The notes under the pieces were generated by a model. That model worked only from the letters and a program-made list of their open reading frames with translations, made no database searches and was not told where the DNA came from. Of a stretch of DNA of 64,000 nt, positions 1 to 64,000 are shown in pieces; positions within the stretch are counted from its first letter, which is position 1, and every line of letters starts with the position of its first letter. A program made the position numbers and the translations under genes. Source of the stretch: Isurus oxyrinchus (taxonomy: Eukaryota); NCBI GenBank assembly GCA_026770705.1, contig JANJGN010000041.1, positions 1,178,001 through 1,242,000 on the forward strand, in the 5' to 3' direction.

Positions 1-1030
1 TTAAAGAATTCGAAGGGTGGGGGCGGGGGAGTGATTGGCTTTGGTAGATTGGGACATTTTGCTCAAATATATACATTTTGACAAGCAATGTCTCACGTTT
101 AAGCAAACAAACACACTATGCAACAGAAATACATTCATTTAATGCACAGGAGTCTGGGAAGGAAAGTCTTCAAATCGCGTTGGAAGGACGCTGCCGTGGA
201 CGAGGCCTTTTTTTTATATATATTAAATCTGAGATTTGGGAGCATTTTAGAATTCTGTTAAGGACGACCAAGAAAAAATAATAAGAAAGGGAAAATTTGA
301 GTAAACCACAGAGAAAAATAAAAAAAAAACATTTAAATGCTTCTGTATGTAAAATAAGGGAAAGGATTACCAAAAAAATAACACATGTGCAATTGCAAAC
401 AGAGTTAGGAGAGTTTATTCCATGTCATAAGGAAATAGCAGAGATTCACAAATACTGTCATGATGGAGAAAAAAAATACAACCATCCCAGAAATGATGGA
501 GAAGCAGAGGGCTAGATTAAAAGAGGGTATGCCAGACTTTAATTCAGGTGAGAACAAAGTATTAGGGTAATTAATGGTGCTTAAAGTGCAAAACCGCCCT
601 GGGCCTAATGGTCCATACCCAGGAGGGCTGAAAAAAGGCGTCGGTCGCAATAGTAGAGGCATTGTTGGCGACCATTCAGAATTCTCAGGAAGCTCTACCG
701 ATTGAAACATTACCCTAACATTTTAGAAAGGATTTAGGGAGGAAAGGGAACACAACAGGCCTTTCATATTTGCACCACTGCTAGGAAAAATGCTCGAACC
801 TAGAACAAAGAATGTGATAAAATGATACATAGATAATAATGGTAGGATTGGGAAAAGGCAACATGGATTGAGGAAAGGCAAATCATGCTTAACCAACCTG
901 GTGGTACTTTTCGAGGATGTAACAACCCAAATAGATAAAGGGGAACCGGTATCTTTAGATATTTTTTTGTAAGCTTTACAGAAAGACACACACAAAACGG
1001 TTAGTAAGCAAAATTAGATCACATGGGTTG
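1..1030 (+). mobile_element. Decayed CR1 LINE ORF2 (reverse transcriptase N-terminal part)
   Basis: ~570-1030 translates through frameshifts to PGPNGPYP...QHGLRKGKSCLTNL...FEDVTTQIDKGEPV...RLVSKIRSHG, the typical CR1 RT motif series. Confidence 0.85.
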
Positions 1031-1389
1031 GCGGCTGTCACCAAGCTGTTCAACCTCCCTTTCCCCGGGACCCTACATTTGTCTCCTTTCAGATGATCAT
1101 CAAATTCTCCTCTGAAAACCCTGAAGGAATTTGCCCACCCTCACTATCAGAAAATTTCTCCAAAATTATAACATACTCTGTGTAAAATTCATTATAATCC
1201 CCCACATCACCATTCTTTCCATTGCCAATTTGCTTGAATTGCAGTTAGCTTATCTTCGATCCTCCCCTCCAGTTCATTCCCTATCCTTCTTCGTGCTGCC
1301 TCTGGTTGCATCTCTAAAATTCCACACAACTCTGCACAGATGGCTAAACATTTCATAGTTGAACCGATTGTGGTTTGTTAAGTATTCAA

Positions 1390-1600
1390 ATCGGTTATTG
1401 TTAACCTTTCTGATAGATGTTGTGCCTCAGTTGGGTATGTAACTGAAAAGTGCCAATTAAAAATCTTGATGTGAAAGAGCCCTTAGGAAAGAGTGATCTT
1501 CATATGTAAGAATATTACATTAATTTTCAAAGGGTTGTGTTCTAATCAGAGGCAAGAGTATTAAATCTAAACAAAGGAATGCTGAGATATTCAGGGACGT
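1390..1600 (+). mobile_element. CR1 LINE fragment (APE endonuclease C-terminus)
   Basis: NLDVKEPLGKSDLHM*EYYI matches the CR1 EPLGxSDHNMIEF motif. Confidence 0.65.
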
Positions 1601-2194
1601 GGGTGTTGTTCCTCTCTCGGAACTAAAAGTTCCGGTTTTGATTCGTGCGAAAGGAGATGTGAGTATTTGAGGACAATACGTGACGAGGTTCGTACAGTTT
1701 GATATCAAAACAGCTGAACATTCCAAGTATTGCATGGCACCTTACAATGCATAGTTGATTGGTGGGATGGGAAGCGTTTTCGAGAAGGTATGAAAAAAAC
1801 AGGCATTGCTACGTGAAACTCTTCAGCAAGGTGTGAGCAATGTGCTGCCAGGCTGAGGGGATATTATCCGCAATATTCTCAGTGTGCTTAAGATAGGTGT
1901 TTAAACCATTACGTGCTATCCCGTGGAATGAAAGCTAAATATTGGTATCTCTGATCATTTTTGGAGAGCTCAGCAGACAAGAATGACCTTGTCAATGCAC
2001 GTTGGAGGTAATTAGTGACTGGCAACACCGGCTGCACTATTTAAAACGGGGACAGTTGTATAGCACTACTCCTTCCTTTTTTTTTTAATTGGACACAGTA
2101 ATATATGGTTGGATTTCAGAGGATTGAGCTAACCTGAACCGTTTTGTGTGGGAGCCCAGACCGCAGTGTATCTCACCTACATGAACTAATTTGT

Positions 2195-2532
2195 TATTAT
2201 TATTTTATCCATGGTGTGAGCGCGCTATTGGCGAGGCTTTATTACCTTGGTCAGCTCCAGAGACATTTCTGTCAACCACATATTGCTGTGGGTGTATATT
2301 CACAGTAGAACAGGACAGGTAAGGACAGCACTTGTGAAACCAGAAGGAAGGGTTGTTCCAACAATTGACAATGTTGTCATGGTCAGCCTTAGAGTTTTAT
2401 TTCCAGCTATTCTGTTTTTCACTGAATTTATCCGTCTGCTGGGGCAAGATTAGAACTCAGGACACCAATACATTATTCAGAGTCGCTAGGTCAATAGCGC
2501 AGTGACAATACCACTACACCAGACCCTCGCCC
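2195..2532 (-). mobile_element. tRNA-headed SINE (shares its 3' tail with the CR1-group LINE in this window)
   Basis: Reverse complement of the SINE at 16480 and 48055 (tRNA-like head, shared body gtcaaccacattgctgtggg). Confidence 0.65.
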
Positions 2533-2539
2533 TAATATA

Positions 2540-3790
2540 CCTGCCACTGTTGCATGTGCTACAGATCAACTCTTCGATGTTTCGGCATACCTGATGCTGT
2601 TCCTGACATTGTCTCTGCATTCTACTTTGTGCCATGTTTGCACTCTTGATTTGTTGGTTATGGTGGATTGTGGAATATGCTGGGCCATCATTGGTGATTG
2701 AGGTTGCTGCACAAATCTGCTGCTGCTGATGGCCCACAGTACCTCACATACGCCCTGTTTAGCGCTGCTAGTTTTGTTCTCAATGTAATACGTCTAAGAC
2801 AGTGGAACTGACGCTCAACACGATGGAATGATTCCTCAGTGTGAAGACAACACATCCACTCCAAAGCTTTGTGCAGTGATCACTCCAACTAAGACAGCCA
2901 TTGGCACATGCAACAACGAAAGTTGTTGAGGACAATATCAACATGTTTTTTTATTTGCATACTGCTTGTTCTTTCATCAGCTGGCACAGAGCAACCCTGA
3001 CAGATATGTCCTATTATTATTCCTTCGGATGGAGGTGTATGTGGTTAGGCCACATTTTTACTGCCCACCGTAAGTTGCCCTCGAGAAGGTGAGCAAGAGC
3101 CCTGTTCTTGAATCTTCGCCGTCCAGCTTCTTCATGGCTCAACCAAATTGTGAGCCGTACCACTGCTGAATCATTCCTGCTAATGAACATCTGGGACAAA
3201 CCATCAGAGTGCAATCTGCCGTCCCAGTACTCCTTAAACTTGGTGTTCAGCACACAGGACAAACTATCCACCAGCTGAGGGGAGATCATATTTGGGAAGC
3301 AGCAGGAGTCTTTCTTTCCTGTGTCTGAATGAATCTTCCTCCGCCCCAAGGCTCTGAGGAAGAGTTACACGGAACCCAAATGTCTGTGGGTTTATTTCAT
3401 CTCCTCAGATGCTGTTAGATCTGCTTGGCTTTTCAAAATGTTTCTGTTTTTTTTTCAGATTAGCAGCATCCGCAGTATTTTATTTTTCTCCTCGTTTTAT
3501 GTCTTTGCCCTGAAACTCTGTGAGGCAACATAGAGTCTGCAGTACATGGTGGGAGCTCTGAATTATTGCCCCACTGCACTGTCTGCCACTTTGCCGTTAC
3601 CCCGGATGCCTCTGTCCTGCTCGTGGTGCAGGGCATATCTTGCATTGTGCCAGAAGAGTCTGGGACATTGGCTGCAAATTGTGTGTGTCTGCGACCGGAT
3701 CTGTCGTGGTATTATCCCATGTCAAAGTGGTCCTGCCATTTGCCGACCTCCCCCTTCATCCCCTGTCAGTGCGTGGTGATGTAAATGTGA
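2540..3790 (-). mobile_element. Decayed CR1-group LINE 5' portion (APE), directly downstream of defensin gene A1; short Penelope-tail insert at ~3390-3495
   Basis: GPSAAA/CQEQHQ-type motifs shared with the copies at 10200-10580 and 20340-21440. Confidence 0.65.
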
Positions 3791-3831
3791 AATGAGCAAC
3801 GGACAAGAGGAGGTGATCAATGGCAGCAGGT

Positions 3832-3837
3832 TTTATT
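3832..3837 (-). terminator. Polyadenylation signal AATAAA of defensin gene A1
   Basis: TTTATT on the plus strand ~140 nt past the stop; the homologous position is AATAAA at 47806 and CATAAA in the 9.6-kb and 16.2-kb paralogues. Confidence 0.75.
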
Positions 3838-3974
3838 CACATGAAGGAGAAAACAGTGGGCCACGTTTTGCTGCATCTAGGGCAGGTGGCAGAGCGTGAC
3901 TTACACAAATGACAGTCAGCTTCAGTGGGAGCCTCAGACGGGACTCAGAATGTTACATGTCTACTTTTAGTGAC

Positions 3975-4093
3975 TCAATCCTTCATGCAGCACTTGAAGA
4001 AAGGAAGACATTTCTCTTTGATGCGGGTCTCACCTCTCTTACAGCGGCGGAATCTGCATTTCCCTCCAACGCTGGGACATCCCAGTAAAGCAC
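3975..4093 (-). CDS. Beta-defensin-like gene A1, exon 2 (mature peptide (G)ALLGCPSVGGKCRFRRCKRGETRIKEKCLPFFKCCMKD*)
   Basis: Acceptor ctcctgtctcttcaccag|GT, phase 1; six cysteines in C-x6-C-x4-C-x10-C-x5-CC spacing; 11 K/R vs 3 D/E; no internal stop. Confidence 0.9.
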
Positions 4094-4289
4094 CTGGTGA
4101 AGAGACAGGAGGTTATTGACGCCACAAGCCAGGTAAGTCGATTGTGGCCAAAACAGGGAAAATGTTCACTGTTCCCCAAGTGTGGTTTATCAGAAGCACT
4201 TTATCTGTGCATTGTATTCAAGAGAGCGCCTCACAAATGAAAATGGTGGTTTGGGCTTCGCACAGCCAGAATGAAAGCAACTTCTGTCG

Positions 4290-4530
4290 CACCTTCAATT
4301 TAATATAAAAACAATTAGTGAACTTAACAGGAACATGGTGAAAAACAACTTATACCAAGCCTCATGAAATGAGGAAAGGAATTCAGGGACATCTAAAGAC
4401 ACAGCCTCCAATGTTGGATGCACATTCTGACAGGATATGTGTGGGCGCAGGTATCCCCTCAGGGTTGTAAGACTGCAAGACAAGACAGAGATGGAGATGG
4501 AGACAACAATTGGAAAAGGGAGATAAGGGA
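4290..4530 (-). mobile_element. Decayed L2 LINE 3' end inside the A1 intron
   Basis: ctctgtcttgtcttgcagtcttacaaccctgaggggatacctgcg resembles the L2 YLCNLLQPYNPPRxLR segment; homologous to 14930-15290 and 46670-47020. Confidence 0.6.
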
Positions 4531-4867
4531 AGGATTTGTCCACATGGTATTGAGTTCATGGAATGCATCATCAAGGGGCCGAATGCAAATGAGAAATACG
4601 AGGGGAAAAGGAGATCAGTTTCTATGATAAGGCTCGCTGCTGGTTATCTAAGTAAAAAAAAAAACATTTCTTGCGAATGGTGTGAAAGTGCACAAGGCTA
4701 AAAATAGTAGATTTACATTTGGGTATCATTTTTAACGGTTCTAGGCTCCTCGAGTAAAGTAAATATTTGCCCTGTACCAAGTCAGTGATAGTGCAGGCTT
4801 GAGTGGTTGAATGGACACGTGTTCCAATCAATATTGCTCAAGAGTCACTATTGAGAGACACGCTCAC

Positions 4868-4955
4868 CTCCCAATTGTACAATCTCTTGGAGCGAGATAG
4901 AGAGAGTCTCTCCCAGCAACAGGAATCCAAGTACCACGAACAGAGCTTTCGACAT
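4868..4955 (-). CDS. Beta-defensin-like gene A1, exon 1 (signal peptide plus short propiece, MSKALFVVLGFLLLGETLSISLQEIVQLG)
   Basis: ATG at 4955; basic N-terminus, hydrophobic core and T-L-S cleavage-type site; phase-1 donor GGAG|gtgagc is compatible with exon 2; intron 4094-4867. Confidence 0.88.
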
Positions 4956-5007
4956 CTTCTCCTGAGCTCCTGAGAGTCACAAGAAGATATTCGGTGCAAC
5001 GATGTTC

Positions 5008-5067
5008 TTTATAGGAATTGAGCGACTGTTCACCAGTTAATAATAACATGCACTCAGTGGCGATTGG
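5008..5067 (-). promoter_or_regulatory. A1 promoter: TATAAA (5008-5013), HNF1-like GTTAATAATAAC (5036-5047), CCAAT (5063-5067)
   Basis: TATA ~53 nt upstream of the ATG; the same layout recurs upstream of the three other exon-1 copies. Confidence 0.7.
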
Positions 5068-5379
5068 CTGCACGTTAACAGTGCTGATGATGCAATAACT
5101 ATTCCAAGCCGGATTTGTGATAATTAAGAAGGAGACAGATCTGTGTAATGATTGACCTGGAGAAGATTTAGTAAACAACGTCACTGTGTTAGAAGTAAGA
5201 ATCATTTTGCACAAAATATGGCCATTTTGGCCATTTAGCCTCTCTTGGCCTTTGCCAGAGCTACCGAATTCTGCCGACTCTATATCTCCTCATTCTCCAT
5301 AGCTCTGTCATTTTTAAAATTTCAAATTCAATCATTTCAATAATTGCATAATCTTCCATTATCCTTCCAGGAAGCACTG

Positions 5380-7540
5380 CTGGTGGATTTATTTTTCATG
5401 CCAAAGGGAATTCAATAATGGCATTGATGTGTACCATCCAGCATCAGAAACGCTGATGCCCTTTCACATAAGTTAACTTCTCGATGCCCTCGCAGCAAGT
5501 CAATATTTGTGGTTGGTGTTGACTGATCGACTTTCTTGATAAGCTCGTCTGATCATCGCCTGTGATATGAATCTGCCGTTGTTATCGCGTTCATTTTTCG
5601 GTAATTAATGCAGAGTGTTTGTAACCCATCTGTTTCCGCATCATTACAATGGCTGAACTCCAATTAGTGTGTCTAGGCGCTATCCTGCCGTGTTGAAGCA
5701 GAAATTGAATTTCCTCCTGTTCTATTGTTAATTTTACTGGATTTCATCTCTAATCGTATTGCCTTTTTGAAGTTCAGTTCCCCTGCTCAGTATCATTTAC
5801 AGCCGAAAATGCATTCCCCAATTACTTTGTATGACTGCAATAGTTTTTATTCAATCACTTTGACGCTTTTCTGAAAGGTAACAAGGACAAATTTATGTTC
5901 CTGAGTACTTCCTTATTATGCATTTAAATCAGAGGTAGGTCAGTTTCAGAATCCTTAGCCTTTACCTCTGTTCCCTTACTTACAACTACGTGTACCTCTT
6001 CCTGTTTATCCTCTCTGTTAAAAATATATTTAAACCAATTTCAATGATGCACCGGCCGGCTCTTCCTTCTACGTGGGGTACTCTACTACAGAGATTACCA
6101 CACCCAGCCAATTTTCAACCTGGTGAGGCCCGGTAAACATTGCCTTCAAATGTTCACTTGACACTGGGAACAAAACTAACAGTTTGCCCAGAGCTAAAAA
6201 ACTACGAGCATTTATCCTTTCACCTGTATTTGCCTTCGACTCTTGCTGAGGTATAACTAACATTTTCCTGCTTATCTCTGATGCCTTCCTCAATCTTTCT
6301 CTGAAAATCGCCACATGGTTCAAAAAGGTATTCTCTGAACTTTGCCCCACGAAGCTCGCCTGAATCAGTTTGAACTTTCCCCTCATTGCATGACCATAAA
6401 TTAACTCAAAAGGACTGAATCCTTTTGACACATTAAGGATGTCCGTAAAGGAAATCATAAATAATAGAATCCCTCGAAAATAACCATGTAGATAGCCTTG
6501 AACACATACGCTAATTATAGCCTTTATGCAGTGTTATCACCTTTTGGAGGCACACTGTAATTCAGGGGGATCCGCTGATTCATAAATTGTTATATTCCTA
6601 GGCTGTCCATAACTTATCTACACCGCTGTGATATGAAATTCCAACCCTGATCCGATTATATTTCTTTTGTTAATCCATATCTTGTAACGAAAGATGATTT
6701 ACTCCATTACAATCAACTTTGCTGCTTTTTTTCCTTAAAGGCAAGCTTCTGGCAATGTCGTGGACACATATATGACTGTCAGTAAGTACTGATTCCCACA
6801 TTTAGTCTGAAGGAGGTGTCCTACACAATCAATGAGGACACTGTTAAATGATTCCTCAAACGCTGGCAATGGAATTAAATGTGGAGGTTTAACAAATGCT
6901 ATAGCTTTTCCTTTAAACTGACATATGCGAAATGTTTGACAGAATTTGTGTACATCTTCATGTAGTCAAGTCGAATAGATTATTTCCTCCGTTGTCATTA
7001 GCTTGGGTTTTCCTAATTCACACATTTACAGCGATTGGAATTTCATGAGGTGCTCTCAAAATTTAATTCCAGTACACAGATGGTATCACTACTTCGTGCA
7101 ATATTGTCCACTCTCCATCTATATGAACAAGACGCTGCCTCCATTTCTTCATTGACACACTCTGTAATGCATTCTGCTTTTACTTCAGAGTAACCGGTGA
7201 GGTTTACCTGCTTTACGAGTGGGCATTGCATCTTTAGCTCCACTAATGAACTGAATACGTCAGTCTCATCCTCTTCAACACTCTCATCCTGAGCAATATT
7301 TTCAAGGATTTATCCAACCAAATGAATTTCAGCATTGTCTGCCTGTCTGTTAGAATATTTCACTTCCTGTGTAAATGTGTTCACCTGTCGTTCAGTCACC
7401 ACACAGTCTGGAAACACTAGGATTCTCTTTCTGTACAATCTCTGCTGATTCTGTCTCAACAGGCTGTTCTACTACAATAGGCTCTTGCGACACTGCAGTT
7501 GATAAAGGCTTATTTGTCTAAAATCAAAATGAAAAATTGA
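5380..7540 (-). mobile_element. Decayed Gypsy (Gmr1-type) pol: integrase upstream of RT
   Basis: GFSPFELIYGH integrase C-terminus (ORF 6069-6458); RT start (SNWSSAIVM...CINYRKMNAIT) lies at lower coordinates, i.e. downstream on the minus strand. Confidence 0.85.
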
Positions 7541-7545
7541 ACAAC

Positions 7546-8305
7546 TGTAATAGCCTATACTGGTATGCTTGAGATGCAACTCTGAATTCAGAAATAAAAC
7601 CATCAATCTTCACGAGGTTTTTAATGTAAAACTAAAGTAAACATTTATTAAATTAACAAAAAATTGTAACGTATGCACATGTATACAAATTATTAACGTA
7701 ATATATTTATCAACTTAATTGCTCCCAGTTAAATCTTCACCAAGGCACAAATAACTAATAGACTTTGTACAGACACCAGGCAAAGCACATTTGAACTTAT
7801 AAATTCAAATTGCCATTCATTTCAATTTGTTTCTTCCGCAGAAACAGCTCCACGCTGACAGGATGGTTTGATCTTAGCTGTCAATGACTCGTATGAAAAA
7901 CTAATTTCTGCTTAAATCTAGCTTTCACTTTGAATGCAAATTTTCATTTGCTTTACTAGTTTTGTTTTTAATTTTACCTCTGCTAATAATAATCCTTTCA
8001 TACCACCAATTTTATTAGCAATATAAACACACATTGCTTGGTGTCGCCTAGCTAGGAGCAATACTTTACCCAATCTTTTGAATGGTGTGTTCAACAAATA
8101 TGCATTCCATTTTACCTTTTACTGCTTCTCTTTATCTAACGAAAATCGAAAACTACGATATATCAATCAAACAGCCTGGCTGGGTTTCATCCAGTTAAGA
8201 TACAGAGACATAAATGAAGACATAGACACTACTACAATCCCAATATTTAAACAATTCCCTTAGCTTTATGGACAGTAATCAATTCATTTCAAGGCATTGT
8301 CAATA
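7546..8305 (-). mobile_element. LTR-like segment inserted between the protease and integrase regions of the Gypsy element
   Basis: TG-start, AT-rich and non-coding, interrupts pol; protease C-terminus resumes at 8306-8440; paralogue at ~39865-40630. Confidence 0.6.
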
Positions 8306-8809
8306 CCTGTCACGCGGCCATATATTTCCCGAGACTAAAATGTACAATTCAGGGCCAATTTCTGCACGATCCCAACAATCGCATCTCCTGATTGCAATTT
8401 ATTATTGTAAAGTCACTTGATACAATGAAATAGATTTCAAATTGGTGTCTTAACTTCATCTTCCCATCTTTGTACCACAAACCTTAAAACTTTTCCTAAA
8501 CAGAAAGCTGTCCTTATACATTTTGCACCCTTTCCTAAATCGTCTTTAAACGAAAATTAATCATAATTGTCGATAATAACCCAAGCAACTATCCTAGTTG
8601 CCTTGTTCCACCAATCTACGTGCGACCCTCGGTGAGATGCTGCATTACCTATAAACTTCGGTCAGGTTTTTATGGCTCTGCCGCTGTGTGTCTCCCGCTG
8701 GCAGATGTGGGGAGACATCTTAATCACGACTCACTCCGCTAGGACAGTAATGCCCGTGTTTCAGAAATCTCCATTGCCCCTCCCCCTTTATGCAGAAGGT
8801 GCAGTATTT

Positions 8810-9300
8810 CCCTTGTGCACAGTCCCATCTCCATAACTATCGGTTTGAACACACCTGGAGCACTGTGCATAGTTCGAACCTCCATGTCCCTTGGTTCGAC
8901 TACAACTGGAGCCATGTGCACAGCTCTGGCCTCCACACCCCTCTGTTAGACCGCACGTGTAGCACTGTGAACAGTTCCATCCGCCATATCTATCGGTTAT
9001 ACCATGTCAGGGGCACTGTGAACAGCTCTGGCCTCCATATACCTCGGATCCACCAAACGTAGAGAACTGTGCACAGTGCCAGCCTCCATATCACTCGGCT
9101 AGACGACACTTGGAGCACTGTGCACCTTTCCAGCCTCCATATCCCTCGGTTAGACCACAATTGGAGCACTGTGCACAGTTCAGGCCTCCATATTACTGGG
9201 TTAGACCACATTGGAGCAGCACGCACAGTGCTGGTCTCCATATCCATCGGTTAGACCACAGCTGGAGAACAGTGCACAATTCTGGTCTCCGGAGAATTTG
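8810..9300 (+). repeat. 51-bp minisatellite (about 10 units) derived from CR1 RT
   Basis: Unit ctccatatccctcggttagaccacaattggagcactgtgcacagttcaggc; ctcca recurs at 9135, 9186 and 9236; translates as VRPQLEHCAQF. Confidence 0.9.
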
Positions 9301-9371
9301 GTTACATGGCAACTGGGTGCGGCAGAGCCTTGAAAGTTGGTAGCACTGAATTATTCCTTTCTGTTTCCAAG

Positions 9372-9490
9372 GACAACGGAGAGAGTGTGATAATGTGTGA
9401 GGCACCTGCAGATTTGTCCAATGTTACAGATATGAGAGGTGGTTCTTGGCATACTTCATATTTTGGCTTACTTGCTGCATAAGAAAATAG
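9372..9490 (+). pseudogene. Beta-defensin-like pseudogene A3, exon 2: QRRECDNV*GTCRFVQCYRYERWFLAYFIFWLTCCIRK*
   Basis: Acceptor ttcctttctgtttccaag|; C-x6-C-x4-C-x9-[Y]-x6-CC; internal TGA at 9398-9400; Cys4 position is TAC; no exon 1 found upstream (Gypsy junction at ~8440). Confidence 0.85.
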
Positions 9491-9689
9491 TTGCCTAAAC
9501 ATAACACGTCCCTATATGTGATATGTCCATGGCTCTGACTGGAGTTAACTGTAATTCCATAAATCATGCTCTGATACATTCTGAGGATCCAATGACCACG
9601 GCCCACTGATTTCTGCATCATGTCCATAAAACTGGCTGCATCGATCACTGCCTCTTGTCCATGTCTCAATTTGCACTCGGATCGGAGCG

Positions 9690-10580
9690 TCACCATATTG
9701 GCGTGGAGGTCAGGTAATGGCAGGGCCACATTGACACCCGGCTTCTCCAACATAATCACACTGGAATAATCATAACTTAAAAGGCAAAGTCCCAGGACCA
9801 TTGCCCACATCCCTGGGTAAGTTATGACCCACTGAATGAAAAGTTCCTCCCAACGTGTTGACAAAGAGAAATGCATAACTGTAGGCTTGTGAGAGGTGTG
9901 CTCAATGCAGACTGCAGTCTCTCTGTTGTCTGAAGACATGTGGGCAAACAGTAGAAATGGAAGATCTTGCTGAGTCCCACATACAATTTTCCCGAATCTG
10001 CGCAATATATACTCCTCCATCTTATACACAACATGGAAAAAGCACTGAGAAAATTAAATGCACATAATGTTCTTTGCTGTGGCACCTGCATTTCCACCAA
10101 GAGTGGCTCAGGGGCACTGTTACAGACCTAGGTGTCCGAGCCCTGAATGGCAGAATAGGCCTGAGTCAGGTTAACCAACAAGAGGGATGTTTCTTCACGA
10201 CATCATCCTCATAAATCTACTTGCTCACAGGTGCATCTGTCCCTGACAGTGTTGATAGGAATGACCACCACACAGGCCTTGTGATGAGGAACTCCTGTCT
10301 TCGCACTGAGGACACACTCCATTGTATTCTCTGGGAATCATTGGATTCAATGTGTTGGCTCAGACCAGATCACCCAGCTGAGATCTCAACATGCACAAGG
10401 CGTCAAGGGTCATTAGCAGCAGCGAAATTAAATTCAAATACAACCGGCAAGGTCATCGCCTGACATATTCCTGACACCACAATAAGGTTCAAAGCCAGGG
10501 ATCAAGCCTGTTTCACTGAAGCATGCAGGAGAGTGTCAAGTGCAAGGCCAGGCATATGGAAAAGAAAACGATGTTCTAAC
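9690..10580 (+). mobile_element. Decayed CR1-group LINE APE domain
   Basis: ASVPDSVDRNDHHTGLV...LRTEDTLHCILW (ORF 10221-10463) matches the APE SDH motif region. Confidence 0.75.
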
Positions 10581-10899
10581 ATTGTTAGGAATCAGCTCAT
10601 TGATACATTGGTGTAATTATTGTTACATACAATAGCAATTCTACTGTACATAGTGTTATTGATGAAATTTCTTGATATGTAGGTATTGTTGGAACGTTGT
10701 TAAGATGCCTTTGACTTTGCTTCTCTTTAACAGTCAATTGCTTTTATGTAGCTTTAAGGAGAGTAAAAACATAAGGTTTGAACTGAGGGATTACAATTCG
10801 CCACATTTGGGCTCCAATGGCTCCAACATCAGAATTAATCAGGAGCCCGAAAGTGCTTGCTGACTGACTAGAAGAATAGCCTGAGGAATCGATTTGTAA

Positions 10900-11250
10900 T
10901 GTGATGGGGAATTCGTTGCAGGACAGTCTGGAGCACTCTGCACTTGGAGCAGAATAAAAATATAGAGTACAAGCTAAGGTTATATTGTTGTATGGAAGCC
11001 AGAATCACTGTGCCCGTGGTCAAGAATATTAAATACTCGGTAAGATTCGAGCGAAGTTGGATATGTAGAAGATATTGCCGCTGCTTTGTTATTCTCAGAA
11101 AGGGACACATTGACATACAAAGGGTAACAAGTGTTGGATCTCTCTTCCACAAATGGCAATTAGTGTAAGGAAGATTTTAACTTTAAAGATGAGATGGAGA
11201 GATTTTTGAACGTCAAATGCTTGAGGGGAATGGGGCAAAGGCAGTTTTAT
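10900..11250 (+). mobile_element. CR1 LINE 3' fragment
   Basis: Degenerate ORF2 C-terminus (RVTSVGSL...FKDEMERFL). Confidence 0.55.
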
Positions 11251-11879
11251 GGACACAGGACATGGACTGGTGTGCACCAGTCAGTGTGTGGGTGCATCCA
11301 TGAGTTGTAGGCTGTGGCAGATGGTAAGACATGAAGAATAATTCAGGAGCTGACTATCGACAAACGTAGCCCAGCCGGATGATGTGCAGTGCACCCAGCT
11401 TTGAGCAGGTAGAGTGTGAGACACCGCTTCAGGCACAGGGTCACAATCCAATACCCCAGCAGGAATCAACTGAACAAGATCAGTGCCAGGCTGCTCGAAT
11501 ATGTTGGACAACTTCGTGGATTCACCAGGACGATGAGAGTTCTTGTTGAGACTGTCATCGTGCTAGAGATGCACCTGGTTCTGATGGGGAATGGGAGGAG
11601 AGTGTTAGACCAGGGAGGACAGTGTCAGCTGTTCGAGGAGGAGAGGGGCAAGAAGGTGAGCTTGAGTCAGTCAGATGCACCTCTGAGGTGCATTACTCCA
11701 CCTCTGCAGCGCATCCTTCGGAATCTCCAGTGACTATTCCGAAAGTCTGGGCCCCTGACCATGACTGCCACTTAACTTTCTGCCGATTTGTGCCAACGTG
11801 TCCATTGCCCCCATTCAAGGGAAGTGGGTTCTAGGAGGGCACAAATGCTGCCACGTGAAAATTGTGTCTGATCAGCACT

Positions 11880-12150
11880 TGACCGTTCAAGGGAACAACA
11901 ACATTTGGAGCATTGCCCCACAGAATGGCCGATCAATGGCCTGACATAGCCACACTCACCGAATGATACCCCAAAGCCAATGGCTCAGACTTCCCATCAC
12001 TCTCCCTGGCAATAATCATCACCAGTGGCAGGGTCGGCTCACCAGATTTGGCAGCCCAGTGGGATACAGACTGAAGGGGACGGGCCTGCAAGGACTCGAA
12101 ATTCAATGCACATCTAAAGAAACCTCATGGCATTGGGTCAAAGGATGGGA
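11880..12150 (+). mobile_element. CR1-group LINE APE N-terminal fragment
   Basis: PDIATLTE...PITLPG...QGR...ETSWHWVK, matching the other copies in the window. Confidence 0.55.
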
Positions 12151-12589
12151 CTGTAGTCTCCATTTGGCACACTATATATATATAGACATACACCCTACTG
12201 ATAAAACATCTCCTCGCTTTATCTCACAGCATTAGATCAATTAATCTGATGATATGTGGACACTCATTAGTTGAGTGATTGCATATTGTCCCTAAAGGAG
12301 GGCAATGATCTTCTGGATCATATCCAGGGACAGCTCATTCCTATCTGGAGTCAGACAGGATGGCGACTGGGGAAAGGGCAGTTCCGCTTCAGGGGTAAAT
12401 TATTAACGAACCAGCAGGGGACTAAAGTTGGAAATATTTAACCATCAGTGCAGATGTGGAAGATGGAGTGAGAGAAGAGAAAGGGAGATGGAGGGAGAGA
12501 CACAGAGTTAGCATGAGCGGAAGTTGGAGCTGGAGAAGGAGGAGCAAAGGTCACAAAAATAGCCAAACAGCGGAACACAACGTGAAGCT

Positions 12590-12750
12590 TTAACTCCATT
12601 CCTTACAGTATGGTGGGTGTATGGACACCTCGTGGGCTGCACAAGTTCAAGAATGTGGCTCCCCCACCATCTTCTCAAGGGAAAAATTACTGATGAGCAG
12701 TAAATTCTGGACCCAGCCAGCGAAGCCCATTTCCGTGAATCAATGAAAAT
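12590..12750 (+). mobile_element. CR1-group LINE 3' tail
   Basis: gttcaagaa...caccatcttctcaaggg...cccagccagcgaagccc...tgaatcaatgaaaa; paralogue at 44270-44430. Confidence 0.7.
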
Positions 12751-14029
12751 ATGATCAAGAGAAAGTAATCCAGATATAGTGAAGAGAGAGGGAGGAACTG
12801 AGCAAGAGATTCAGAAAGGGATGAAATAAAGAAAGAGTTGGAGAAACATAGACACTGGTTTGGGGGAGACAGTATGCGTGAAAGAGAGAAATGGAGAAAT
12901 AACTTGCAAGGCAAGAGGGAGGGTGACAGTGAGTGTCAGATGGAGGTCCAACCGCGGCCTCTGGGAGTGGGACATTTGCCTGGGCACTTTGTACTAGGGG
13001 CAGTCACATTATTCAGGACAGGGCTTCTGATTCGATCAGTGGCTAGGGACAAGAGGGCAGGCATGGGGAACACAGGAGGAAGAACTGGAGGAGCCTCAGG
13101 CTTCCTGATTGTGCTACAGGCTCTGGCAGCCAGTAAGGATGGAAGCGGCGGCTGTAGTGTGCAGGGGGAAAGTGACCATGGCACCAGGGCAGCGAGAGCT
13201 ATTCAAGCGTTGGGAGTTTATAGGAATACCCCGTTTTTGGGGATGTGCAGCCAAGGGAGCAGGCAATGTAGTCGAGAGCAGGATTCCGGAGTGCAGTGTT
13301 CACGGCTCTGGGCTGGAGAGGGGATTTGCAGTGTGATGAAGAAGGTCCAGTGTGTTTGGTCCACTGACACATGTGTAGACCAATGAACCCTGCCCCACTG
13401 CTATTGAATCACGTACCTACATCAAGGCCCTTGGGGCCCTTCAGTGCCGCTGTGTCAACCCATTGACTGTGGTGGGGAGGGGAGGTCAGGGAATGCCCAG
13501 GGCACATTGGCATCTTCCCCTGCCAATGCAGTCACACACTCGCAGAATCAGAACTCACATCCATTGTCCCAAAGGCCAGGGCCATCACCATCCCCGGAAG
13601 CAGCCTGTACCTCCTGGCCGGACGGCTGTCAGAGGTTGGCAGGTACTCTCTGTGGACGCTTCCAACATTGAGTTAGAATTCCATGAAGCCTAGATTCGTT
13701 AGGTTAAAGACAGGTCAGAAATTCTGGAGAAGCAGCTGAACAGCAGATTTCACCAATGTTAAGAACACGGCGGTGAGTTAGTGTTGAACTGTCATCACTT
13801 CAGTCACGTGGGACACAAGGAACTCAATGTTCCCGCAACAAGCTCTTCAAACACCTGTGACATAAGGGCTAGAGAATCTTTATCATTGATACTAATCGCT
13901 GGATAAATATTGGTCCATGGCATCAGGTGTATCTCCCCAACTCTTCTTCCAGTAGTGGCAGTGGGGTATATTCTAGGTTGGGGAATTGGGAATATCAGTA
14001 GAAATATACTGATGATAATTCACAAAGTA

Positions 14030-14290
14030 AGTGCAGGAAAGATGAAGAGAATGTCTTCATGATGCAGCGAAGTATTGTGATCCGGAATGTACTGCCTGAA
14101 AAGGTAACAGAAGGAGATTCAATCGCACCTTTCAAAAGGGAAATTATATGAATAATTGACAGGGAAGGTCATGACAGGGCGATGGGGGAAGTGAGGTTAT
14201 GGGGGAGGCATGATTAGGTAAACCTCTCAATGAACCAGCAGAGAAACAATGGGCCAAATAGCCTTCATCTCAGCTGAATGATTCTAAATT
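14030..14290 (+). mobile_element. CR1 3' end upstream of the defensin A2 promoter
   Basis: QRSIVIRNVLPEKVTEGDSIAPFK-type C-terminus plus 3' UTR; equivalent segments at ~5200-5380 (-), ~37350-37520 (-) and ~45740-45990 (+). Confidence 0.7.
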
Positions 14291-14453
14291 TTTCACAGTG
14301 AAAAATTCGTTTAATCCTTCACCTGTTCAATTATTATGCTTATCGGTGTGTCTGTTGATTAATAAAATCCGGTTTGGGAGGCACATTTAGATGTGGATTC
14401 CAGTTTCTGTCGGTCTCAGTTAGTGATGTATTCCTTTGCTGTGGACAAGGTTG

Positions 14454-14515
14454 AGCCAACCCTCACCGTGTGTCTGCAATTATTAACGACAGAATTCTCT
14501 GTCTGTTCATATAAA
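14454..14515 (+). promoter_or_regulatory. A2 promoter remnant (GCCAA, ATTATTAAC HNF1-like, TATAAA 14510-14515)
   Basis: Alignable to the A1 promoter over ~200 nt. Confidence 0.6.
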
Positions 14516-14929
14516 GAGCTTCTGTATACCAATCATCTCACTGTGACTCTGCTGATCTCATGGGATGAGGTCGAAAGCACTGGTCTCAGTGCTTTGACTG
14601 CTGGAGCTCATGGATTCCCAGCTTATCGGTACGTTATCCACAGAGGTTATCTCAGAATTGTCAAACTTTAGAAACATTCTCTGGAACAGGAGAAGGCCAT
14701 TCAGCCCCTAAAACCTGTACACTCATTCAGTTGGATCACGGCTGACAACTGTCTTAACACCACTGGACAATCTTCGTTCCATGACCATTAAAATCCTATC
14801 CATACAGTAAGCTGTCAGTCTCAGTGTTGAGCCTTTTTTCAAAAACTGCGCACTTTATTTTTAATGACCCAACCTCAACTATCAACCACTGAAGAGCTTT
14901 CCCTTGGTGATATCTTGAATTAATCATAC

Positions 14930-15290
14930 AGAATGTTTCCCAATGTCTCCATTGTCTTGTCCCACTGTCTCTCTGTAATCTCCTTTAACCCAAACAGCCG
15001 TCCAGATAGCTGTGCCACACAAATGTTGCCCTCCAATCCATTCCAAAATATTAATTGGCCTGCCATTGGTCACAGTGCCTTCAACTGATTGGGACTAAGG
15101 CCGGAAATTCCCACTGTAAAACTATGCAATGCTCTCTCCTTCCTGGTGATAGCCCTACAATCCACCATCTTCGAGTTAGCGTTGGGTCACCTTCCACTAA
15201 TCCCTGTTAATGTGACTCTGTGTCAAATCATTTTTCTAACATGCTGTCTTGAGGCACCGCGTGAAATTTCATGATGTTGTTGCATAAGCT
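14930..15290 (+). mobile_element. L2 LINE 3' end in the A2 intron
   Basis: gtgccttcaactg...ggaaattccc...tgtgactctgtgtcaaat resembles an L2 tail. Confidence 0.65.
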
Positions 15291-15299
15291 GCATCATTC

Positions 15300-15910
15300 T
15301 GATCGTGCACTCTTCAGGACTCCATATCCCTCGGTTAGATCACAGATAGAGCATTGCGCACAATTCCCGTCTCCAATCCTTTCGGTTAGAGAGCACTTTA
15401 ACCACTGTGTAGAGTTCTGGTCTCGATATACCTCAGCGAGACCGCATTCGGAACACTCTGCACAGTTCTGACCTCAATATCCCTCGATTAGATCACACTT
15501 AGAGCGCTGTGCACAGTTCTGCCTTCTGTATCCCTCGTTTGGACTACATGTGGAGCACTCTGCACTTTTCTGGTCTTTATACCTCTCGGTTAGAAAACAC
15601 TTGAAGCACTGAACATATTTTTGATCGCCAGATCCCTCAGTTAGACGACAGTCGGACAATGTACGTACTGCTGGTTCCCATACTCCACGGATAGACTACA
15701 CTTTGAGCATTGTGCAGAGTTTTGGTCTCGACACCTCTCGGTTAGACCACAATTGGAGCACTGTCCATATTTCGGTCTCCATCTCCCTCGGTTAGACCAC
15801 ATTTGGAGCACTGTGCACTTCTCTGGTCTCCATATGGCTCGGTTAGATCACATATGTCCAATGTTCACATATCAGGTCTCCATGTGCGCACGTTAGCCCA
15901 CATCTGGTTC
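15300..15910 (+). repeat. 51-bp CR1-derived minisatellite (about 12 units) in the A2 intron
   Basis: Repeated ctccatatccctcggttagaccacacttggagcactgtgcacagttctggt variants. Confidence 0.9.
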
Positions 15911-16279
15911 AGCTGCATGTGGGTGCCCAGCGGTTCTGACCAGCGGCACTAATGAGCACTTTCTTTCTGTTTCCATTCGCTATCTTGCTGTGTGATGGGA
16001 GTGGAATGTCCTACAGAAGACTCCCATGTGAGGATTCTGATGCATACAGGGCCAACGGGAAATGCAACCTCACCTTCATGTTCAAGAGCTGCCAACCTCT
16101 TTGAGTAACGCGCAGGCAGGATGTCCGACGCCTGAGGATTGGACTGAAGCGAGTTGGAATTTCTGTCATTCAGGCTCTGCTTCCTTCTGTAGGTCCAATG
16201 GGCAATTATCGAATGCTTTCTGAATCATGTGCATAAAACTGGCTGCATTGCTCACTGCTTCTTATCTGCGTCTCATTTC

Positions 16280-17370
16280 TCACTCAGATCGGTGTATCAA
16301 AGTACCGACAGGGAATGAGGGGAGGTGATGTTATGGCCGGGCCATACTGTCTTTCTTTAGATCCAAAACAGTCACCGACAAAGTGTCTTTCCTTACGGTT
16401 ATTGACCTAGGTTCAACCGTTGCCATCCCTGTGTACGTTCTGCCAGGCAGACCCTCAAAATCTGAGGCACGCTGGTTGACATTGGGTGGGGGCAGTGGGT
16501 AAAACTCTGAGGACCCTGTTTCGAACCCCGCCATGGCATGTGTTGGAATTTCAATTCAATTAATTTCTGGGGGTAACAATTCTAACAATAACCAATGGAA
16601 CTAGTACCAATTATCATAAAAGCCCATTTGGTTCACTAATGCTCTTTAGGGAAGGAAATCCGCCGGTCTCGTCTGCAACTGAAGCCAGGTGCACAGCAAT
16701 GTTTCTGACTCTTCAAAATGGCCTATGAACAATTGCAATTAGGCTTGGACAATAAAAGCTGGACTCCCGTTTTAGGTTCAAAAAGTAATAATTGAGCCCA
16801 CAACCTCGCCAACAGCATGTATGATGTCTCGACCCAACAGTAAAAAAAACTCAGGAAAGAAAGTTTTCTGTTGATTTCTGTTGATGTCATGAGGTCTGAA
16901 AAGAGACAAGGACACCGCATTCCGATTCCTAACCTCCCTCGCTCGGCTGATCAACCTGTTCTCCTCCATGCCAGTCAACAATTGGGATACATCTGAAGAC
17001 AAGTGGACACATGATGTCAACTATATGAAGGAGGAACGGGTAGAGACTTTAATGTGCGTCTCCAAGAGTGGTTCAGTAACTTCACGCCTGACCGTAGTGG
17101 TCGACCCCTGAAGGACATACCTGTCAGACTTGGCCTGCGACAGAAGGTGAGAGGAACAACAAGAGGGGGAAATTTCACTTCACCGGGCCTCAAAAATTTA
17201 CCCACCGTAGTTGCCTCTGCTCAAGGCGGCATAGGGAGGGGTGAACACCGCTCAGCACCTATGAAAATAAATCATCAGGACACACGCCATTATGTTGTTT
17301 GGAACACCTGCCGTGATAAACTCCATACATTCAGAGCATGTCCAGCAGCTCAAAACGGAGGGAGATCAAT
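16280..17370 (+). mobile_element. CR1-group LINE APE interrupted by a SINE
   Basis: QEWFSNFTPDRSGRPLKDIPVRLGLRQKVRGTTRG (ORF 17054-17500). Confidence 0.75.
16480..16780 (+). mobile_element. tRNA-headed SINE
   Basis: B-box-like gtttcgaacccc, then ggttcactaatgctctttagggaaggaaatc; paralogous copy starts at ~48055. Confidence 0.7.
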
Positions 17371-17499
17371 GAGCCCAGTTGGCTCACAGGGTGAAAAGGG
17401 TGTAGGGGGAGTTGGGGAAAGAGTCATTGCATCTGGTTGGGGTGATAGCTGTAACGTGATTTCAGAGTGTTGTGTATCTGACTGCAGGTCGCCTAATTG

Positions 17500-17800
17500 A
17501 CTTTGTGCTTACTGTGAGTATTAGAGTGTAAGATAGCTTTAGTAACATGTGCTATCCTGACAAACCTGTATATATCTGTAAAGATATAGTCCTGGGTAAA
17601 GAAATACTGTAATATAGTTCAACGTTTCTTCCTTAATAAATGTTTTGTTCTTTTGTTAAAAGCACATCAGCTGTCTCCAGCGACACTTCAATAGTCCCAT
17701 CCACGTTTCTAAACAAACAAGTAAAAGTTAGTGTCTATCAAGTTCAGTTTCAGACTGGGATCATGCTTATCCAGGGGCAACATCAGCTGGGATTGAAAAG
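17500..17800 (+). mobile_element. LTR fragment (3' part)
   Basis: AATAAA-containing AT-rich segment ending aacatcagctgggat, resembling Gypsy LTR ends. Confidence 0.45.
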
Positions 17801-18249
17801 ATGGCACCGGGTGTAGTCAGGGTTTGTGGGGTCCTCAGTGCCGAGGAGTAACAGTGACTTAGCAGCAGCATTGCTTACTGACTTGGCTGAGTATTGAAAG
17901 ATCTATCAGACAGGCTGGAAGGAAAGGAAGGTCCCTGTCCTTTAATGAACTCCAAAGCCTTCTTGGGACTTTCTCTTGTTCCACCCCATTCGATTCTTGG
18001 GGGCGTTCCTTCGCTTGGGCCTGGCTACTTCTGCTCTTCAAGGCTGTTTCAGCCTGGCAACTATCTTCAAAAAGTGATGAACAGCAACAGCTTCAACATC
18101 TAACCTCCTGTTTCTAGCTTATTCATATGCTTCTGAGGCAGCACCTGCCTTTCTAAGTCCCGGTGAGAAGGCAGCAGCCAAACCTTCTATTTTTCTACAC
18201 TTCCATGTTGCAGGAGCAGGCGGTGAGAGAACCAACATGAGGAGGGAAT

Positions 18250-19000
18250 GTTTCTTGGCCCGGTCTGCGCTAATCTAACCTTGAGCAGATTAATTTGTCC
18301 ATGACAGGTATCAGCAGGAGTGACCGGCACAAAGTCTTTGTAGGGGAAAAATCCAGTCTTCATTCTCAGGGAAACTTCCATGGTGTTGTGTGCCACTCCC
18401 AAATGTGTCGGGCATGGCAAAAGTGGGCATCCATGAGGGACTGAGGTCCAACAACCGCAGAGCAGGATTGAGTGCAAACACAGTCTGTAACCTCATGTCA
18501 CGGTGCAAAGTTCACTTTCCGACTGTCTGTGGGTGCACAGGCAACACATGGGCTGCAGTGGTACAGGGAAGCAGACCGCCAGAAATTTCTCATGGGCAGG
18601 TAGGAATGGTCAATAAATAGTGGTCTCGCAAGTGGGACACACAATCCAAGAATGGATAGGTGAAGGAGATGGAAGAGAGCAGAATGCTTGTTGGCTTGTA
18701 ACTGAACCGGTTTTGGACAGCATTCTGGCCATCCTTGCAACACGTAGTGCTCGTCTCGGGCTGCTTATCAGCCTGTAAAAAACTTGCTTCGATCATAAAA
18801 GTTACCAGCCACCAGTTGCCGTCCCTTCTGACAGACTTGAGCATGGGCACCAGGATTTGACAGGAAGGATTCGCCCCAGCACAGGGCTCCAGCTGCTTCC
18901 CGGCCGCCTGTGTGTAAAATGCATAGGCTGGAATTCCAAAAAGTTGTGAAAAATGTGTGATCTGAATCCATGTTGTGACCATTGTGTGGACCTTAAAAGC
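18250..19000 (+). mobile_element. CR1-group LINE fragment (APE end and linker)
   Basis: VHDR.SRSDRH.VFV...NTVCNLMSR. Confidence 0.6.
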
Positions 19001-19099
19001 CCTGGGCTTTCAATTTTGCAATTAATTTTTAGCAATAGATCACGCATCTGCTACTTTCTTAAGAAAGGTGTTAGCGTTGTGTGCTGCCTGTGTATACAG

Positions 19100-19375
19100 C
19101 AATAATCCCTAAATGTTGCACTGAACAGTCTGAATAAACATTTTAGACGCTGTCGGCTGAGTCTCCTCCAACATAGAAAATATTTTCTGTTTTACAGCCT
19201 TATCAGTTCCCCTTAACACCTTGAATACTTCTACCAAACTACTCTGGAACATTCCGAATTCCAGGAAGCACAAGCAGTATTTGTGCAATTTCTCCCATTC
19301 TATTTTCTCTTCTAACCCGGGTATCATTTCTGGTAAGCATATCCTGCATTCCCTCCACGCCTGACTACTCAGATT
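19100..19375 (-). mobile_element. CR1 RT C-terminal fragment
   Basis: MIPGLEEKIEWEKLHKYCLCFLEFGMFQSSLVEVFKVLRGTD. Confidence 0.8.
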
Positions 19376-19418
19376 ATGGTAACTTGTCTGCAATTGCATT
19401 GTCTCTCTCTCTCTCTCT

Positions 19419-19590
19419 NNNNNNNNNNNNNNNNNNNNNNNNNNNNNNNNNNNNNNNNNNNNNNNNNNNNNNNNNNNNNNNNNNNNNNNNNNNNNNNNNN
19501 NNNNNNNNNNNNNNNNNNNNNNNNNNNNNNNNNNNNNNNNNNNNNNNNNNNNNNNNNNNNNNNNNNNNNNNNNNNNNNNNNNNNNNNNNN
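19419..19590. other. Assembly gap (172 N) preceded by a (CT)n microsatellite
   Basis: Run of N in the sequence. Confidence 1.
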
Positions 19591-20339
19591 AGAGCGCCTT
19601 TCAGAATTAGGCAGCCTGAAGGAAGAATTCTGAGATGAATGGACCTGCGAGATATTAGAGGCCGGACAGCCGTAATTTCTCAGCTTTTACCTTCAATTGC
19701 TGGCATGGAAACTATCTGACACTGGAGATTTGCCAATCTAACGTCCCTTTATTTTCTCCTCTTCCGTTATGTTGCTTATTCTTTTATATGCATGATTTTT
19801 AAAAATTCTGTCAGCCTATATGTAATCTTCACCAGAAAGGCAAGAATTTGTTGCCTTCGCTTAGCAACTTTTTTGCGATTCTCAAGCAATGGTACGAGTG
19901 CATCCCTACAATATACAACCTTAGATTGTACCTAGTTTGACAATTCTCCTCTAATGGGACGAGAGACTCTGAAGTTCCTACAACAATCTAGCCTTAACTT
20001 CTGCCCATCCCTTACGATTCAAGCCCTCAGTCCACCATTCCAGCCAATCTGCATCCAGGTTGGCTTCTGGTGACCGATAACACTAGAGTCTCCGGATCCC
20101 ACGAACAGAATGTATCCCAACTACAACCTCATTTCCATTATGTGCTGTCTTTTCTCTTTAAAGTTACGTTAGAGCACCTTACCATTTGTAGAGTTTCAAG
20201 TCTAGGTCAACATAAGAAAATTCCAAAACTGTGTAGGAATTGAGATATTATATTTCTCAGCTGATATGAAGCACCATTGGTAACTTTAGCCTGAGCAACT
20301 AGAGCAATGCGTCAATGGGATGACAGATCGCAGGGTGGG

Positions 20340-21440
20340 ATCCACAGTTTTGCCTGCTGCTCGTCATTCCATCGTCTCCTGCACTATTACACTGAATTTG
20401 TAATTGGGAAACATTTCGCTCTTGGGCTCTGGAGAGTGTAGAATTGTCATAAAACAGATGCCAAAACTGAATGCCAATTGACTGGAAGTGTAGACTGCGG
20501 TATAGAAATGCAAGGAATGGGCATAATTTAAGGCTATATTATTGTAGTAAAATCAGAAGTTCTCATTCCATTGCCCAAGAACCATGCCTTTTCTGTGCAT
20601 TTAACGGTAATGGTCGTGGAAGGGTGAGGAGTTTATCGGGCCATAGTCTTGCAGATTGTATCTGAATTTAATTCTGCTGCTGCTGATGGCCCACGGCACC
20701 TCGTGGATGTTGAGAGTTGTGCTTTGTGATCTCTTTTGGAACTATCCCATTGAAAGCAATGCTTGTCACAAAATACAATGGAGTGTGTCCTCAGTTTGAA
20801 AAAAGAGGGCTGTTGTAAGTAGGGCTTTGTGGTGGTCATTCATAGCAACACCGTCAGCGGTGGATTGTTGATGCTGAGGCCCATTAGAAATTTCCCTCTT
20901 GATGGTTCACCTGCTTCAGTCCTATTCTACCTCACACGGCTTGGCCACATGGGTCTGCAACGGTGACCTAGAGCCACTCTGGGTGATGAACATGCAGGTC
21001 CCACAGCAGATAACATTCTATACCTTTCATACGCTCATTGCTTTTCGATGTGGTGTTTAAAATAAAGGAGTAGAGATTGATCAGTTTCGGGAGAGAGGCA
21101 GCTGGGAGTCAGCAGGAGGTTCCCTTTCCCCTGTTTGCCCACAAGCCTTGTGATATGACAGAGCCTGGAGTCAATGCTGAGCAAGCATTGCAAGTGCAAG
21201 CCCAGACCTCTTATATGCCCCTGTGCCAAGAAGCATGGTGCCTTGCTCCTGTCATTGGGCCATGACAAACCCAAGAAAATGGTTCGCAAACATTTGGCAT
21301 TGACTGAAGTTCTGAGTCTGACAACATGACTATTCAGGAGCTATAAGATGCCAATGACACCCGGCCATTTTCTACACGCATGTTGACATTGGCGTTTGAA
21401 GATGTCAGTTCGACCCTGCCATTTCCTTACCTCTCCTCCC
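20340..21440 (-). mobile_element. CR1-group LINE APE, downstream of defensin pseudogene C
   Basis: RCRGPSAAAELNSDTICKTMAR (ORF 20633-20839). Confidence 0.75.
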
Positions 21441-21653
21441 TCCCTGTCGATATGGTGACACCCCGATTCGAGTGAGAATTGAGACACGGGGAAGAGGCAA
21501 TGATCGAAACAGACAGTTTTCTTAACATGATTCAGAAACTCAGGGATCTTTGGATCTAAACAAGTATCATAGTCTGATTTACATATATTAGAGTCAGTCT
21601 CAGCCAAAATTTCAGGTTGGCCTCACAATGCGACTTAATCAACTTTCTCTACC

Positions 21654-21772
21654 TCATGAGGCCTCACAGCACTGAGAAATGAATCGGCATTCCCAAGGCA
21701 TCAAAGTCTCCCCTTCATTGGATTCTCCCATACTACAGGCCCCTCTACTGTCCCAAAATCACAAGACCATAA
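21654..21772 (-). pseudogene. Beta-defensin-like pseudogene C, exon 2: MVL*FWDSRGACSMGESNEGETLMPWECRFISQCCEAS*
   Basis: Acceptor ccttcgcag|; same 119-nt length and spacing as A1 exon 2, with GET conserved; Cys1 is TTT, Cys3 is TCC, early TGA; 3' flank (21400-21650) is homologous to the other copies. Confidence 0.8.
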
Positions 21773-21799
21773 CTGCGAAGGAATTTATTGATCCATTGA

Positions 21800-24270
21800 A
21801 TTGTGTGTCGCACTTTTGATTCCTGATGCATACGAACTAGGAGCGGCCTGCTCATGCTTTCCAAGGGAGCCAGTGAGATTCCAGTTTGCGGTGAGATTTC
21901 CATTGTGAAGCAATAGTTACACAGGTTGCCTGCTCAGTGCAGACACTTACCTTCCATCGGTTTATACGGGATAAATCTTCTTTCTTAAAAATTGTTGCAT
22001 GGCATTGGTTTTGTCCGTTGCTCTGAAGCAAAGCTGCTTCTTCCTCAGCTATTGCACTCATTATTTCACTCACAAAGTCTCGCAAAGAATTCGCAACAAA
22101 TTCAAGTCGGCCATATGCGTCAGACGCCTTTCTGCTGCAGTGACACTCCCTGCTCTATTTCCATTATCCCCAAAACCATGTTAATGTGTCAGATGCAAAA
22201 CATGACATGTAAACGGTATAGGAAGATGCTTTCTGACTCGTTTACACTCAGCAACATAAACAATATTGACAAAAGCAACGTTTCCAAATCATGGGCTCTG
22301 GCTCTCTCTATTTTAAGTCCTTCTTGGTCCCTGTTCAGAGATAAACCATTAGTGCAGCAATAGGATCCATTTACGAAAGGGGCGTCATGCAAAGTGGATA
22401 ACAAAAAGCTTGAAATCTCATGATCAGCTTTCAACACAGAATTAAAAAAGGGCGTTCGTTCGAACGGTTAAACATCACCAATTTCTGGAAAGCTGTCGAT
22501 GCAGAAGTGAGGACCAGCGGAGGGAGTTGGGGTCAGAGGAGCAGAGGCTACATGGGGAGAGCGTGTTTTGATTCATTCATTTACGCGGTGACTGGATAGG
22601 ATATCCACAAAGCTGTTTTTATTTCAGACTGAATGTTAACTGCCTAAAGAGGAGTGGAGTAATGTGGTGTGGAAAGCCTGCGTAGAGCAACATATACAAA
22701 CAAGTCCAAACAAAGTTTAAAAATTACCGTTTTTCGGAAGTGCCATACGGACTCGTAAAGTAAACACTGTCTTACTTTCCACAGATTTTTTCAGGCCTGC
22801 TGACTTTTTCCAATAATTTAGTTGTCTATTAGAATTGACCAGTTTTCTCCACCAGCGGACTTTTTTGTCATCTGCGCGTCTCATTTGGGGAGAATCTGTT
22901 AGGTGTGAGGAACAAGCAATACATAACTCGGGCTGCATGCAATGCTGAAATCGAATAGCTGATCTCAATTTTAAGCACCGTGTCTTCTGAAGAGTTTATT
23001 GAGTGTGGTTCAAAATCCAGACTCATTTGGCAGTCAGAAGGTTATTTGAAATGCGGCAAGTTACCAGGCAGCAAAGATTTGATGCATTGCTGACAAGATC
23101 AGGGGATTCTTGGTGAAACCTTGTTTTTACCCAAGATTATCTTGGTCTTTTGAGGCGACTGCATGCAAGGTTGCTGTTTCTTTTGGCTTGAATTTTTATA
23201 TGCTGAAGGGAAGTGATCACATAACACAAGTAATGTCCAAATTCAAGAATGGCGTTAAAGGATGGCGTGCGTAATGGAAATTTTCGTGACTTCAATTGTT
23301 CCTTATTTTCTGAGTTTGCCAGTTTGGTGCTTAGCGAAATACATTGAGTACATTTCAGTTGGCACTCTGGCCATAGCAACGTTACTTGAGGCTTCAACAG
23401 CTTCGGTTATGGGCGAAGTGGAGCTGTGATATTACTTGAACCGTGTTGTTGTCAAATCGCCCTGGATGCTCAATCGTTGTCTGGATCTGAATTACGTTGA
23501 CCTCATCGGTTATCGTAAAGTCTGGTATGACTTGCGCCATTGTCGATTCAATAGCATGTTTTCTTTTGAATGAATTGCGCTGGATAAACATTGGGATGCG
23601 TTATTTTGTGTAAACATTGCGATGTCTCCAAGATGGAAGCAGACAACATGATGGATTGAAGTGCCGTTACCCAGAGAGGATTTTGATACCCAGATCTTTC
23701 CAGAAACATTAGTCACAATGTATATTTGCAAACCTGCCTTCTGTCCCAATTAATGAGGAACTGGTCTTTAAGTAAATCATCATGGGGAGATGAAAATCGA
23801 TTTGCTAATCAAAAGCATGACCACATATTCCACAGCGCACAATTCAAACAAAGACTTTTCTCTCCATTGGTGAAAAGAATCCTGATCCCCTTGTGGAAGG
23901 TGGGGATATTCACCACTATGCTAAGGAAAACAGGCCTGGCGCTGCGGCAATGAGTCTCCACTTTGCCGTTGGATTTCCATTTTCAAGCAACATTTACCCA
24001 GTTTGCCTACACAGATCTGAATCTGAGAACAAAAGATTAGGATGGTACAACATTGGATTTTGGATATGAGAAAAAAAGAATGAAATGTTCCAGAATGCAT
24101 TTGAATCTGAGAATCATCGAATTGAATGTTGCAAAACCGAATCTGCATCTGAGATCAATTGTTTTGAATGTTCCCACAATGCAGTCGATGTGGGAACAGT
24201 AGAGTGGAATGTACAAACATGGGGCAGCGGATTATCTTACAGTTTCAACGTTATTTCTGCAAATGATTAG
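21800..24270 (-). mobile_element. Two highly decayed hAT (Buster/Charlie-like) transposase fragments (~21800-22450 and ~22950-24270)
   Basis: AHDLETLLL, WKVSVCTEQA (cf. VCTDGA), DDLLKDQFL. Confidence 0.55.
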
Positions 24271-25089
24271 TGGATAACTAAGCCAAACTGATCCATTTAG
24301 GACTACTGTTTTAATATATTTCTTGGTTATCGTGGCTATTGTTTGTGACCCAATAAGAAACTCTACTCAGTGAGTAATTCTATGGACGATGTTTGACGCT
24401 GTCATTCTTCTAGCTATTTAATGTGTCCTGCTTTGTATTTATTTTTTGAATCTTGGCATCAAGTTATTAACTCGGCAACCCATTCTTAACTTACTGATGA
24501 TTTTGTTAACTCATTCTCCTATCATTGCTTTTGCGGACTTCCTGTTAAATTATTATATCCAGATGCTATGCCTGAAATCCATGATTCATGGCATTAACAT
24601 GTGTGATGCTCAAGATTGTGAAGATGGCAGACTTTTTCCTCATTTCTAATCAATATGCGTTCCTGAACCAGTGTCTGGCCAGTACCTGATGCTGAAACAG
24701 ACAGGGCAGCACCTCTGTCATCTACAGGACACTGAATGACAAGCGCCTCCATATCATCAAACTCAACCAGTGCTTTTCACTCGATCCCCAACATTATATC
24801 GGAACATCTACTCCGGTTTATCTGCTGCTCAAGGCCTCACATTTCCTTTTGGGAAATCCAGGCTCAACTTTTCTAATTATTTTCCTGGCAACCCCTACTT
24901 ACAAATCCGTATGATCAAAGCGCATCTCGAACTCTGCTGCCTATTATCAAAATCTGACGAAACCTCATTCATCCATCGCCTTTGCGTTCACAGAACTCTT
25001 CTGCTCTGACAAGAACTTAAAATTTAAGTTTATATTATTGTGATCAAATTCGTCCATGTTGTCAATATTACGAACATACAAACACAGAA

Positions 25090-27150
25090 GATTGGAGCAG
25101 ACATAGGCTATTTGGACCATCGCGCCTTCTCCACCTTTCATTAAGTTCATTGGTAATCTGATTTTTTCTAGTTCCAAAATCCAAACCAACGCCATAAACT
25201 TTCGTTACTCTTCCTTGCTAAAATATATTGAACTCCATCTTCTTAACAAAATTCAGTGATAGGGCCTCCACGGCCTTCTAATGCAGGGAGTTCAAAAGAC
25301 AGATAAACCTCGAGGTGAAACAAACAAAAACAGACACACACAAGTAGAAAAAACTGTGTGCTACAAGGGCAAAGCATTTTTTTAAAATTAAATTACTCCT
25401 AATTAGCTGTTCAACCAAAACATCAACGATGGTTTCCCACAGCCTTCTACAAAGCTTACAGGTTCGCATAGTATTCAGTTAATTCACCCCCTCCTGTTAA
25501 ATGCTGTGCAGGCAAGTCCGATCTTCTTAACCTTTCCTCACAACACATTCCATTCATTCCAGGTGACAACCTAGTGAGCCTTCTCTGAAGCGCCCCCAGT
25601 GATCCACATCCTTGCATAAACAGGGCAATCAAAACTATGCACAAAATTCTAGATTTCAGCAATAATCTGTTTAAGTGAAGCATAACATCCTAATTTTTAA
25701 TTTCAATTCCCCTTACAAAAAAAGCATAGCATTTCGAACCCTTCTGAACTACATGCTCTCCCTGCATGGTCACTTTTTCCAACTCATGCACTTGACCAAC
25801 TTGATTCCCCTGCAGTTCGGAATCCTGCAGCCTATCTCAGTTTAACTATTACCCAGTTTAATTTTCATTGTCTCTGCTAAAGTGAAAACCTCTCATTATC
25901 CCACATTACGCTCCATCATCACTGTTATCTGCCAGCTATCCAATCTTCTATCAATGCTAATAAGTTAACCCACTGGCCATCATCATTTTTCATTTAAAAT
26001 AAACTTTGATGCGGCATCTTATCAAATGCCTTCCGAGAATCCGAAATACAGCACATACAAAATCAGCCCTTAATCCATAATGCATGTTAATAATTGAAGC
26101 AACTGCAAATAATGCTTAAATAAGACTTCCCTTTCACAATAACATGGATACTCTTCTCAATTATCCTGATTATCTCTAGGTGCCCAGCTATAAACTCCTG
26201 CCTGATCATTTCTAACACCGTACGCATGGCAGATGTCAAGCTAACCGGCCCATAGTGTCTTGTTATCCATATCCCATCATTCTTGAATAGTAAGGTTCTT
26301 TTCGTGCTCCCATTGGAATGGAATGTTTCCCGAAAGTAGGTAATATTGGAAGTTCAACAAAAGCGCATCTACCACTTCATTAGCCACCTCTTTTAAGATC
26401 CGAGAATGATGTTCCAGAGTACCCTGAGACGCGTCTGCCTGCAGCTCCATCAGTTTGTTCGCGATCTCTTTCCTAGTGATTGCAATTTCACCAAGATCCC
26501 TCTCCCTTTACTGTCTTGCTTTCCAGCTATTAGTGGAACATTTGTGTTACTTGTGTGCTGAATAAAGAAGCAAAATATGCCTCCATGTATTTCGCCATTC
26601 CCTTATTAGCTAATATTGACTCCCTTTTTAATGCGGAATGGGAATATCAATCCCTTTACTTATCTTTTCCTTTCGAAAAAATCTCTGATGAAACTGTTTC
26701 TATACGTTTTACATTTCTAGTTTTATTTTCACCTCAGACTCTAATTTCTTATTCCAGGTAACCATTTAGTCAATTTCTTGATGTTACTTTTAAACTGGCC
26801 AATCACCTGACCTGGCAACAAACTTTGCATGGTTTATTTTGTTTTCCATTACCTCGCTGCTTTCACAAACTTTTTTAGTTATCCGCGGATGGTGGGTCCT
26901 CCTTTAAAAATCTTCCTTTACTGCAGAGATATACCTACTCTGAGTCTTCTGAAATGCCTCATTAACGGCCAGCCACTGCTTCTCCTTTGATCTCTCACCA
27001 AGCCTAATATTCCCATTCACATCAGCTCACTTAGCTTTCATGCCCAAATAGATGCCTGTAGTTACGCTTAAATACTTGACACAGGCACTCTCTTCCCCAT
27101 TTGAAAGTGAAGGAAACTTTCAGTCAATTGTGCTCGCTGCTACCAAGCAG
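25090..27150 (-). mobile_element. CR1 LINE ORF2, decayed, with 3' end
   Basis: LGALQRRLTRLSPGMNGMCCEERLRR; KAFDK and YGPVSLTS motifs on the minus strand. Confidence 0.85.
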
Positions 27151-27157
27151 TGCCTAG

Positions 27158-27247
27158 TATATATACATATATAATATATATATATATGCGTGTGTGTTTA
27201 AATATATATACATACATACACACACACACACACACAAATATATATAA
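27158..27247. repeat. Compound (TA)n/(CA)n microsatellite
   Basis: Directly visible. Confidence 0.9.
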
Positions 27248-27959
27248 ATGTAAATTGAAATCACCCATAATTCCTTGACCATAAACGCCCGACATTTGTT
27301 CTTGTGAATCTTGTCATAAGTTGTAGTTACACAATCCGAAGTCGGGGAGAGCTTGCTGAAACCCCTGTTATCATCTGACAACTTCAATTCACCAACATGT
27401 ATCCCCCATTCCTCAGGGTCGCATGCGCCAGATACATGCATTACAGCGTCCACTCGGTTAATGTCATGTCATGAAAACCAACAACAACAAAGAAATCATT
27501 AACATTGATATCCCGCTGCATATGCAATTCTACAAGAGGAGCATAATTTTTCAAACTTTTGTCATCCATTAAGGCCTGTATGGAGCATTCCAATGACCTG
27601 CTTATTGCTCTCGTAAAGTCATTCCGCAGAGTTCCATGGCAACAGGCTGCGCGTGCTAAATGAGATCCCCCAGCTCCTGTCTTACAGGGTAGAAAACAGA
27701 ATGAATTGTGTTCCCCCCATTCCCTGTGTATTAGGATTGGCAGAGTCTGAATGCCTTCCCCCACCTCGTCTGGAAAAATACACAAGAAGGACGAAATAGC
27801 CTTCTTCTATTTCTGTAGAACTGGCTCGAGGCATTGTATATCTATTCTAAAATGCCCGATGCTCAGAATTACATTAACTTGTTCCTATGTAAAAGGCTGA
27901 AAGTTGCTGAATGGCTCCTAAAATCAATTTTAATGACTCTAGGGTAGGGACAGAGAATT

Positions 27960-28260
27960 ATATATCAAGCTTTGTTGATGATATAGACTGATGGAGAAAG
28001 ATTAGCTGAGGGGGAGAACATAAAGGCTCCAGTGAGATATAGAATGATGAATTGCGCTGTCAATATGATGTTTGATGAAGTGTCATGAGTCGAAGTGTGA
28101 AGTCATTGACTTCTACCCTAATATTATTAAAGCAGAGTATAATATTGAAAAAGTTTGAAACACTACAGCTTGTGTGTAAAGAAACCGATTAAGAGGGCAG
28201 ATGACACGTAGACATTATTTGTAAGAGGATTGGAGAACAGGAGTAAATAAGTATAAATAT
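27960..28260 (+). mobile_element. CR1 RT core fragment
   Basis: ISSFVDD (FADD) ... KCEVIDF. Confidence 0.65.
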
Positions 28261-28549
28261 TGTTTACCATTAGCGAAAAGTTAAGATTTGAATATAACGC
28301 TGAGCGACTGAAGCAGGTCAATCGACACTCCTATCCTGCTCCACTATTCACTAAAATCAGAACTGACCTGCAAGCTCTCTGTACTCGAACCTACGACAGG
28401 ATCCACAACTCATAACTCCCTGTTCTACCAAAACATCTTTCTAAATCTACGTTGAATAAAAGCCATGTTATTGCGTTAATTATTTATGAACAGAATGCCA
28501 CATAGTGACGAAAAGTTGGAAAAATTCCCAACTCATTAACATGTCTACA

Positions 28550-30270
28550 TTCTTCTTTATCTTTTACGGGATGTTGGCATCGCTGTCTAGGCAGCCATTG
28601 ACTGCCCGTCCTATTTACCGTTGACAAGCTAAGCTCGTGGGGAGCTGAATGCTTGAGCCTTGGTTGTCCGTTTGTTGCAGATAAACCAACAGTTCATTAA
28701 AAGAATTTAGCTCCAGGGTCTGACCCAGTGACAATGAAGGAACACAGATCATCCCAAGCCAGGATTTTGAGTAGCGGGGAGGAAAACTTGCAAGTGCTGG
28801 TGTTCCCATGTGCCTGCTGTTCTTGTCCTTCTAGATGGCAGCTGTTTTGGATTTGTGATGGACTGTCTAAGGTAGAGGGCTGTACTCCTGAGGAAAATAT
28901 TGCAGCCGGTGCACACTGCCATCATTGTTCGTTGCTGGTGGAGGGAGTGCACGCTTATTGAAGGGCTGGCAATCAAGCTTTGTCATGGATGGTTTTGAGG
29001 ATGCTGAGGGCTGTTGGAGCAGCATTGTTCCGGGATCTCCTGTGTTGTGCATTGTAGGTAGTCGCCCAGCAGTGGGAAGTCAGATCGTGAGCTGCTCGCG
29101 GCAGATTCCGTATCCACTGGCCTGCTCTTGTAGCCACAGTATTTGTATGGTTTGGCCAGTTCAGTTACTGGTCAACAGTTGTTCCTAAGATGAAGCTAGC
29201 AGGGGTTTCGGAAATTAAAATATTATTGATGCCAAGCGACGTTTATTTTTTGGAGATAAAAATGCTAAGTACTTATGTGTCATAAACGTTACTTGCCTCT
29301 TCTCTCCACAAGCCTGGATAATGTCCAGGTATTCCTGTATTTGGGCATGGATGGGTCAGTATTTGGGGAGTTGCAAATATTTTGTCCACTCAGCAATCGT
29401 CATCGAAACTCCCCAATTATGAGCTTATGTTGGAAGAATGGTGATAGATGGAGCAGCTGAAGGTGCTGAGGACTAGCCAAATCCTGAGCATCTCCTGCAG
29501 TGACATCCTTGAACTGAGATGAATGTTCTGCAACTACCAGAACAATATTCATTTGTGCCAGATATGACTCCATCCAACGAAGAGTTTTCCCATTAATTCA
29601 CGTTGAATCAATTTATTTGAGGGTGCCTTGATGCCACACGTGATCATATGCTGCCTTGATATTAAGTGCGGTCACTATCACGTCACATCTGGAGTTAAGC
29701 TCCTACCCCATATTTTGACAAAGGCAGTGATGCTATTAGGAACAGAGTGAATCTTGTGGAACTAAACTGAGCCTCAATGAGCAGAGTACTGCTGATCAGA
29801 TGCCGCTTGATGAACCTTTCCATTACTTTCCTGATTATCAACTGGAGGCTCACGCGACTGTTAATGAACAGTTTGGGCTTGAGCTGCATTTTTCTGTATC
29901 TCGTACCTGGGCGATTTTTCTCATATTCGGGTAGATGCCAGTGTTGAATCTGTACTGGAGCAGCATGGCTATGCCATAGGGCACTATCGAGTCCACAAGC
30001 ATTCAGTACAATTGCGGAAATATTCTCGGTGCCCACCTTCTTGCAGTATCCAGAGTTTCAGCGGCTTCCTGATATGAAAGAAAGTGAATACACTTGACTG
30101 AAGACTAACATCTGTAATTTTGGGATCCTACAGAGGAGGCCAAGTTGCCCCATCCATTCGGTACCGTTGCGATTGCTTCAGCTTTAAATTTTCCACTGAT
30201 ATGCTGAGCCCTCGCAACATTGCAAATCTGAATATGTGTGGAGCGTCTTTAAGGAGTGAGTTCTTTAACT
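28550..30270 (-). mobile_element. CR1-group LINE 3' portion (RT and tail)
   Basis: Begins with the reverse complement of the 12590 tail; TENISAIVLNACG...LQLIIRKVME. Confidence 0.75.
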
Positions 30271-30379
30271 GTATTTCTAACATGATTTCCCTTTCATATA
30301 TCCTTGTTCACACTGTGCAATGTCACCATTCCTTACTACATACCCAGTTATCACCTCCGTACTAATAGATTATAAATTT

Positions 30380-31740
30380 TCCCAGAATTCTTATGTCAAA
30401 CTAACATCTTTGCAGTTCTTCCTCGACCATCTCATTACATTCTTCAATTGTGATGTAACATCTGATACTTTTAAATTCGCTGGAGGCTTTGCAGAAACTA
30501 AAGAATTTTGAAACAAAACAAGCAATGCAACCATTGTTTTTTCAGCCTCCTCCTTCAGCACTCTTGAGATGAAGCAATTCTAGTAAAGCAAATTATTTAA
30601 CCTTCAATCCAGTTCACATTTAAAGCACTACCTTTTCCTCTAAAACTATTTATTCCTTTTCGCTCCCCCGTTTCACAACTCCTTTGGTTGCCTAGCTTAT
30701 CTTGGAAATATTCTATATGTTCTTCTGTGATGACACGCGAAAAGTTATTGTTTCGTTACGATGATGTTTCCCTGTTCCCCATGATAAATATTCCCGTAAG
30801 TACATGTAAGGTGCCCTGGCTTGTATTTTATGTTCCTCGCTGGATTGCATTACATTCTCTTCCCACTTATAAAACAATTTCTTTGTCCTCACTTGCTGGG
30901 TTCTAAAGTTCTCCCAAACCTAAGATTTACCACTTTTTCTCTTGCGCCATGATAAATCATTTCATTTCATGGAGTGCGATATCTAACTTCATTTGGAAAC
31001 AACGGTTGAGTTTTCTTTCTGTCTCTGTGTTGAGCTTTCGATGAATGCTTGTCTGATGTAGACACTGCATTATTTCCTTAAATATTCGCCATTCCCTGTC
31101 CACGAACAAACCTTTTCCTATACTTTCGCAATCTATTATAGCCAACTTGCCTCACTTACATTCACAATTTTTTTTCTTCAGATTTAACAACCAAGTTTTA
31201 GGATTCAGCATATCGCTGTCATACTTATTGCAAAATTCAATCACTTTATGGTGACTATTTTCCAAAGACTAACTGAGAGCATGGAAATGCATTGAGTCAC
31301 TCGCATGATCGAGCACTAAGTCCCGCCTAGCTCGATTCCTAGTTGGCTCCTCAACTTACTGGTTCTGAAACCAATCTTGTAAACATTCCATGATTTCCTC
31401 TTGCATGCTATTAGTGCCGATTTGCTTAACGATGGTCTTGTTGCAAACTGAAGTTTCTAATTTTCTGCTTTAACCATATTATATTCAGCTCGAATTTCCT
31501 GATGTATACTACGCCACAATTTAGCACCGTGGTTTGCTGGCCTATACACAACTCCAACAAATACCTGATCCCCTTGATGTTTCCCAGCTCCTCACAAATT
31601 GGCCCATCATCGTTTAATGAAAGGTCCGCTATTACCAATAATATCTTAGCTTATTAAGAGTGCTACGGAGCCTGCTTTTCATTTTTGCCATCCCTCTGAA
31701 ATGCTAAAGCCGCACAAAGCTGCATTTTGAAGGATTGAAA
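30380..31740 (-). mobile_element. CR1 LINE fragment (APE and linker)
   Basis: EWRIFKEIMQ (ORF 30957-31145) and APE-region similarity. Confidence 0.6.
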
Positions 31741-31799
31741 ATTCTGGGTCACAATGCTTCTGGCATTGTTGTTCCACTCAACCAATGTAATGCAAAATT

Positions 31800-33120
31800 T
31801 GAAACCTTTAGCTTCGTAGTTGATCATGGACTAAGTCTATATTTTAACGTTGAGTTGCCGCATTCTTCAGTAACTGTAATCAATGCGTTCCTGGTATCAG
31901 CTGTTTGGTAACATATTGCATTTCCACTCTACACTAGACATTCCATCAACAGTCTGACAACGATTTTAACGTTATACAGGAAGCTTCCGCTCTCAATATA
32001 TGTCACTTGTTATTTCAAACTGTAATAATTCTTTAATTTCGCTGCACAACTCCAAAACAATGTCATTGTTTAGAACTACAGTTTGCCGTTTCTTCCAATA
32101 CCAGAGATAAGTTGTTGAAGCCTCATCGAGTTAACAAGCTTCAACGGTTGTTTTGAAAGGGACTGCTCTGTACGCCTCGTTTCTGACCCTTAATATTTAC
32201 CAGATTGTTGAGTCCCTGCCTGTCACAATGATGCGAAGGCCCAGCCCTTCTGACGCATCTTTGATAGAAACAGACAGGCTTTACCAAATTTTGTCTCGAA
32301 TCATAAGAAAATGAATCAAATCCTCCCTTCTATTCACATCTTCAGAAATCAGATCAAGCTAACGAAGCACAAGGAATACCTGATCTTCATCAGTCAGACC
32401 AGGGGAAATGACAAGAAGAAGCGCAAGGTGTATTGCAGCCTTCACTTTTACAATAACGCTCAATTCCTTCACCAGCAATGTCATCATCGAAATTAGTTCA
32501 TTTTGAATGCGATGTCCAAGAAAATGGTCAGGAGTATATGTACTCTTTGCTGCATGGGGCATATCCTTGCATCGAAGGGTCGAAGTTAGCTCTAATGGCA
32601 ATTAATCCCAGAAATGATTCATTGGTGTGTTTATAAAGCGTTGCAGGTGTTCGAAAAAAACTCTGAGTTCTGCTCATCTAGAACTGAACGGCTGCAATAA
32701 TGCCTGTCAACGTTGCTTGTCATTTATCTACCCCTTGTTTATTTATCACTGTGCTTACTCATCCAGTACTTCCAATTCTGTGATCATTCGCTTTCTTTCA
32801 ATTCATTTTGTTGCGCTTTGAATATTGTCCTTAGATAATTCGATGACATTGCAATCTATCATTGTGATGATTCCAGACACTGCCACATTCCTTGCATAAT
32901 ATGCGTGTGGTTTCTGTGACGTATAATTTGCAGAAGAATGAAAAGGTTTCATCAAAGATTTTTCCTGTAAACCAGGCAATTTGTTTCAACCCTTTCTCCG
33001 TTTAGCATTTCCAGTGCGTTTAAGTCTGCTGAAAAGTTTCGTTCTCATCATAATTTGGAAAGTCATAGGCACTTCCGATTATTTTCACAAGAACCCTTCA
33101 AACTGTAATATCGATCGTCT
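31800..33120 (-). mobile_element. Decayed hAT (Tip100/ZMYM1-like) transposase
   Basis: HFLGHRIQNELISMM...VKAAIHLALLLVISPGLTDEDQVFLVLR (cf. IQNELI...FSIILDCTPD...EQ...LRFV). Confidence 0.75.
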
Positions 33121-33779
33121 TTTTTTTAAATAAATCTCGCGAATTTGCTGGGCCATATCTTAAATCTACAGAGGGAAGTGCGTCAGAAGAATTCGCTATT
33201 TTCAATCTTTTTAGATTTTGCCCACTTCCTCAGACACGGTGGTGCTACAAACCAGTGATCATACTTAATTAAACTCAACAGTCTCCAATTCCGGGCTAGA
33301 CACTTGGCAGTCAGGGCAGGTTTAATTATTCTTTTACTGCTGCAGCTGAACAGTGAGAACAGAGATTTAAAGCGAGCTGGGAGCTGAGCACGAACAGGTG
33401 ATATTTTTTTAAAAAGAGGAGTAGTTGAGGCACTAGGGCAGATATGTAAAAAGAGCGGAAGCTGAGTTGCCAGAGGAGCGATTTAAAAAGAGCTAGAGAG
33501 AGATATTAAAAGCACAGATTAGAAAGGGGCTATACCCCCATAAGAGAGATAAAAAATTGCGGGACCTAGATAATCAAAACACAGATTGGAAGGTAAAAGG
33601 GACTCTTCCCCCAGAGCAGAGATTTATAAAAGTGCGGGAGCTAAATAGCTAGAGCATAGTTTTATAAGAAGTAGGAAGTATTTGCTAGGAAAGTGATTTG
33701 GATATAGTAGAACAGAGCTGACAGACTCGAGAAATGGGAAGCGTAGTATCTGTGCAGCCAGAGGGACAACTAGATTTTA

Positions 33780-34720
33780 TTATTATTCGTTAAGACGATG
33801 TTGGTGCCAGTCGTTCGCAGAGTGTTTAATGCCCAGACATAGATACCCTAGAGAAAGTGGTGTGGAGTTGCCTTCTTGAACCGCAACAGTCCCTCTGGCA
33901 ATGTTGCACGCATAGTACTCTTGGGGATGGAGTTCCTGGAATTTGACCCAATGACAAGGAAGGGACAGGGATATCATTTTAAATCAAGCTGGTGAGTAGG
34001 TTGGAGGAGAACTTCCAAACATTCTTGTTCCCATAAACCTGCTGCCCATTATCCTTCGTGAGTTTGGACTGTATTGTACAAGTTGACTTCCAGAATTCCT
34101 GCCGGGCACCTTGCAGATATTAAACAATGCTGCCGTTGTTCATCAGTGGTGGAGAGAGTCAACGTTCATTGATGTGGTGTCAATCAATGGCTGATTTATT
34201 CCAGATGCTATCATGCTTCTTGACTAATATTGGAGCTGCACGCATCCCAGCAAGTACAGTGTATACCATGAAAATCCTGTCATGTAAATGGTGGAAAGGA
34301 ATTAGGGTGTCAGCACATGTGTTATTCGCCACAGGATTCCTTGCACTCAATTGCATTTGTAGACGTTGTGTTTATTTGGCCAATCCAGTTATGTTGTTTC
34401 TGGTCAATGATATCCGCTACAATGCTGCTAGTGGGATTTTCAGCGATAGTAATGCCATTGAATGTTGACGGGCGATGGTTGATTTTGTATTTTGGAGATA
34501 GTCATTGCCTGGTACTTGAATGCTGTAAATGTCCTTTGCCACTTTTGAGCCAAAGCCTGAACATGCTGCATTTGGCAATAGACAACTTCATTATTTCAGG
34601 AATCACAAATTGTGTTGAACATTATGGAATCATGAGCGACCATCCTCATTTCCGACTTTAAGATGGACAGAAGGTCATTGATGAATGAGCTAAACAGCAT
34701 TGAGTATTGCCATTACTTTT
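33780..34720 (-). mobile_element. CR1-group LINE 3' portion
   Basis: Same family tail and RT as 28550-30270. Confidence 0.7.
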
Positions 34721-35399
34721 TGGAACTTAGGTTCCCTCAGGAACAAAAAGGACTGGGAACTGAGCAGTCGGGGTGTACATTTAGAAAGTGCTGTTGCCGA
34801 TATGCCAGAGCAAATATTTAGAAAAGAGTGCTAGCTGAGCCGGTGGTCTGGGCAATTAGTAATTCAGGCCTTAAGCAGCCAGGGCGAAGATATCAGAAAC
34901 ACTGCAGCTGCTCGGAAGGATGGAGCACATATTCCTGGCTGCAAGAGCAATTAAAGATGGCAATAATTGCCCTTCGTGCCAGCTATGCCCCTCATGCCAT
35001 GACCGAATTTGTCTTGTTTTTAATGTTCATTTATTCAAGGACAACGGTTGTAGTTTTTTATTTAGTGCTGCTTTAGCTGGCAGTTGTTCTGGCCAATCAT
35101 TATACGCGGTGTTTGGAGTGGTTAACTAACAATGATCAAGAGGATTTTGAATTAATATCTGAGAAAAGCGAATGACCCAGATAATAGGGAGAAGCTGGAA
35201 GAGTGGCTGCTGCTTGCATCTTCCTGCAAAGACACAAGACGGAAAGGACGGGTCACGTAGTCTGCTTCTGTGCTGTAGCCCGTCTACGGTTGCATTCTAC
35301 GAACGGCATTTAAGTGAGGTAATTGATAAGAATATGCGACCAGAACAATTGCATTAATTTTTTTCACATTCAATATGCATAGGTATACAAAGATGTAAG

Positions 35400-36000
35400 T
35401 TGATGGGAGGGCCACGTGTGATCAGACGTTTCTTGGCTGGGATTTCGTGCTGATACCTGGTCGAAGCGTAATACACTATATTGATGAGTAACTATAAAGT
35501 CAAACATATTAAAACATTCGAGAATATGATAATGGCCATTTGAAGGCTCTATGCGTGAAAGGACCAGGTAACATGAGACAGAGAGTGTTGTGAATGAGCT
35601 GTGGGGAGGAGGTAGTCCGATTAATCGTGCAAAAACAAGTATGATTTTATTTGTGCTTTCAAATGAATCGTAGGGTAATCGCATTTAAAAGTTTTGAACC
35701 TAATATACGGTGTCGTCTCTGTGCACTATGGATCGTGGGAATGTGTGATGAGTTGCGTCAATACCCGACCTTTAACAAAACACGTGATGACCAGGCCTTC
35801 CTTGTTTCAATCGTGTGAGATACATGGAACTTGGAGAAGCAGCTTATTGTGCAACTGTCTGATATTTGGAGGGTGCCAGACTTCATGAAATATGTTCTGA
35901 AAATTCCCCCTATGTACTATTTGGCCCAGAGTAGATTGCAGGAAATTCGAGACGTTTGTGAATGTTACATTTGTCGAGTTATCGTGATGCAGCTGCTGAT
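35400..36000 (+). mobile_element. Probable RTE-clade LINE RT fragment
   Basis: INRAKT and TRPSLFQSCE.WNL...LKIP (cf. LLYGCETW). Confidence 0.5.
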
Positions 36001-36312
36001 GTTTGTGGTGTTCTCATGTTGATAAGAACAACTGTTCCAATGAACACCAGGCTGTCAGAAGCTGGCATCACAATTCACCCTTTCAAACTCTGCAACGCTA
36101 ACAGCGGAGGTTCAGTACGTTTTTTTATCATTTGTTATTATTATTGCAACATAAAAATCACCATTGAATACACTGTACTGTGAAAAGGCGTTCAATTTGA
36201 CATTATAGTATAAATGAACAATTTTACTAGGATATTAATTTATGCAGAATGCTTAAACGTTGTTACAATCATTTTCCTAACATGAGTTCACTCAGGGCAC
36301 AAACCTCATGTC

Positions 36313-36776
36313 TTACTGTAAAAGTGAACTGGTTTCCCACTGTAAGTTGCCTAATTTTATACAGAATTTCACAAGGTACTGCATTCCGCTCTTCAGCTCC
36401 TCCCAAAACTTAGCCTGTGTCAGCACATAAATGAATGTATTTGTGCAGCAACTGAGGATCCCAAGCATGGATCCATCTGACTGAAGCGCATTTTCGCCAG
36501 AATTCGATGTGATTGTTACATGCATAGAGATAATATATATAACCGGAGTTGTCCAGAGCAATATAAAGCTCCCGGTTATACTTAAGAGTAAAATAACGTA
36601 CGTTCTTCGGCTTTCTATTTCAGAATCCTTGCAGCAAATGCGGAGACACCTGCTAACTTTACTGGCCGCCAAAATACGTCTAGCCGTCAAAATATTTAGC
36701 AACAAAATTAGGATAAATGGAACACCTGGCGTCAAGATAATGGTAAACAATTCAAATGCAGCCCATTCAGCTGAAA
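36313..36776 (-). pseudogene. GPR139/GPR142-like class A GPCR, C-terminal half (TM5-TM7), 5'-truncated
   Basis: WAAFELFTIILTPGVPFILILLLNILTARRIL...ILLLSITGSFILLW...MLGILSCCTNTFIYVLTQAKFWEELK; abuts defensin intron sequence at ~36776. Confidence 0.85.
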
Positions 36777-37014
36777 TTATAAGACTCGCTGCTGATAATC
36801 TAAATACAAAAAAAAAATAATCGAATTGTGTGCAAATGCACAACCCTAAAATTGGTAGATTTACATTTGGAAATCATTTTTATGGTTCTAGACTGATGGA
36901 GTTAAGCACATATCAGCCCTGTACCAATTTAGTGACAGAACAGACGTGAATGGTTGAATGGACTCCTGTTCCAATTATTATTGCTCATGAAAAACTACTG
37001 CGAGATGCACCCTC

Positions 37015-37102
37015 TTCCCAGTTTCACAATCTCATGTAGCGAGATAGAGAGAGTGTCTCCCAGCAACAGGAATCCAAGTACCAAGAAGAGAGCTTTTGAC
37101 AT
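37015..37102 (-). pseudogene. Beta-defensin-like pseudogene B1, exon 1 (MSKALFLVLGFLLLGDTLSISLHEIVKLG)
   Basis: 78/88 nt identical to A1 exon 1; donor GT lost (A|gagggt); TATA reads TATAGA; intron truncated at ~36776 and exon 2 absent. Confidence 0.85.
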
Positions 37103-37519
37103 CTTCACCTGAGCTCCTAAGAGCCACAAGGAGATAACCGGAGAACCAATGTTCTCTATAGGAATTGAGCGACTGTTCACTAGTTAATAATAACACGCAC
37201 ACATTGGGGACTGGCTCCAATTTAAGAGTGATTACGAAACACTAACTATCCCAAGCAAATTTGTGGCAATTAACAGGGAGACAGGTCTCTGTAATGATTG
37301 AACAGGAGAAGGTTTAATACTAAACGTCACTGTGTAAGAAGTAAGAATCGTGTTGCACAAAATAAGTCCATTTTGGAAATTGAGCCTCTCTTGGCGCTTT
37401 GGCAGAGCAACCAAATTCTGCAAACAGCTTATCTCCTCATTTCCCATAGCTCCTTATTTTGTTTTCTAAATCAATCATTTCATCAATTGCAGCATCTTCC
37501 ATAATCCTTCCAGGAAGCA

Positions 37520-40500
37520 ATGCTCGTGTCTTTATTTTTCATGCCAAAGGGCATTCAATAACTTGCATTGATGTGGACGATCCAGCATCTGAAATTATGA
37601 TGCACTTTCAGATAAGGGTACTTGTCAATACCCTCGCAGCAAGGATTATTTTTGAGGTAGGTGTTGACTGTCCGACTTTCTTGATATGCTTATCTGATCG
37701 TCGCCTGTGATATGAGTCTGCCTTTCTTATCGCGTTCATTTTTCGGTAATTAATACATGGTGCTAGTATCCCATCTGGTTTCCACACCATAACAATGGTT
37801 GAACTCCAATTACTGTGGCTAGGCCCTATCATGTTATTCTGAAGCAAGAATTCAATTTCCTCCCGCACTTTAGATAATTTTACAGGATTTCATCTATATC
37901 CGTGTTGCTCAATTCCCCGCCTCAGTGTTATGTACAGCCAAAGATGCTTTCTATAATTTATTACCAATAATTGCTTTGTATGACTGCAATCGTTCTTTTC
38001 TGTCACTCTGACGTTTTGGTGGAAGGGAACTTAACCACACATTTATGTTCCTAAGTCCTTCCTCAATATTCAATTAAATCTGAGGTAGGTCAGTTTCAGA
38101 ACCCTTATGCTTTACCTCTGTTCCTTTACTTACAACTAGCTGTACCTCTTCTGTCGAAAGGTCATGAGGACTCGAAACGTCAACTCTTTTCTTCTCCGTC
38201 GATGCTGCCAGACCTGCTGAGTTTTTCCAAGTAATTCTGTTTTTGTTTTGGATTTCCAGCATCCGCAGTTTTTTTTTTTTGTTTTTATAGCTGTACCTCT
38301 TTCTGTTTATCGTGTCTGTTAAAATATCTTTAAGCACTTTTACATGGTACAGTCGCCGGCACTTCCTTCTACCTGGGTTAATTTACGACATAGTTTACAA
38401 CAAACAGTCCCTTTTCAATCTGGCAAGGCCCACTGAACATTGCCTTCAAATGTTCACCTAATGCTAGGAACAAAACTATCACTAAACTAACAGCCAAAAA
38501 CCTAAGAGTCTCAGCCCTTTCAGCTGAATTTGCCTTCGTCACTTGCTGAAGTATAATTAATTGTTTCCTTGTTAGCTCACGTGGCTTCCTTAATCTTTCT
38601 CTGAACATTGCCATATATTCCAAGAAACTACTTTCTGAATTTTGACCCACCAATTTCTTCTGAATCAGTTTGAACTTTTCCCTCAGTTCATGACCATAAA
38701 TTAACTCAAAAGGACTAAACCCTGTTGACACATTAAGGATTTCCGTAATGGAAAACAACAAAAATGGAATCCCTCGTAATCAACCATGTGGATATTCTTG
38801 ATCACTGACGCTAATTATAGTGCTTATGCACCGTTATCAACTTTCTAAGACACACTGTGATTCAGGGTCATCCGCTGACGTCATAAATTGTTTTATTCCT
38901 AGGCTATCCATATCTTATCTAAACAGTTGTCACATGAAACTCGAACCCTGATCCGACTGTATTTCTTTTGGTAATCCATATCATGTAATGAAAAGTGGTT
39001 TACTCCACTACAATCAACTTTGCTGCACTTTTGCTTAAAGGTAAGTTTCTGGAAATCTTGTGGACACATATATGATTGTCAGTAAGTACTGATTCACACT
39101 TTTAGCATAAGTAGCTGTCCTTCACAATCAATATGAACACTGTTAAATGGTTCCACAAACGGTGGCATTTGAATTAAATGTGGAGGTTTAACTGATGCAT
39201 TATGTTTTCCTTTCACCGGACATGTGCGATTTTATTGACAGAATTAGGCTACATCTTTATGTAGTCAAGTCCAATAGCTTAATTTCTCCGTTGGAATAAG
39301 CTTGGCTTTTCGTAATTCCCACAGGTACAGCAATTTGCATTTTATGAGGCACTCTCAAAATTTAATTCCACTACACAGATGGTATCACTACTTCGTGCAC
39401 TACTGCCACTTTCCATCTATATGAGCAAGATGCTGCCTCCATTTCTTCATTAACAAATTGTTCTGAATGTAGTTAAACTCTGTAATGCATTTTGTTTCTG
39501 CTACAGAATAAACTGTCTGGTTCATCTGCATTACGACTGGACACTGCAAATTTAGCTCCACTAATGAACTCTATACTTCACTCTCATCCTCTTCAACCCT
39601 CTCATCCTGAGCAATATTTTCCAATATTTATCCAGCCATTGAATTTCAGCATTGTCTGCCCGTGTGTTAGGTTATTCCTCTTCATGCGTAAAGGTGCACA
39701 CCTACGGTTTAGTCACCACACAATCTGGAAACAAACCAGGATTCTCTTTCTGTACAAACTCTGCGGATCCTGTCTCAAAAGACTGTCCCACTACAATAGG
39801 CTATTACGATGCAGCAGTTGATAAATACTCAGTTGTTTAAATTCAAGAGGGAAAATTGAACAACTGTCATAGGCCTTACTGGCATGATTTAGATGCAAGT
39901 CGGAATTCAGAAATAAAACCAATAATAATCACAAGGTTTTTTTAATATAAAACTAATGTAAGCATTTATTAATTTAACAACAAATTGTAACATCTGCACA
40001 TGTCTAAAAATTATTAACATAATACATTTTAAACAAATTCTGAAATTATGTGCTCCCAGATAAATCTTCACCAAGGCACCAATAACTGATAGACTTTGAA
40101 TAGACACCAGGCCAAGCAAATCTGACCTTAAAAATTCAAAATGCGGTTCATTTCAATTTGTTTATTTTGCAGACACAGTTCCAGGCGAACAGGCTGGTTT
40201 GCTCTTAGCTGTCTGTGACTCGTACAGACAAACGCATTTCTGTTTAAATCTAGCTTTCCCTTTGAATGCAAATTTTCAATTGCATTACAAGTTTTTTTTA
40301 CTTTCCTTCTCCTAACAATAATCCTTTTATTCCACCAATTTTATTAGCAATACTTGTTTGTGTCACCTAGCTTGGTGCAAGGTTTTCTCCATTCCTTTGA
40401 ATGCTTTATTCAACAAATGTGCATTCCATTTTACCTTATACTGCTCCCATTTATCTAATTAAAACCCCAAGCTACTATGCATCATATCACCCAGCCGAGG

Positions 40501-42700
40501 TGGCTTTCGTCCAGATAAGAGACACAGTCACAAACATAGACACAGACACTACAACAATTCCAGTTTTGAAACAATTTCCTATAACATTGTCGACATTAAT
40601 CACTTAATGTCAAATAATTGTCATTACCTGTCACCCGGCCATATAATTCCGCAGAATAAAATGAACCCTGCATGAGCAGTTCCTCTACGACCCCCTCAAC
40701 CAATTCCCTCGATAGCAATTCATTGTTTTTAAAGTTACTTGATACAATGAAATAGGTTTGACTCCTCCAGTAATCCCACCAATTAACAAGCTCCTGCTAT
40801 TAACCTCCTGCAGAACAAATGACACTCTTCCAAACTATTTTGGAATGTCTAGCACTCTTGTCCATTGACATTTTGGCATCATTTCCTGCTTGCCCCTATT
40901 AACATGGATATTCCTTCCATTTCCAAGTAAAATCTCTAAACTTCTTAGTACCCTGCCCTTCAAGACTCCCTTGGGTAAGTTGAGAACGCATTTCCACTTC
41001 TCTAGCTATCACTGATTCTACCTGTTCCAACTGTTCAAAAAAATAATATATTTGTCTATCTTGCAAAAAGTCCTCGGAGCTCACCATAGGCTTATTGCAA
41101 AACTGATCAGAGTTCCTGTCAGTGAAATTGGTCTCCCGTTGAACCTCCAACATTTTGATCTCATATGTTCAACTTCAGTAGTGTTAACTTACCAGTTTCC
41201 TTCCTTCAACGCTACTTTCCACCTTTCGATATTTCATAGGCTGACACCCTTCAGCTTGAATCTTTTCCCAACGATTTCAACATGACTTGCTTTGCTTCAT
41301 CTCAAATTTTCCTGCTGATTTCCATCTTGCATTTTTCCTGCATTCAACTGATAATCTGTAATTTCGTAAACACAGGCTAAAACAGCAGCTTGGCTGTTCT
41401 TTATGGCTTTGTTTTTCTTTTACCTGCGCCTCAGTATTTACAGGAATGCTATTTTTTGATATTTCCATAATCATAAAGTCTTTTACTTTTTCAAAAGTCT
41501 TGTCTAATTTCAATGCCCTCAACCATTGATCCCAGGTTATTTCTGTTTTCCTTTGCAAAATCTGCACGTCTGAATAGGAATCCTTTTTATCGTACTTCCC
41601 AACTACTGATATAACACTCTCATAAGCATTTAGTAGTGCTTTCTTTACTATCTCGTTATATGCAGATTGTTCCTCTGATAAGCTTGTACCTAGCAAACAC
41701 TTTATTACATTACAGTCCAAACATCTATTACACAATTCAATTCCATTGCGACCTTTTCAAATGAGGCAAAATATCTTTCAAAACCATCCTCTCTTAATTT
41801 AGACACTAACCGAAGATGTTTATTTAAAGTAAATTTTTGAAAGGAATCACTAACTTTTTTTTCTAAGTTACACATTCAACAATTCGTACTGTATGCCTTC
41901 TTTCCCTCTCTGCAGCGCTCTATCTTTCTTATTCCTTTTAACAATTGCTAACTTCTCTCTCTGAAGTTGAAATTTAAGCTTTTGCAGTTCTACCTCTTGT
42001 TTTACGTTATTTTCCTTTTTCCAGCTCACCTTTCTCCATACAAGCTTTTTAATGCCCATTTATTTTAACCTGTTCTTTTCTTATTCAAGTTTTATTTTTT
42101 TTCCACAGTTTATTATAATTTGAATTATTTTTTTCTTGTTCACATTTTTCTCTTTCTGACAATTCATGCCTTTGTCTTTGCTTTCTCTTCCCCGATCAAG
42201 CTGCCAAACTTGCAATTGAAGTCATTCCACTTCTATCTGAGGCACATTAGTCCCACTTGCCCCTTCCTACAACTTTAAGACCTTTAACCATATCATCCTG
42301 ACGAAATTCCACTTTTATCTCTACACTGCACTTTTCAGATAACATAATAAGCTGAGTTTTAGTCAGTGATTTCACTGCTTCCCAGTAAAATTTTCACTCC
42401 CAGAAAAGGCATAGCAACTGCAAAGCCTTTTTTTAGTCCAAACTTTAAGGTCCCTCGGCACAAACTCCTGAGTTCAGTGTTCTTCATGGACTCGTATCCT
42501 TTGGATTCATAACATCCATCCCAAAGAACGAATGTAAATAATGCCACAAATTTTCCCCCAAATTTTTCATGACCAGAGGAGATGTTAATTGTTGTGTAAT
42601 CCAAATCCCAGGGGAAACTTGGCTTACCTTGTTGTTGTGTTCTGGAAATGAGATGAAAACCTATTGATCTCAACAGCAACAGGTATAATCACATGTTTGG
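37520..42700 (-). mobile_element. Decayed Gmr1-type Gypsy element: SCAN-like gag (~40800-42550), nested LTR (~39865-40630), integrase, RT
   Basis: LSEEQSAYNEIVKKALLNAYE...WDQWLRALK (gag); GFSPFELIYGHELR (IN); EIEFLLQNNMIGPSHSNWSSTIVMVWKPDG...CINYRKMNA (RT). Confidence 0.9.
38151..38287 (+). mobile_element. Young short Penelope-terminus insertion with a 14-bp TSD
   Basis: TAGCTGTACCTCTT at 38137-38150 and 38288-38301; empty site at ~5987-6000 in the paralogous block. Confidence 0.85.
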
Positions 42701-45700
42701 GGTCTTTAACATTAAAAATATGTTTATTCATTAACTAAGAAGAAAACCTAAGCTAGTTTGACAAAGGCAATTGTAAAGGCTGTGTTATTCAAATCCCAGC
42801 GTGCAACTTGAAACAACTGTCAAGAACCAATTCTGCTGTTTGTTATTTCGAAATGCAGACTTTGAACTTAGTAGGAACAAGACCACCAAATCTCGCAATT
42901 TAGAAATAAAAATTAATTAAACATTTATTAATTTAACAAACAAATTAAACACATACATATTGCTCCACCCATATCTATGATATATTTCAACAAATCCCCA
43001 AAATAATCAGCCACAGGCAAATCTTCACTGCAACAACAGTAACCACATAGACTTCAAATAGACCCACTCCACCAGTATCATGAAAACAGCAGGGATGCGG
43101 GAAATAATTAAGCCTGGCTCACTGAAGGTTTCAGGAGCGCGTCCCAGGAGTAGGACATAAGAATCAGGGGTCAACCTGGTGAAGCCATAATGCAGGAATA
43201 ATAGCATGTCAAAGAGCGAGAGCAGCAAGCAACAGACGGAGTTAAGTAGACCTGCAACCAACGAATCAGATGTATCTTTTGCTGCCCTGTCACAGTCAGT
43301 TGTCAATGGTGGTGGGAAATTAAGTAACTGACAAGGAGAGGAGGCTTTACAAATATCCCCAGCAGCAATGGTGAGGGTGTTCAGCATATCAGTGCAAGAG
43401 GTAAGTCTGAGATCTCCTGCACCAGAAATCCCTGTCTTCAGCCAGTTCGATTTACTGCATGTGAGGTCATGAAGTTCTGAATGCATTGGATACTGGAAAG
43501 GCCTAAGGCTCTGACCTCCTTCCAGCAATAGCAAGGCAGAAGGAGTCACTTCAAAACAGCCCAGGGCTGAGGGTGGAGGAATGATTGGAGGAAGGCGCCG
43601 TGCTTACAAATATCCCAGGAATGACACAGCAGAGACACTTAGGGAATTAATTGGGGGCTAATCAGCCTCTTCAGCCTATGCGAACAATCAGTTTGACTCT
43701 TAACCTCATTCGCCCATCTTTGTTCCACAACCCTTAAAAGATTTCCTAAACAGAAAGCTATCCATGCCAGTTCTATTCCTTTTCCATAAATCGCCTTTAA
43801 AAGAAAAAAAAATAATCCTAATTCTCGATAATAACCAAAGCAACTGTCCTAGTTGCCTTTTGCCTTCCATCTACGTGCTGACATTCAGTGAGATTCTGCA
43901 TTGCCTAAAAACATTGTTCAGGGTTTTATGCCCCTGCCGCAGCCTGTGTTCCCCTGGCCGAGGTGGGGAGACATTTTAATACTCATTCACTTTGCTGGGC
44001 CAGTAATGCCCTACAAGGTGGTAGGGTACCTCTAACCCTGGCCTGTGTTTCAAAACCCTCCGTTGCACCGCCACCTTAATGTAGAAGCTGCGGCAATTCA
44101 CTTGTGCAAAGTCCCATCTCCGTAATGCTCGCTTGGATCAGACGTGAGCAGTGTGCACAGTTCTGATCTCCAAATCCCTCTGTTTGTCCACACCTGGAGC
44201 ACAGTACACTGGAGAATGAGGTGCAAAGGTGGCAAAAATAGCTTCACATTGGAACAGAGCCTGAACCTTTAACTCCATCCCTAACAGCATGGTTGGTGTA
44301 CTTACACTACATGCACTGCAGTCTTTCAAGAAGGCGGCTCAGCCACTCTCAAGGGGGAAATTAGGGATGCACAGTGCATTCTAGACCCAGCCAGGGAAGC
44401 CCACATCCTGTGAGTGAATGAAAAAAAATCAAGACATATTAATCGAGATATGGAGATGTAGAGAGAGGGGAAATGAGCAAGAGATTTAGAAAGGGATGCA
44501 ATAAGGAAAGAGGCGGAGAAACATAGAAACCTGTTAGGGGGAGAGAGGGTGCGTGATAGAGAGAAATGAAGAGAGAAATTGCAAGACAAAACGGCAAGAT
44601 GAAAGTAAGTGTGAGATGGAGGCCCATCTGCAGAAAAAGAGATGCCTCCGTGAGTGGGTCATTTACCTGGGCACTTTGTATTAGGGTGCGGTCACAATTT
44701 TCTGGACAGGATCTTCTGTATTGATCAGTGGCCAGGGATATGAGGGTATGGCTGCGACAGAGACAGGCATGGGGAACTCAGGACTATCTCCTGAATGGAG
44801 GAGCCTGAGGCTTCATGATTGTGCAACAGGCTCTGGTGGCTGTAGAGTGCAGGGGGAAAATAACCATGGCATCATGGTAGTGGGAATGATTCATGCGGAG
44901 AGAGGTGATAGGAATAGTTGTTTCTTGCTGAAGTGCTGCTAAGGGAGCAGGCAATGTAGCTGAGAGCAGGAGTCCGGAAGGCAGTGTGCTGCTTGGCCAG
45001 TTCGCGGCACTGGGCTGGAGAGGGGCTTTGCAGTGGGATGGAGAGGGTCCAGTGTTTTGTTCAATGGCACATTGTTGACAGCCCACTGCGCACTGAATCA
45101 CGCAACTACCACTATGTGCATTGATCACCACCCCTTGGGGGCACGTCTGTGCGGCTGCCTCAACCTATTGACTATGGCGGGCGGGGAGGTCAGGGGATGC
45201 CTAGGGCAATTTGGCATCTTCCTGCTTCAACGCAGTCACACACTCGCAGAATCGGAGCTCACAGCCTTTGTCACCAGGCCAGGGACATCACCATCCCCGG
45301 GAATGGCCTGTACCCGCTGGCGGTACAAGACACCCACTGGTCGAAAGGGGCTGACTGTGGCTACCACCAACATTGAGTCTGACTCCTATAACGCCACGAG
45401 TCATTAGGTCAAACACAGGAGAGGTAACCTGGAGAAGCAGCTGAACAGCAACATTCACCAGTGTTCAGAACAAGATGCTGAATTATTGTTGAACTGTCAT
45501 CAATTCTGTCAGTCTGGACACATGGAACTAAATTTGGCCGCAGCAAGCTCCCTCAAATACAAGTGACGGAATGGCTGGAAAATATGTTTCATTGATACAT
45601 TTGCTTGATAATTTTATGCCCAATGGCATCAGGAGTAACTCCCCAACTCTTCTCCCAGTAGTGGCAATGGGGTATATTCGATTGTGGGATATTGGGAAAT

Positions 45701-46267
45701 CAGTTGAAATATATTGATCATAATTCACAATGTAATTCGAAGGAAGATGAAGAGAATGTCTTTATGGCACAGCGAGTTGTTGTAATCTCGAATGCGCTGC
45801 CTGGAAGGGTAACAGAAGCAGATTCAATAGCACCTTTCAAAATGGGAATTATATCAATAATTGGCAAGAAAAAAAATGGCAGGGCGATGGGGAGGATAAG
45901 TTATGGAGGGGCCATTATTCGGTAAACCTCTCAATGAAGCAGCAGATACAACATGGGCCAACTGGCCCTCATCACTGCGGAATGATTCTAATGTTTTCAC
46001 AGTGAACAAATCCTTTAATCCTTCACCTGTTCAATCGTTACACGTATCAGTGCCTCTGTTGATTTATAAATGCCGGTTTGGGAAGATCAATTAGAAGTGG
46101 ATTCCAGTTACTGTCAGTCGCAGTTAGTGAAATGTTCTTTTGACGTGCAAAAGGTTCAGTCAATCCTCATCTTGTGTCAGCACTTATTAACGGCAGAATC
46201 CTCTCTCGGTTCATATAAAGAGCATCCGCACACCATTCATCTCATGTGACTCTGGGGCACTCGGTGG

Positions 46268-47668
46268 ATGATATGGTAATTACTGCTCTTGGTGCCTTGA
46301 CTGCTGCTGCTGGTGGGGTCCAAGCTTATCGGTAGGATATCGACAGGGGTTATCTCACAGTTGCCAAACTCTAGAAACATTCGCTGGAACAGGAGAAGGC
46401 CATTCAGCCCCTCAAACATGTTCTTACATTCAATTGGATCATGGCTGATAGAAATCTTAATTCCATTGGTCAACCTTGCTTCCATGAACATGAAAATCCT
46501 TACGAGACAGAAAGCATTCAGGCTGAGTGCGAGCCTCTTTCAAAAACTGAACACTTTATTTTTAGTAACCCAAGCTCAACAATGAACAACGGAGGAGCTA
46601 TCCTCAGACACCTCGTATTTCCCATCCACATTCTGCCCCTTGGTGAGATATTGAACTAGTCGTACAGAATGTTTACCAATCCCTCCATCGACTCGCCCCT
46701 CTGACTCTCTGCAAACTTCTTTAGCGCAAAAACATGTGCCCCACTAACTCTGCCCTCCATCCCATTCTGAGGTATTAGCTGGCTGGCCTTTGGCTACCAT
46801 GCCTTAAGCTCATTGGGTCCAAGGCTGGGATTAACCACTGCAAAGCTATCCACCCCTCTGTCCACCCTGGATATGGCCCTTCAATCCAACCTCTTCAAGT
46901 GAGTGTTGGGTCATCTGCCATTTATACATGTTTTTGTGACTCTGTGTCAAATCCTTTTTCCACCATGCTGTCTTGAGGCACCATGTTAAATTTCATGAAG
47001 TTGTTGCATAAGCTGCATCGTTCTTATTGTGAATTGTGCTGGACTCCATATCCCTTGGTTAGACCAAACATAGAGTATTGTGCACAATCCTGGTCTCCTT
47101 AGCTCTTGGTTAGAACATACTTAGAGCACTGTGCACAGTATTAAGCTCCATATCTCGCGATTAGACCACACGCTGATCACAGTGCACATTTCTGTTCTCC
47201 ATATCTTCTGGTTAGAACACTCTCAGAACACTGAGCACAGTGCTTGTCACCGTATTCCTCGCTTAGACCATGCGTGGAAACTGTGCATAGTTGGATTTTC
47301 CATACTACTCTGTTAGACCGCACTTGGAGCACTTTGCAAAGTTCCCATCTCCATACCTCTCGGTTAGACCACAATCGGAGCACAGTTCTGTCTCCATATC
47401 ATTCGGTTAGACCACATATGCATCACTTAGCACAGTTCTGGTCTCCTTATGCGAACTCTAGCCCACACCTGGTTCAGGTGCAATTGGGTGCCCAGCGGTT
47501 CTGACAAGCGTCACTATTCAGCTTTCTTTCTCTTTTCCAGTCCCTATCGTGCTGTGCGACGAAGGTGGAAGGTTCTGTAGAAGACTCCCATGTGAGGATT
47601 GTGACACAACCAGGCCCAACAGGAGATAGAATCTTCCTTTCACGTTCAGGTGCAGCCAACCTCTTTAG
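46268..47668 (+). pseudogene. Beta-defensin-like pseudogene B2: exon 1 46268-46331 (MIW*LLLLVP*LLLLVGSKLI), exon 2 47541-47668 (PIVLCDEGGRFCRRLPCEDCDTTRPNRR*NLPFTFRCSQPL*)
   Basis: TATAAA 46214-46219; donor G|gtagga; strong acceptor tttctcttttccag|; Cys4 is TAG (47627-47629) and Cys6 is AGC; AATAAA 47806-47811. Confidence 0.88.
47030..47475 (+). repeat. 51-bp CR1-derived minisatellite (about 9 units) in the B2 intron
   Basis: Same unit as the 8810 and 15300 arrays; a 2-unit remnant also lies at ~44100-44205. Confidence 0.88.
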
Positions 47669-49371
47669 GTAACCAAGAGGTAGGATGAACCACTGTGAGC
47701 CCCACCTGAGGCTCCGACTGAAGCAAACTGGAATTTGTGTCGTTCAGGCTCTGCTACCTTCTGTAGGTCCAATGGTTAATGACCCACAGCTTTCTGAATC
47801 ATGTGAATAAAACTGGCTTCGTTGATCACCGCTTCGTATCAATGCCACATTTCTCACTCAGATCCATGTATCACCCTAGTGACAGGGAGTGAGGGGAGGT
47901 CAGGATATGGCGGAGCTGCACTGGCTTCATGTAAATCCAAAACAGTCACCGCCACAGTGTCATAATTTATTTTTAATGCCCTAGGGTAGCCCGTTGCCAA
48001 CCCTGTGTACGTTCTGCCAGACAGACCCTCAAGATCCGAAGGCATATTGGTAGAACATGGGAGGGGGCAGTGGTATAGTGGTATTGACAAGTAGTATGTC
48101 ATAAATGATCAGCTGTCCTTTTTTACTAACAGGCAGTTTGATGTTCATTCTTGATCATGCGCAACTTAGAATTATCAGAAAGCAAGCGAAAGACCCATGC
48201 TCAACCTATGGGGACCCGGGTACAATTCCCGCAATGGCAGATGGTGGAATTTGAATTTAATAAATATCTGGAGATAAAAATTGCAACATTGACCAAGGAA
48301 ACTATTACCGAATGTCAGGAAAACCATAACATGTTTAAGTTATATTAAGTCTGGACACGAATGAAGAACATATACCTTCAAGTCACTCTTGAATATCCAA
48401 GTCTGAAAACAAAAGGCTTGGCTGAAAATGTTGCCCATCAACCACCGCAACTAACACCTTTCAACACCCCCTCCCCAGCCCCAACCCACGACCCCTACCG
48501 ACTTTCTATTCACATCATTAAATGCGTCCCCATCAAGTCCAGGATTGCAGTGCCGATTGGAAGCAGACCCAGTTTTGAATCTTTCATTGTCTCCTGCCCT
48601 TTGCGACGGTCACATTGCAGTTAAATTGATGTCAGATGTCTGCTGTTGGAGAAACCCCATCGCTCCCTCTTTCATCAGTCTAGGAGCTTTGTAGAAATGG
48701 CAACAGAGGAACATGAGCCAAAGTGCCCTGTATCTTGTCACAGGTTCCTTTCCAAATTGCAAATTATTAATGCGTCAGAAAGAGTAACTGTTGCTTAAAA
48801 TAATGAATAATTAAACAGCCAATACACATTTTTATTCTCTATTTAATTTAGCAGGAAAATGTGTGGATTTTTTTGTTGTTATCTGTATTCTTAATTTGAT
48901 AGATAAAACAGAGGATCATCGTTTCTGTTAAACAATACTTATTTCAGCTGATAATTTACTGGTTCATTTTTTGGGTATTTCAAGTTACTTATTCGGAAAT
49001 GAATCCAGGAAATATATTGCTAACTTATTGATTTTATTTTATATAATTAGTTTGTTCAAACCTCGGCTACAGTAACATCTAATTGTGGAAAAATATTGTA
49101 TTTTTGACGAGTTTCTGTTTTGGCAGGGATGGCCAAGTCACTTTGAGTGCTGATCTTTTTGTTAAACGTCTTTGCATATTTCATGAAACGTATTGATAGC
49201 ATGCAAATGACAAATTAAATCTTAGTGTAAATACATAATGATGTAGGGATGTAAACAGCGGTTTTGCTCTCCTAATACCTCGATTGTAAAAGGGCAAATG
49301 AAGGCAGACTTACATTTCTGAGAACATTTCTGTCGGACCTTGGTTGTTTCTAATGGACTTTGATTTTCTAA

Positions 49372-49525
49372 TCAAAAACAGAATTCGCTGGAAAAACTCA
49401 GTAGGTCTGGCAGCATCAGTGGAGAAGAAAAGAGTTGACGTTTCGAGTCCTCATGACCATTCGACAGAACTTGAGTTCGAGTCCAAGAAAGAGTTGAAAT
49501 ATAAGCTGATTTAAGTTGTGTGTGT

Positions 49526-49556
<31 letters not shown>

Positions 49557-50746
49557 GGTGGTTGGGGAAGGGGTGGGGGTGGCGGGGAGGTGGGGGGCGG
49601 TGGTGGGGAGAGAGAGAGAGATAGAGAGAAGTGGAGGGGGTTGGTGTGGATGTACGGACAATCAAGCAGTGATAGAAGCAGACCATCACAAGATGTCACA
49701 AACAACTGAACAAAAGAACACATAGGTGTTAAATTGGAGATATTATCTAAACGAATGTGCTAATTAAGAACGGTTGGTACGACACTCAAGGTATAGCTCT
49801 AGTGGGGGTGGGGAGAGCATAAAATATTTAAAAATATTTAAAAATAATGGAAATAGGTGGGAAAAGAAAAATCTATATAATTTATTGAAAAACAAAAGGA
49901 AGGGGGAAACAGAAAGGGGCTGGGGATGGAGGAGGGAGCTCAAGACTTAAAGTTGTTGAATTCAATATTTAGTCTGGAAGGCCGTAAAGTGCCTAGCTGG
50001 TAGATGAGCTGTTGTTCCTCCAGTTTGCGTTGGGCTTCACTGGAACAATGCAGCAAGCAAGAGACAGTCATTTGGGCAAGAGAGCAGGGTGGAGTGTTAA
50101 AATGGCAAGCGACAGAGAGGCTTGGGTCATTCTTGCGGACAGACCGCAGGTGTTCTATAAAGCGGTCGCCCAGTTTAAATTTGGTCTCTCCAATGTAGAG
50201 GAGACCACATTGGGAGCAACGAATGCAGTAGACTAATTTGGGGGAAATGCAACTGAAATACTTCTTCACTTGAAAGGAGTGTTTGGGCCCTTGGACGGTG
50301 TGGAGAGTGGAAATGAAGGGTCAGAATGTGCATCTTTTACGTGGGCATCGGGTGGTGCCAAAGGAGGGGGTTGAGGAGTAGGGGGCGATGGAGGAGTGGA
50401 CCAGGGTGTCCCGGAGGGAGCGATCCCTATGGAATGCCGATAGTGGGGTGAAGGGAAGAGGTGTTTGGTGGTGGCATCATGCTGGAGTTGGCGGAAATGG
50501 CAGAGCATGATCCTTTGAATGCGGAGGCTGGTGGGGTGATATGTGAGGACAATGGAGACCCTGTCATGTTTCTTTGAGGGAGGAGAAGTCTTGTGGCCGG
50601 ATGCGCCGGAGATGGCCCGGACACGGTTGAGGGCCCTGTCAACGACCGTGGGTGCAAAACCTGGGTTAAGGAAGAAGGAGGACATGTCAGAGGAACAGCT
50701 TTTGAAAATAGCATCATCGGAACAGATGCAACGGAGGCGAAGGAAC
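49372..50746 (-). mobile_element. Penelope-like retroelement, 5'-truncated (RT C-terminus plus GIY-YIG endonuclease), with internal (GT)n/G-run
   Basis: LVYCIRCSQCGLLYIGETKFKLGDRFIEHLRSV...VACHFN (ORF 49940-50269); FLRLRCICSDDAIF...VLTYHP. Confidence 0.92.
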
Positions 50747-53275
50747 TAATGCTTGCATCATTTCCTACAGGGTCATCAGAAAAGCAGTATTCAGTGTGTA
50801 CACATTATCTGAACGTGTAAGTTTGTTATGATTGGTCTGATTGGATCTGCCGCAGCTAATCAATATTTGATACTTGCAATCGATATTCAAAATTTTGAAT
50901 GAGAGGTAGCTTATCAACTCACAAGCTGATCCAGAAATGTAAACTGCTGTTCACCCTTAATCGACTAATTCTTCTTAATGTTTTCAAAGTTCGTCTAAAT
51001 CATTAATCAATAACTTGTTTAAATAATCTGATTCAAATTATTGATCACCACCCAATCAATAGACAATAATGCATTGCATTGTTGTTTTCCTAAGTTCCAG
51101 TTTGCAACACCTATGCATCAGTCAGTTATTTTGCATAACCTTAAAAGAAGCTAATACTTCAGTCAACTCTCTATTGTGAAAATATGAATTTTCCATTCCT
51201 AATCTATTCCTCTCGATTGTCACTGGAGATTTTACTCGGAAGGCTGTTCTGAACCCTTACCTGATCCATGATAGCCTATCCCTCACTACTGCAATCAGGA
51301 CTACACACACAATTACAATTAAGGATATGCATGTAGTCTAGTGTTATGTAACTTATTTTGAAATGCACATGAAGATCTGATAAACGTTTGAATTCAGAAA
51401 TTAAATTTCTGGCAGCATCAAATCTGTCCCTTCAGATTCACTGAAATTTTTGCCCCTCGAAATGCAAGCGGATGTTAATTAGGTAAGCAAAATGATTTAT
51501 ATGATGCAGCCGGGATTATCCAAGTATCAGAAAAAAAAATGCTTCATTTATACGGATAAGTGAATTTAATCAGTAGTTCACATAAATGTTTAAACTGTAA
51601 ACTGCTCCATAATAACAAAGCATTGAATCAATTCTCTAATTCGCTCAAAAGTTATTACTTTTTGAAAGAGAATTACATATTCATTTACCAAACAATTATA
51701 AAATGCATTGGTGATCTGATACCGACATATCTACATGAAATTAGATTAAACGATGATTAATTTAAACATGGATTTGTTAAGAGCTCGTTCTATATCAGAT
51801 GGTAATCAACAAATATCAAAATAATTCTTCCAATCACATCTTAGCTTTTTCAAATTCTTTACAAACACAATTCGATGTGCAAATCGTGGTCAATTTCTCA
51901 CTGGGTTTTCAACATTTGCTGTCCAGCAGGAATCAGTATTCAGATTTTCATGTCTAAACGGTTCAGAAGGATTCTGCACTGGAGATAAAAATGATACTTT
52001 TTTTCCCTTTCGGAAAGAAACTATTTTGTTCTTCACACAATCAAACAATGTACATCTCTCTGTGCCCTGAGTAGCAAAAAGCTGAGTTAAAGTGCAGTAG
52101 AATTATGTTTTTTGAATTGCTCATTCAACATATTTTGATTATCCTCTCATTCCCATTGCCCTTGCATTTTACCATATCGATTCAACGTGCTTTAAAACTG
52201 GCCTGGCCAGAAAGGAACATGGCCATGCACCCAAACTGACACTGCCCTCAAATTGCCAATAAATATTCCGCAATCAATATAATCAGTCAGCATGACAATG
52301 TCACTTTTTCCCATTCAGACATTAAACTGCCCCTTGTTCAGTTCTGATTATACCAGACTTCCCAGCTTGCATAGCAATGTTGCTTCAGTCCTTCTGCACT
52401 GAATCAGCGATAGACTGATCCTCAACTTTACCTCGACAATACTCAGCCTGCCTATCAATATTCAATTACTCAACATGCATGAAAACGCAAGCCTGGTCTG
52501 CCCTTCACCCTGAATAATCATTCACCCCACCATTCCGCGTAACCATATTTCCTTCCTTGGGTTGTTGTTGAACGCCAACATGAGGGTGCCTGAGTAAACA
52601 TTCACTCAGCCTCGTCTATGTGGGAAGTTTTTTGTAGTCCAGTGATCATTATAACATTTCCTGTTTATTACAATTCCACCTATACCATCCCAAGTGCCCA
52701 AGCGTGCCCAGGGCTAGGTTTTGCCTTCACATTGTCTCTCATGTTGCACAGTGAAAATTCCGACCACTTACTGAATCTGTTGAACCTCCGGCACAAATTC
52801 CACCACTACATCTTCCAGAGAATAACTCTACTTTGCTAATTTTTTATTTTATGCCAACATTTCACAGTCCACATTGCTGTGCAACTTACGTAAATTCGCT
52901 CTTTTCACCTCCTATTTCCCAATTAAAATTTAACATGATGAGCCTTTTTCGGACCTTCAGTCAGTCCATTACACATTCTGCAAAACGAGCTCAATCTTCA
53001 TTGCACAAGAGCTGTCCAGAGTTCATTGAGGCTGCTGCTCTCTAAGGACGAATAATAAATTAATGCTGCACATTCCTGGGCACTCTGACAAGGTGCAATG
53101 CAAATTTAAAACACGTTGCTTTCGGAAATCCTGCCAAACATGCTTGCGACAAACACATTAAATGATGCACCAAGAAATTAAACTTGCACTGAATACCGTT
53201 TGCTGCAAACGGAACAAAAAAAAGTTCATCTTTGTTGTTTATCTCATGTTATGACTATCTCTCTCTCTCACACAG

Positions 53276-53490
53276 AGAACGACGTTGCAATTTTGATTCT
53301 TTCCCGAGGAAGGCGTGGTCTCTCCAAATACATTACATACTATATCATGGCAATGGCAACGGGTGATCTTCTTGTAGTTTGTGTTGATATCATACTGACC
53401 GTTTATTTCTGCTCATTGAGGCCTGTCTACCAGCTAACTGTGACAGTGCTTTGTGGAGTCATATCAGCCTCTATCTGGTTAACATTGACA
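53276..53490 (+). pseudogene. GPR139/GPR142-like GPCR exon-2 start (end of TM1 to TM3), 3'-truncated
   Basis: Acceptor ctctctctctcacacag|AG AAC; NDVAILILSRGRRGLSKYITYYIMAMATGDLLVVCVDIIL...SASIWLT; similarity stops before the DRY-equivalent motif. Confidence 0.8.
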
Positions 53491-56400
53491 TTGCCCTTAT
53501 GGTCATTGACTTCTGCAATACACCCTGCCTCTGCTTCGTGGTAAGCTTTCTGATATAACTGTTTAATTTGTGGCTCTTTTTTTCTGTTACTCTACCAAGT
53601 GCCTTAAGGTAAAGCCCTCAACTGCATTATCTTCATTTTTTTCTTCTGAACAGTGTTATAAAAGGCATTATACGAAAAATGAATTTCAACCCCTTCTCCC
53701 CGACCTTTAGTTTCCCATTCTTCATGTTTCAACCGGTGAGACGTTGCTTTTTCTGCAAAACCTATATTAAAAATACCTCTAAATTTGCTAAACTACCATA
53801 GACATCAACCCCATCTGTGATCCAACAATGACAATACCTAAAACAAATTGGATCACTGTAAATGGCAATTTACCAGTCCTCAGACAATCAACTCACCTGT
53901 TTTCCACTTACTTTTAAGATGTATATTCCACAATGAACTAGGCTTAGCATCTCCATGAACCCCAATTATTATCAGCTGTTCTTGCAAAACTACCTCTGAA
54001 AAACAAATATCACTATCTGACAACATTACGGATTGTCTAGCGCATGTCGTGCTTGAAATTCTAATATACTTTCCTGCTCTGCATTATACACATGGAAAGA
54101 CTTCCGTATCATATACAAAATATTTAGACGTTTTCGTAAACTGCTCCCCAGAACTCTCTTGCATAAGTTATGAACACATTCAAGTCATTCTGGACTTATC
54201 ACTGATTCTTCCTTTCTTAAACTCTAAATGACCCGCTTTTTTTACTCTGCCTGAACCTCGGATTCCACAATAGTTTTATAACCAGAAATTTTTTACATCT
54301 GAAAAATTCCATGAATTTTCCCTGAGATTTCCAATGCACTGACGTCTTGTGCCCAACTGTATTACTTTGAAAGCACTACAAATTTTGAATGTTCCTTCTG
54401 TCCTTAGCACCATCCGATTTAGTCTTTGCCAAAGAAAATGTTCCTTATAATTTGCAACGACCCCCTCCCTCCCCTCATTAAACACAGTCCTTTCACCTTC
54501 CTATTTTGTATCCCTCATTTATTTAAAAATGTGGCAAAAATAATGATTAGGTGTATGAAATAACTTCTAATGGTCCGCTATTTCTGCGGCATGTCTTAAC
54601 GTTTAAACCCTCTGTGCCTCAGCATGAGATCTCACTATGAAAGGAAACGAATCTTATAGTTAATCTAAAAGAACTACTTCTCTAAAGCAGCATATGTTGT
54701 CACTACATGTAATGCCTGGATTTATCAATCGAATTTACTATAATTAACTCTCCCATACTCAGTTTACATATGCCCAGGTGGATTTCTTCTACTCCTAAAT
54801 TTATTCATTTCTGCCTCAAGATCCAACTCAGATGCACTCAAAATATGTATTTTATCACTTCAAAGTCCACTGGCCTTTCTTCTGACAGTGAGGCATAACC
54901 CCAATGAGTCTATCCAATAAACTATACCATAACTACAATGTCAAATTTACTTCTGACCATTTAATCTCTGCATTTCCAATCATTTCCACTGATCGCCATA
55001 GAGTTGCAGTAGTAAACACCTCATCTCGTTCATGAGACCTGGGAAGATTTTGTAGGGCAAAGTGAGGGAAGCCAGGTTACATGACCGCTCCAGGTCATGA
55101 GTTCCAGACCGGGAACGTGGGATGTGTAGCTCGAGGTCAGCTCACAAACCGATTTAAATATCACCTTCGAAACAGAAAGGTCACGTTTCAGAGCAACAAG
55201 AGCTTGTGGAGGCAGGAACGGAGGGAGAGACTGAAGCAGAGGCTGAAATACTGAAAGTGATGGAGTTTGATGTTTCTCACACTACGAAGGGAAAGAAACT
55301 GGAGGGCTCGGTTAATGCTTACGTTGCTCATGTGCACCAGAAAAGGCAGTATTGTCAGCACAATAACATGAAGGCTGGATTCAACAGACCTCTGCATATC
55401 ATTGCATAACTGCTGCTTGGCTTGTAATGGCATGATCATAGCATGTGATACTCTTCAAAATGGGTCCTGGGCGACGCAGTAATTTCTCATCTGCTCTAAC
55501 TTCCAGGCAGAGACCTGCATTGTGCAGTTTGCACCACGAGTCATGCAGTGTTGGCAGGATGGCCTTGAAGCCTAAAAGAAAAGGTTTGACTGAATTTCTG
55601 ATGATTGTTCTGCATTTCGTTTTCAAATTACAACGCCATTAGCAAGGAGTGATGATTGAATGCGCTCAAACGGAAAATGTTTTGATAATATCTTTGAAAT
55701 TGGAATCAAATGCTTGACTGCAGGCGTTAGCATGTTTTGCCCTGTTTGTTCTTTCTTCAAATATAATTTTGTTTTCACAAAAGTAACTTATTAGCCTGTG
55801 TCCGATTTTTAATGTTGCCCAAATTATTAATTCATTGTTCAATTTATTTGTTCCAAGAAACAAACTTTTTTTTTTGTTTCAAGGAGCCGCCTGCACTGTT
55901 TTCCGATTAGCGTTCCTGTTTTGAAAGTTGGAATTTGTTAATCTCCTTAAACGTCAGGTACGTTTCCCTTTGAAAGCGGGAAATATAAGCTCATGTCTAG
56001 TTTATTTTATGAATTCTGCTTTAAGAAACAACTGTTCTCAAGGTTGATAAGTTTCAAAACTGGTTTTGAGAAATTCGATCTTCATTGGTCGGTGAGTTTG
56101 CTCAGAACTCCCGTTCTCAAGCACTCTTTCTCGAAAGATATCTAGTAGTAACAAGCAGCCAGAACTGGTAAGGCCAGTCCTCTGAAGCACAATTACGGTA
56201 TTCTCTGTCTTTAATGCAAAAAAAACTCTTGGGTTCACACAGCGCTTTGTTAAAAAACGCAAGCAATTCATCATGCCTATAACCCACAGTTCCACTGGTT
56301 GACATGTTCACTCACGTCTGTAAATTTGGAACCTTAAAATCTAATAGCGGCCAATATAATTCTGGTGATCATAACGTTATATGATTAACTAAAACGGAAG

Positions 56401-56854
56401 TAGCTATGAGCACATGATTAACTGCACAGCGTATTTTGTGTTGGAGGTGATTGGTTGTGGGAGCTGCGACAACTTCATTAAAAATGATTTTGCTCTATTG
56501 ACAACTTTGTCAGGAGCCAATCCTAACATCTTTAAACATTTTTAGACGTGTCTGACCCAAGATAACTCCAACGGAGGATCAGTTGCATCAAAGTTCCAAT
56601 TCACAGGGTGGAACATTAAAAGGCCCACCATTCCCACTTGGTTGAATTTGTATCTATGGTAACATTCCCACGTGCTCATGAACGCATAAACAGGTTGTGA
56701 TTTTTGACAAGAATTTTTAGTTCAATACTTTTAACTTGAAACATATTCTTTACATTTTGCTTTCCTTTAATATGACTGATTAAACGATTCCATTATCAAA
56801 GTGTTGAGGCTCCTCTGCAAAATTAAAGTTCAGGGAGAAAAAGCATTAAAAATT

Positions 56855-57010
56855 CACGCACACACACACACACACACATACATACACACACACTCACAGA
56901 AGCATGCACAGATACACACACAGAAGCATAAACACACGGAGAAACATGCATGAACAAAACACACACACAGACACACAGACACACGCAGACAAACTACCCA
57001 CACAGACTCT
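56855..57010. repeat. Degenerate (CA)n microsatellite
   Basis: Directly visible. Confidence 0.9.
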
Positions 57011-58499
57011 GTATTACTCATTTTACTATCTCCTTTACGACACACCTGACGTAACAACACGGAACATAAGAGAAGTGCTAATGTTTCTTCTTCCTTCTCA
57101 AAAAATCAGTGAACGGAAGCATCTAAAAGAGCAAAACACAATTACATTCATGAAACACCTAACCTAAGAAACCAGAACCTAAGAAGAGTGCTTTTGTTTT
57201 TTTTTCCTTCTCATAACTTCCGTGAACGGAAGCATCTAAAAGAGAAACGGAAATAACAAGCAATTATGCACAGCACATTGGCAGCAGTCCAGGCTGCTTT
57301 GGCTGCAAGTTAGTGAGAAAATACAAGGTGTAAGGAAAACAAAAGCTACTCTAAAACAGCTTGGGATTGTCGGCAATAGGGCCGCCATAAATAGGAAAAC
57401 ACACCTAGGAGAACATTGGCAGATGACTTGACCAACTGTGAAATACTATCAGTATAGTGCGATATGCCTGTCATGAATAAAGCTCACTTTAGATCCAACA
57501 TTAATGGTACTAACTGGCTATTCCCCGCAGACTTATGCCTCAACCCCCGGATTGAACCAGCTATTGGAAGGTTTACTGGGGAATGCGCAGTTGTCAATCT
57601 TAGCCAGTGTTATAATAGTCCCGGAATGCTCAAAGGGGGCATTGCAGACAGAGAGTTGTCCGTATCTAAATCTTTGCTGTATCGGTGCTGAGATGGGTAT
57701 GATGGGGACAGTGAATAGGGACATTGGTTATATACCTCATCTACTGTTGAACCTTCCCTTAGACTGTTTGATGTCTTTAGAGGGAAATTTGTCTGCATCA
57801 AACCACGTGAAATACAAGTTCATGTATTCTGTAATTAGGAGCGTTTAGATGGGGCATTAATCTGTATATAACCATATGCTATACCTGCCCTGGCAATGTT
57901 TGATTGGTCATTGTTGCCTCCTGCCCTGCCCTGGTGATTGTTGAAAATGCTGCTTTGATCTCCCACTGCGAGGTCTCCTGACTTGCAATGTTTAAACAAA
58001 AACTATTCGCTGTTAAGCCATAATGATATACATATCCGATGTTCCGCATGCATGGGTGCAGCCACTTTACTGGTTGCTTCATACTTTGCTTCTAGGTCAA
58101 CAATCATGTAACCCTATGCATCAGACCATTCGCGATACTATTCCCCAAACCCACATTAATCCTTACTCTGCTGAAAACCTTTACATTGCAATCGCCATGC
58201 TGCTACTCGAGACTATAGCACCATCCTTTAAAAGCGACCATCCTCCCTTACATCTGAGTTAAATTATTTCCAATAAAACCCTTGTTTGCTACATTTCTCT
58301 CACACCAATACCGCCACCCCCCAACTACTCCCCACAGCATCCCAACTTCCCCTCTCCCACCCCCCAACATCGCGCACCCAGACAACGCAATTACATCATG
58401 AATTCAAGTGTCTTGATATTTGACAATTTTATCACATTCCTGTGTGTTCGGTGTGGATGAATGGTTGAAACAGCTTCTTCGGGCGGACGTTTTCAGTTT

Positions 58500-61400
58500 A
58501 AGCTTTAGATTGTGATGCTCTGTATTTCTCACACTTGTTTCTCTCCATTTGATTGGATTTTTGTGCTCCTTTCAGTTCCCTTTTTGATTATCAGCATCCC
58601 ATTTGATCTGCTCAAGCATCGTGTGTTTGTCCCATTCCTTGTGAGGGTAATATGTACTCGGAGCAATTCTGGAGTGGACTGGGATTTTCTATTTCCGCTG
58701 GGTCCCCCATGATCCAGCTGGATGTTCATGTTTGACAAATGGAACATTAATTTCCACTTGTTTTGCAACTTCAGCCAAAGTTGTGATTGCTCTTTTATCT
58801 TCAAATGTTTTTGCACACTTCTGAACATTTTCCTTGAGCTCAGCAATTGCTTTGGAAGTTGAGCTGTTTTTCCTTCGGAGTTATCTGTGAAATTTTATAT
58901 AGCGTTACGTTGACCTGTGCAGTCAGTTCCTATCAGGTTTTCTATATGCCCATTGACTGCCCCTTTTATTCGCCAAGTTCAGTCATTAAATCCTGAAACT
59001 GTTCGAGTCTTCAGAGTCTGGCTTCCCTCTCCCAAATGACGCATCTCATTCTCCATCTTCTTCACATTGGATGGCAGTTTAAATTGTTTTGGGTATTTTC
59101 ATCGTGAAGATCCAACATCTCAGCAAACTGAACCTCTGTACGTGAAAGTTTATTCTCTACAGTGACCAGTTTTCGTTCAGCAGCGTCGCTTTCATGAGTG
59201 CCGTGCTGCACACTCACATTCTTTAAGTTTACTTGGCCTTTTTGTAGAGGAGAATCCTCCCGCTATTCTGTGAGAACTTTGACTTCTCCTTGGAACTGCT
59301 CACCAGTTCATTGATGTTCCCGGTTCTTGATCTCCATTTCAGCCAGGTCAATTTTCAACAACCCTCAGTCCGTTTGAGGAATCCACTGATTTTTCATTTT
59401 TGTCTCTTGAGCTTCAGTATCAGATTCGCAAATTACAATCTTTTTTCAATCTTTCTTCTTCCTTATTCTTCCACAGGGTGTGGGCGTAGCTGGAAAACCG
59501 GCATTTTTTTTGCCTGCGGATTTTGCTTTTGAACTGAACTAGGTGACTGCTGCGCGCAGTTTATAGCCGGCTGCATTGCTGGGTTCCTGGAGTAACTTTT
59601 CAGTCAAAACAATTCAGCAAGGCAGACATTCAATTAACGTACATTGGTGGAGTGATGGGATTTGATGATAATCGATGACGGTTTAATAGTGCCCATCACT
59701 GGGGCTAGCTTGCAATTACAGGTTTAAGGGCTGAATTCTAATTCCTCCAACCGCCGTGGTGGATGTGGCCCCCATGCCTCCAGAGCAGTAGCCTGGGTCT
59801 CTGGGCTTCCAATGAAGCGACACTGCCAGTTTACCAGTGCCGCCCTCCGTCCTCTACCTGCAGCAGTGATTTCTCCTTGTCCTTCATGTAGGTTTCACTG
59901 TTGGCCAAGCTTGTCTCCGCTGGCAGGTAAATTCCTTCAGTTCTCCAAATGTTTTGTTCATAACTTCATCACCTGCTTGCATTTTTGAAAAGAGCTTTAA
60001 CTTTTCCTTTCAATGTCAGCTGTTTCTTCAGTTCTTCTGTCCTTTTTTTTCTGGCAGATTAGGCTTATTCCTACAATTTCCAAAATTCTGGAGTCTTCCC
60101 TGCAAATTGTGTTTTCATTTTGTTCAGAGTCACATGAAATTCAAGCTGCTACTCTTCGTCGTTTTGCATAGGAACATGATTTGGCCTCAGGGACATCTGT
60201 AATGTGCTAGGTTTCTTCACCAGGCTTTCCTTCACGTTGTGAAGCTTCAATTGCTTCATCTTCGCTTTCCTTTTATTCAGCAAGGGATCCTCGATTTTAC
60301 TGTGCTCTTCTTCCGTTCTGCTGTGTAGGAGAGATTTTAATGTATTTTTGCTGCTGAAGAATAATGTACTTATTTGTGCTTTTTGAAGAAGCAGAACAAT
60401 CAGCTGTTTTCCGACTAATTAATTCCTTGGCCAACTAACACCAACTCACCCTGAGCTTCAGTACTTTCCTTTGATACTGCTGATAGTTCCAATGCAGCTC
60501 TTTTCTCAAATAATATTCAACATCTTGTTTTTTGATAATTTTTTGACCTATATAGGTTCATTTTGCAGAGAGCCTTTCAATTTTCCTGCTTCTTTGAATC
60601 TTTTTATTCCCTATTGTTTTGCCTGGCTCTACATGTGGATGAGATTTTCGAACTCACGGTTTGATTTGCCAACTGTGCATTTGAGGGTGCTAATTCCCAC
60701 CCTGCCCCATTTGTTTTATCTCTATCTTCGATTTGTTCAGGCCTCGAAAAGTCTGGCTCTTTGAAGACTGCGTTTGTGATGCATTTTCAAATCTACATAT
60801 CCAGCCTGAATCTCACACTTCAATTCATCCAGTTCAGCTTTAAAACAAGCGATTGCTTTTTATAAAATGCTTTTTCTCCTCCACGTGACAAATCGCTATT
60901 TTTATTGATTTCCCTGTTGCTCACTACCAGCTGTTTGCACAATGCTGGAAGCAATTATCTGTCTTTTATAGAGAAAATAATTAGCATTCATCTCACAGGC
61001 CCCCCATAAAAACAAGTTCCAGGGATTTCCAGGAAGTTATGGACCTTTATGGTCCCTCATATAACGTGTTCAAGGACGTAATTTATCCGATTGTTAATTT
61101 GCTACAGGATTTCTATGCATTTGTAAGGCTCTACAGAGTCCTCAACTTGATGTTTCAAAGATTCATGAAAGGCATTTATTTTTTCATTGAAAGTGGTTGA
61201 AGACTTATCAATGTACTAGCTTGGGATTACCGGGCATGCAATTCAGCAAATGAGGGTAAAGGTGGTTCCGGCCTGGATGATTCCAAAGATTGTGCTTTGA
61301 CCAGATTCATCCAATAATTTACATAAAGAAAAATATCCCTTCAGCCTTTGCAGAAGCAAAAATGGGGCTGTGATGGCATTTCCTATCCAAGGCAATTTAT

Positions 61401-62300
61401 TTTTCTTTTCCTGAGTTAATTATTGTAAATGCCATTGCGCATTTATGGCTGTCTGTGCCACATCCATTTCTATCCACTTCAGGATGTCTCTGCAGCTGTC
61501 AATAACCCTGCTGTGAATGTCCACGCTTTTTAGTATTTGGCAGTATTGAACTGTGACCATGTCATTTTTATTCAAAAGCTTAGGCCTGTTAACCCCGCAT
61601 TCAGTTTTCTTAAAGCAAGAACCCAGGGTTCAAGTGAAAGGAGCTTTATTTTTTTTATTAAATGCTTCAGGTTCTTCTCTACTCAGCATGTCGTTTAAAT
61701 TAACTGCATTAATTGTGTAAGTGAAACTTACGTTCACTTCAGCTGGGCCTCCTGGTGGAATGCTGCCAGTTTTTGCTGCAGCATTCCTCCAGCTGCCGCC
61801 TTGATGTGCTAAGTCCAGAGAGTGCTGCCTATTTTAATACTTACCTCCAGCTTCATTTTGTAATTTGCTCAGCCTGTATTGATTTGGCCAGGTGTATGGA
61901 CTCTGCCTTACTCAGGTGCTTCTTCTAAAAAAGTGGATTTCCCCTAAAATGGATACATCCATCATCCTTTCTCATTTCGTCTGTTTGTTTGTGCATTGCA
62001 CTGTGTTTTTTGAGATCAGCGCATGTTCCTCGATTCTGCACTTTTGGGCAGCCTGGAAATGGACTTCCACTTGTTCTGGTGCAGACCTTAGGCCTGCACG
62101 TCTCAAAGGAAACTTCATAATTTAGCAAACTCCTCTTTGGGTTTCTGTTTTCATTTTGTAAATATATCACTAACTCCACCAGCAATGTTGACATGTTATC
62201 TCAGGTCACACCATGGGAATCCAGGGACTCATTCCAGCCATTTTTAGATTTTGGCTTCATTCATTTAGCTGTTGCGATGTTGCAAAGTCTTATTAAATGA
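58500..62300 (-). pseudogene. Heavily decayed coiled-coil protein pseudogene, possibly CAGE1-like; interrupted by a SINE
   Basis: Minus strand 60000-60900 reads KAELDELKCEIQ, ISTLKCTV...VKKLSKNKMLNII*EK, NKYIILQQQKY, KHNLQGRLQN; the CAGE1 resemblance is from memory and the outer bounds are uncertain. Confidence 0.4.
59445..59830 (-). mobile_element. tRNA-headed SINE
   Basis: Same family as 2195-2532 (gtgtgggcgtagctgg tail; ctgaattctaattcc; agcctgggtctctgg). Confidence 0.65.
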
Positions 62301-62719
62301 CTTCCGGTGGAATTGTCGAACTTGTATGATGTTGCAGTGCAGGAGAGACAGTACAGACCAAAGTGGCAAGGGCACAACCTCTATGTGGCAAGGAAATTAC
62401 AGTGAAGTGCAAGCATTGTAGAATACTTAGAACGAGGGAGTTCAATTAGTCGAATGTAGATACTGATAATAGCAGTTCCTAAACTATGCTCAAGAAACAT
62501 TTCGACTGCAGTGTTTCCAGTTCCTGGAGAAATGAGGCACTGCTGGACCACATTCTTGGAAATTAAGTGTACCAACTGGAAAAAAAATTCGCAAGAGACC
62601 TTGCACAGATTAAATGAACCAGAATATTTAGACTAACTGTGGAAGAGGTCAATGCCAATCCAGGTTAATAATGCTGACTATCGCTGATAAATCCCTGCCT
62701 CTCCAAGCAGAGGTTAGTC

Positions 62720-64000
62720 CTCTCCCAGATATATATATATTTTTTTTCCGGAAGTTTCCCTACCACTGATATTAGATCCTCTAGTTTAGAGCTCCCTGGA
62801 TTTTTGGCACCTAATTTGAATAATGATAATACCTTCGCTGAACTTCAGTCAACTGATACTCTCCTGCGACGAGGCTGGATTTTGAAATTAATGTCAGGGA
62901 CATTTCAATCTCCTTCCTTGCCCTACGGAGCAGCCTGGAAATCATCTCATCTGGGTTTGGGGAGTTATCTACTTCAAAGTCAGCTAAAACATCTAATATC
63001 TCCTCCCTCTCAATCCTAAATTATTCAAGTGCATCACAGTCCCCGTCCCTGATTTCTTTACCTACATTGCCCTTCTCTACACTAAAAACAGATGCAAGGT
63101 GCACATTTGAAATACCATCTAATTCGCACAAATCCAAACATAAATGGCTAATATTGTTCTGTTTGCGAGCTGCTCTTTCCCTGGTTATCCTCTGGACCAT
63201 AAAATACTTAATCAAATCCTTTTTGCTTTACTTTATTTTACCTGCAAGTGTTTTCCAATGTCCCTCTTCAATCTGCTACTTTCCTTATTTAAGTAACTAC
63301 ACACAATTTACATATTCCTTTAGGACTCATGCTGTTTTGAGCCATCAGCTTCCTCGAGGAGCTTCCTGTTTTTCCTTATACAATCCAGTACATCCCTCGA
63401 AATCCAGGGCTCTCTGGAGGTTTTTGCCCCAGCACTCACTATTTCATTTTTTTGCAAAACTCCCTCTGCTCTGATGCAGGTTTTTTGACAAATGGACGCT
63501 CCCAGTTCACTTTGACAGGATCGTATATTAAATTATTAAAAACATGTTTTCCCCAATTCAGCAGCATTATATCGGGTGCATTTTATCCTTCCCAATATCT
63601 ACCTCAACTCTTACTGAGTTATGGACAAAATCAGAGAAATTCACCCCCTTTAAAACTACTACCAATAGCCCAGCTTTGTTCCCAAATGCTAAGCCCAGCA
63701 CTGCTCCCTTTCTTGTGGGATTCATATTTTTCACATTAAAAAACTCCCCTCGGTACATTTTGAAAATTCTGTCCTCTCTAAGCCATCCACACTTTCTATA
63801 TCCTCGTAAATAGGGGAAATTGGAAACCTACTATTTTTACCCTATTATTGTTCCACTTCTCTGAGATTTGGCTACATGTCAGCCTTTGTATCAGTCTCGC
63901 TGTTTGGGGGTGGCAAAGTGATCGGCCCCTTTTTGAATTTAAGCTCAAACCATACGGCTCCATCTGAGGAACCAACTAAGGTATCATCTTTCCTCTTTGC
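62720..64000 (-). mobile_element. CR1 LINE ORF2 fragment (APE end and linker)
   Basis: PTRKGAVLGLAFGNKAG...FSDFVHNSVRVEVDIGKDK (ORF 63567-63758). Confidence 0.8.

Follow-up and report, generated by a model that had tools for sequence, protein, structure and literature searches.

The window analysed here, a stretch of 64,000 nucleotides (64 kb) from Isurus oxyrinchus, contains a two-exon gene of the beta-defensin type on its minus strand, at positions 3832-5067. This gene, hereafter copy A, belongs to a cluster of six modules shaped by gene birth and death and is the only one of them still intact. It agrees with a beta-defensin-type gene in layout, cysteine motif, charge, predicted fold and clustering, which supports the interpretation put forward in the initial annotation. 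Judged from the sequence, its predicted product adds a member to a family already known. On balance, we read copy A as a genuine gene that probably still functions.

Structure of the copy A gene

The locus had been described as having a CCAAT/TATA promoter, two exons, a phase-1 GT-AG intron and an AATAAA signal. Each of these elements was located at the claimed minus-strand position, base for base (Table 1), which confirms the gene structure, and the peptides given for exon 1 and exon 2 were identical to the translations obtained here. The coding parts add up to 207 nt (88 + 119), or 69 codons, with a split codon G|GT at the exon junction. The intron donor reads TGGGAG|GTGAGC, and the acceptor consists of a pyrimidine tract followed by CAG|G (CCTCCTGTCTCTTCACCAG|G), at a position common to copies E, D and F of the cluster. 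This phase-1 acceptor precedes the first cysteine by 5 codons, with the leader exon upstream. The core of the conserved promoter word shows what we take to be a resemblance to an HNF1 half-site. At the other end of the gene, the block around AATAAA was kept in 5/5 exon-2 modules, with a mean pairwise identity of 0.72.

Table 1. Elements of the copy A gene and positions of its paralogues in the 64-kb window.
Feature	Position	Strand	Remarks
Copy A, CCAAT box	5067-5063	-	Sequence read; GCCAATC partly conserved across 4 promoter copies
Copy A, conserved promoter word	5036..5047	-	Core TTATTAAC identical in 4/4 promoter copies (alignment columns T88-C95)
Copy A, TATA box (TATAAA)	5013-5008	-	~53 nt 5' of ATG; TATA.AGA invariant in 4/4 promoter copies
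Copy A, start codon ATG	4955-4953	-	A at -3
Copy A, exon 1 coding part	4955-4868	-	88 nt = 29 codons + 1 base; signal-peptide-like leader
Copy A, intron	4867-4094	-	774 nt, GT-AG, phase 1
Copy A, exon 2 coding part	4093-3975	-	119 nt including TGA (3977-3975); six-cysteine cationic domain
Copy A, 3' UTR	3832..3974	-	AATAAA poly(A) signal at 3837-3832
Copy B	36916..37297	-	Promoter and exon 1 only; no exon 2; donor GT changed to GA
Copy C	14331..16295	+	Promoter/exon 1 at 14331-14742; exon 2/3' UTR at 15935-16295
Copy D	46034..47869	+	Promoter/exon 1 at 46034-46445; exon 2/3' UTR at 47523-47869
Copy E	9332..9688	+	Exon 2/3' UTR only; in-frame TGA, fourth cysteine lost
Copy F	21460..21801	-	Exon 2/3' UTR only; in-frame stops, first cysteines lost

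The leader and the cationic six-cysteine peptide

The translated exon-1 leader has a lysine as residue 3, followed by a hydrophobic core at residues 4-14 (about 12 residues) with a Kyte-Doolittle 9-mer mean of up to 3.2. Small residues at -3/-1, located by eye, would permit cleavage of the leader after residue 19 or 21. In the exon-2 peptide, a recount of the cysteine spacings gave 6, 4, 10, 5 and 0, that is C-x6-C-x4-C-x10-C-x5-CC, and a net charge of +8 over 39 residues (6 K, 5 R, 1 D and 2 E), in agreement with the six-cysteine spacing and the charge of about +8 reported earlier. A Gly-x-Cys is present ahead of the second cysteine.

A loose form of this six-cysteine pattern, C-x(4-8)-C-x(3-7)-C-x(7-13)-C-x(4-7)-CC, had a single match among all six frames of the window. 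After dinucleotide shuffling of the window, the loose pattern was matched in 5/300 shuffles, or 0.017 expected matches per shuffled window, and the strict pattern in 0/300.

Sequence and family searches

A Pfam search with exon 2 alone (E<=10) listed only two families, Defensin_beta_2 (PF13841; 13.8 bits against a gathering cut-off of 22.2, E 0.081) and Defensin_beta (PF00711; 10.4 bits against 21, E 0.7). Both scores fell under the gathering cut-off in this check, which the initial annotation had proposed. The PDB sequence search (E<=10) returned one match, avian beta-defensin 3 (7lzl_A, E 0.076). The three clusters displayed by the ESM Atlas were all beta-defensins, with scores of 0.86 (183/256 features shared), 0.82 and 0.76, and among its best 10 matches 10/10 belonged to a common family or clan. 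In none of the Pfam, PDB and protein searches did a defensin match the sequence with statistical significance, and no rival protein family appeared in any search run.

Two word-indexed searches of the exon-1 and exon-2 readings against proteins produced 0 candidates, and an exhaustive phmmer search of 1.84 billion representatives contained no genuine relative at E<=0.001. The sole phmmer match, P0001, is a 417-aa tandem repeat, presumably translated sequencing-adapter junk, and was discarded. It had been noted that the gene is absent from the ORF track and that automated annotation may miss it. The exon 2 frame is indeed unlisted and exon 1 is represented only by a 35-aa read-through, which, together with the blank word-indexed and exhaustive searches, fits that expectation. 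Elsewhere in the window, Pfam gave only weak sub-threshold matches for six other ORFs, and a 139-aa ORF at 50269-50685 collected 33 candidate proteins, with 0 at E<=0.001.

Predicted fold

A single-sequence AlphaFold run with the exon-2 peptide yielded five models, with pLDDT values from 79.8 down to 40.9. The best model (pLDDT 79.8, pTM 0.50) has predicted strands at residues 11-14, 22-25 and 34-38, a fold that may merely reflect the cysteine pattern. The first 12 rows listed by Foldseek were human beta-defensins, the best of them being HBD2 (TM 0.64, rmsd 1.9, 37% identity across 35 columns), with 0 matches at E<=0.001. When the predicted model was scanned against 48,161 PDB representatives, 28 chains reached Z>=2 and 27/28 were of the defensin type. 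They comprised 11 vertebrate beta-defensins, 2 big defensins, 5 alpha-defensins, 2 crotamine/platypus defensin-like peptides and 7 cnidarian defensin-fold peptides; the remaining chain (1) was unrelated. All structural Z scores were below 5, with a best Z of 4.3.

Assignment to the alpha-defensins was rejected on two grounds: CC comes last in the cysteine order, and the alpha-defensin matches are confined to residues 8-39, at lower Z. In PMC7203481, the pairing of beta-defensin disulfides is given as Cys1-5, Cys2-4 and Cys3-6, and the exon-2 peptide would be expected to form three disulfides in the same order.

The paralogous cluster

Six paralogous modules were found in the window, of which copy A is intact and the other five are broken (Table 1). 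They comprise 4 promoter/exon-1 modules and 5 exon-2/3' UTR modules with a common TATA box, acceptor and poly(A) block. The promoter, exon 1, acceptor and poly(A) block recur across 4-5 modules with nhmmer E<1e-80. Copy B is homologous to copy A over 5600-4615 vs 37745-36767 (81%), the homology ending at a GPCR-like insert, and its exon-1 peptide has 86% identity to that of copy A. In copy C, a stop comes early in exon 1, and the acceptor AG and two cysteines are lost; copy D has an in-frame stop within exon 2 and a change of CC to CS. The mature regions of both C and D are acidic. With five of the six modules dead, gene death appears to have been frequent in this cluster.

Mean pairwise identity among modules was 0.46 for the exon-2 coding DNA, 0.61-0.72 for the 3' UTR and 0.71 for the 5' UTR, indicating that the DNA of the mature peptide diverged faster than the UTRs. 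Beta-defensin genes are typically clustered, undergo duplication and loss, and have a fast-evolving mature-peptide exon; the cluster described here likewise has six modules, one of them intact, and a fast-diverging mature-peptide exon.

Comparison with known defensin systems

Copy A shares with vertebrate beta-defensins (HBD2/HBD4, AvBD3) the six cysteines ending in CC, a near-canonical spacing, the Gly-x-Cys and a strong positive charge, as well as a sheet predicted to have three strands (HBD4, rmsd 2.1 over 37 residues at Z 4.3) and a place in a multigene cluster in which genes arise and die. The common beta-defensin spacings are 9 residues for C3-C4 and 6 for C4-C5, whereas those of copy A are 10 and 5. 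The stretch from the likely signal cleavage to the first cysteine, about 13-15 residues, is also longer in copy A.

The motif and the cationic mature peptide are the same as in teleost beta-defensins, for which PMC8231796 gives mature peptides of ~39-45 residues and signal peptides of 18-26 residues. The same paper describes teleost genes with three exons and two short introns, in contrast to the two exons and single 774-nt intron of copy A. It also presents two exons and one intron, as seen in mammals, as the proposed ancestral vertebrate layout.

Big defensins from mollusc, horseshoe crab and amphioxus resemble copy A through their C-terminal domain, which belongs to the same fold class (oyster 6qbk, Z 3.5; 2rng, Z 2.3). 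They also share the phase-1 intron immediately ahead of the cysteine-rich module, which PMC7203481 treats as a hallmark common to beta-defensin and big defensin genes. Big defensins carry an N-terminal domain that is globular and hydrophobic, according to PMC7203481. Copy A lacks such a domain, its exon 1 coding for nothing beyond a leader of 29 residues, and was rejected as a big defensin for that reason.

In its cysteine framework and predicted fold, the copy A product resembles crotamine, platypus defensin-like peptides and cnidarian defensin-fold toxins (Z 2.2-3.9). Those peptides serve as venoms or toxins in unrelated taxa, whereas the sequence-level matches of copy A were only to host-defence beta-defensins.

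Status and proposed function of copy A

Selection on copy A is judged here only from its intactness, as no orthologue or intact paralogue was available for comparison. Neutral decay was simulated, and a copy was scored as intact if it retained the ATG, GT, AG, open frame, stop and all six cysteines. At a per-lineage A-B distance of 0.098, only 1.7-3.4% of the copies stayed intact, which argues against neutrality of copy A since its split from copy B. After a recent death (d 0.03), 28-36% of the copies still appeared intact, a proportion that would accommodate a young or silent pseudogene of a true beta-defensin-type gene, with its 207-nt frame still open and transcription or selection gone. 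Such a pseudogene would be in keeping with the five broken modules out of six in the window, with the absence of an identical or close protein from the searched libraries and with the RNA results, in which the five runs listed, by species label alone, contained none of the stretch (share 0.00) and 4 of them gave 0 contigs on the locus, which is no proof of absence. We consider it unlikely nonetheless, given the canonical TATA box, the A at -3, the GTGAG donor, the pyrimidine tract with CAG, the AATAAA signal and the retention of all six cysteines together with the Gly-x-Cys before the second.

The lack of a significant database match and of contigs from the 4 RNA runs would also be expected if copy A were a chance open frame, in which a cysteine pattern and splice-like signals came together within repeat-rich DNA. 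This is very improbable, as the motif is rare in shuffled windows (0.017 expected for the loose form, 0/300 for the strict one) and lies directly after the acceptor, in the phase fixed by the signal-peptide-like exon upstream; moreover, parts of the gene recur in 4-5 paralogous modules (nhmmer E<1e-80), and the fold search yielded almost exclusively defensin-type peptides. Copy A could also be a live gene whose product has the beta-defensin fold but serves mainly for something other than microbe killing, as a receptor ligand (chemokine-like or melanocortin-type) or as a reproductive-tract or toxin-like peptide, roles that are precedented in this fold. Crotamine, the platypus defensin-like peptide, sea-anemone channel toxins and an amylase inhibitor are among the fold matches, within ~1-2 Z of the best defensins, and the acidic mature regions of copies C and D indicate that the chemistry of the family varies widely. 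Even so, a charge of +8 with lysine and arginine distributed over the length of the peptide is typical of host defence, the nearest sequence-level matches are host-defence beta-defensins and the window has no venom or reproductive pointers, which makes a main role of this kind improbable.

For copy A as a functional beta-defensin-type gene, the TATA promoter would direct a short transcript of two exons. Exon 1 would provide the signal peptide and the beginning of a short propiece, with the phase-1 intron placed directly 5' of the cysteine-rich module, and exon 2 a peptide of ~35 residues with a charge of +8 and a predicted three-stranded antiparallel sheet. Once secreted and processed, this peptide would most likely act in host defence, binding and disturbing anionic microbial membranes, and may additionally signal to immune cells. 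Expression, secretion, processing and antimicrobial action of the product are all proposed here from the gene and its predicted peptide.

Significance for cartilaginous fish

No paper on shark, ray or chimaera beta-defensins was found in a full-text collection that covers few subscription journals, and a table of antimicrobial peptides from marine organisms, published in 2025, has only one peptide from cartilaginous fish, which is not a defensin (PMC12734493). Copy A might represent an unannotated, fast-evolving elasmobranch repertoire of beta-defensins with a two-exon, phase-1 layout, a suggestion that we make with some doubt. If this is true and copy A is expressed, elasmobranch beta-defensins would lie outside the published range of teleosts through to mammals, and the documented range of the family would be pushed back to an earlier-branching jawed vertebrate. 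They would offer a direct test of the proposal of an ancestral two-exon, one-intron vertebrate gene, as set out in PMC8231796, and could provide an anchor, at the base of the jawed vertebrates, for the link leading from big defensins to beta-defensins.

As copy A shows, short peptide genes with two exons are missed by ORF lists and, to judge from the blank searches, by large protein collections. If elasmobranchs have such a repertoire, its peptides must function in urea-rich, high-osmolarity body fluids, conditions under which most known beta-defensins lose activity. The copy A product, if expressed, would be a very cationic candidate peptide for high-salt, high-urea settings.

Structure of gene A

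Gene A (window positions 3832-5067, minus strand) is most probably a beta-defensin, although it falls under the Pfam cut-off, and is the only intact module among six related ones in the window. When the minus strand of 3600-5300 was read and motifs were located by script, every promoter, exon, intron and poly(A) element described in the initial annotation was found in its place. Translation of exon 1 gives a 29-residue leader plus one base, and exon 2, whose reading frame opens at the third base, encodes 38 residues followed by a stop; the coding parts total 88 + 119 = 207 bases, or 69 codons, with the split codon G/GT. The first cysteine lies five codons into exon 2, behind the leader exon and a phase-1 intron. 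The gene had been described as absent from the ORF track, which is correct: in the mechanical ORF list its sole trace is a 35-aa read-through of exon 1, the exon 2 frame being missing, so the gene is invisible to such a track.

The leader carries a Lys at position 3 and a hydrophobic core in which 9-residue Kyte-Doolittle means rise to 3.2; its small residues would allow a predicted cleavage after residue 19 or 21 (-3/-1 rule, by eye). The six cysteines of the exon-2 peptide are spaced 6, 4, 10, 5 and 0 residues apart. Its 6 Lys, 5 Arg, 1 Asp and 2 Glu give a net charge of +8, the value previously estimated. It also has a Gly-x-Cys ahead of the second cysteine, a conserved feature of beta-defensins.

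Elements of gene A and paralogous modules in the window
Feature	Position	Strand	Remarks
CCAAT	5067-5063	minus
TTATTAAC word	5036-5047	minus	~23 nt upstream of the TATA box; invariant in 4/4 promoter copies
TATAAA	5013-5008	minus
ATG	4955-4953	minus	context GAGAAGATGTC, A at -3
Exon 1	4955-4868	minus	88 nt
Donor	exon 1/intron junction	minus	GAG/GTGAGC
Intron	4867-4094	minus	774 nt
Acceptor	intron/exon 2 junction	minus	CCTCCTGTCTCTTCACCAG/G
Exon 2, coding part	4093-3975	minus	119 nt; TGA at 3977-3975
AATAAA	3837-3832	minus
Copy A promoter/exon 1	5151-4769	minus
Copy B promoter/exon 1	37297-36916	minus	exon 1 open, peptide 86% identical; donor GT to GA; no exon 2
Copy C promoter/exon 1	14331-14742	plus	early stop in exon 1
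Copy D promoter/exon 1	46034-46445	plus
Copy A exon 2/3' UTR	4133-3782	minus
Copy E exon 2/3' UTR	9332-9688	plus	in-frame TGA; fourth cysteine gone; no exon 1 detectable
Copy C exon 2/3' UTR	15935-16295	plus	acceptor AG and two cysteines gone
Copy F exon 2/3' UTR	21801-21460	minus	in-frame stops; first cysteines gone; no exon 1 detectable
Copy D exon 2/3' UTR	47523-47869	plus	in-frame stop; CC to CS

Family assignment

Searches, folding and decay simulation dealt with the exons separately. None of the family tests is statistically significant singly; each points to one family, beta-defensin, and to no other. At E<=10 the exon-2 peptide matched two Pfam families only, Defensin_beta_2 (13.8 bits against a cut-off of 22.2, E 0.081) and Defensin_beta (10.4 bits against 21, E 0.7), both under their cut-offs. 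A single PDB sequence was found at E<=10, the mallard beta-defensin 7lzl_A (E 0.076). The three ESM Atlas clusters listed were all of beta-defensins, at 0.86 (183/256 shared features), 0.82 and 0.76, and the ten best matches all shared a family or clan; this resemblance is a lead, not proof.

Single-sequence AlphaFold prediction for the 39-residue exon-2 reading gave a best model with pLDDT 79.8, pTM 0.50 and three predicted strands (11-14, 22-25 and 34-38); pLDDT was lower in the remaining models, from 67.4 down to 40.9 over the four. Foldseek with this model returned nothing from the PDB at E<=0.001; the first 12 matches listed were all human beta-defensins, the best being HBD2 (TM 0.64, rmsd 1.9, 37% identity over 35 columns), and the top match of a second aligner was HBD4 (Z 4.3). 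When 48,161 representative chains were scanned independently of Foldseek, no more than 28 reached Z>=2, comprising 11 vertebrate beta-defensins, 7 cnidarian defensin-fold peptides, 5 alpha-defensins, 2 big defensins, 2 chains of crotamine and a platypus defensin-like peptide, and 1 unrelated luciferase segment. The Z values are low because the query has only 39 residues, and the model may be partly an echo of the cysteine pattern; within these limits of a single-sequence model, the fold results all lean toward a defensin-type fold.

The proposed beta-defensin layout agrees with a 2020 review, where a leader exon followed by a phase-1 intron before the cysteine module is common to beta-defensin and big defensin genes (PMC7203481). 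Teleost beta-defensin genes consist of three exons separated by two short introns, unlike the two exons and one intron of gene A, whereas mammalian genes share its two-exon layout, the proposed ancestral state (PMC8231796). According to the 2020 review, beta-defensins range from teleost fish to mammals (PMC7203481); a 2019 review sets many teleost studies against work on shark peptides (PMC6795676), and in a 2025 review table Kenojeinin I is the sole entry for cartilaginous fish (PMC12734493). Our full-text literature search, with most subscription journals outside its scope, found no paper on chondrichthyan beta-defensins, which is not proof that none exists. Gene A is not surprising in kind; if the source organism and the expression of the gene are confirmed, it would help to trace how vertebrate beta-defensins arose and how their ancestral gene was built.

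Two word-indexed protein searches with the exon readings gave zero candidates, and an exhaustive search of 1.84 billion representatives gave no true relative. Its single match, P0001, a 417-aa tandem repeat that is presumably translated sequencing-adapter sequence, was rejected as a library artefact; artefacts of this type can catch Cys/Arg-rich queries. The blank searches indicate only the absence of a close relative, annotated or predicted, from the collections searched, and are uninformative on known beta-defensins, which are too distant to reach significance with a 39-residue query in a library that large.

Paralogous copies and signs of selection

The six modules, on both strands, were delimited with tblastn, blastn, two DNA alignments and nhmmer. 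All five exon-2/3' UTR modules had E<1e-80 in nhmmer, and two extra weak matches to one of the alignments, A2 (E 0.097 and 3.4), were left out of the count. Conserved elements of the modules are the TATA box, the TTATTAAC word, the acceptor position and a block that surrounds the poly(A) signal. We take the TTATTAAC word to resemble an HNF1 half-site; if it is one, the gene may be expressed in liver, gut or kidney. Copies C and D belong to one subfamily, with a common 9-nt insertion and an acidic, not basic, mature region.

Mean pairwise identity among copies was lowest in exon-2 coding DNA (0.46), against 0.61 in the proximal 3' UTR, 0.62 in exon 1 coding sequence, 0.65 in the promoter, 0.71 in the 5' UTR and 0.72 in the poly(A) block. 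Faster divergence of the mature-peptide exon than of the UTRs is typical of beta-defensins. A coding exon that outpaces its own UTRs is the pattern that diversifying selection on a defence peptide produces, and the contrast is hard to explain with modules that never coded.

The closest copy to A is B, with non-coding flanks 81.4% identical over 981 columns (167 mismatches, 9 gap openings; Jukes-Cantor distance 0.197). Neutral decay was simulated with each exon apart, and a copy counted as intact if it kept the ATG, GT, AG, open frame, stop and all six cysteines. At a per-lineage distance of 0.098 only 1.7-3.4% of simulated copies were still intact, and at 0.05 12-18%; copy A was therefore very probably constrained over the greater part of the period after the A-B duplication. 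At a distance of 0.03 the intact share rises to 28-36%, which is compatible with a recent death; that copy A is silent or newly dead is a reading we regard as rather unlikely.

Proposed function and alternatives

That gene A is a live gene acting through a secreted peptide is the reading we consider fairly probable, its anatomy, charge and predicted fold coming from the data and the rest from the family. The two-exon transcript, driven from the TATA box, would be roughly 370 nt long if it started about 25-30 nt past that box and ended about 20 nt past AATAAA, and would encode a leader directing the product to the secretory pathway. Signal cleavage would follow residue 19 or 21, perhaps with trimming of a short propiece. 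The six-cysteine domain would form a disulfide-locked three-stranded sheet, and the peptide, at net charge +8, would bind anionic microbial surfaces and permeabilise them. It may also attract immune cells, like other beta-defensins; a live gene with a mainly non-microbicidal role is doubtful. Chance origin is very improbable: one loose beta-defensin-style match, and also one for an even looser pattern, was found in six frames of the 64 kb, but dinucleotide-preserving shuffles of the window yielded the loose pattern in only 5/300 cases and the strict one in 0/300. No sequencing run was listed as containing the stretch; of five small runs matched by species label only (share 0.00), the four compared with 3700-5200 gave 0 contigs in 30/30 bins, which is not proof of absence.

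Other sequences in the window

A run of 172 N (19419-19590) lies between copies C and F, and it or its vicinity could be the place of a missing exon. A protein search with a 139-aa ORF (50269-50685) gave 33 candidates, none at E<=0.001. Copies A and B each have, ~1.1-1.3 kb upstream and on their own (minus) strand, one of two similar ORFs, 6069-6458 (129 aa) and 38378-38761 (127 aa), so the A/B duplication unit is probably >2.5 kb; neither ORF had a Pfam match, and judged by eye both resemble the tail of a retroelement integrase. The ORFs 36313-36843 (minus) and 53200-53544 (plus) resemble pieces of a rhodopsin-type receptor, the latter with a weak 7tm_1 match under the cut-off (E 0.0065), the former by eye, with no Pfam match at E<=0.01. 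Homology of copy B stops 340 nt into the intron at this GPCR-like ORF (36313-36843), as if it had been inserted. Just downstream of gene A, a short sequence at 3400-3487 (minus) is 65-77% identical to 38193-38280, 49374-49425 and 41371-41439, and is probably an interspersed repeat.

What the first reader, a model, noticed from the sequence alone, without database searches (positions are those of the whole stretch)
3975..47811. Birth-and-death beta-defensin cluster: one intact gene and five exon-bearing pseudogenes
Seen: five homologous exon-2 copies (4093-3975 -, 9372-9490 +, 15977-16104 +, 21772-21654 -, 47541-47668 +) and four exon-1 copies (4955, 14565, 37102, 46268). All are phase 1, the exon-2 copies have alignable 3' flanks, and most lost cysteines are single-base changes (TAC, AGC, TTT, TCC). 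An intron-only remnant lies at ~43695-44205. Inference: a locally expanded innate-immunity family in both orientations that may extend beyond the window.
Basis: partly seen in the sequence, partly recalled or inferred. Interest (0 to 1): 0.85.

Follow-up and report, generated by a model that had tools for sequence, protein, structure and literature searches.

The report
Shark beta-defensin cluster, mostly decayed
A shark-like fish carries a cluster of duplicated genes for a small germ-killing peptide of the beta-defensin kind, only one of them still intact, which suggests that this defence family and its clustered two-exon layout may be as old as jawed vertebrates.

Summary
Gene a (exon 1 4955-4868, exon 2 4093-3975, minus strand) is intact: TATA box, signal peptide, phase-1 intron, cationic (+8) six-cysteine exon, AATAAA. 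Structure, Atlas, Pfam and PDB searches all point to beta-defensins, but each score is weak and Pfam cut-offs are not met. The five broken copies are confirmed and homologous. The homology lies in 3' flanks, promoters and introns; the peptide-coding exons are barely alignable, as expected of fast-evolving defensins.

Additions: two more decayed copies (about 13120 and 44830). Much of the cluster comes from one old ~12-kb tandem duplication (72-80% identity), which copied at least one gene that was already dead (shared exon-1 stop). Exon 1 of a versus its duplicate shows purifying selection (dN/dS about 0.26). The 51-bp intronic repeat is non-coding.

The host is probably an elasmobranch, on one marker (GPCR fragment, 59% to horn shark). 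I found no close relative in the protein collections and no chondrichthyan defensin in eight open-access literature searches. Expression, activity, disulfide pairing and synteny are untested. Verdict: a new member of a known family in an apparently unreported lineage, with the tetrapod-type two-exon layout.

The parts
5008..5013 (-). TATA box of intact gene a, 58 nt before the ATG, inside a ~330-nt promoter conserved in a, f, c, e
4868..4955 (-). Gene a exon 1 (coding): 29 codons + 1 nt; hydrophobic signal peptide (cleavage near residue 19, judged by eye) plus ~10 further residues; G|GTGAGC phase-1 donor
   Evidence: (top of window-wide ATG/hydrophobic/donor scan); dN/dS ~0.26 against f
4094..4867 (-). 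Gene a intron, 774 nt; 5' part homologous to introns of f, c, e, b, b'; one degenerate 51-bp unit at 4196-4160
   Evidence: (E 8e-5)
3975..4093 (-). Gene a exon 2 (coding): C-x6-C-x4-C-x10-C-x5-CC, net charge +8, TGA stop; the only intact six-Cys exon in the window
   Evidence: fold
3832..3837 (-). AATAAA signal of gene a, 138 nt after the stop, inside the conserved 3' flank (~3710-3974)
8444..9371 (+). Copy b intron (exon 1 not found) with 51-bp minisatellite array 8829-9290
9372..9490 (+). Pseudogene b exon 2: 5 of 6 Cys, internal TGA, polyA signal CATAAA
13120..13520 (+).
   Evidence: E 1.6e-7; flank z 4-11
14565..14628 (+). Pseudogene c exon 1: TGA at codon 11 (shared with e); phase-1 donor intact; TATA at -55
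15320..15883 (+). 51-bp minisatellite array in intron of c; non-coding
15977..16104 (+). Pseudogene c exon 2: acceptor broken (CAT), Cys2 and Cys5 lost
21654..21772 (-). Pseudogene d exon 2: internal TGA, Cys1 and Cys3 lost; inverted relative of b (shares ~1.5 kb of downstream DNA)
21951..22292 (-). Tentative upstream exon of d: frameshifted signal-peptide-like start at 22292 and a consensus G|GTAAGT donor at 21951/21950; not established
   Evidence: no Atlas hit; rank 17 of 2586 ATGs
36767..37440 (-). Copy f = duplicate of a: promoter, open exon 1 (37102-37015), donor lost, intron cut at 36767 by a GPCR fragment; no exon 2
43610..44209 (+). Copy b' = duplicate of b: intron only; exon 2 removed by a deletion that joins the minisatellite to sequence homologous to 12530 onward
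44830..45230 (+).
   Evidence: (E 3.4e-7)
46268..46331 (+). Pseudogene e exon 1 (duplicate of c): stops at codons 4 and 11; donor intact; TATA at -54
47044..47450 (+). 51-bp minisatellite array in intron of e
47541..47811 (+). Pseudogene e exon 2 (47541-47668: stop at the Cys4 position, Cys6 lost) and 3' flank with AATAAA at 47806-47811
4615..16624 (.). Source block of the tandem segmental duplication (a, b, g, c)
   Evidence: collinear same-strand matches to 36767-48325 at 72-80%
36767..48325 (.). Duplicate block (f, b', g', e)
   Evidence: tree: c+e 100/97, g+g' 100/100

Best explanation
This is a beta-defensin gene cluster of a cartilaginous fish, evolving by duplication and decay. SHOWN from sequence: gene a has a complete two-exon layout (TATA, signal-peptide exon, phase-1 intron, six-Cys cationic exon, AATAAA). 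Eight further units are broken relatives. An older round of local duplications, with inversions, gave a, b, c, d and g. One later ~12-kb tandem duplication of the a-b-g-c block gave f, b', g' and e. c/e already carried an exon-1 stop before that event. INFERRED from the family: a is transcribed and spliced into a 68-residue precursor, secreted, and cut after the signal peptide (perhaps trimmed further). It folds through three disulfides (C1-C5, C2-C4, C3-C6) into a three-stranded sheet. Its basic surface binds and disrupts anionic microbial membranes at epithelia, and it may also attract leukocytes. Peptide exons diverged faster than their 3' flanks, as expected under pathogen-driven diversification.
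For: Motif C-x6-C-x4-C-x10-C-x5-CC, 1 in window versus 0 in 60 shuffles. AlphaFold model pLDDT 79.8 with three strands. Foldseek ranks 1-11 are all human beta-defensins, TM 0.58-0.65. VIA-align best HBD4, Z 4.3, rmsd 2.1, 37 aligned. Atlas top three hits are beta-defensin clusters (0.86, 183 of 256 features; 10 of 10 best family hits agree). The only Pfam hits are Defensin_beta_2 and Defensin_beta; the only PDB sequence hit is mallard AvBD3, E 0.048. Exon 1 a vs f: 4 of 64 nonsynonymous against 5 of 23 synonymous sites differ; non-coding background 0.182; binomial p 0.006, Fisher p 0.051. Same-length, same-aligner comparison of 9 paralog pairs: mean score exon 2 14.9, 3' segments 70.4 and 80.7, random -7.4 +/- 10.4. 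Two exons with all six Cys in exon 2 and a phase-1 intron match the published beta-defensin gene plan (PMC11541337, PMC7203481). Host: GPCR fragment 59% identical to a horn-shark protein, E 1e-41.
Against: Every family-level score is weak. Pfam 13.7 and 10.3 bits against cut-offs 22.2 and 21. No Foldseek match at E <= 0.001. VIA Z values are tied within 1 with sea-anemone helianthamide and oyster big defensin. The Atlas score under 0.9 is a lead only. Only 2 of 5 AlphaFold models exceed pLDDT 65. A profile of the paralogs gave no beta-defensin hit in PDB (best: alpha-defensin, E 0.78). The glycine usual two residues before Cys4 (recalled; seen in AvBD3) is missing. There are no expression or activity data, and no synteny anchor in the window. 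The host assignment rests on one marker. The selection signal covers only the signal-peptide exon and a small number of sites.
Confidence: 0.82

Rival explanations
1. Gene a is a beta-defensin-fold secreted peptide whose main job is not antimicrobial defence: a reproductive-tract or egg-case peptide, a receptor or chemokine-like ligand, or a venom/spine-gland peptide like crotamine or platypus defensin-like peptides.
For: The fold is shared with crotamine, helianthamide and anemone peptides, all listed among weak hits. Chemotactic roles of beta-defensins are described in PMC8231796. Reproductive roles and venom recruitment are recalled, not read here.
Against: Best sequence-level matches are host-defence beta-defensins. 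The +8 charge fits membrane activity. Nothing in the window points to a venom or gonad role.
Confidence: 0.12
2. The whole cluster is dead; gene a is simply the least decayed copy and is no longer expressed.
For: Eight of nine units are broken. No close relative was found in the protein collections. The selection test has few sites (Fisher p 0.051).
Against: c and e each gained several lesions during ~20-25% divergence since the duplication. Over the same span a kept its ORF, all six Cys, both splice sites, TATA and AATAAA. Its exon 1 has a deficit of amino-acid changes (p 0.006).
Confidence: 0.04
3. The six-Cys spacing is convergent: an unrelated cysteine-rich peptide family, or a dispersed repeat that happens to carry such a frame.
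For: All database scores are under their thresholds, and the paralog exons are near random similarity. Genome-wide copy number could not be tested.
Against: Intron position and phase, signal exon, motif and fold agree with beta-defensins together. Copies keep promoter, intron and 3' flank, and are confined to 3.7-48.3 kb. None of the 227 stretches scanned against Pfam links a transposase or reverse transcriptase to the unit.
Confidence: 0.03

Closest known systems
Tetrapod beta-defensins and their clusters (mammalian DEFB; avian AvBD, e.g. mallard AvBD3 7LZL; human HBD2 and HBD4)
   Same: Two coding exons, phase-1 intron, signal peptide in exon 1, all six Cys in exon 2, C-x6-C-x4-C-x(9-11)-C-x(5-7)-CC, cationic, three-stranded fold, tandem cluster with pseudogenes.
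   Different: Below Pfam cut-offs; lacks the glycine before Cys4; exon 1 is ~10 codons longer than the signal peptide; host is probably a cartilaginous fish; one intact gene among nine units; no flanking gene for synteny in the window.
Teleost beta-defensins (defb1-3)
   Same: Six-Cys motif, signal peptide, cationic mature peptide.
   Different: Teleost genes have three exons with Cys split 4+2, and in sea bream and sea bass are not clustered (PMC11541337). Here there are two exons and a cluster.
Invertebrate big defensins (amphioxus, molluscs, horseshoe crab)
   Same: Phase-1 intron just before the six-Cys domain (PMC7203481); fold match to the oyster C-terminal domain, Z 3.5.
   Different: Gene a has no large N-terminal hydrophobic domain; Cys spacing is of the vertebrate type.
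Beta-defensin-fold toxins (crotamine, platypus DLP, anemone peptides)
   Same: Fold (weak hits).
   Different: Lower ranked than host-defence beta-defensins in sequence and Foldseek searches; no venom context here.

Membership tests
Vertebrate beta-defensin | Six cysteines spaced C-x6-C-x(3-5)-C-x(8-11)-C-x(5-7)-CC (range recalled) | tested here: met
   Gene a: x6, x4, x10, x5, CC; 0 in 60 shuffles
Vertebrate beta-defensin | Secreted precursor with N-terminal signal peptide | tested here: met
   Hydropathy peak 3.2 over residues 4-15; best hit of window-wide ATG/hydrophobic/donor scan. No dedicated signal-peptide predictor was available.
Vertebrate beta-defensin | Phase-1 intron directly before the cysteine domain | tested here: met
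   88-nt exon 1, G|GTGAGC ... CCAG|GT; feature described in PMC7203481
Vertebrate beta-defensin | Three-stranded antiparallel sheet (beta-defensin fold) | tested here: met
   Strands 11-14, 22-25, 34-38; top Foldseek and VIA rows are beta-defensins, with weak absolute scores
Vertebrate beta-defensin | Disulfide pairing C1-C5, C2-C4, C3-C6 | not testable with these tools
   Model coordinates are not returned; pairing inferred from spacing and fold only
Vertebrate beta-defensin | Cationic mature peptide | tested here: met
   Net +8 in exon 2
Vertebrate beta-defensin | Antimicrobial or chemotactic activity; expression | not testable with these tools
   No assay or transcript data
Pfam PF00711 / PF13841 | Score at or above gathering cut-off | tested here: not met
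   10.3 vs 21 and 13.7 vs 22.2 bits; they are the only two families hit. This lowers the claim of Pfam membership, not the resemblance.
Tetrapod beta-defensin cluster (orthology) | Conserved flanking genes | tested here: inconclusive
   No intact neighbour gene found in 227 stop-free stretches scanned; stretches under 62 codons mostly not scanned
Teleost-type beta-defensin | Second intron splitting the cysteines 4+2 | tested here: not met
   All six Cys positions lie in one exon in a-e
Big defensin | N-terminal hydrophobic globular domain before the cysteine domain | tested here: not met
   Gene a has ~15 residues between signal peptide and Cys1. For copy d the upstream region is unresolved.

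The most novel reading that the evidence does not exclude
[quoted passage not shown] Gene a would keep a ~15-residue hydrophobic N-terminal stub, and the dead copy d a ~110-codon region between a signal peptide (22292) and the phase-1 donor (21951), as the intronisation model predicts. Support is thin (rank 17 of 2586, no Atlas hit, several stops). The milder reading, that this is the first described chondrichthyan beta-defensin cluster and shows the two-exon clustered state to be ancestral for jawed vertebrates, I put at about 0.5 (interest about 0.65).
Probability: 0.05. Interest if true: 0.85.

Novelty: new member of a known kind. Interest (0 to 1): 0.55.

Why it matters
A 2020 review gives the vertebrate range of beta-defensins as 'from teleosts to mammals' (PMC7203481 section 8). 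A 2019 comparison of fish immune systems lists no defensin among shark antimicrobials (PMC6795676 section 14). The proposed history is an ancestral two-exon gene, with intron gain in fish and clusters arising later in mammals (PMC8231796). A two-exon, clustered, birth-and-death locus in a cartilaginous fish would be the outgroup that tests this: it would support the two-exon ancestor and show that clustering either predates the bony/cartilaginous split or arose independently. The conserved 3' flank and promoter give DNA probes to find such genes in other shark, ray and chimaera genomes, where protein searches miss them. The intact peptide is also a candidate antimicrobial from a marine vertebrate.

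Tried and rejected
(1) 51-bp repeat as a coding His-rich pro-domain: rejected. There is no synonymous excess or clear stop deficit in any of six frames over 26 units (|z| <= 0.9 for synonymous fraction).
(2) A defensin-like 'C-x5-CC' at ~24020(-): rejected. It lies in a 67-nt direct repeat of d's intron (21871-21937 vs 23948-24014), and the frame has stops.
(3) An exon 1 for b at ~6850-7350: not accepted. Scores are at background level, and an unrelated tile scored higher.
(4) Exon 1 for d: only marginal. Its 67-residue open frame has no Atlas hit, and the 99-codon frame no Pfam hit.
(5) Protein relatives of a: none among 22-70 aa candidates, none among longer ones. One hit in 1.84 billion representatives, P0002, is a 417-aa repetitive protein matching 16 residues seven times, with no defensin domain; treated as spurious.
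(6) Paralog profile against PDB: no beta-defensin hit; b's 3' half alone: none.
(7) Folding c exon 2: no defensin-like strands, pTM 0.33; uninformative with two Cys lost and a single sequence.
(8) SNRNP27 as a synteny anchor: rejected. It is an intronless, frameshifted retrocopy.
(9) Selenocysteine reading of the TGA codons: no Rfam match of any family in the window.
(10) Identifying the intronic insert as a named shark SINE: PMC5499810 passages did not help.
(11) The flank tree resolves only c+e and g+g'.
(12) A relaxed scan for further Cys exons behind pyrimidine-rich acceptors found no second intact copy; its filter missed d and c, so it is not exhaustive.
Genome-wide copy number, orthologues and synteny stayed unchecked.
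Full report
OBSERVATION. I read all cited places and translated the exons. I label them a (4955/4093, minus), b (9372), c (14565/15977), d (21772, minus), e (46268/47541) and f (37102, minus). Gene a has a TATAAA 58 nt before the ATG, an 88-nt exon 1, a G|GTGAGC donor, a 774-nt intron, a pyrimidine-rich CAG acceptor, a 119-nt exon 2 ending in TGA, and AATAAA 138 nt further on. Spliced, it gives 68 residues: a hydrophobic signal peptide, about 15 further residues, and a domain spaced C-x6-C-x4-C-x10-C-x5-CC with net charge +8 in exon 2. This motif occurs once in the window and 0 times in 60 shuffles.

The other copies are broken. b has an internal stop and has lost Cys4. c has a stop at codon 11, a broken acceptor and two lost Cys. 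d has a stop and two lost Cys. e has stops at codons 4 and 11, a stop at the Cys4 position and a lost Cys6. f has lost its donor and has no exon 2. Of 24 Cys positions in b-e, 17 are kept, 6 are one base from Cys, and 1 is two bases away.

HOMOLOGY. The 270-nt 3' flanks of a-e align at z 19-58, with 0 of 800 controls reaching any of the 10 pair scores. The coding exons alone beat all controls in only 3 of 10 pairs. With one aligner and equal lengths, 9 paralog pairs (c-e left out as recent duplicates) score on average 14.9 in exon 2, 70.4 and 80.7 in two 3' segments, and -7.4 +/- 10.4 for random pairs. So the peptide exon diverged faster than its untranslated neighbour; I read this as diversifying selection before the copies died (inference). 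Promoters and exon 1 align among a, f, c and e, and intron 5' parts among a, f, c, e, b and b'. A 51-bp minisatellite sits in the introns of b, c, e and b', with one unit in a (E 8e-5). It shows no coding signature in any frame.

A profile of the exon-2 regions found two more copies, g (~13120-13520) and g' (~44830-45230), at E 1.6e-7 and 3.4e-7. Their flanks match a-e at z 4-11, and g' reads in phase 1 from an AG to a CC-stop with four Cys. Self-comparison shows 4615-16624 repeated collinearly at 36767-48325 with 72-80% identity, too diverged to be an assembly artefact. Hence f = a', the 'intron-only remnant' = b', g' = g and e = c'. The flank tree supports c+e (100/97) and g+g' (100/100) and leaves a, b and d unresolved. 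d is an inverted relative of b sharing about 1.5 kb downstream, partly repeat-derived.

c and e share the stop at codon 11 but no exon-2 lesion, and show no purifying selection (exon 1 pN 0.32, pS 0.19; exon 2 pN 0.20, near background). They were therefore copied as a recently dead gene. In contrast, exon 1 of a versus f differs at 4 of 64 nonsynonymous and 5 of 23 synonymous sites against a non-coding background of 232 of 1276 (binomial p 0.006, Fisher p 0.051). That is evidence that a has been maintained as a protein-coding gene.

FAMILY. All searches used exon 2 alone. PDB by sequence: one hit, mallard AvBD3, E 0.048. Pfam: only the two beta-defensin models, both under cut-off. Atlas: top three hits are beta-defensin clusters, best 0.86, a lead only. 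AlphaFold, single sequence: pLDDT 79.8, three strands, other models 41-67. Foldseek: 0 of 59 matches at E <= 0.001, ranks 1-11 human beta-defensins. VIA-align: 28 of 48,161 chains at Z >= 2, best HBD4 Z 4.3, tied with helianthamide and oyster big defensin. Against this, a paralog profile found no beta-defensin, and no close relative was found in the protein collections. Each line is weak; together with the gene structure they make a beta-defensin the best reading. It works like a beta-defensin with high probability; formal Pfam membership is not met.

HOST AND NEIGHBOURS. A rhodopsin-type GPCR fragment at 36783-36376 matches a horn-shark 'probable GPR139' at 59% (E 1e-41; 2 hits among 63 candidates, the second unnamed). 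This points to an elasmobranch on a single marker. That this receptor group is expanded in sharks, and that the intronic insert resembles shark retroposon tails, is recalled and untested. Pfam scans of 24, 150 and 53 stretches (most of the 231 stretches of 62-89 codons and of the 79 longer ones, few shorter) found only an SNRNP27 retrocopy, a GIY-YIG retroelement piece and a second GPCR fragment. There is thus no synteny anchor. Rfam gave 0 matches. No copy was found beyond 48.3 kb; a 172-N gap at 19419-19590 lies inside the cluster.

LITERATURE. I ran ten full-text searches of open-access PMC and bioRxiv. Eight aimed at shark defensins (30 of 59, 30 of 348 and 21 of 22 listed, all listed in the rest). 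No title or abstract start describes a chondrichthyan defensin; most were seen only as listings. Read: PMC6795676 (passages, section 14: shark antimicrobials listed are transferrin, squalamine and kenojeinin); PMC11541337 (passages: teleost genes have three exons, 4+2 Cys, unclustered in sea bream and sea bass); PMC8231796 (passages, section 10 part 1: two-exon ancestor hypothesis, C1-C5/C2-C4/C3-C6); PMC7203481 (passages, section 8: shared phase-1 intron, range 'from teleosts to mammals'); PMC10707392 (passages: 'defensin' appears only in a reference); PMC5499810 and PMC9363672 (passages, not informative). No supplements were read; accession tables in them, subscription journals and genome annotations could hold shark entries. 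Absence from print is therefore not established.

MECHANISM. Shown: gene anatomy, duplication history, lesions, selection on exon 1. Inferred from the family: secretion, three disulfides, electrostatic binding to and disruption of microbial membranes, possible chemotaxis. Confidence 0.82. Rivals: non-immune role 0.12, all dead 0.04, convergence or repeat 0.03.

VERDICT. A real cluster of a known kind, birth-and-death beta-defensin genes, with nine units and one intact gene. The interest lies in the lineage: if the host is a cartilaginous fish and no earlier report exists, the locus is the missing outgroup for defensin gene structure and clustering.

Noticed in passing
window 55017-55409 (+): Intronless, frameshifted retrocopy of SNRNP27 (Pfam E 6.4e-11; human protein E 7e-19).
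   Followed up: yes
window 36376-36783 (-) and 53182-53541 (+): Two fragments of GPR139-like rhodopsin receptors; the first begins at the breakpoint that truncates copy f's intron.
   Followed up: partly
window 49940-50804 (-): GIY-YIG-containing open frames (Pfam E 5e-4), probably a Penelope-like retroelement (label recalled).
   Followed up: no
window 21951-22292 (-): Signal-peptide-like frameshifted start, a 99-codon open frame with acidic helical character, and a consensus donor 178 nt before d's exon 2; unexplained.
   Followed up: partly
window 21871-21937 and 23948-24014; 24015-24212: 67-nt direct repeat (78%) of d's intron start about 2 kb upstream, next to a short 84-nt-period tandem repeat.
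   Followed up: partly
window 8829-9290, 15320-15883, 47044-47450, 44090-44209, 4160-4196: Family-specific 51-bp intronic minisatellite, nearly free of indels yet 65-72% diverged; expanded in b, c and e but a single unit in intact a.
   Followed up: yes
window ~14680-14900, 46380-46600, 4620-4830, 36770-36980, 43630-43800, 8444-8520: Shared retroposon-like insert near the 5' end of the intron in six copies; if it is an elasmobranch-specific element (recalled, untested) it would date the expansion.
   Followed up: partly
window 6069-6533 and 38378-38779 (-), 37608-37889 (-): Frames resembling decayed LTR-retrotransposon integrase/RT (by eye; no Pfam hit), carried in both halves of the duplication.
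   Followed up: no
window 19419-19590: 172-N assembly gap inside the cluster between c and d.
   Followed up: no
window 38149-38248 and 49370-49469: 100-bp dispersed repeat at 91% identity in inverted orientation, with weaker copies at 3395-3487 and 22734-22836; probably a young SINE/LINE tail.
   Followed up: no
window 28550-29461 and 33777-34694: 900-bp direct match at 58% identity, likely old LINE fragments.
   Followed up: no
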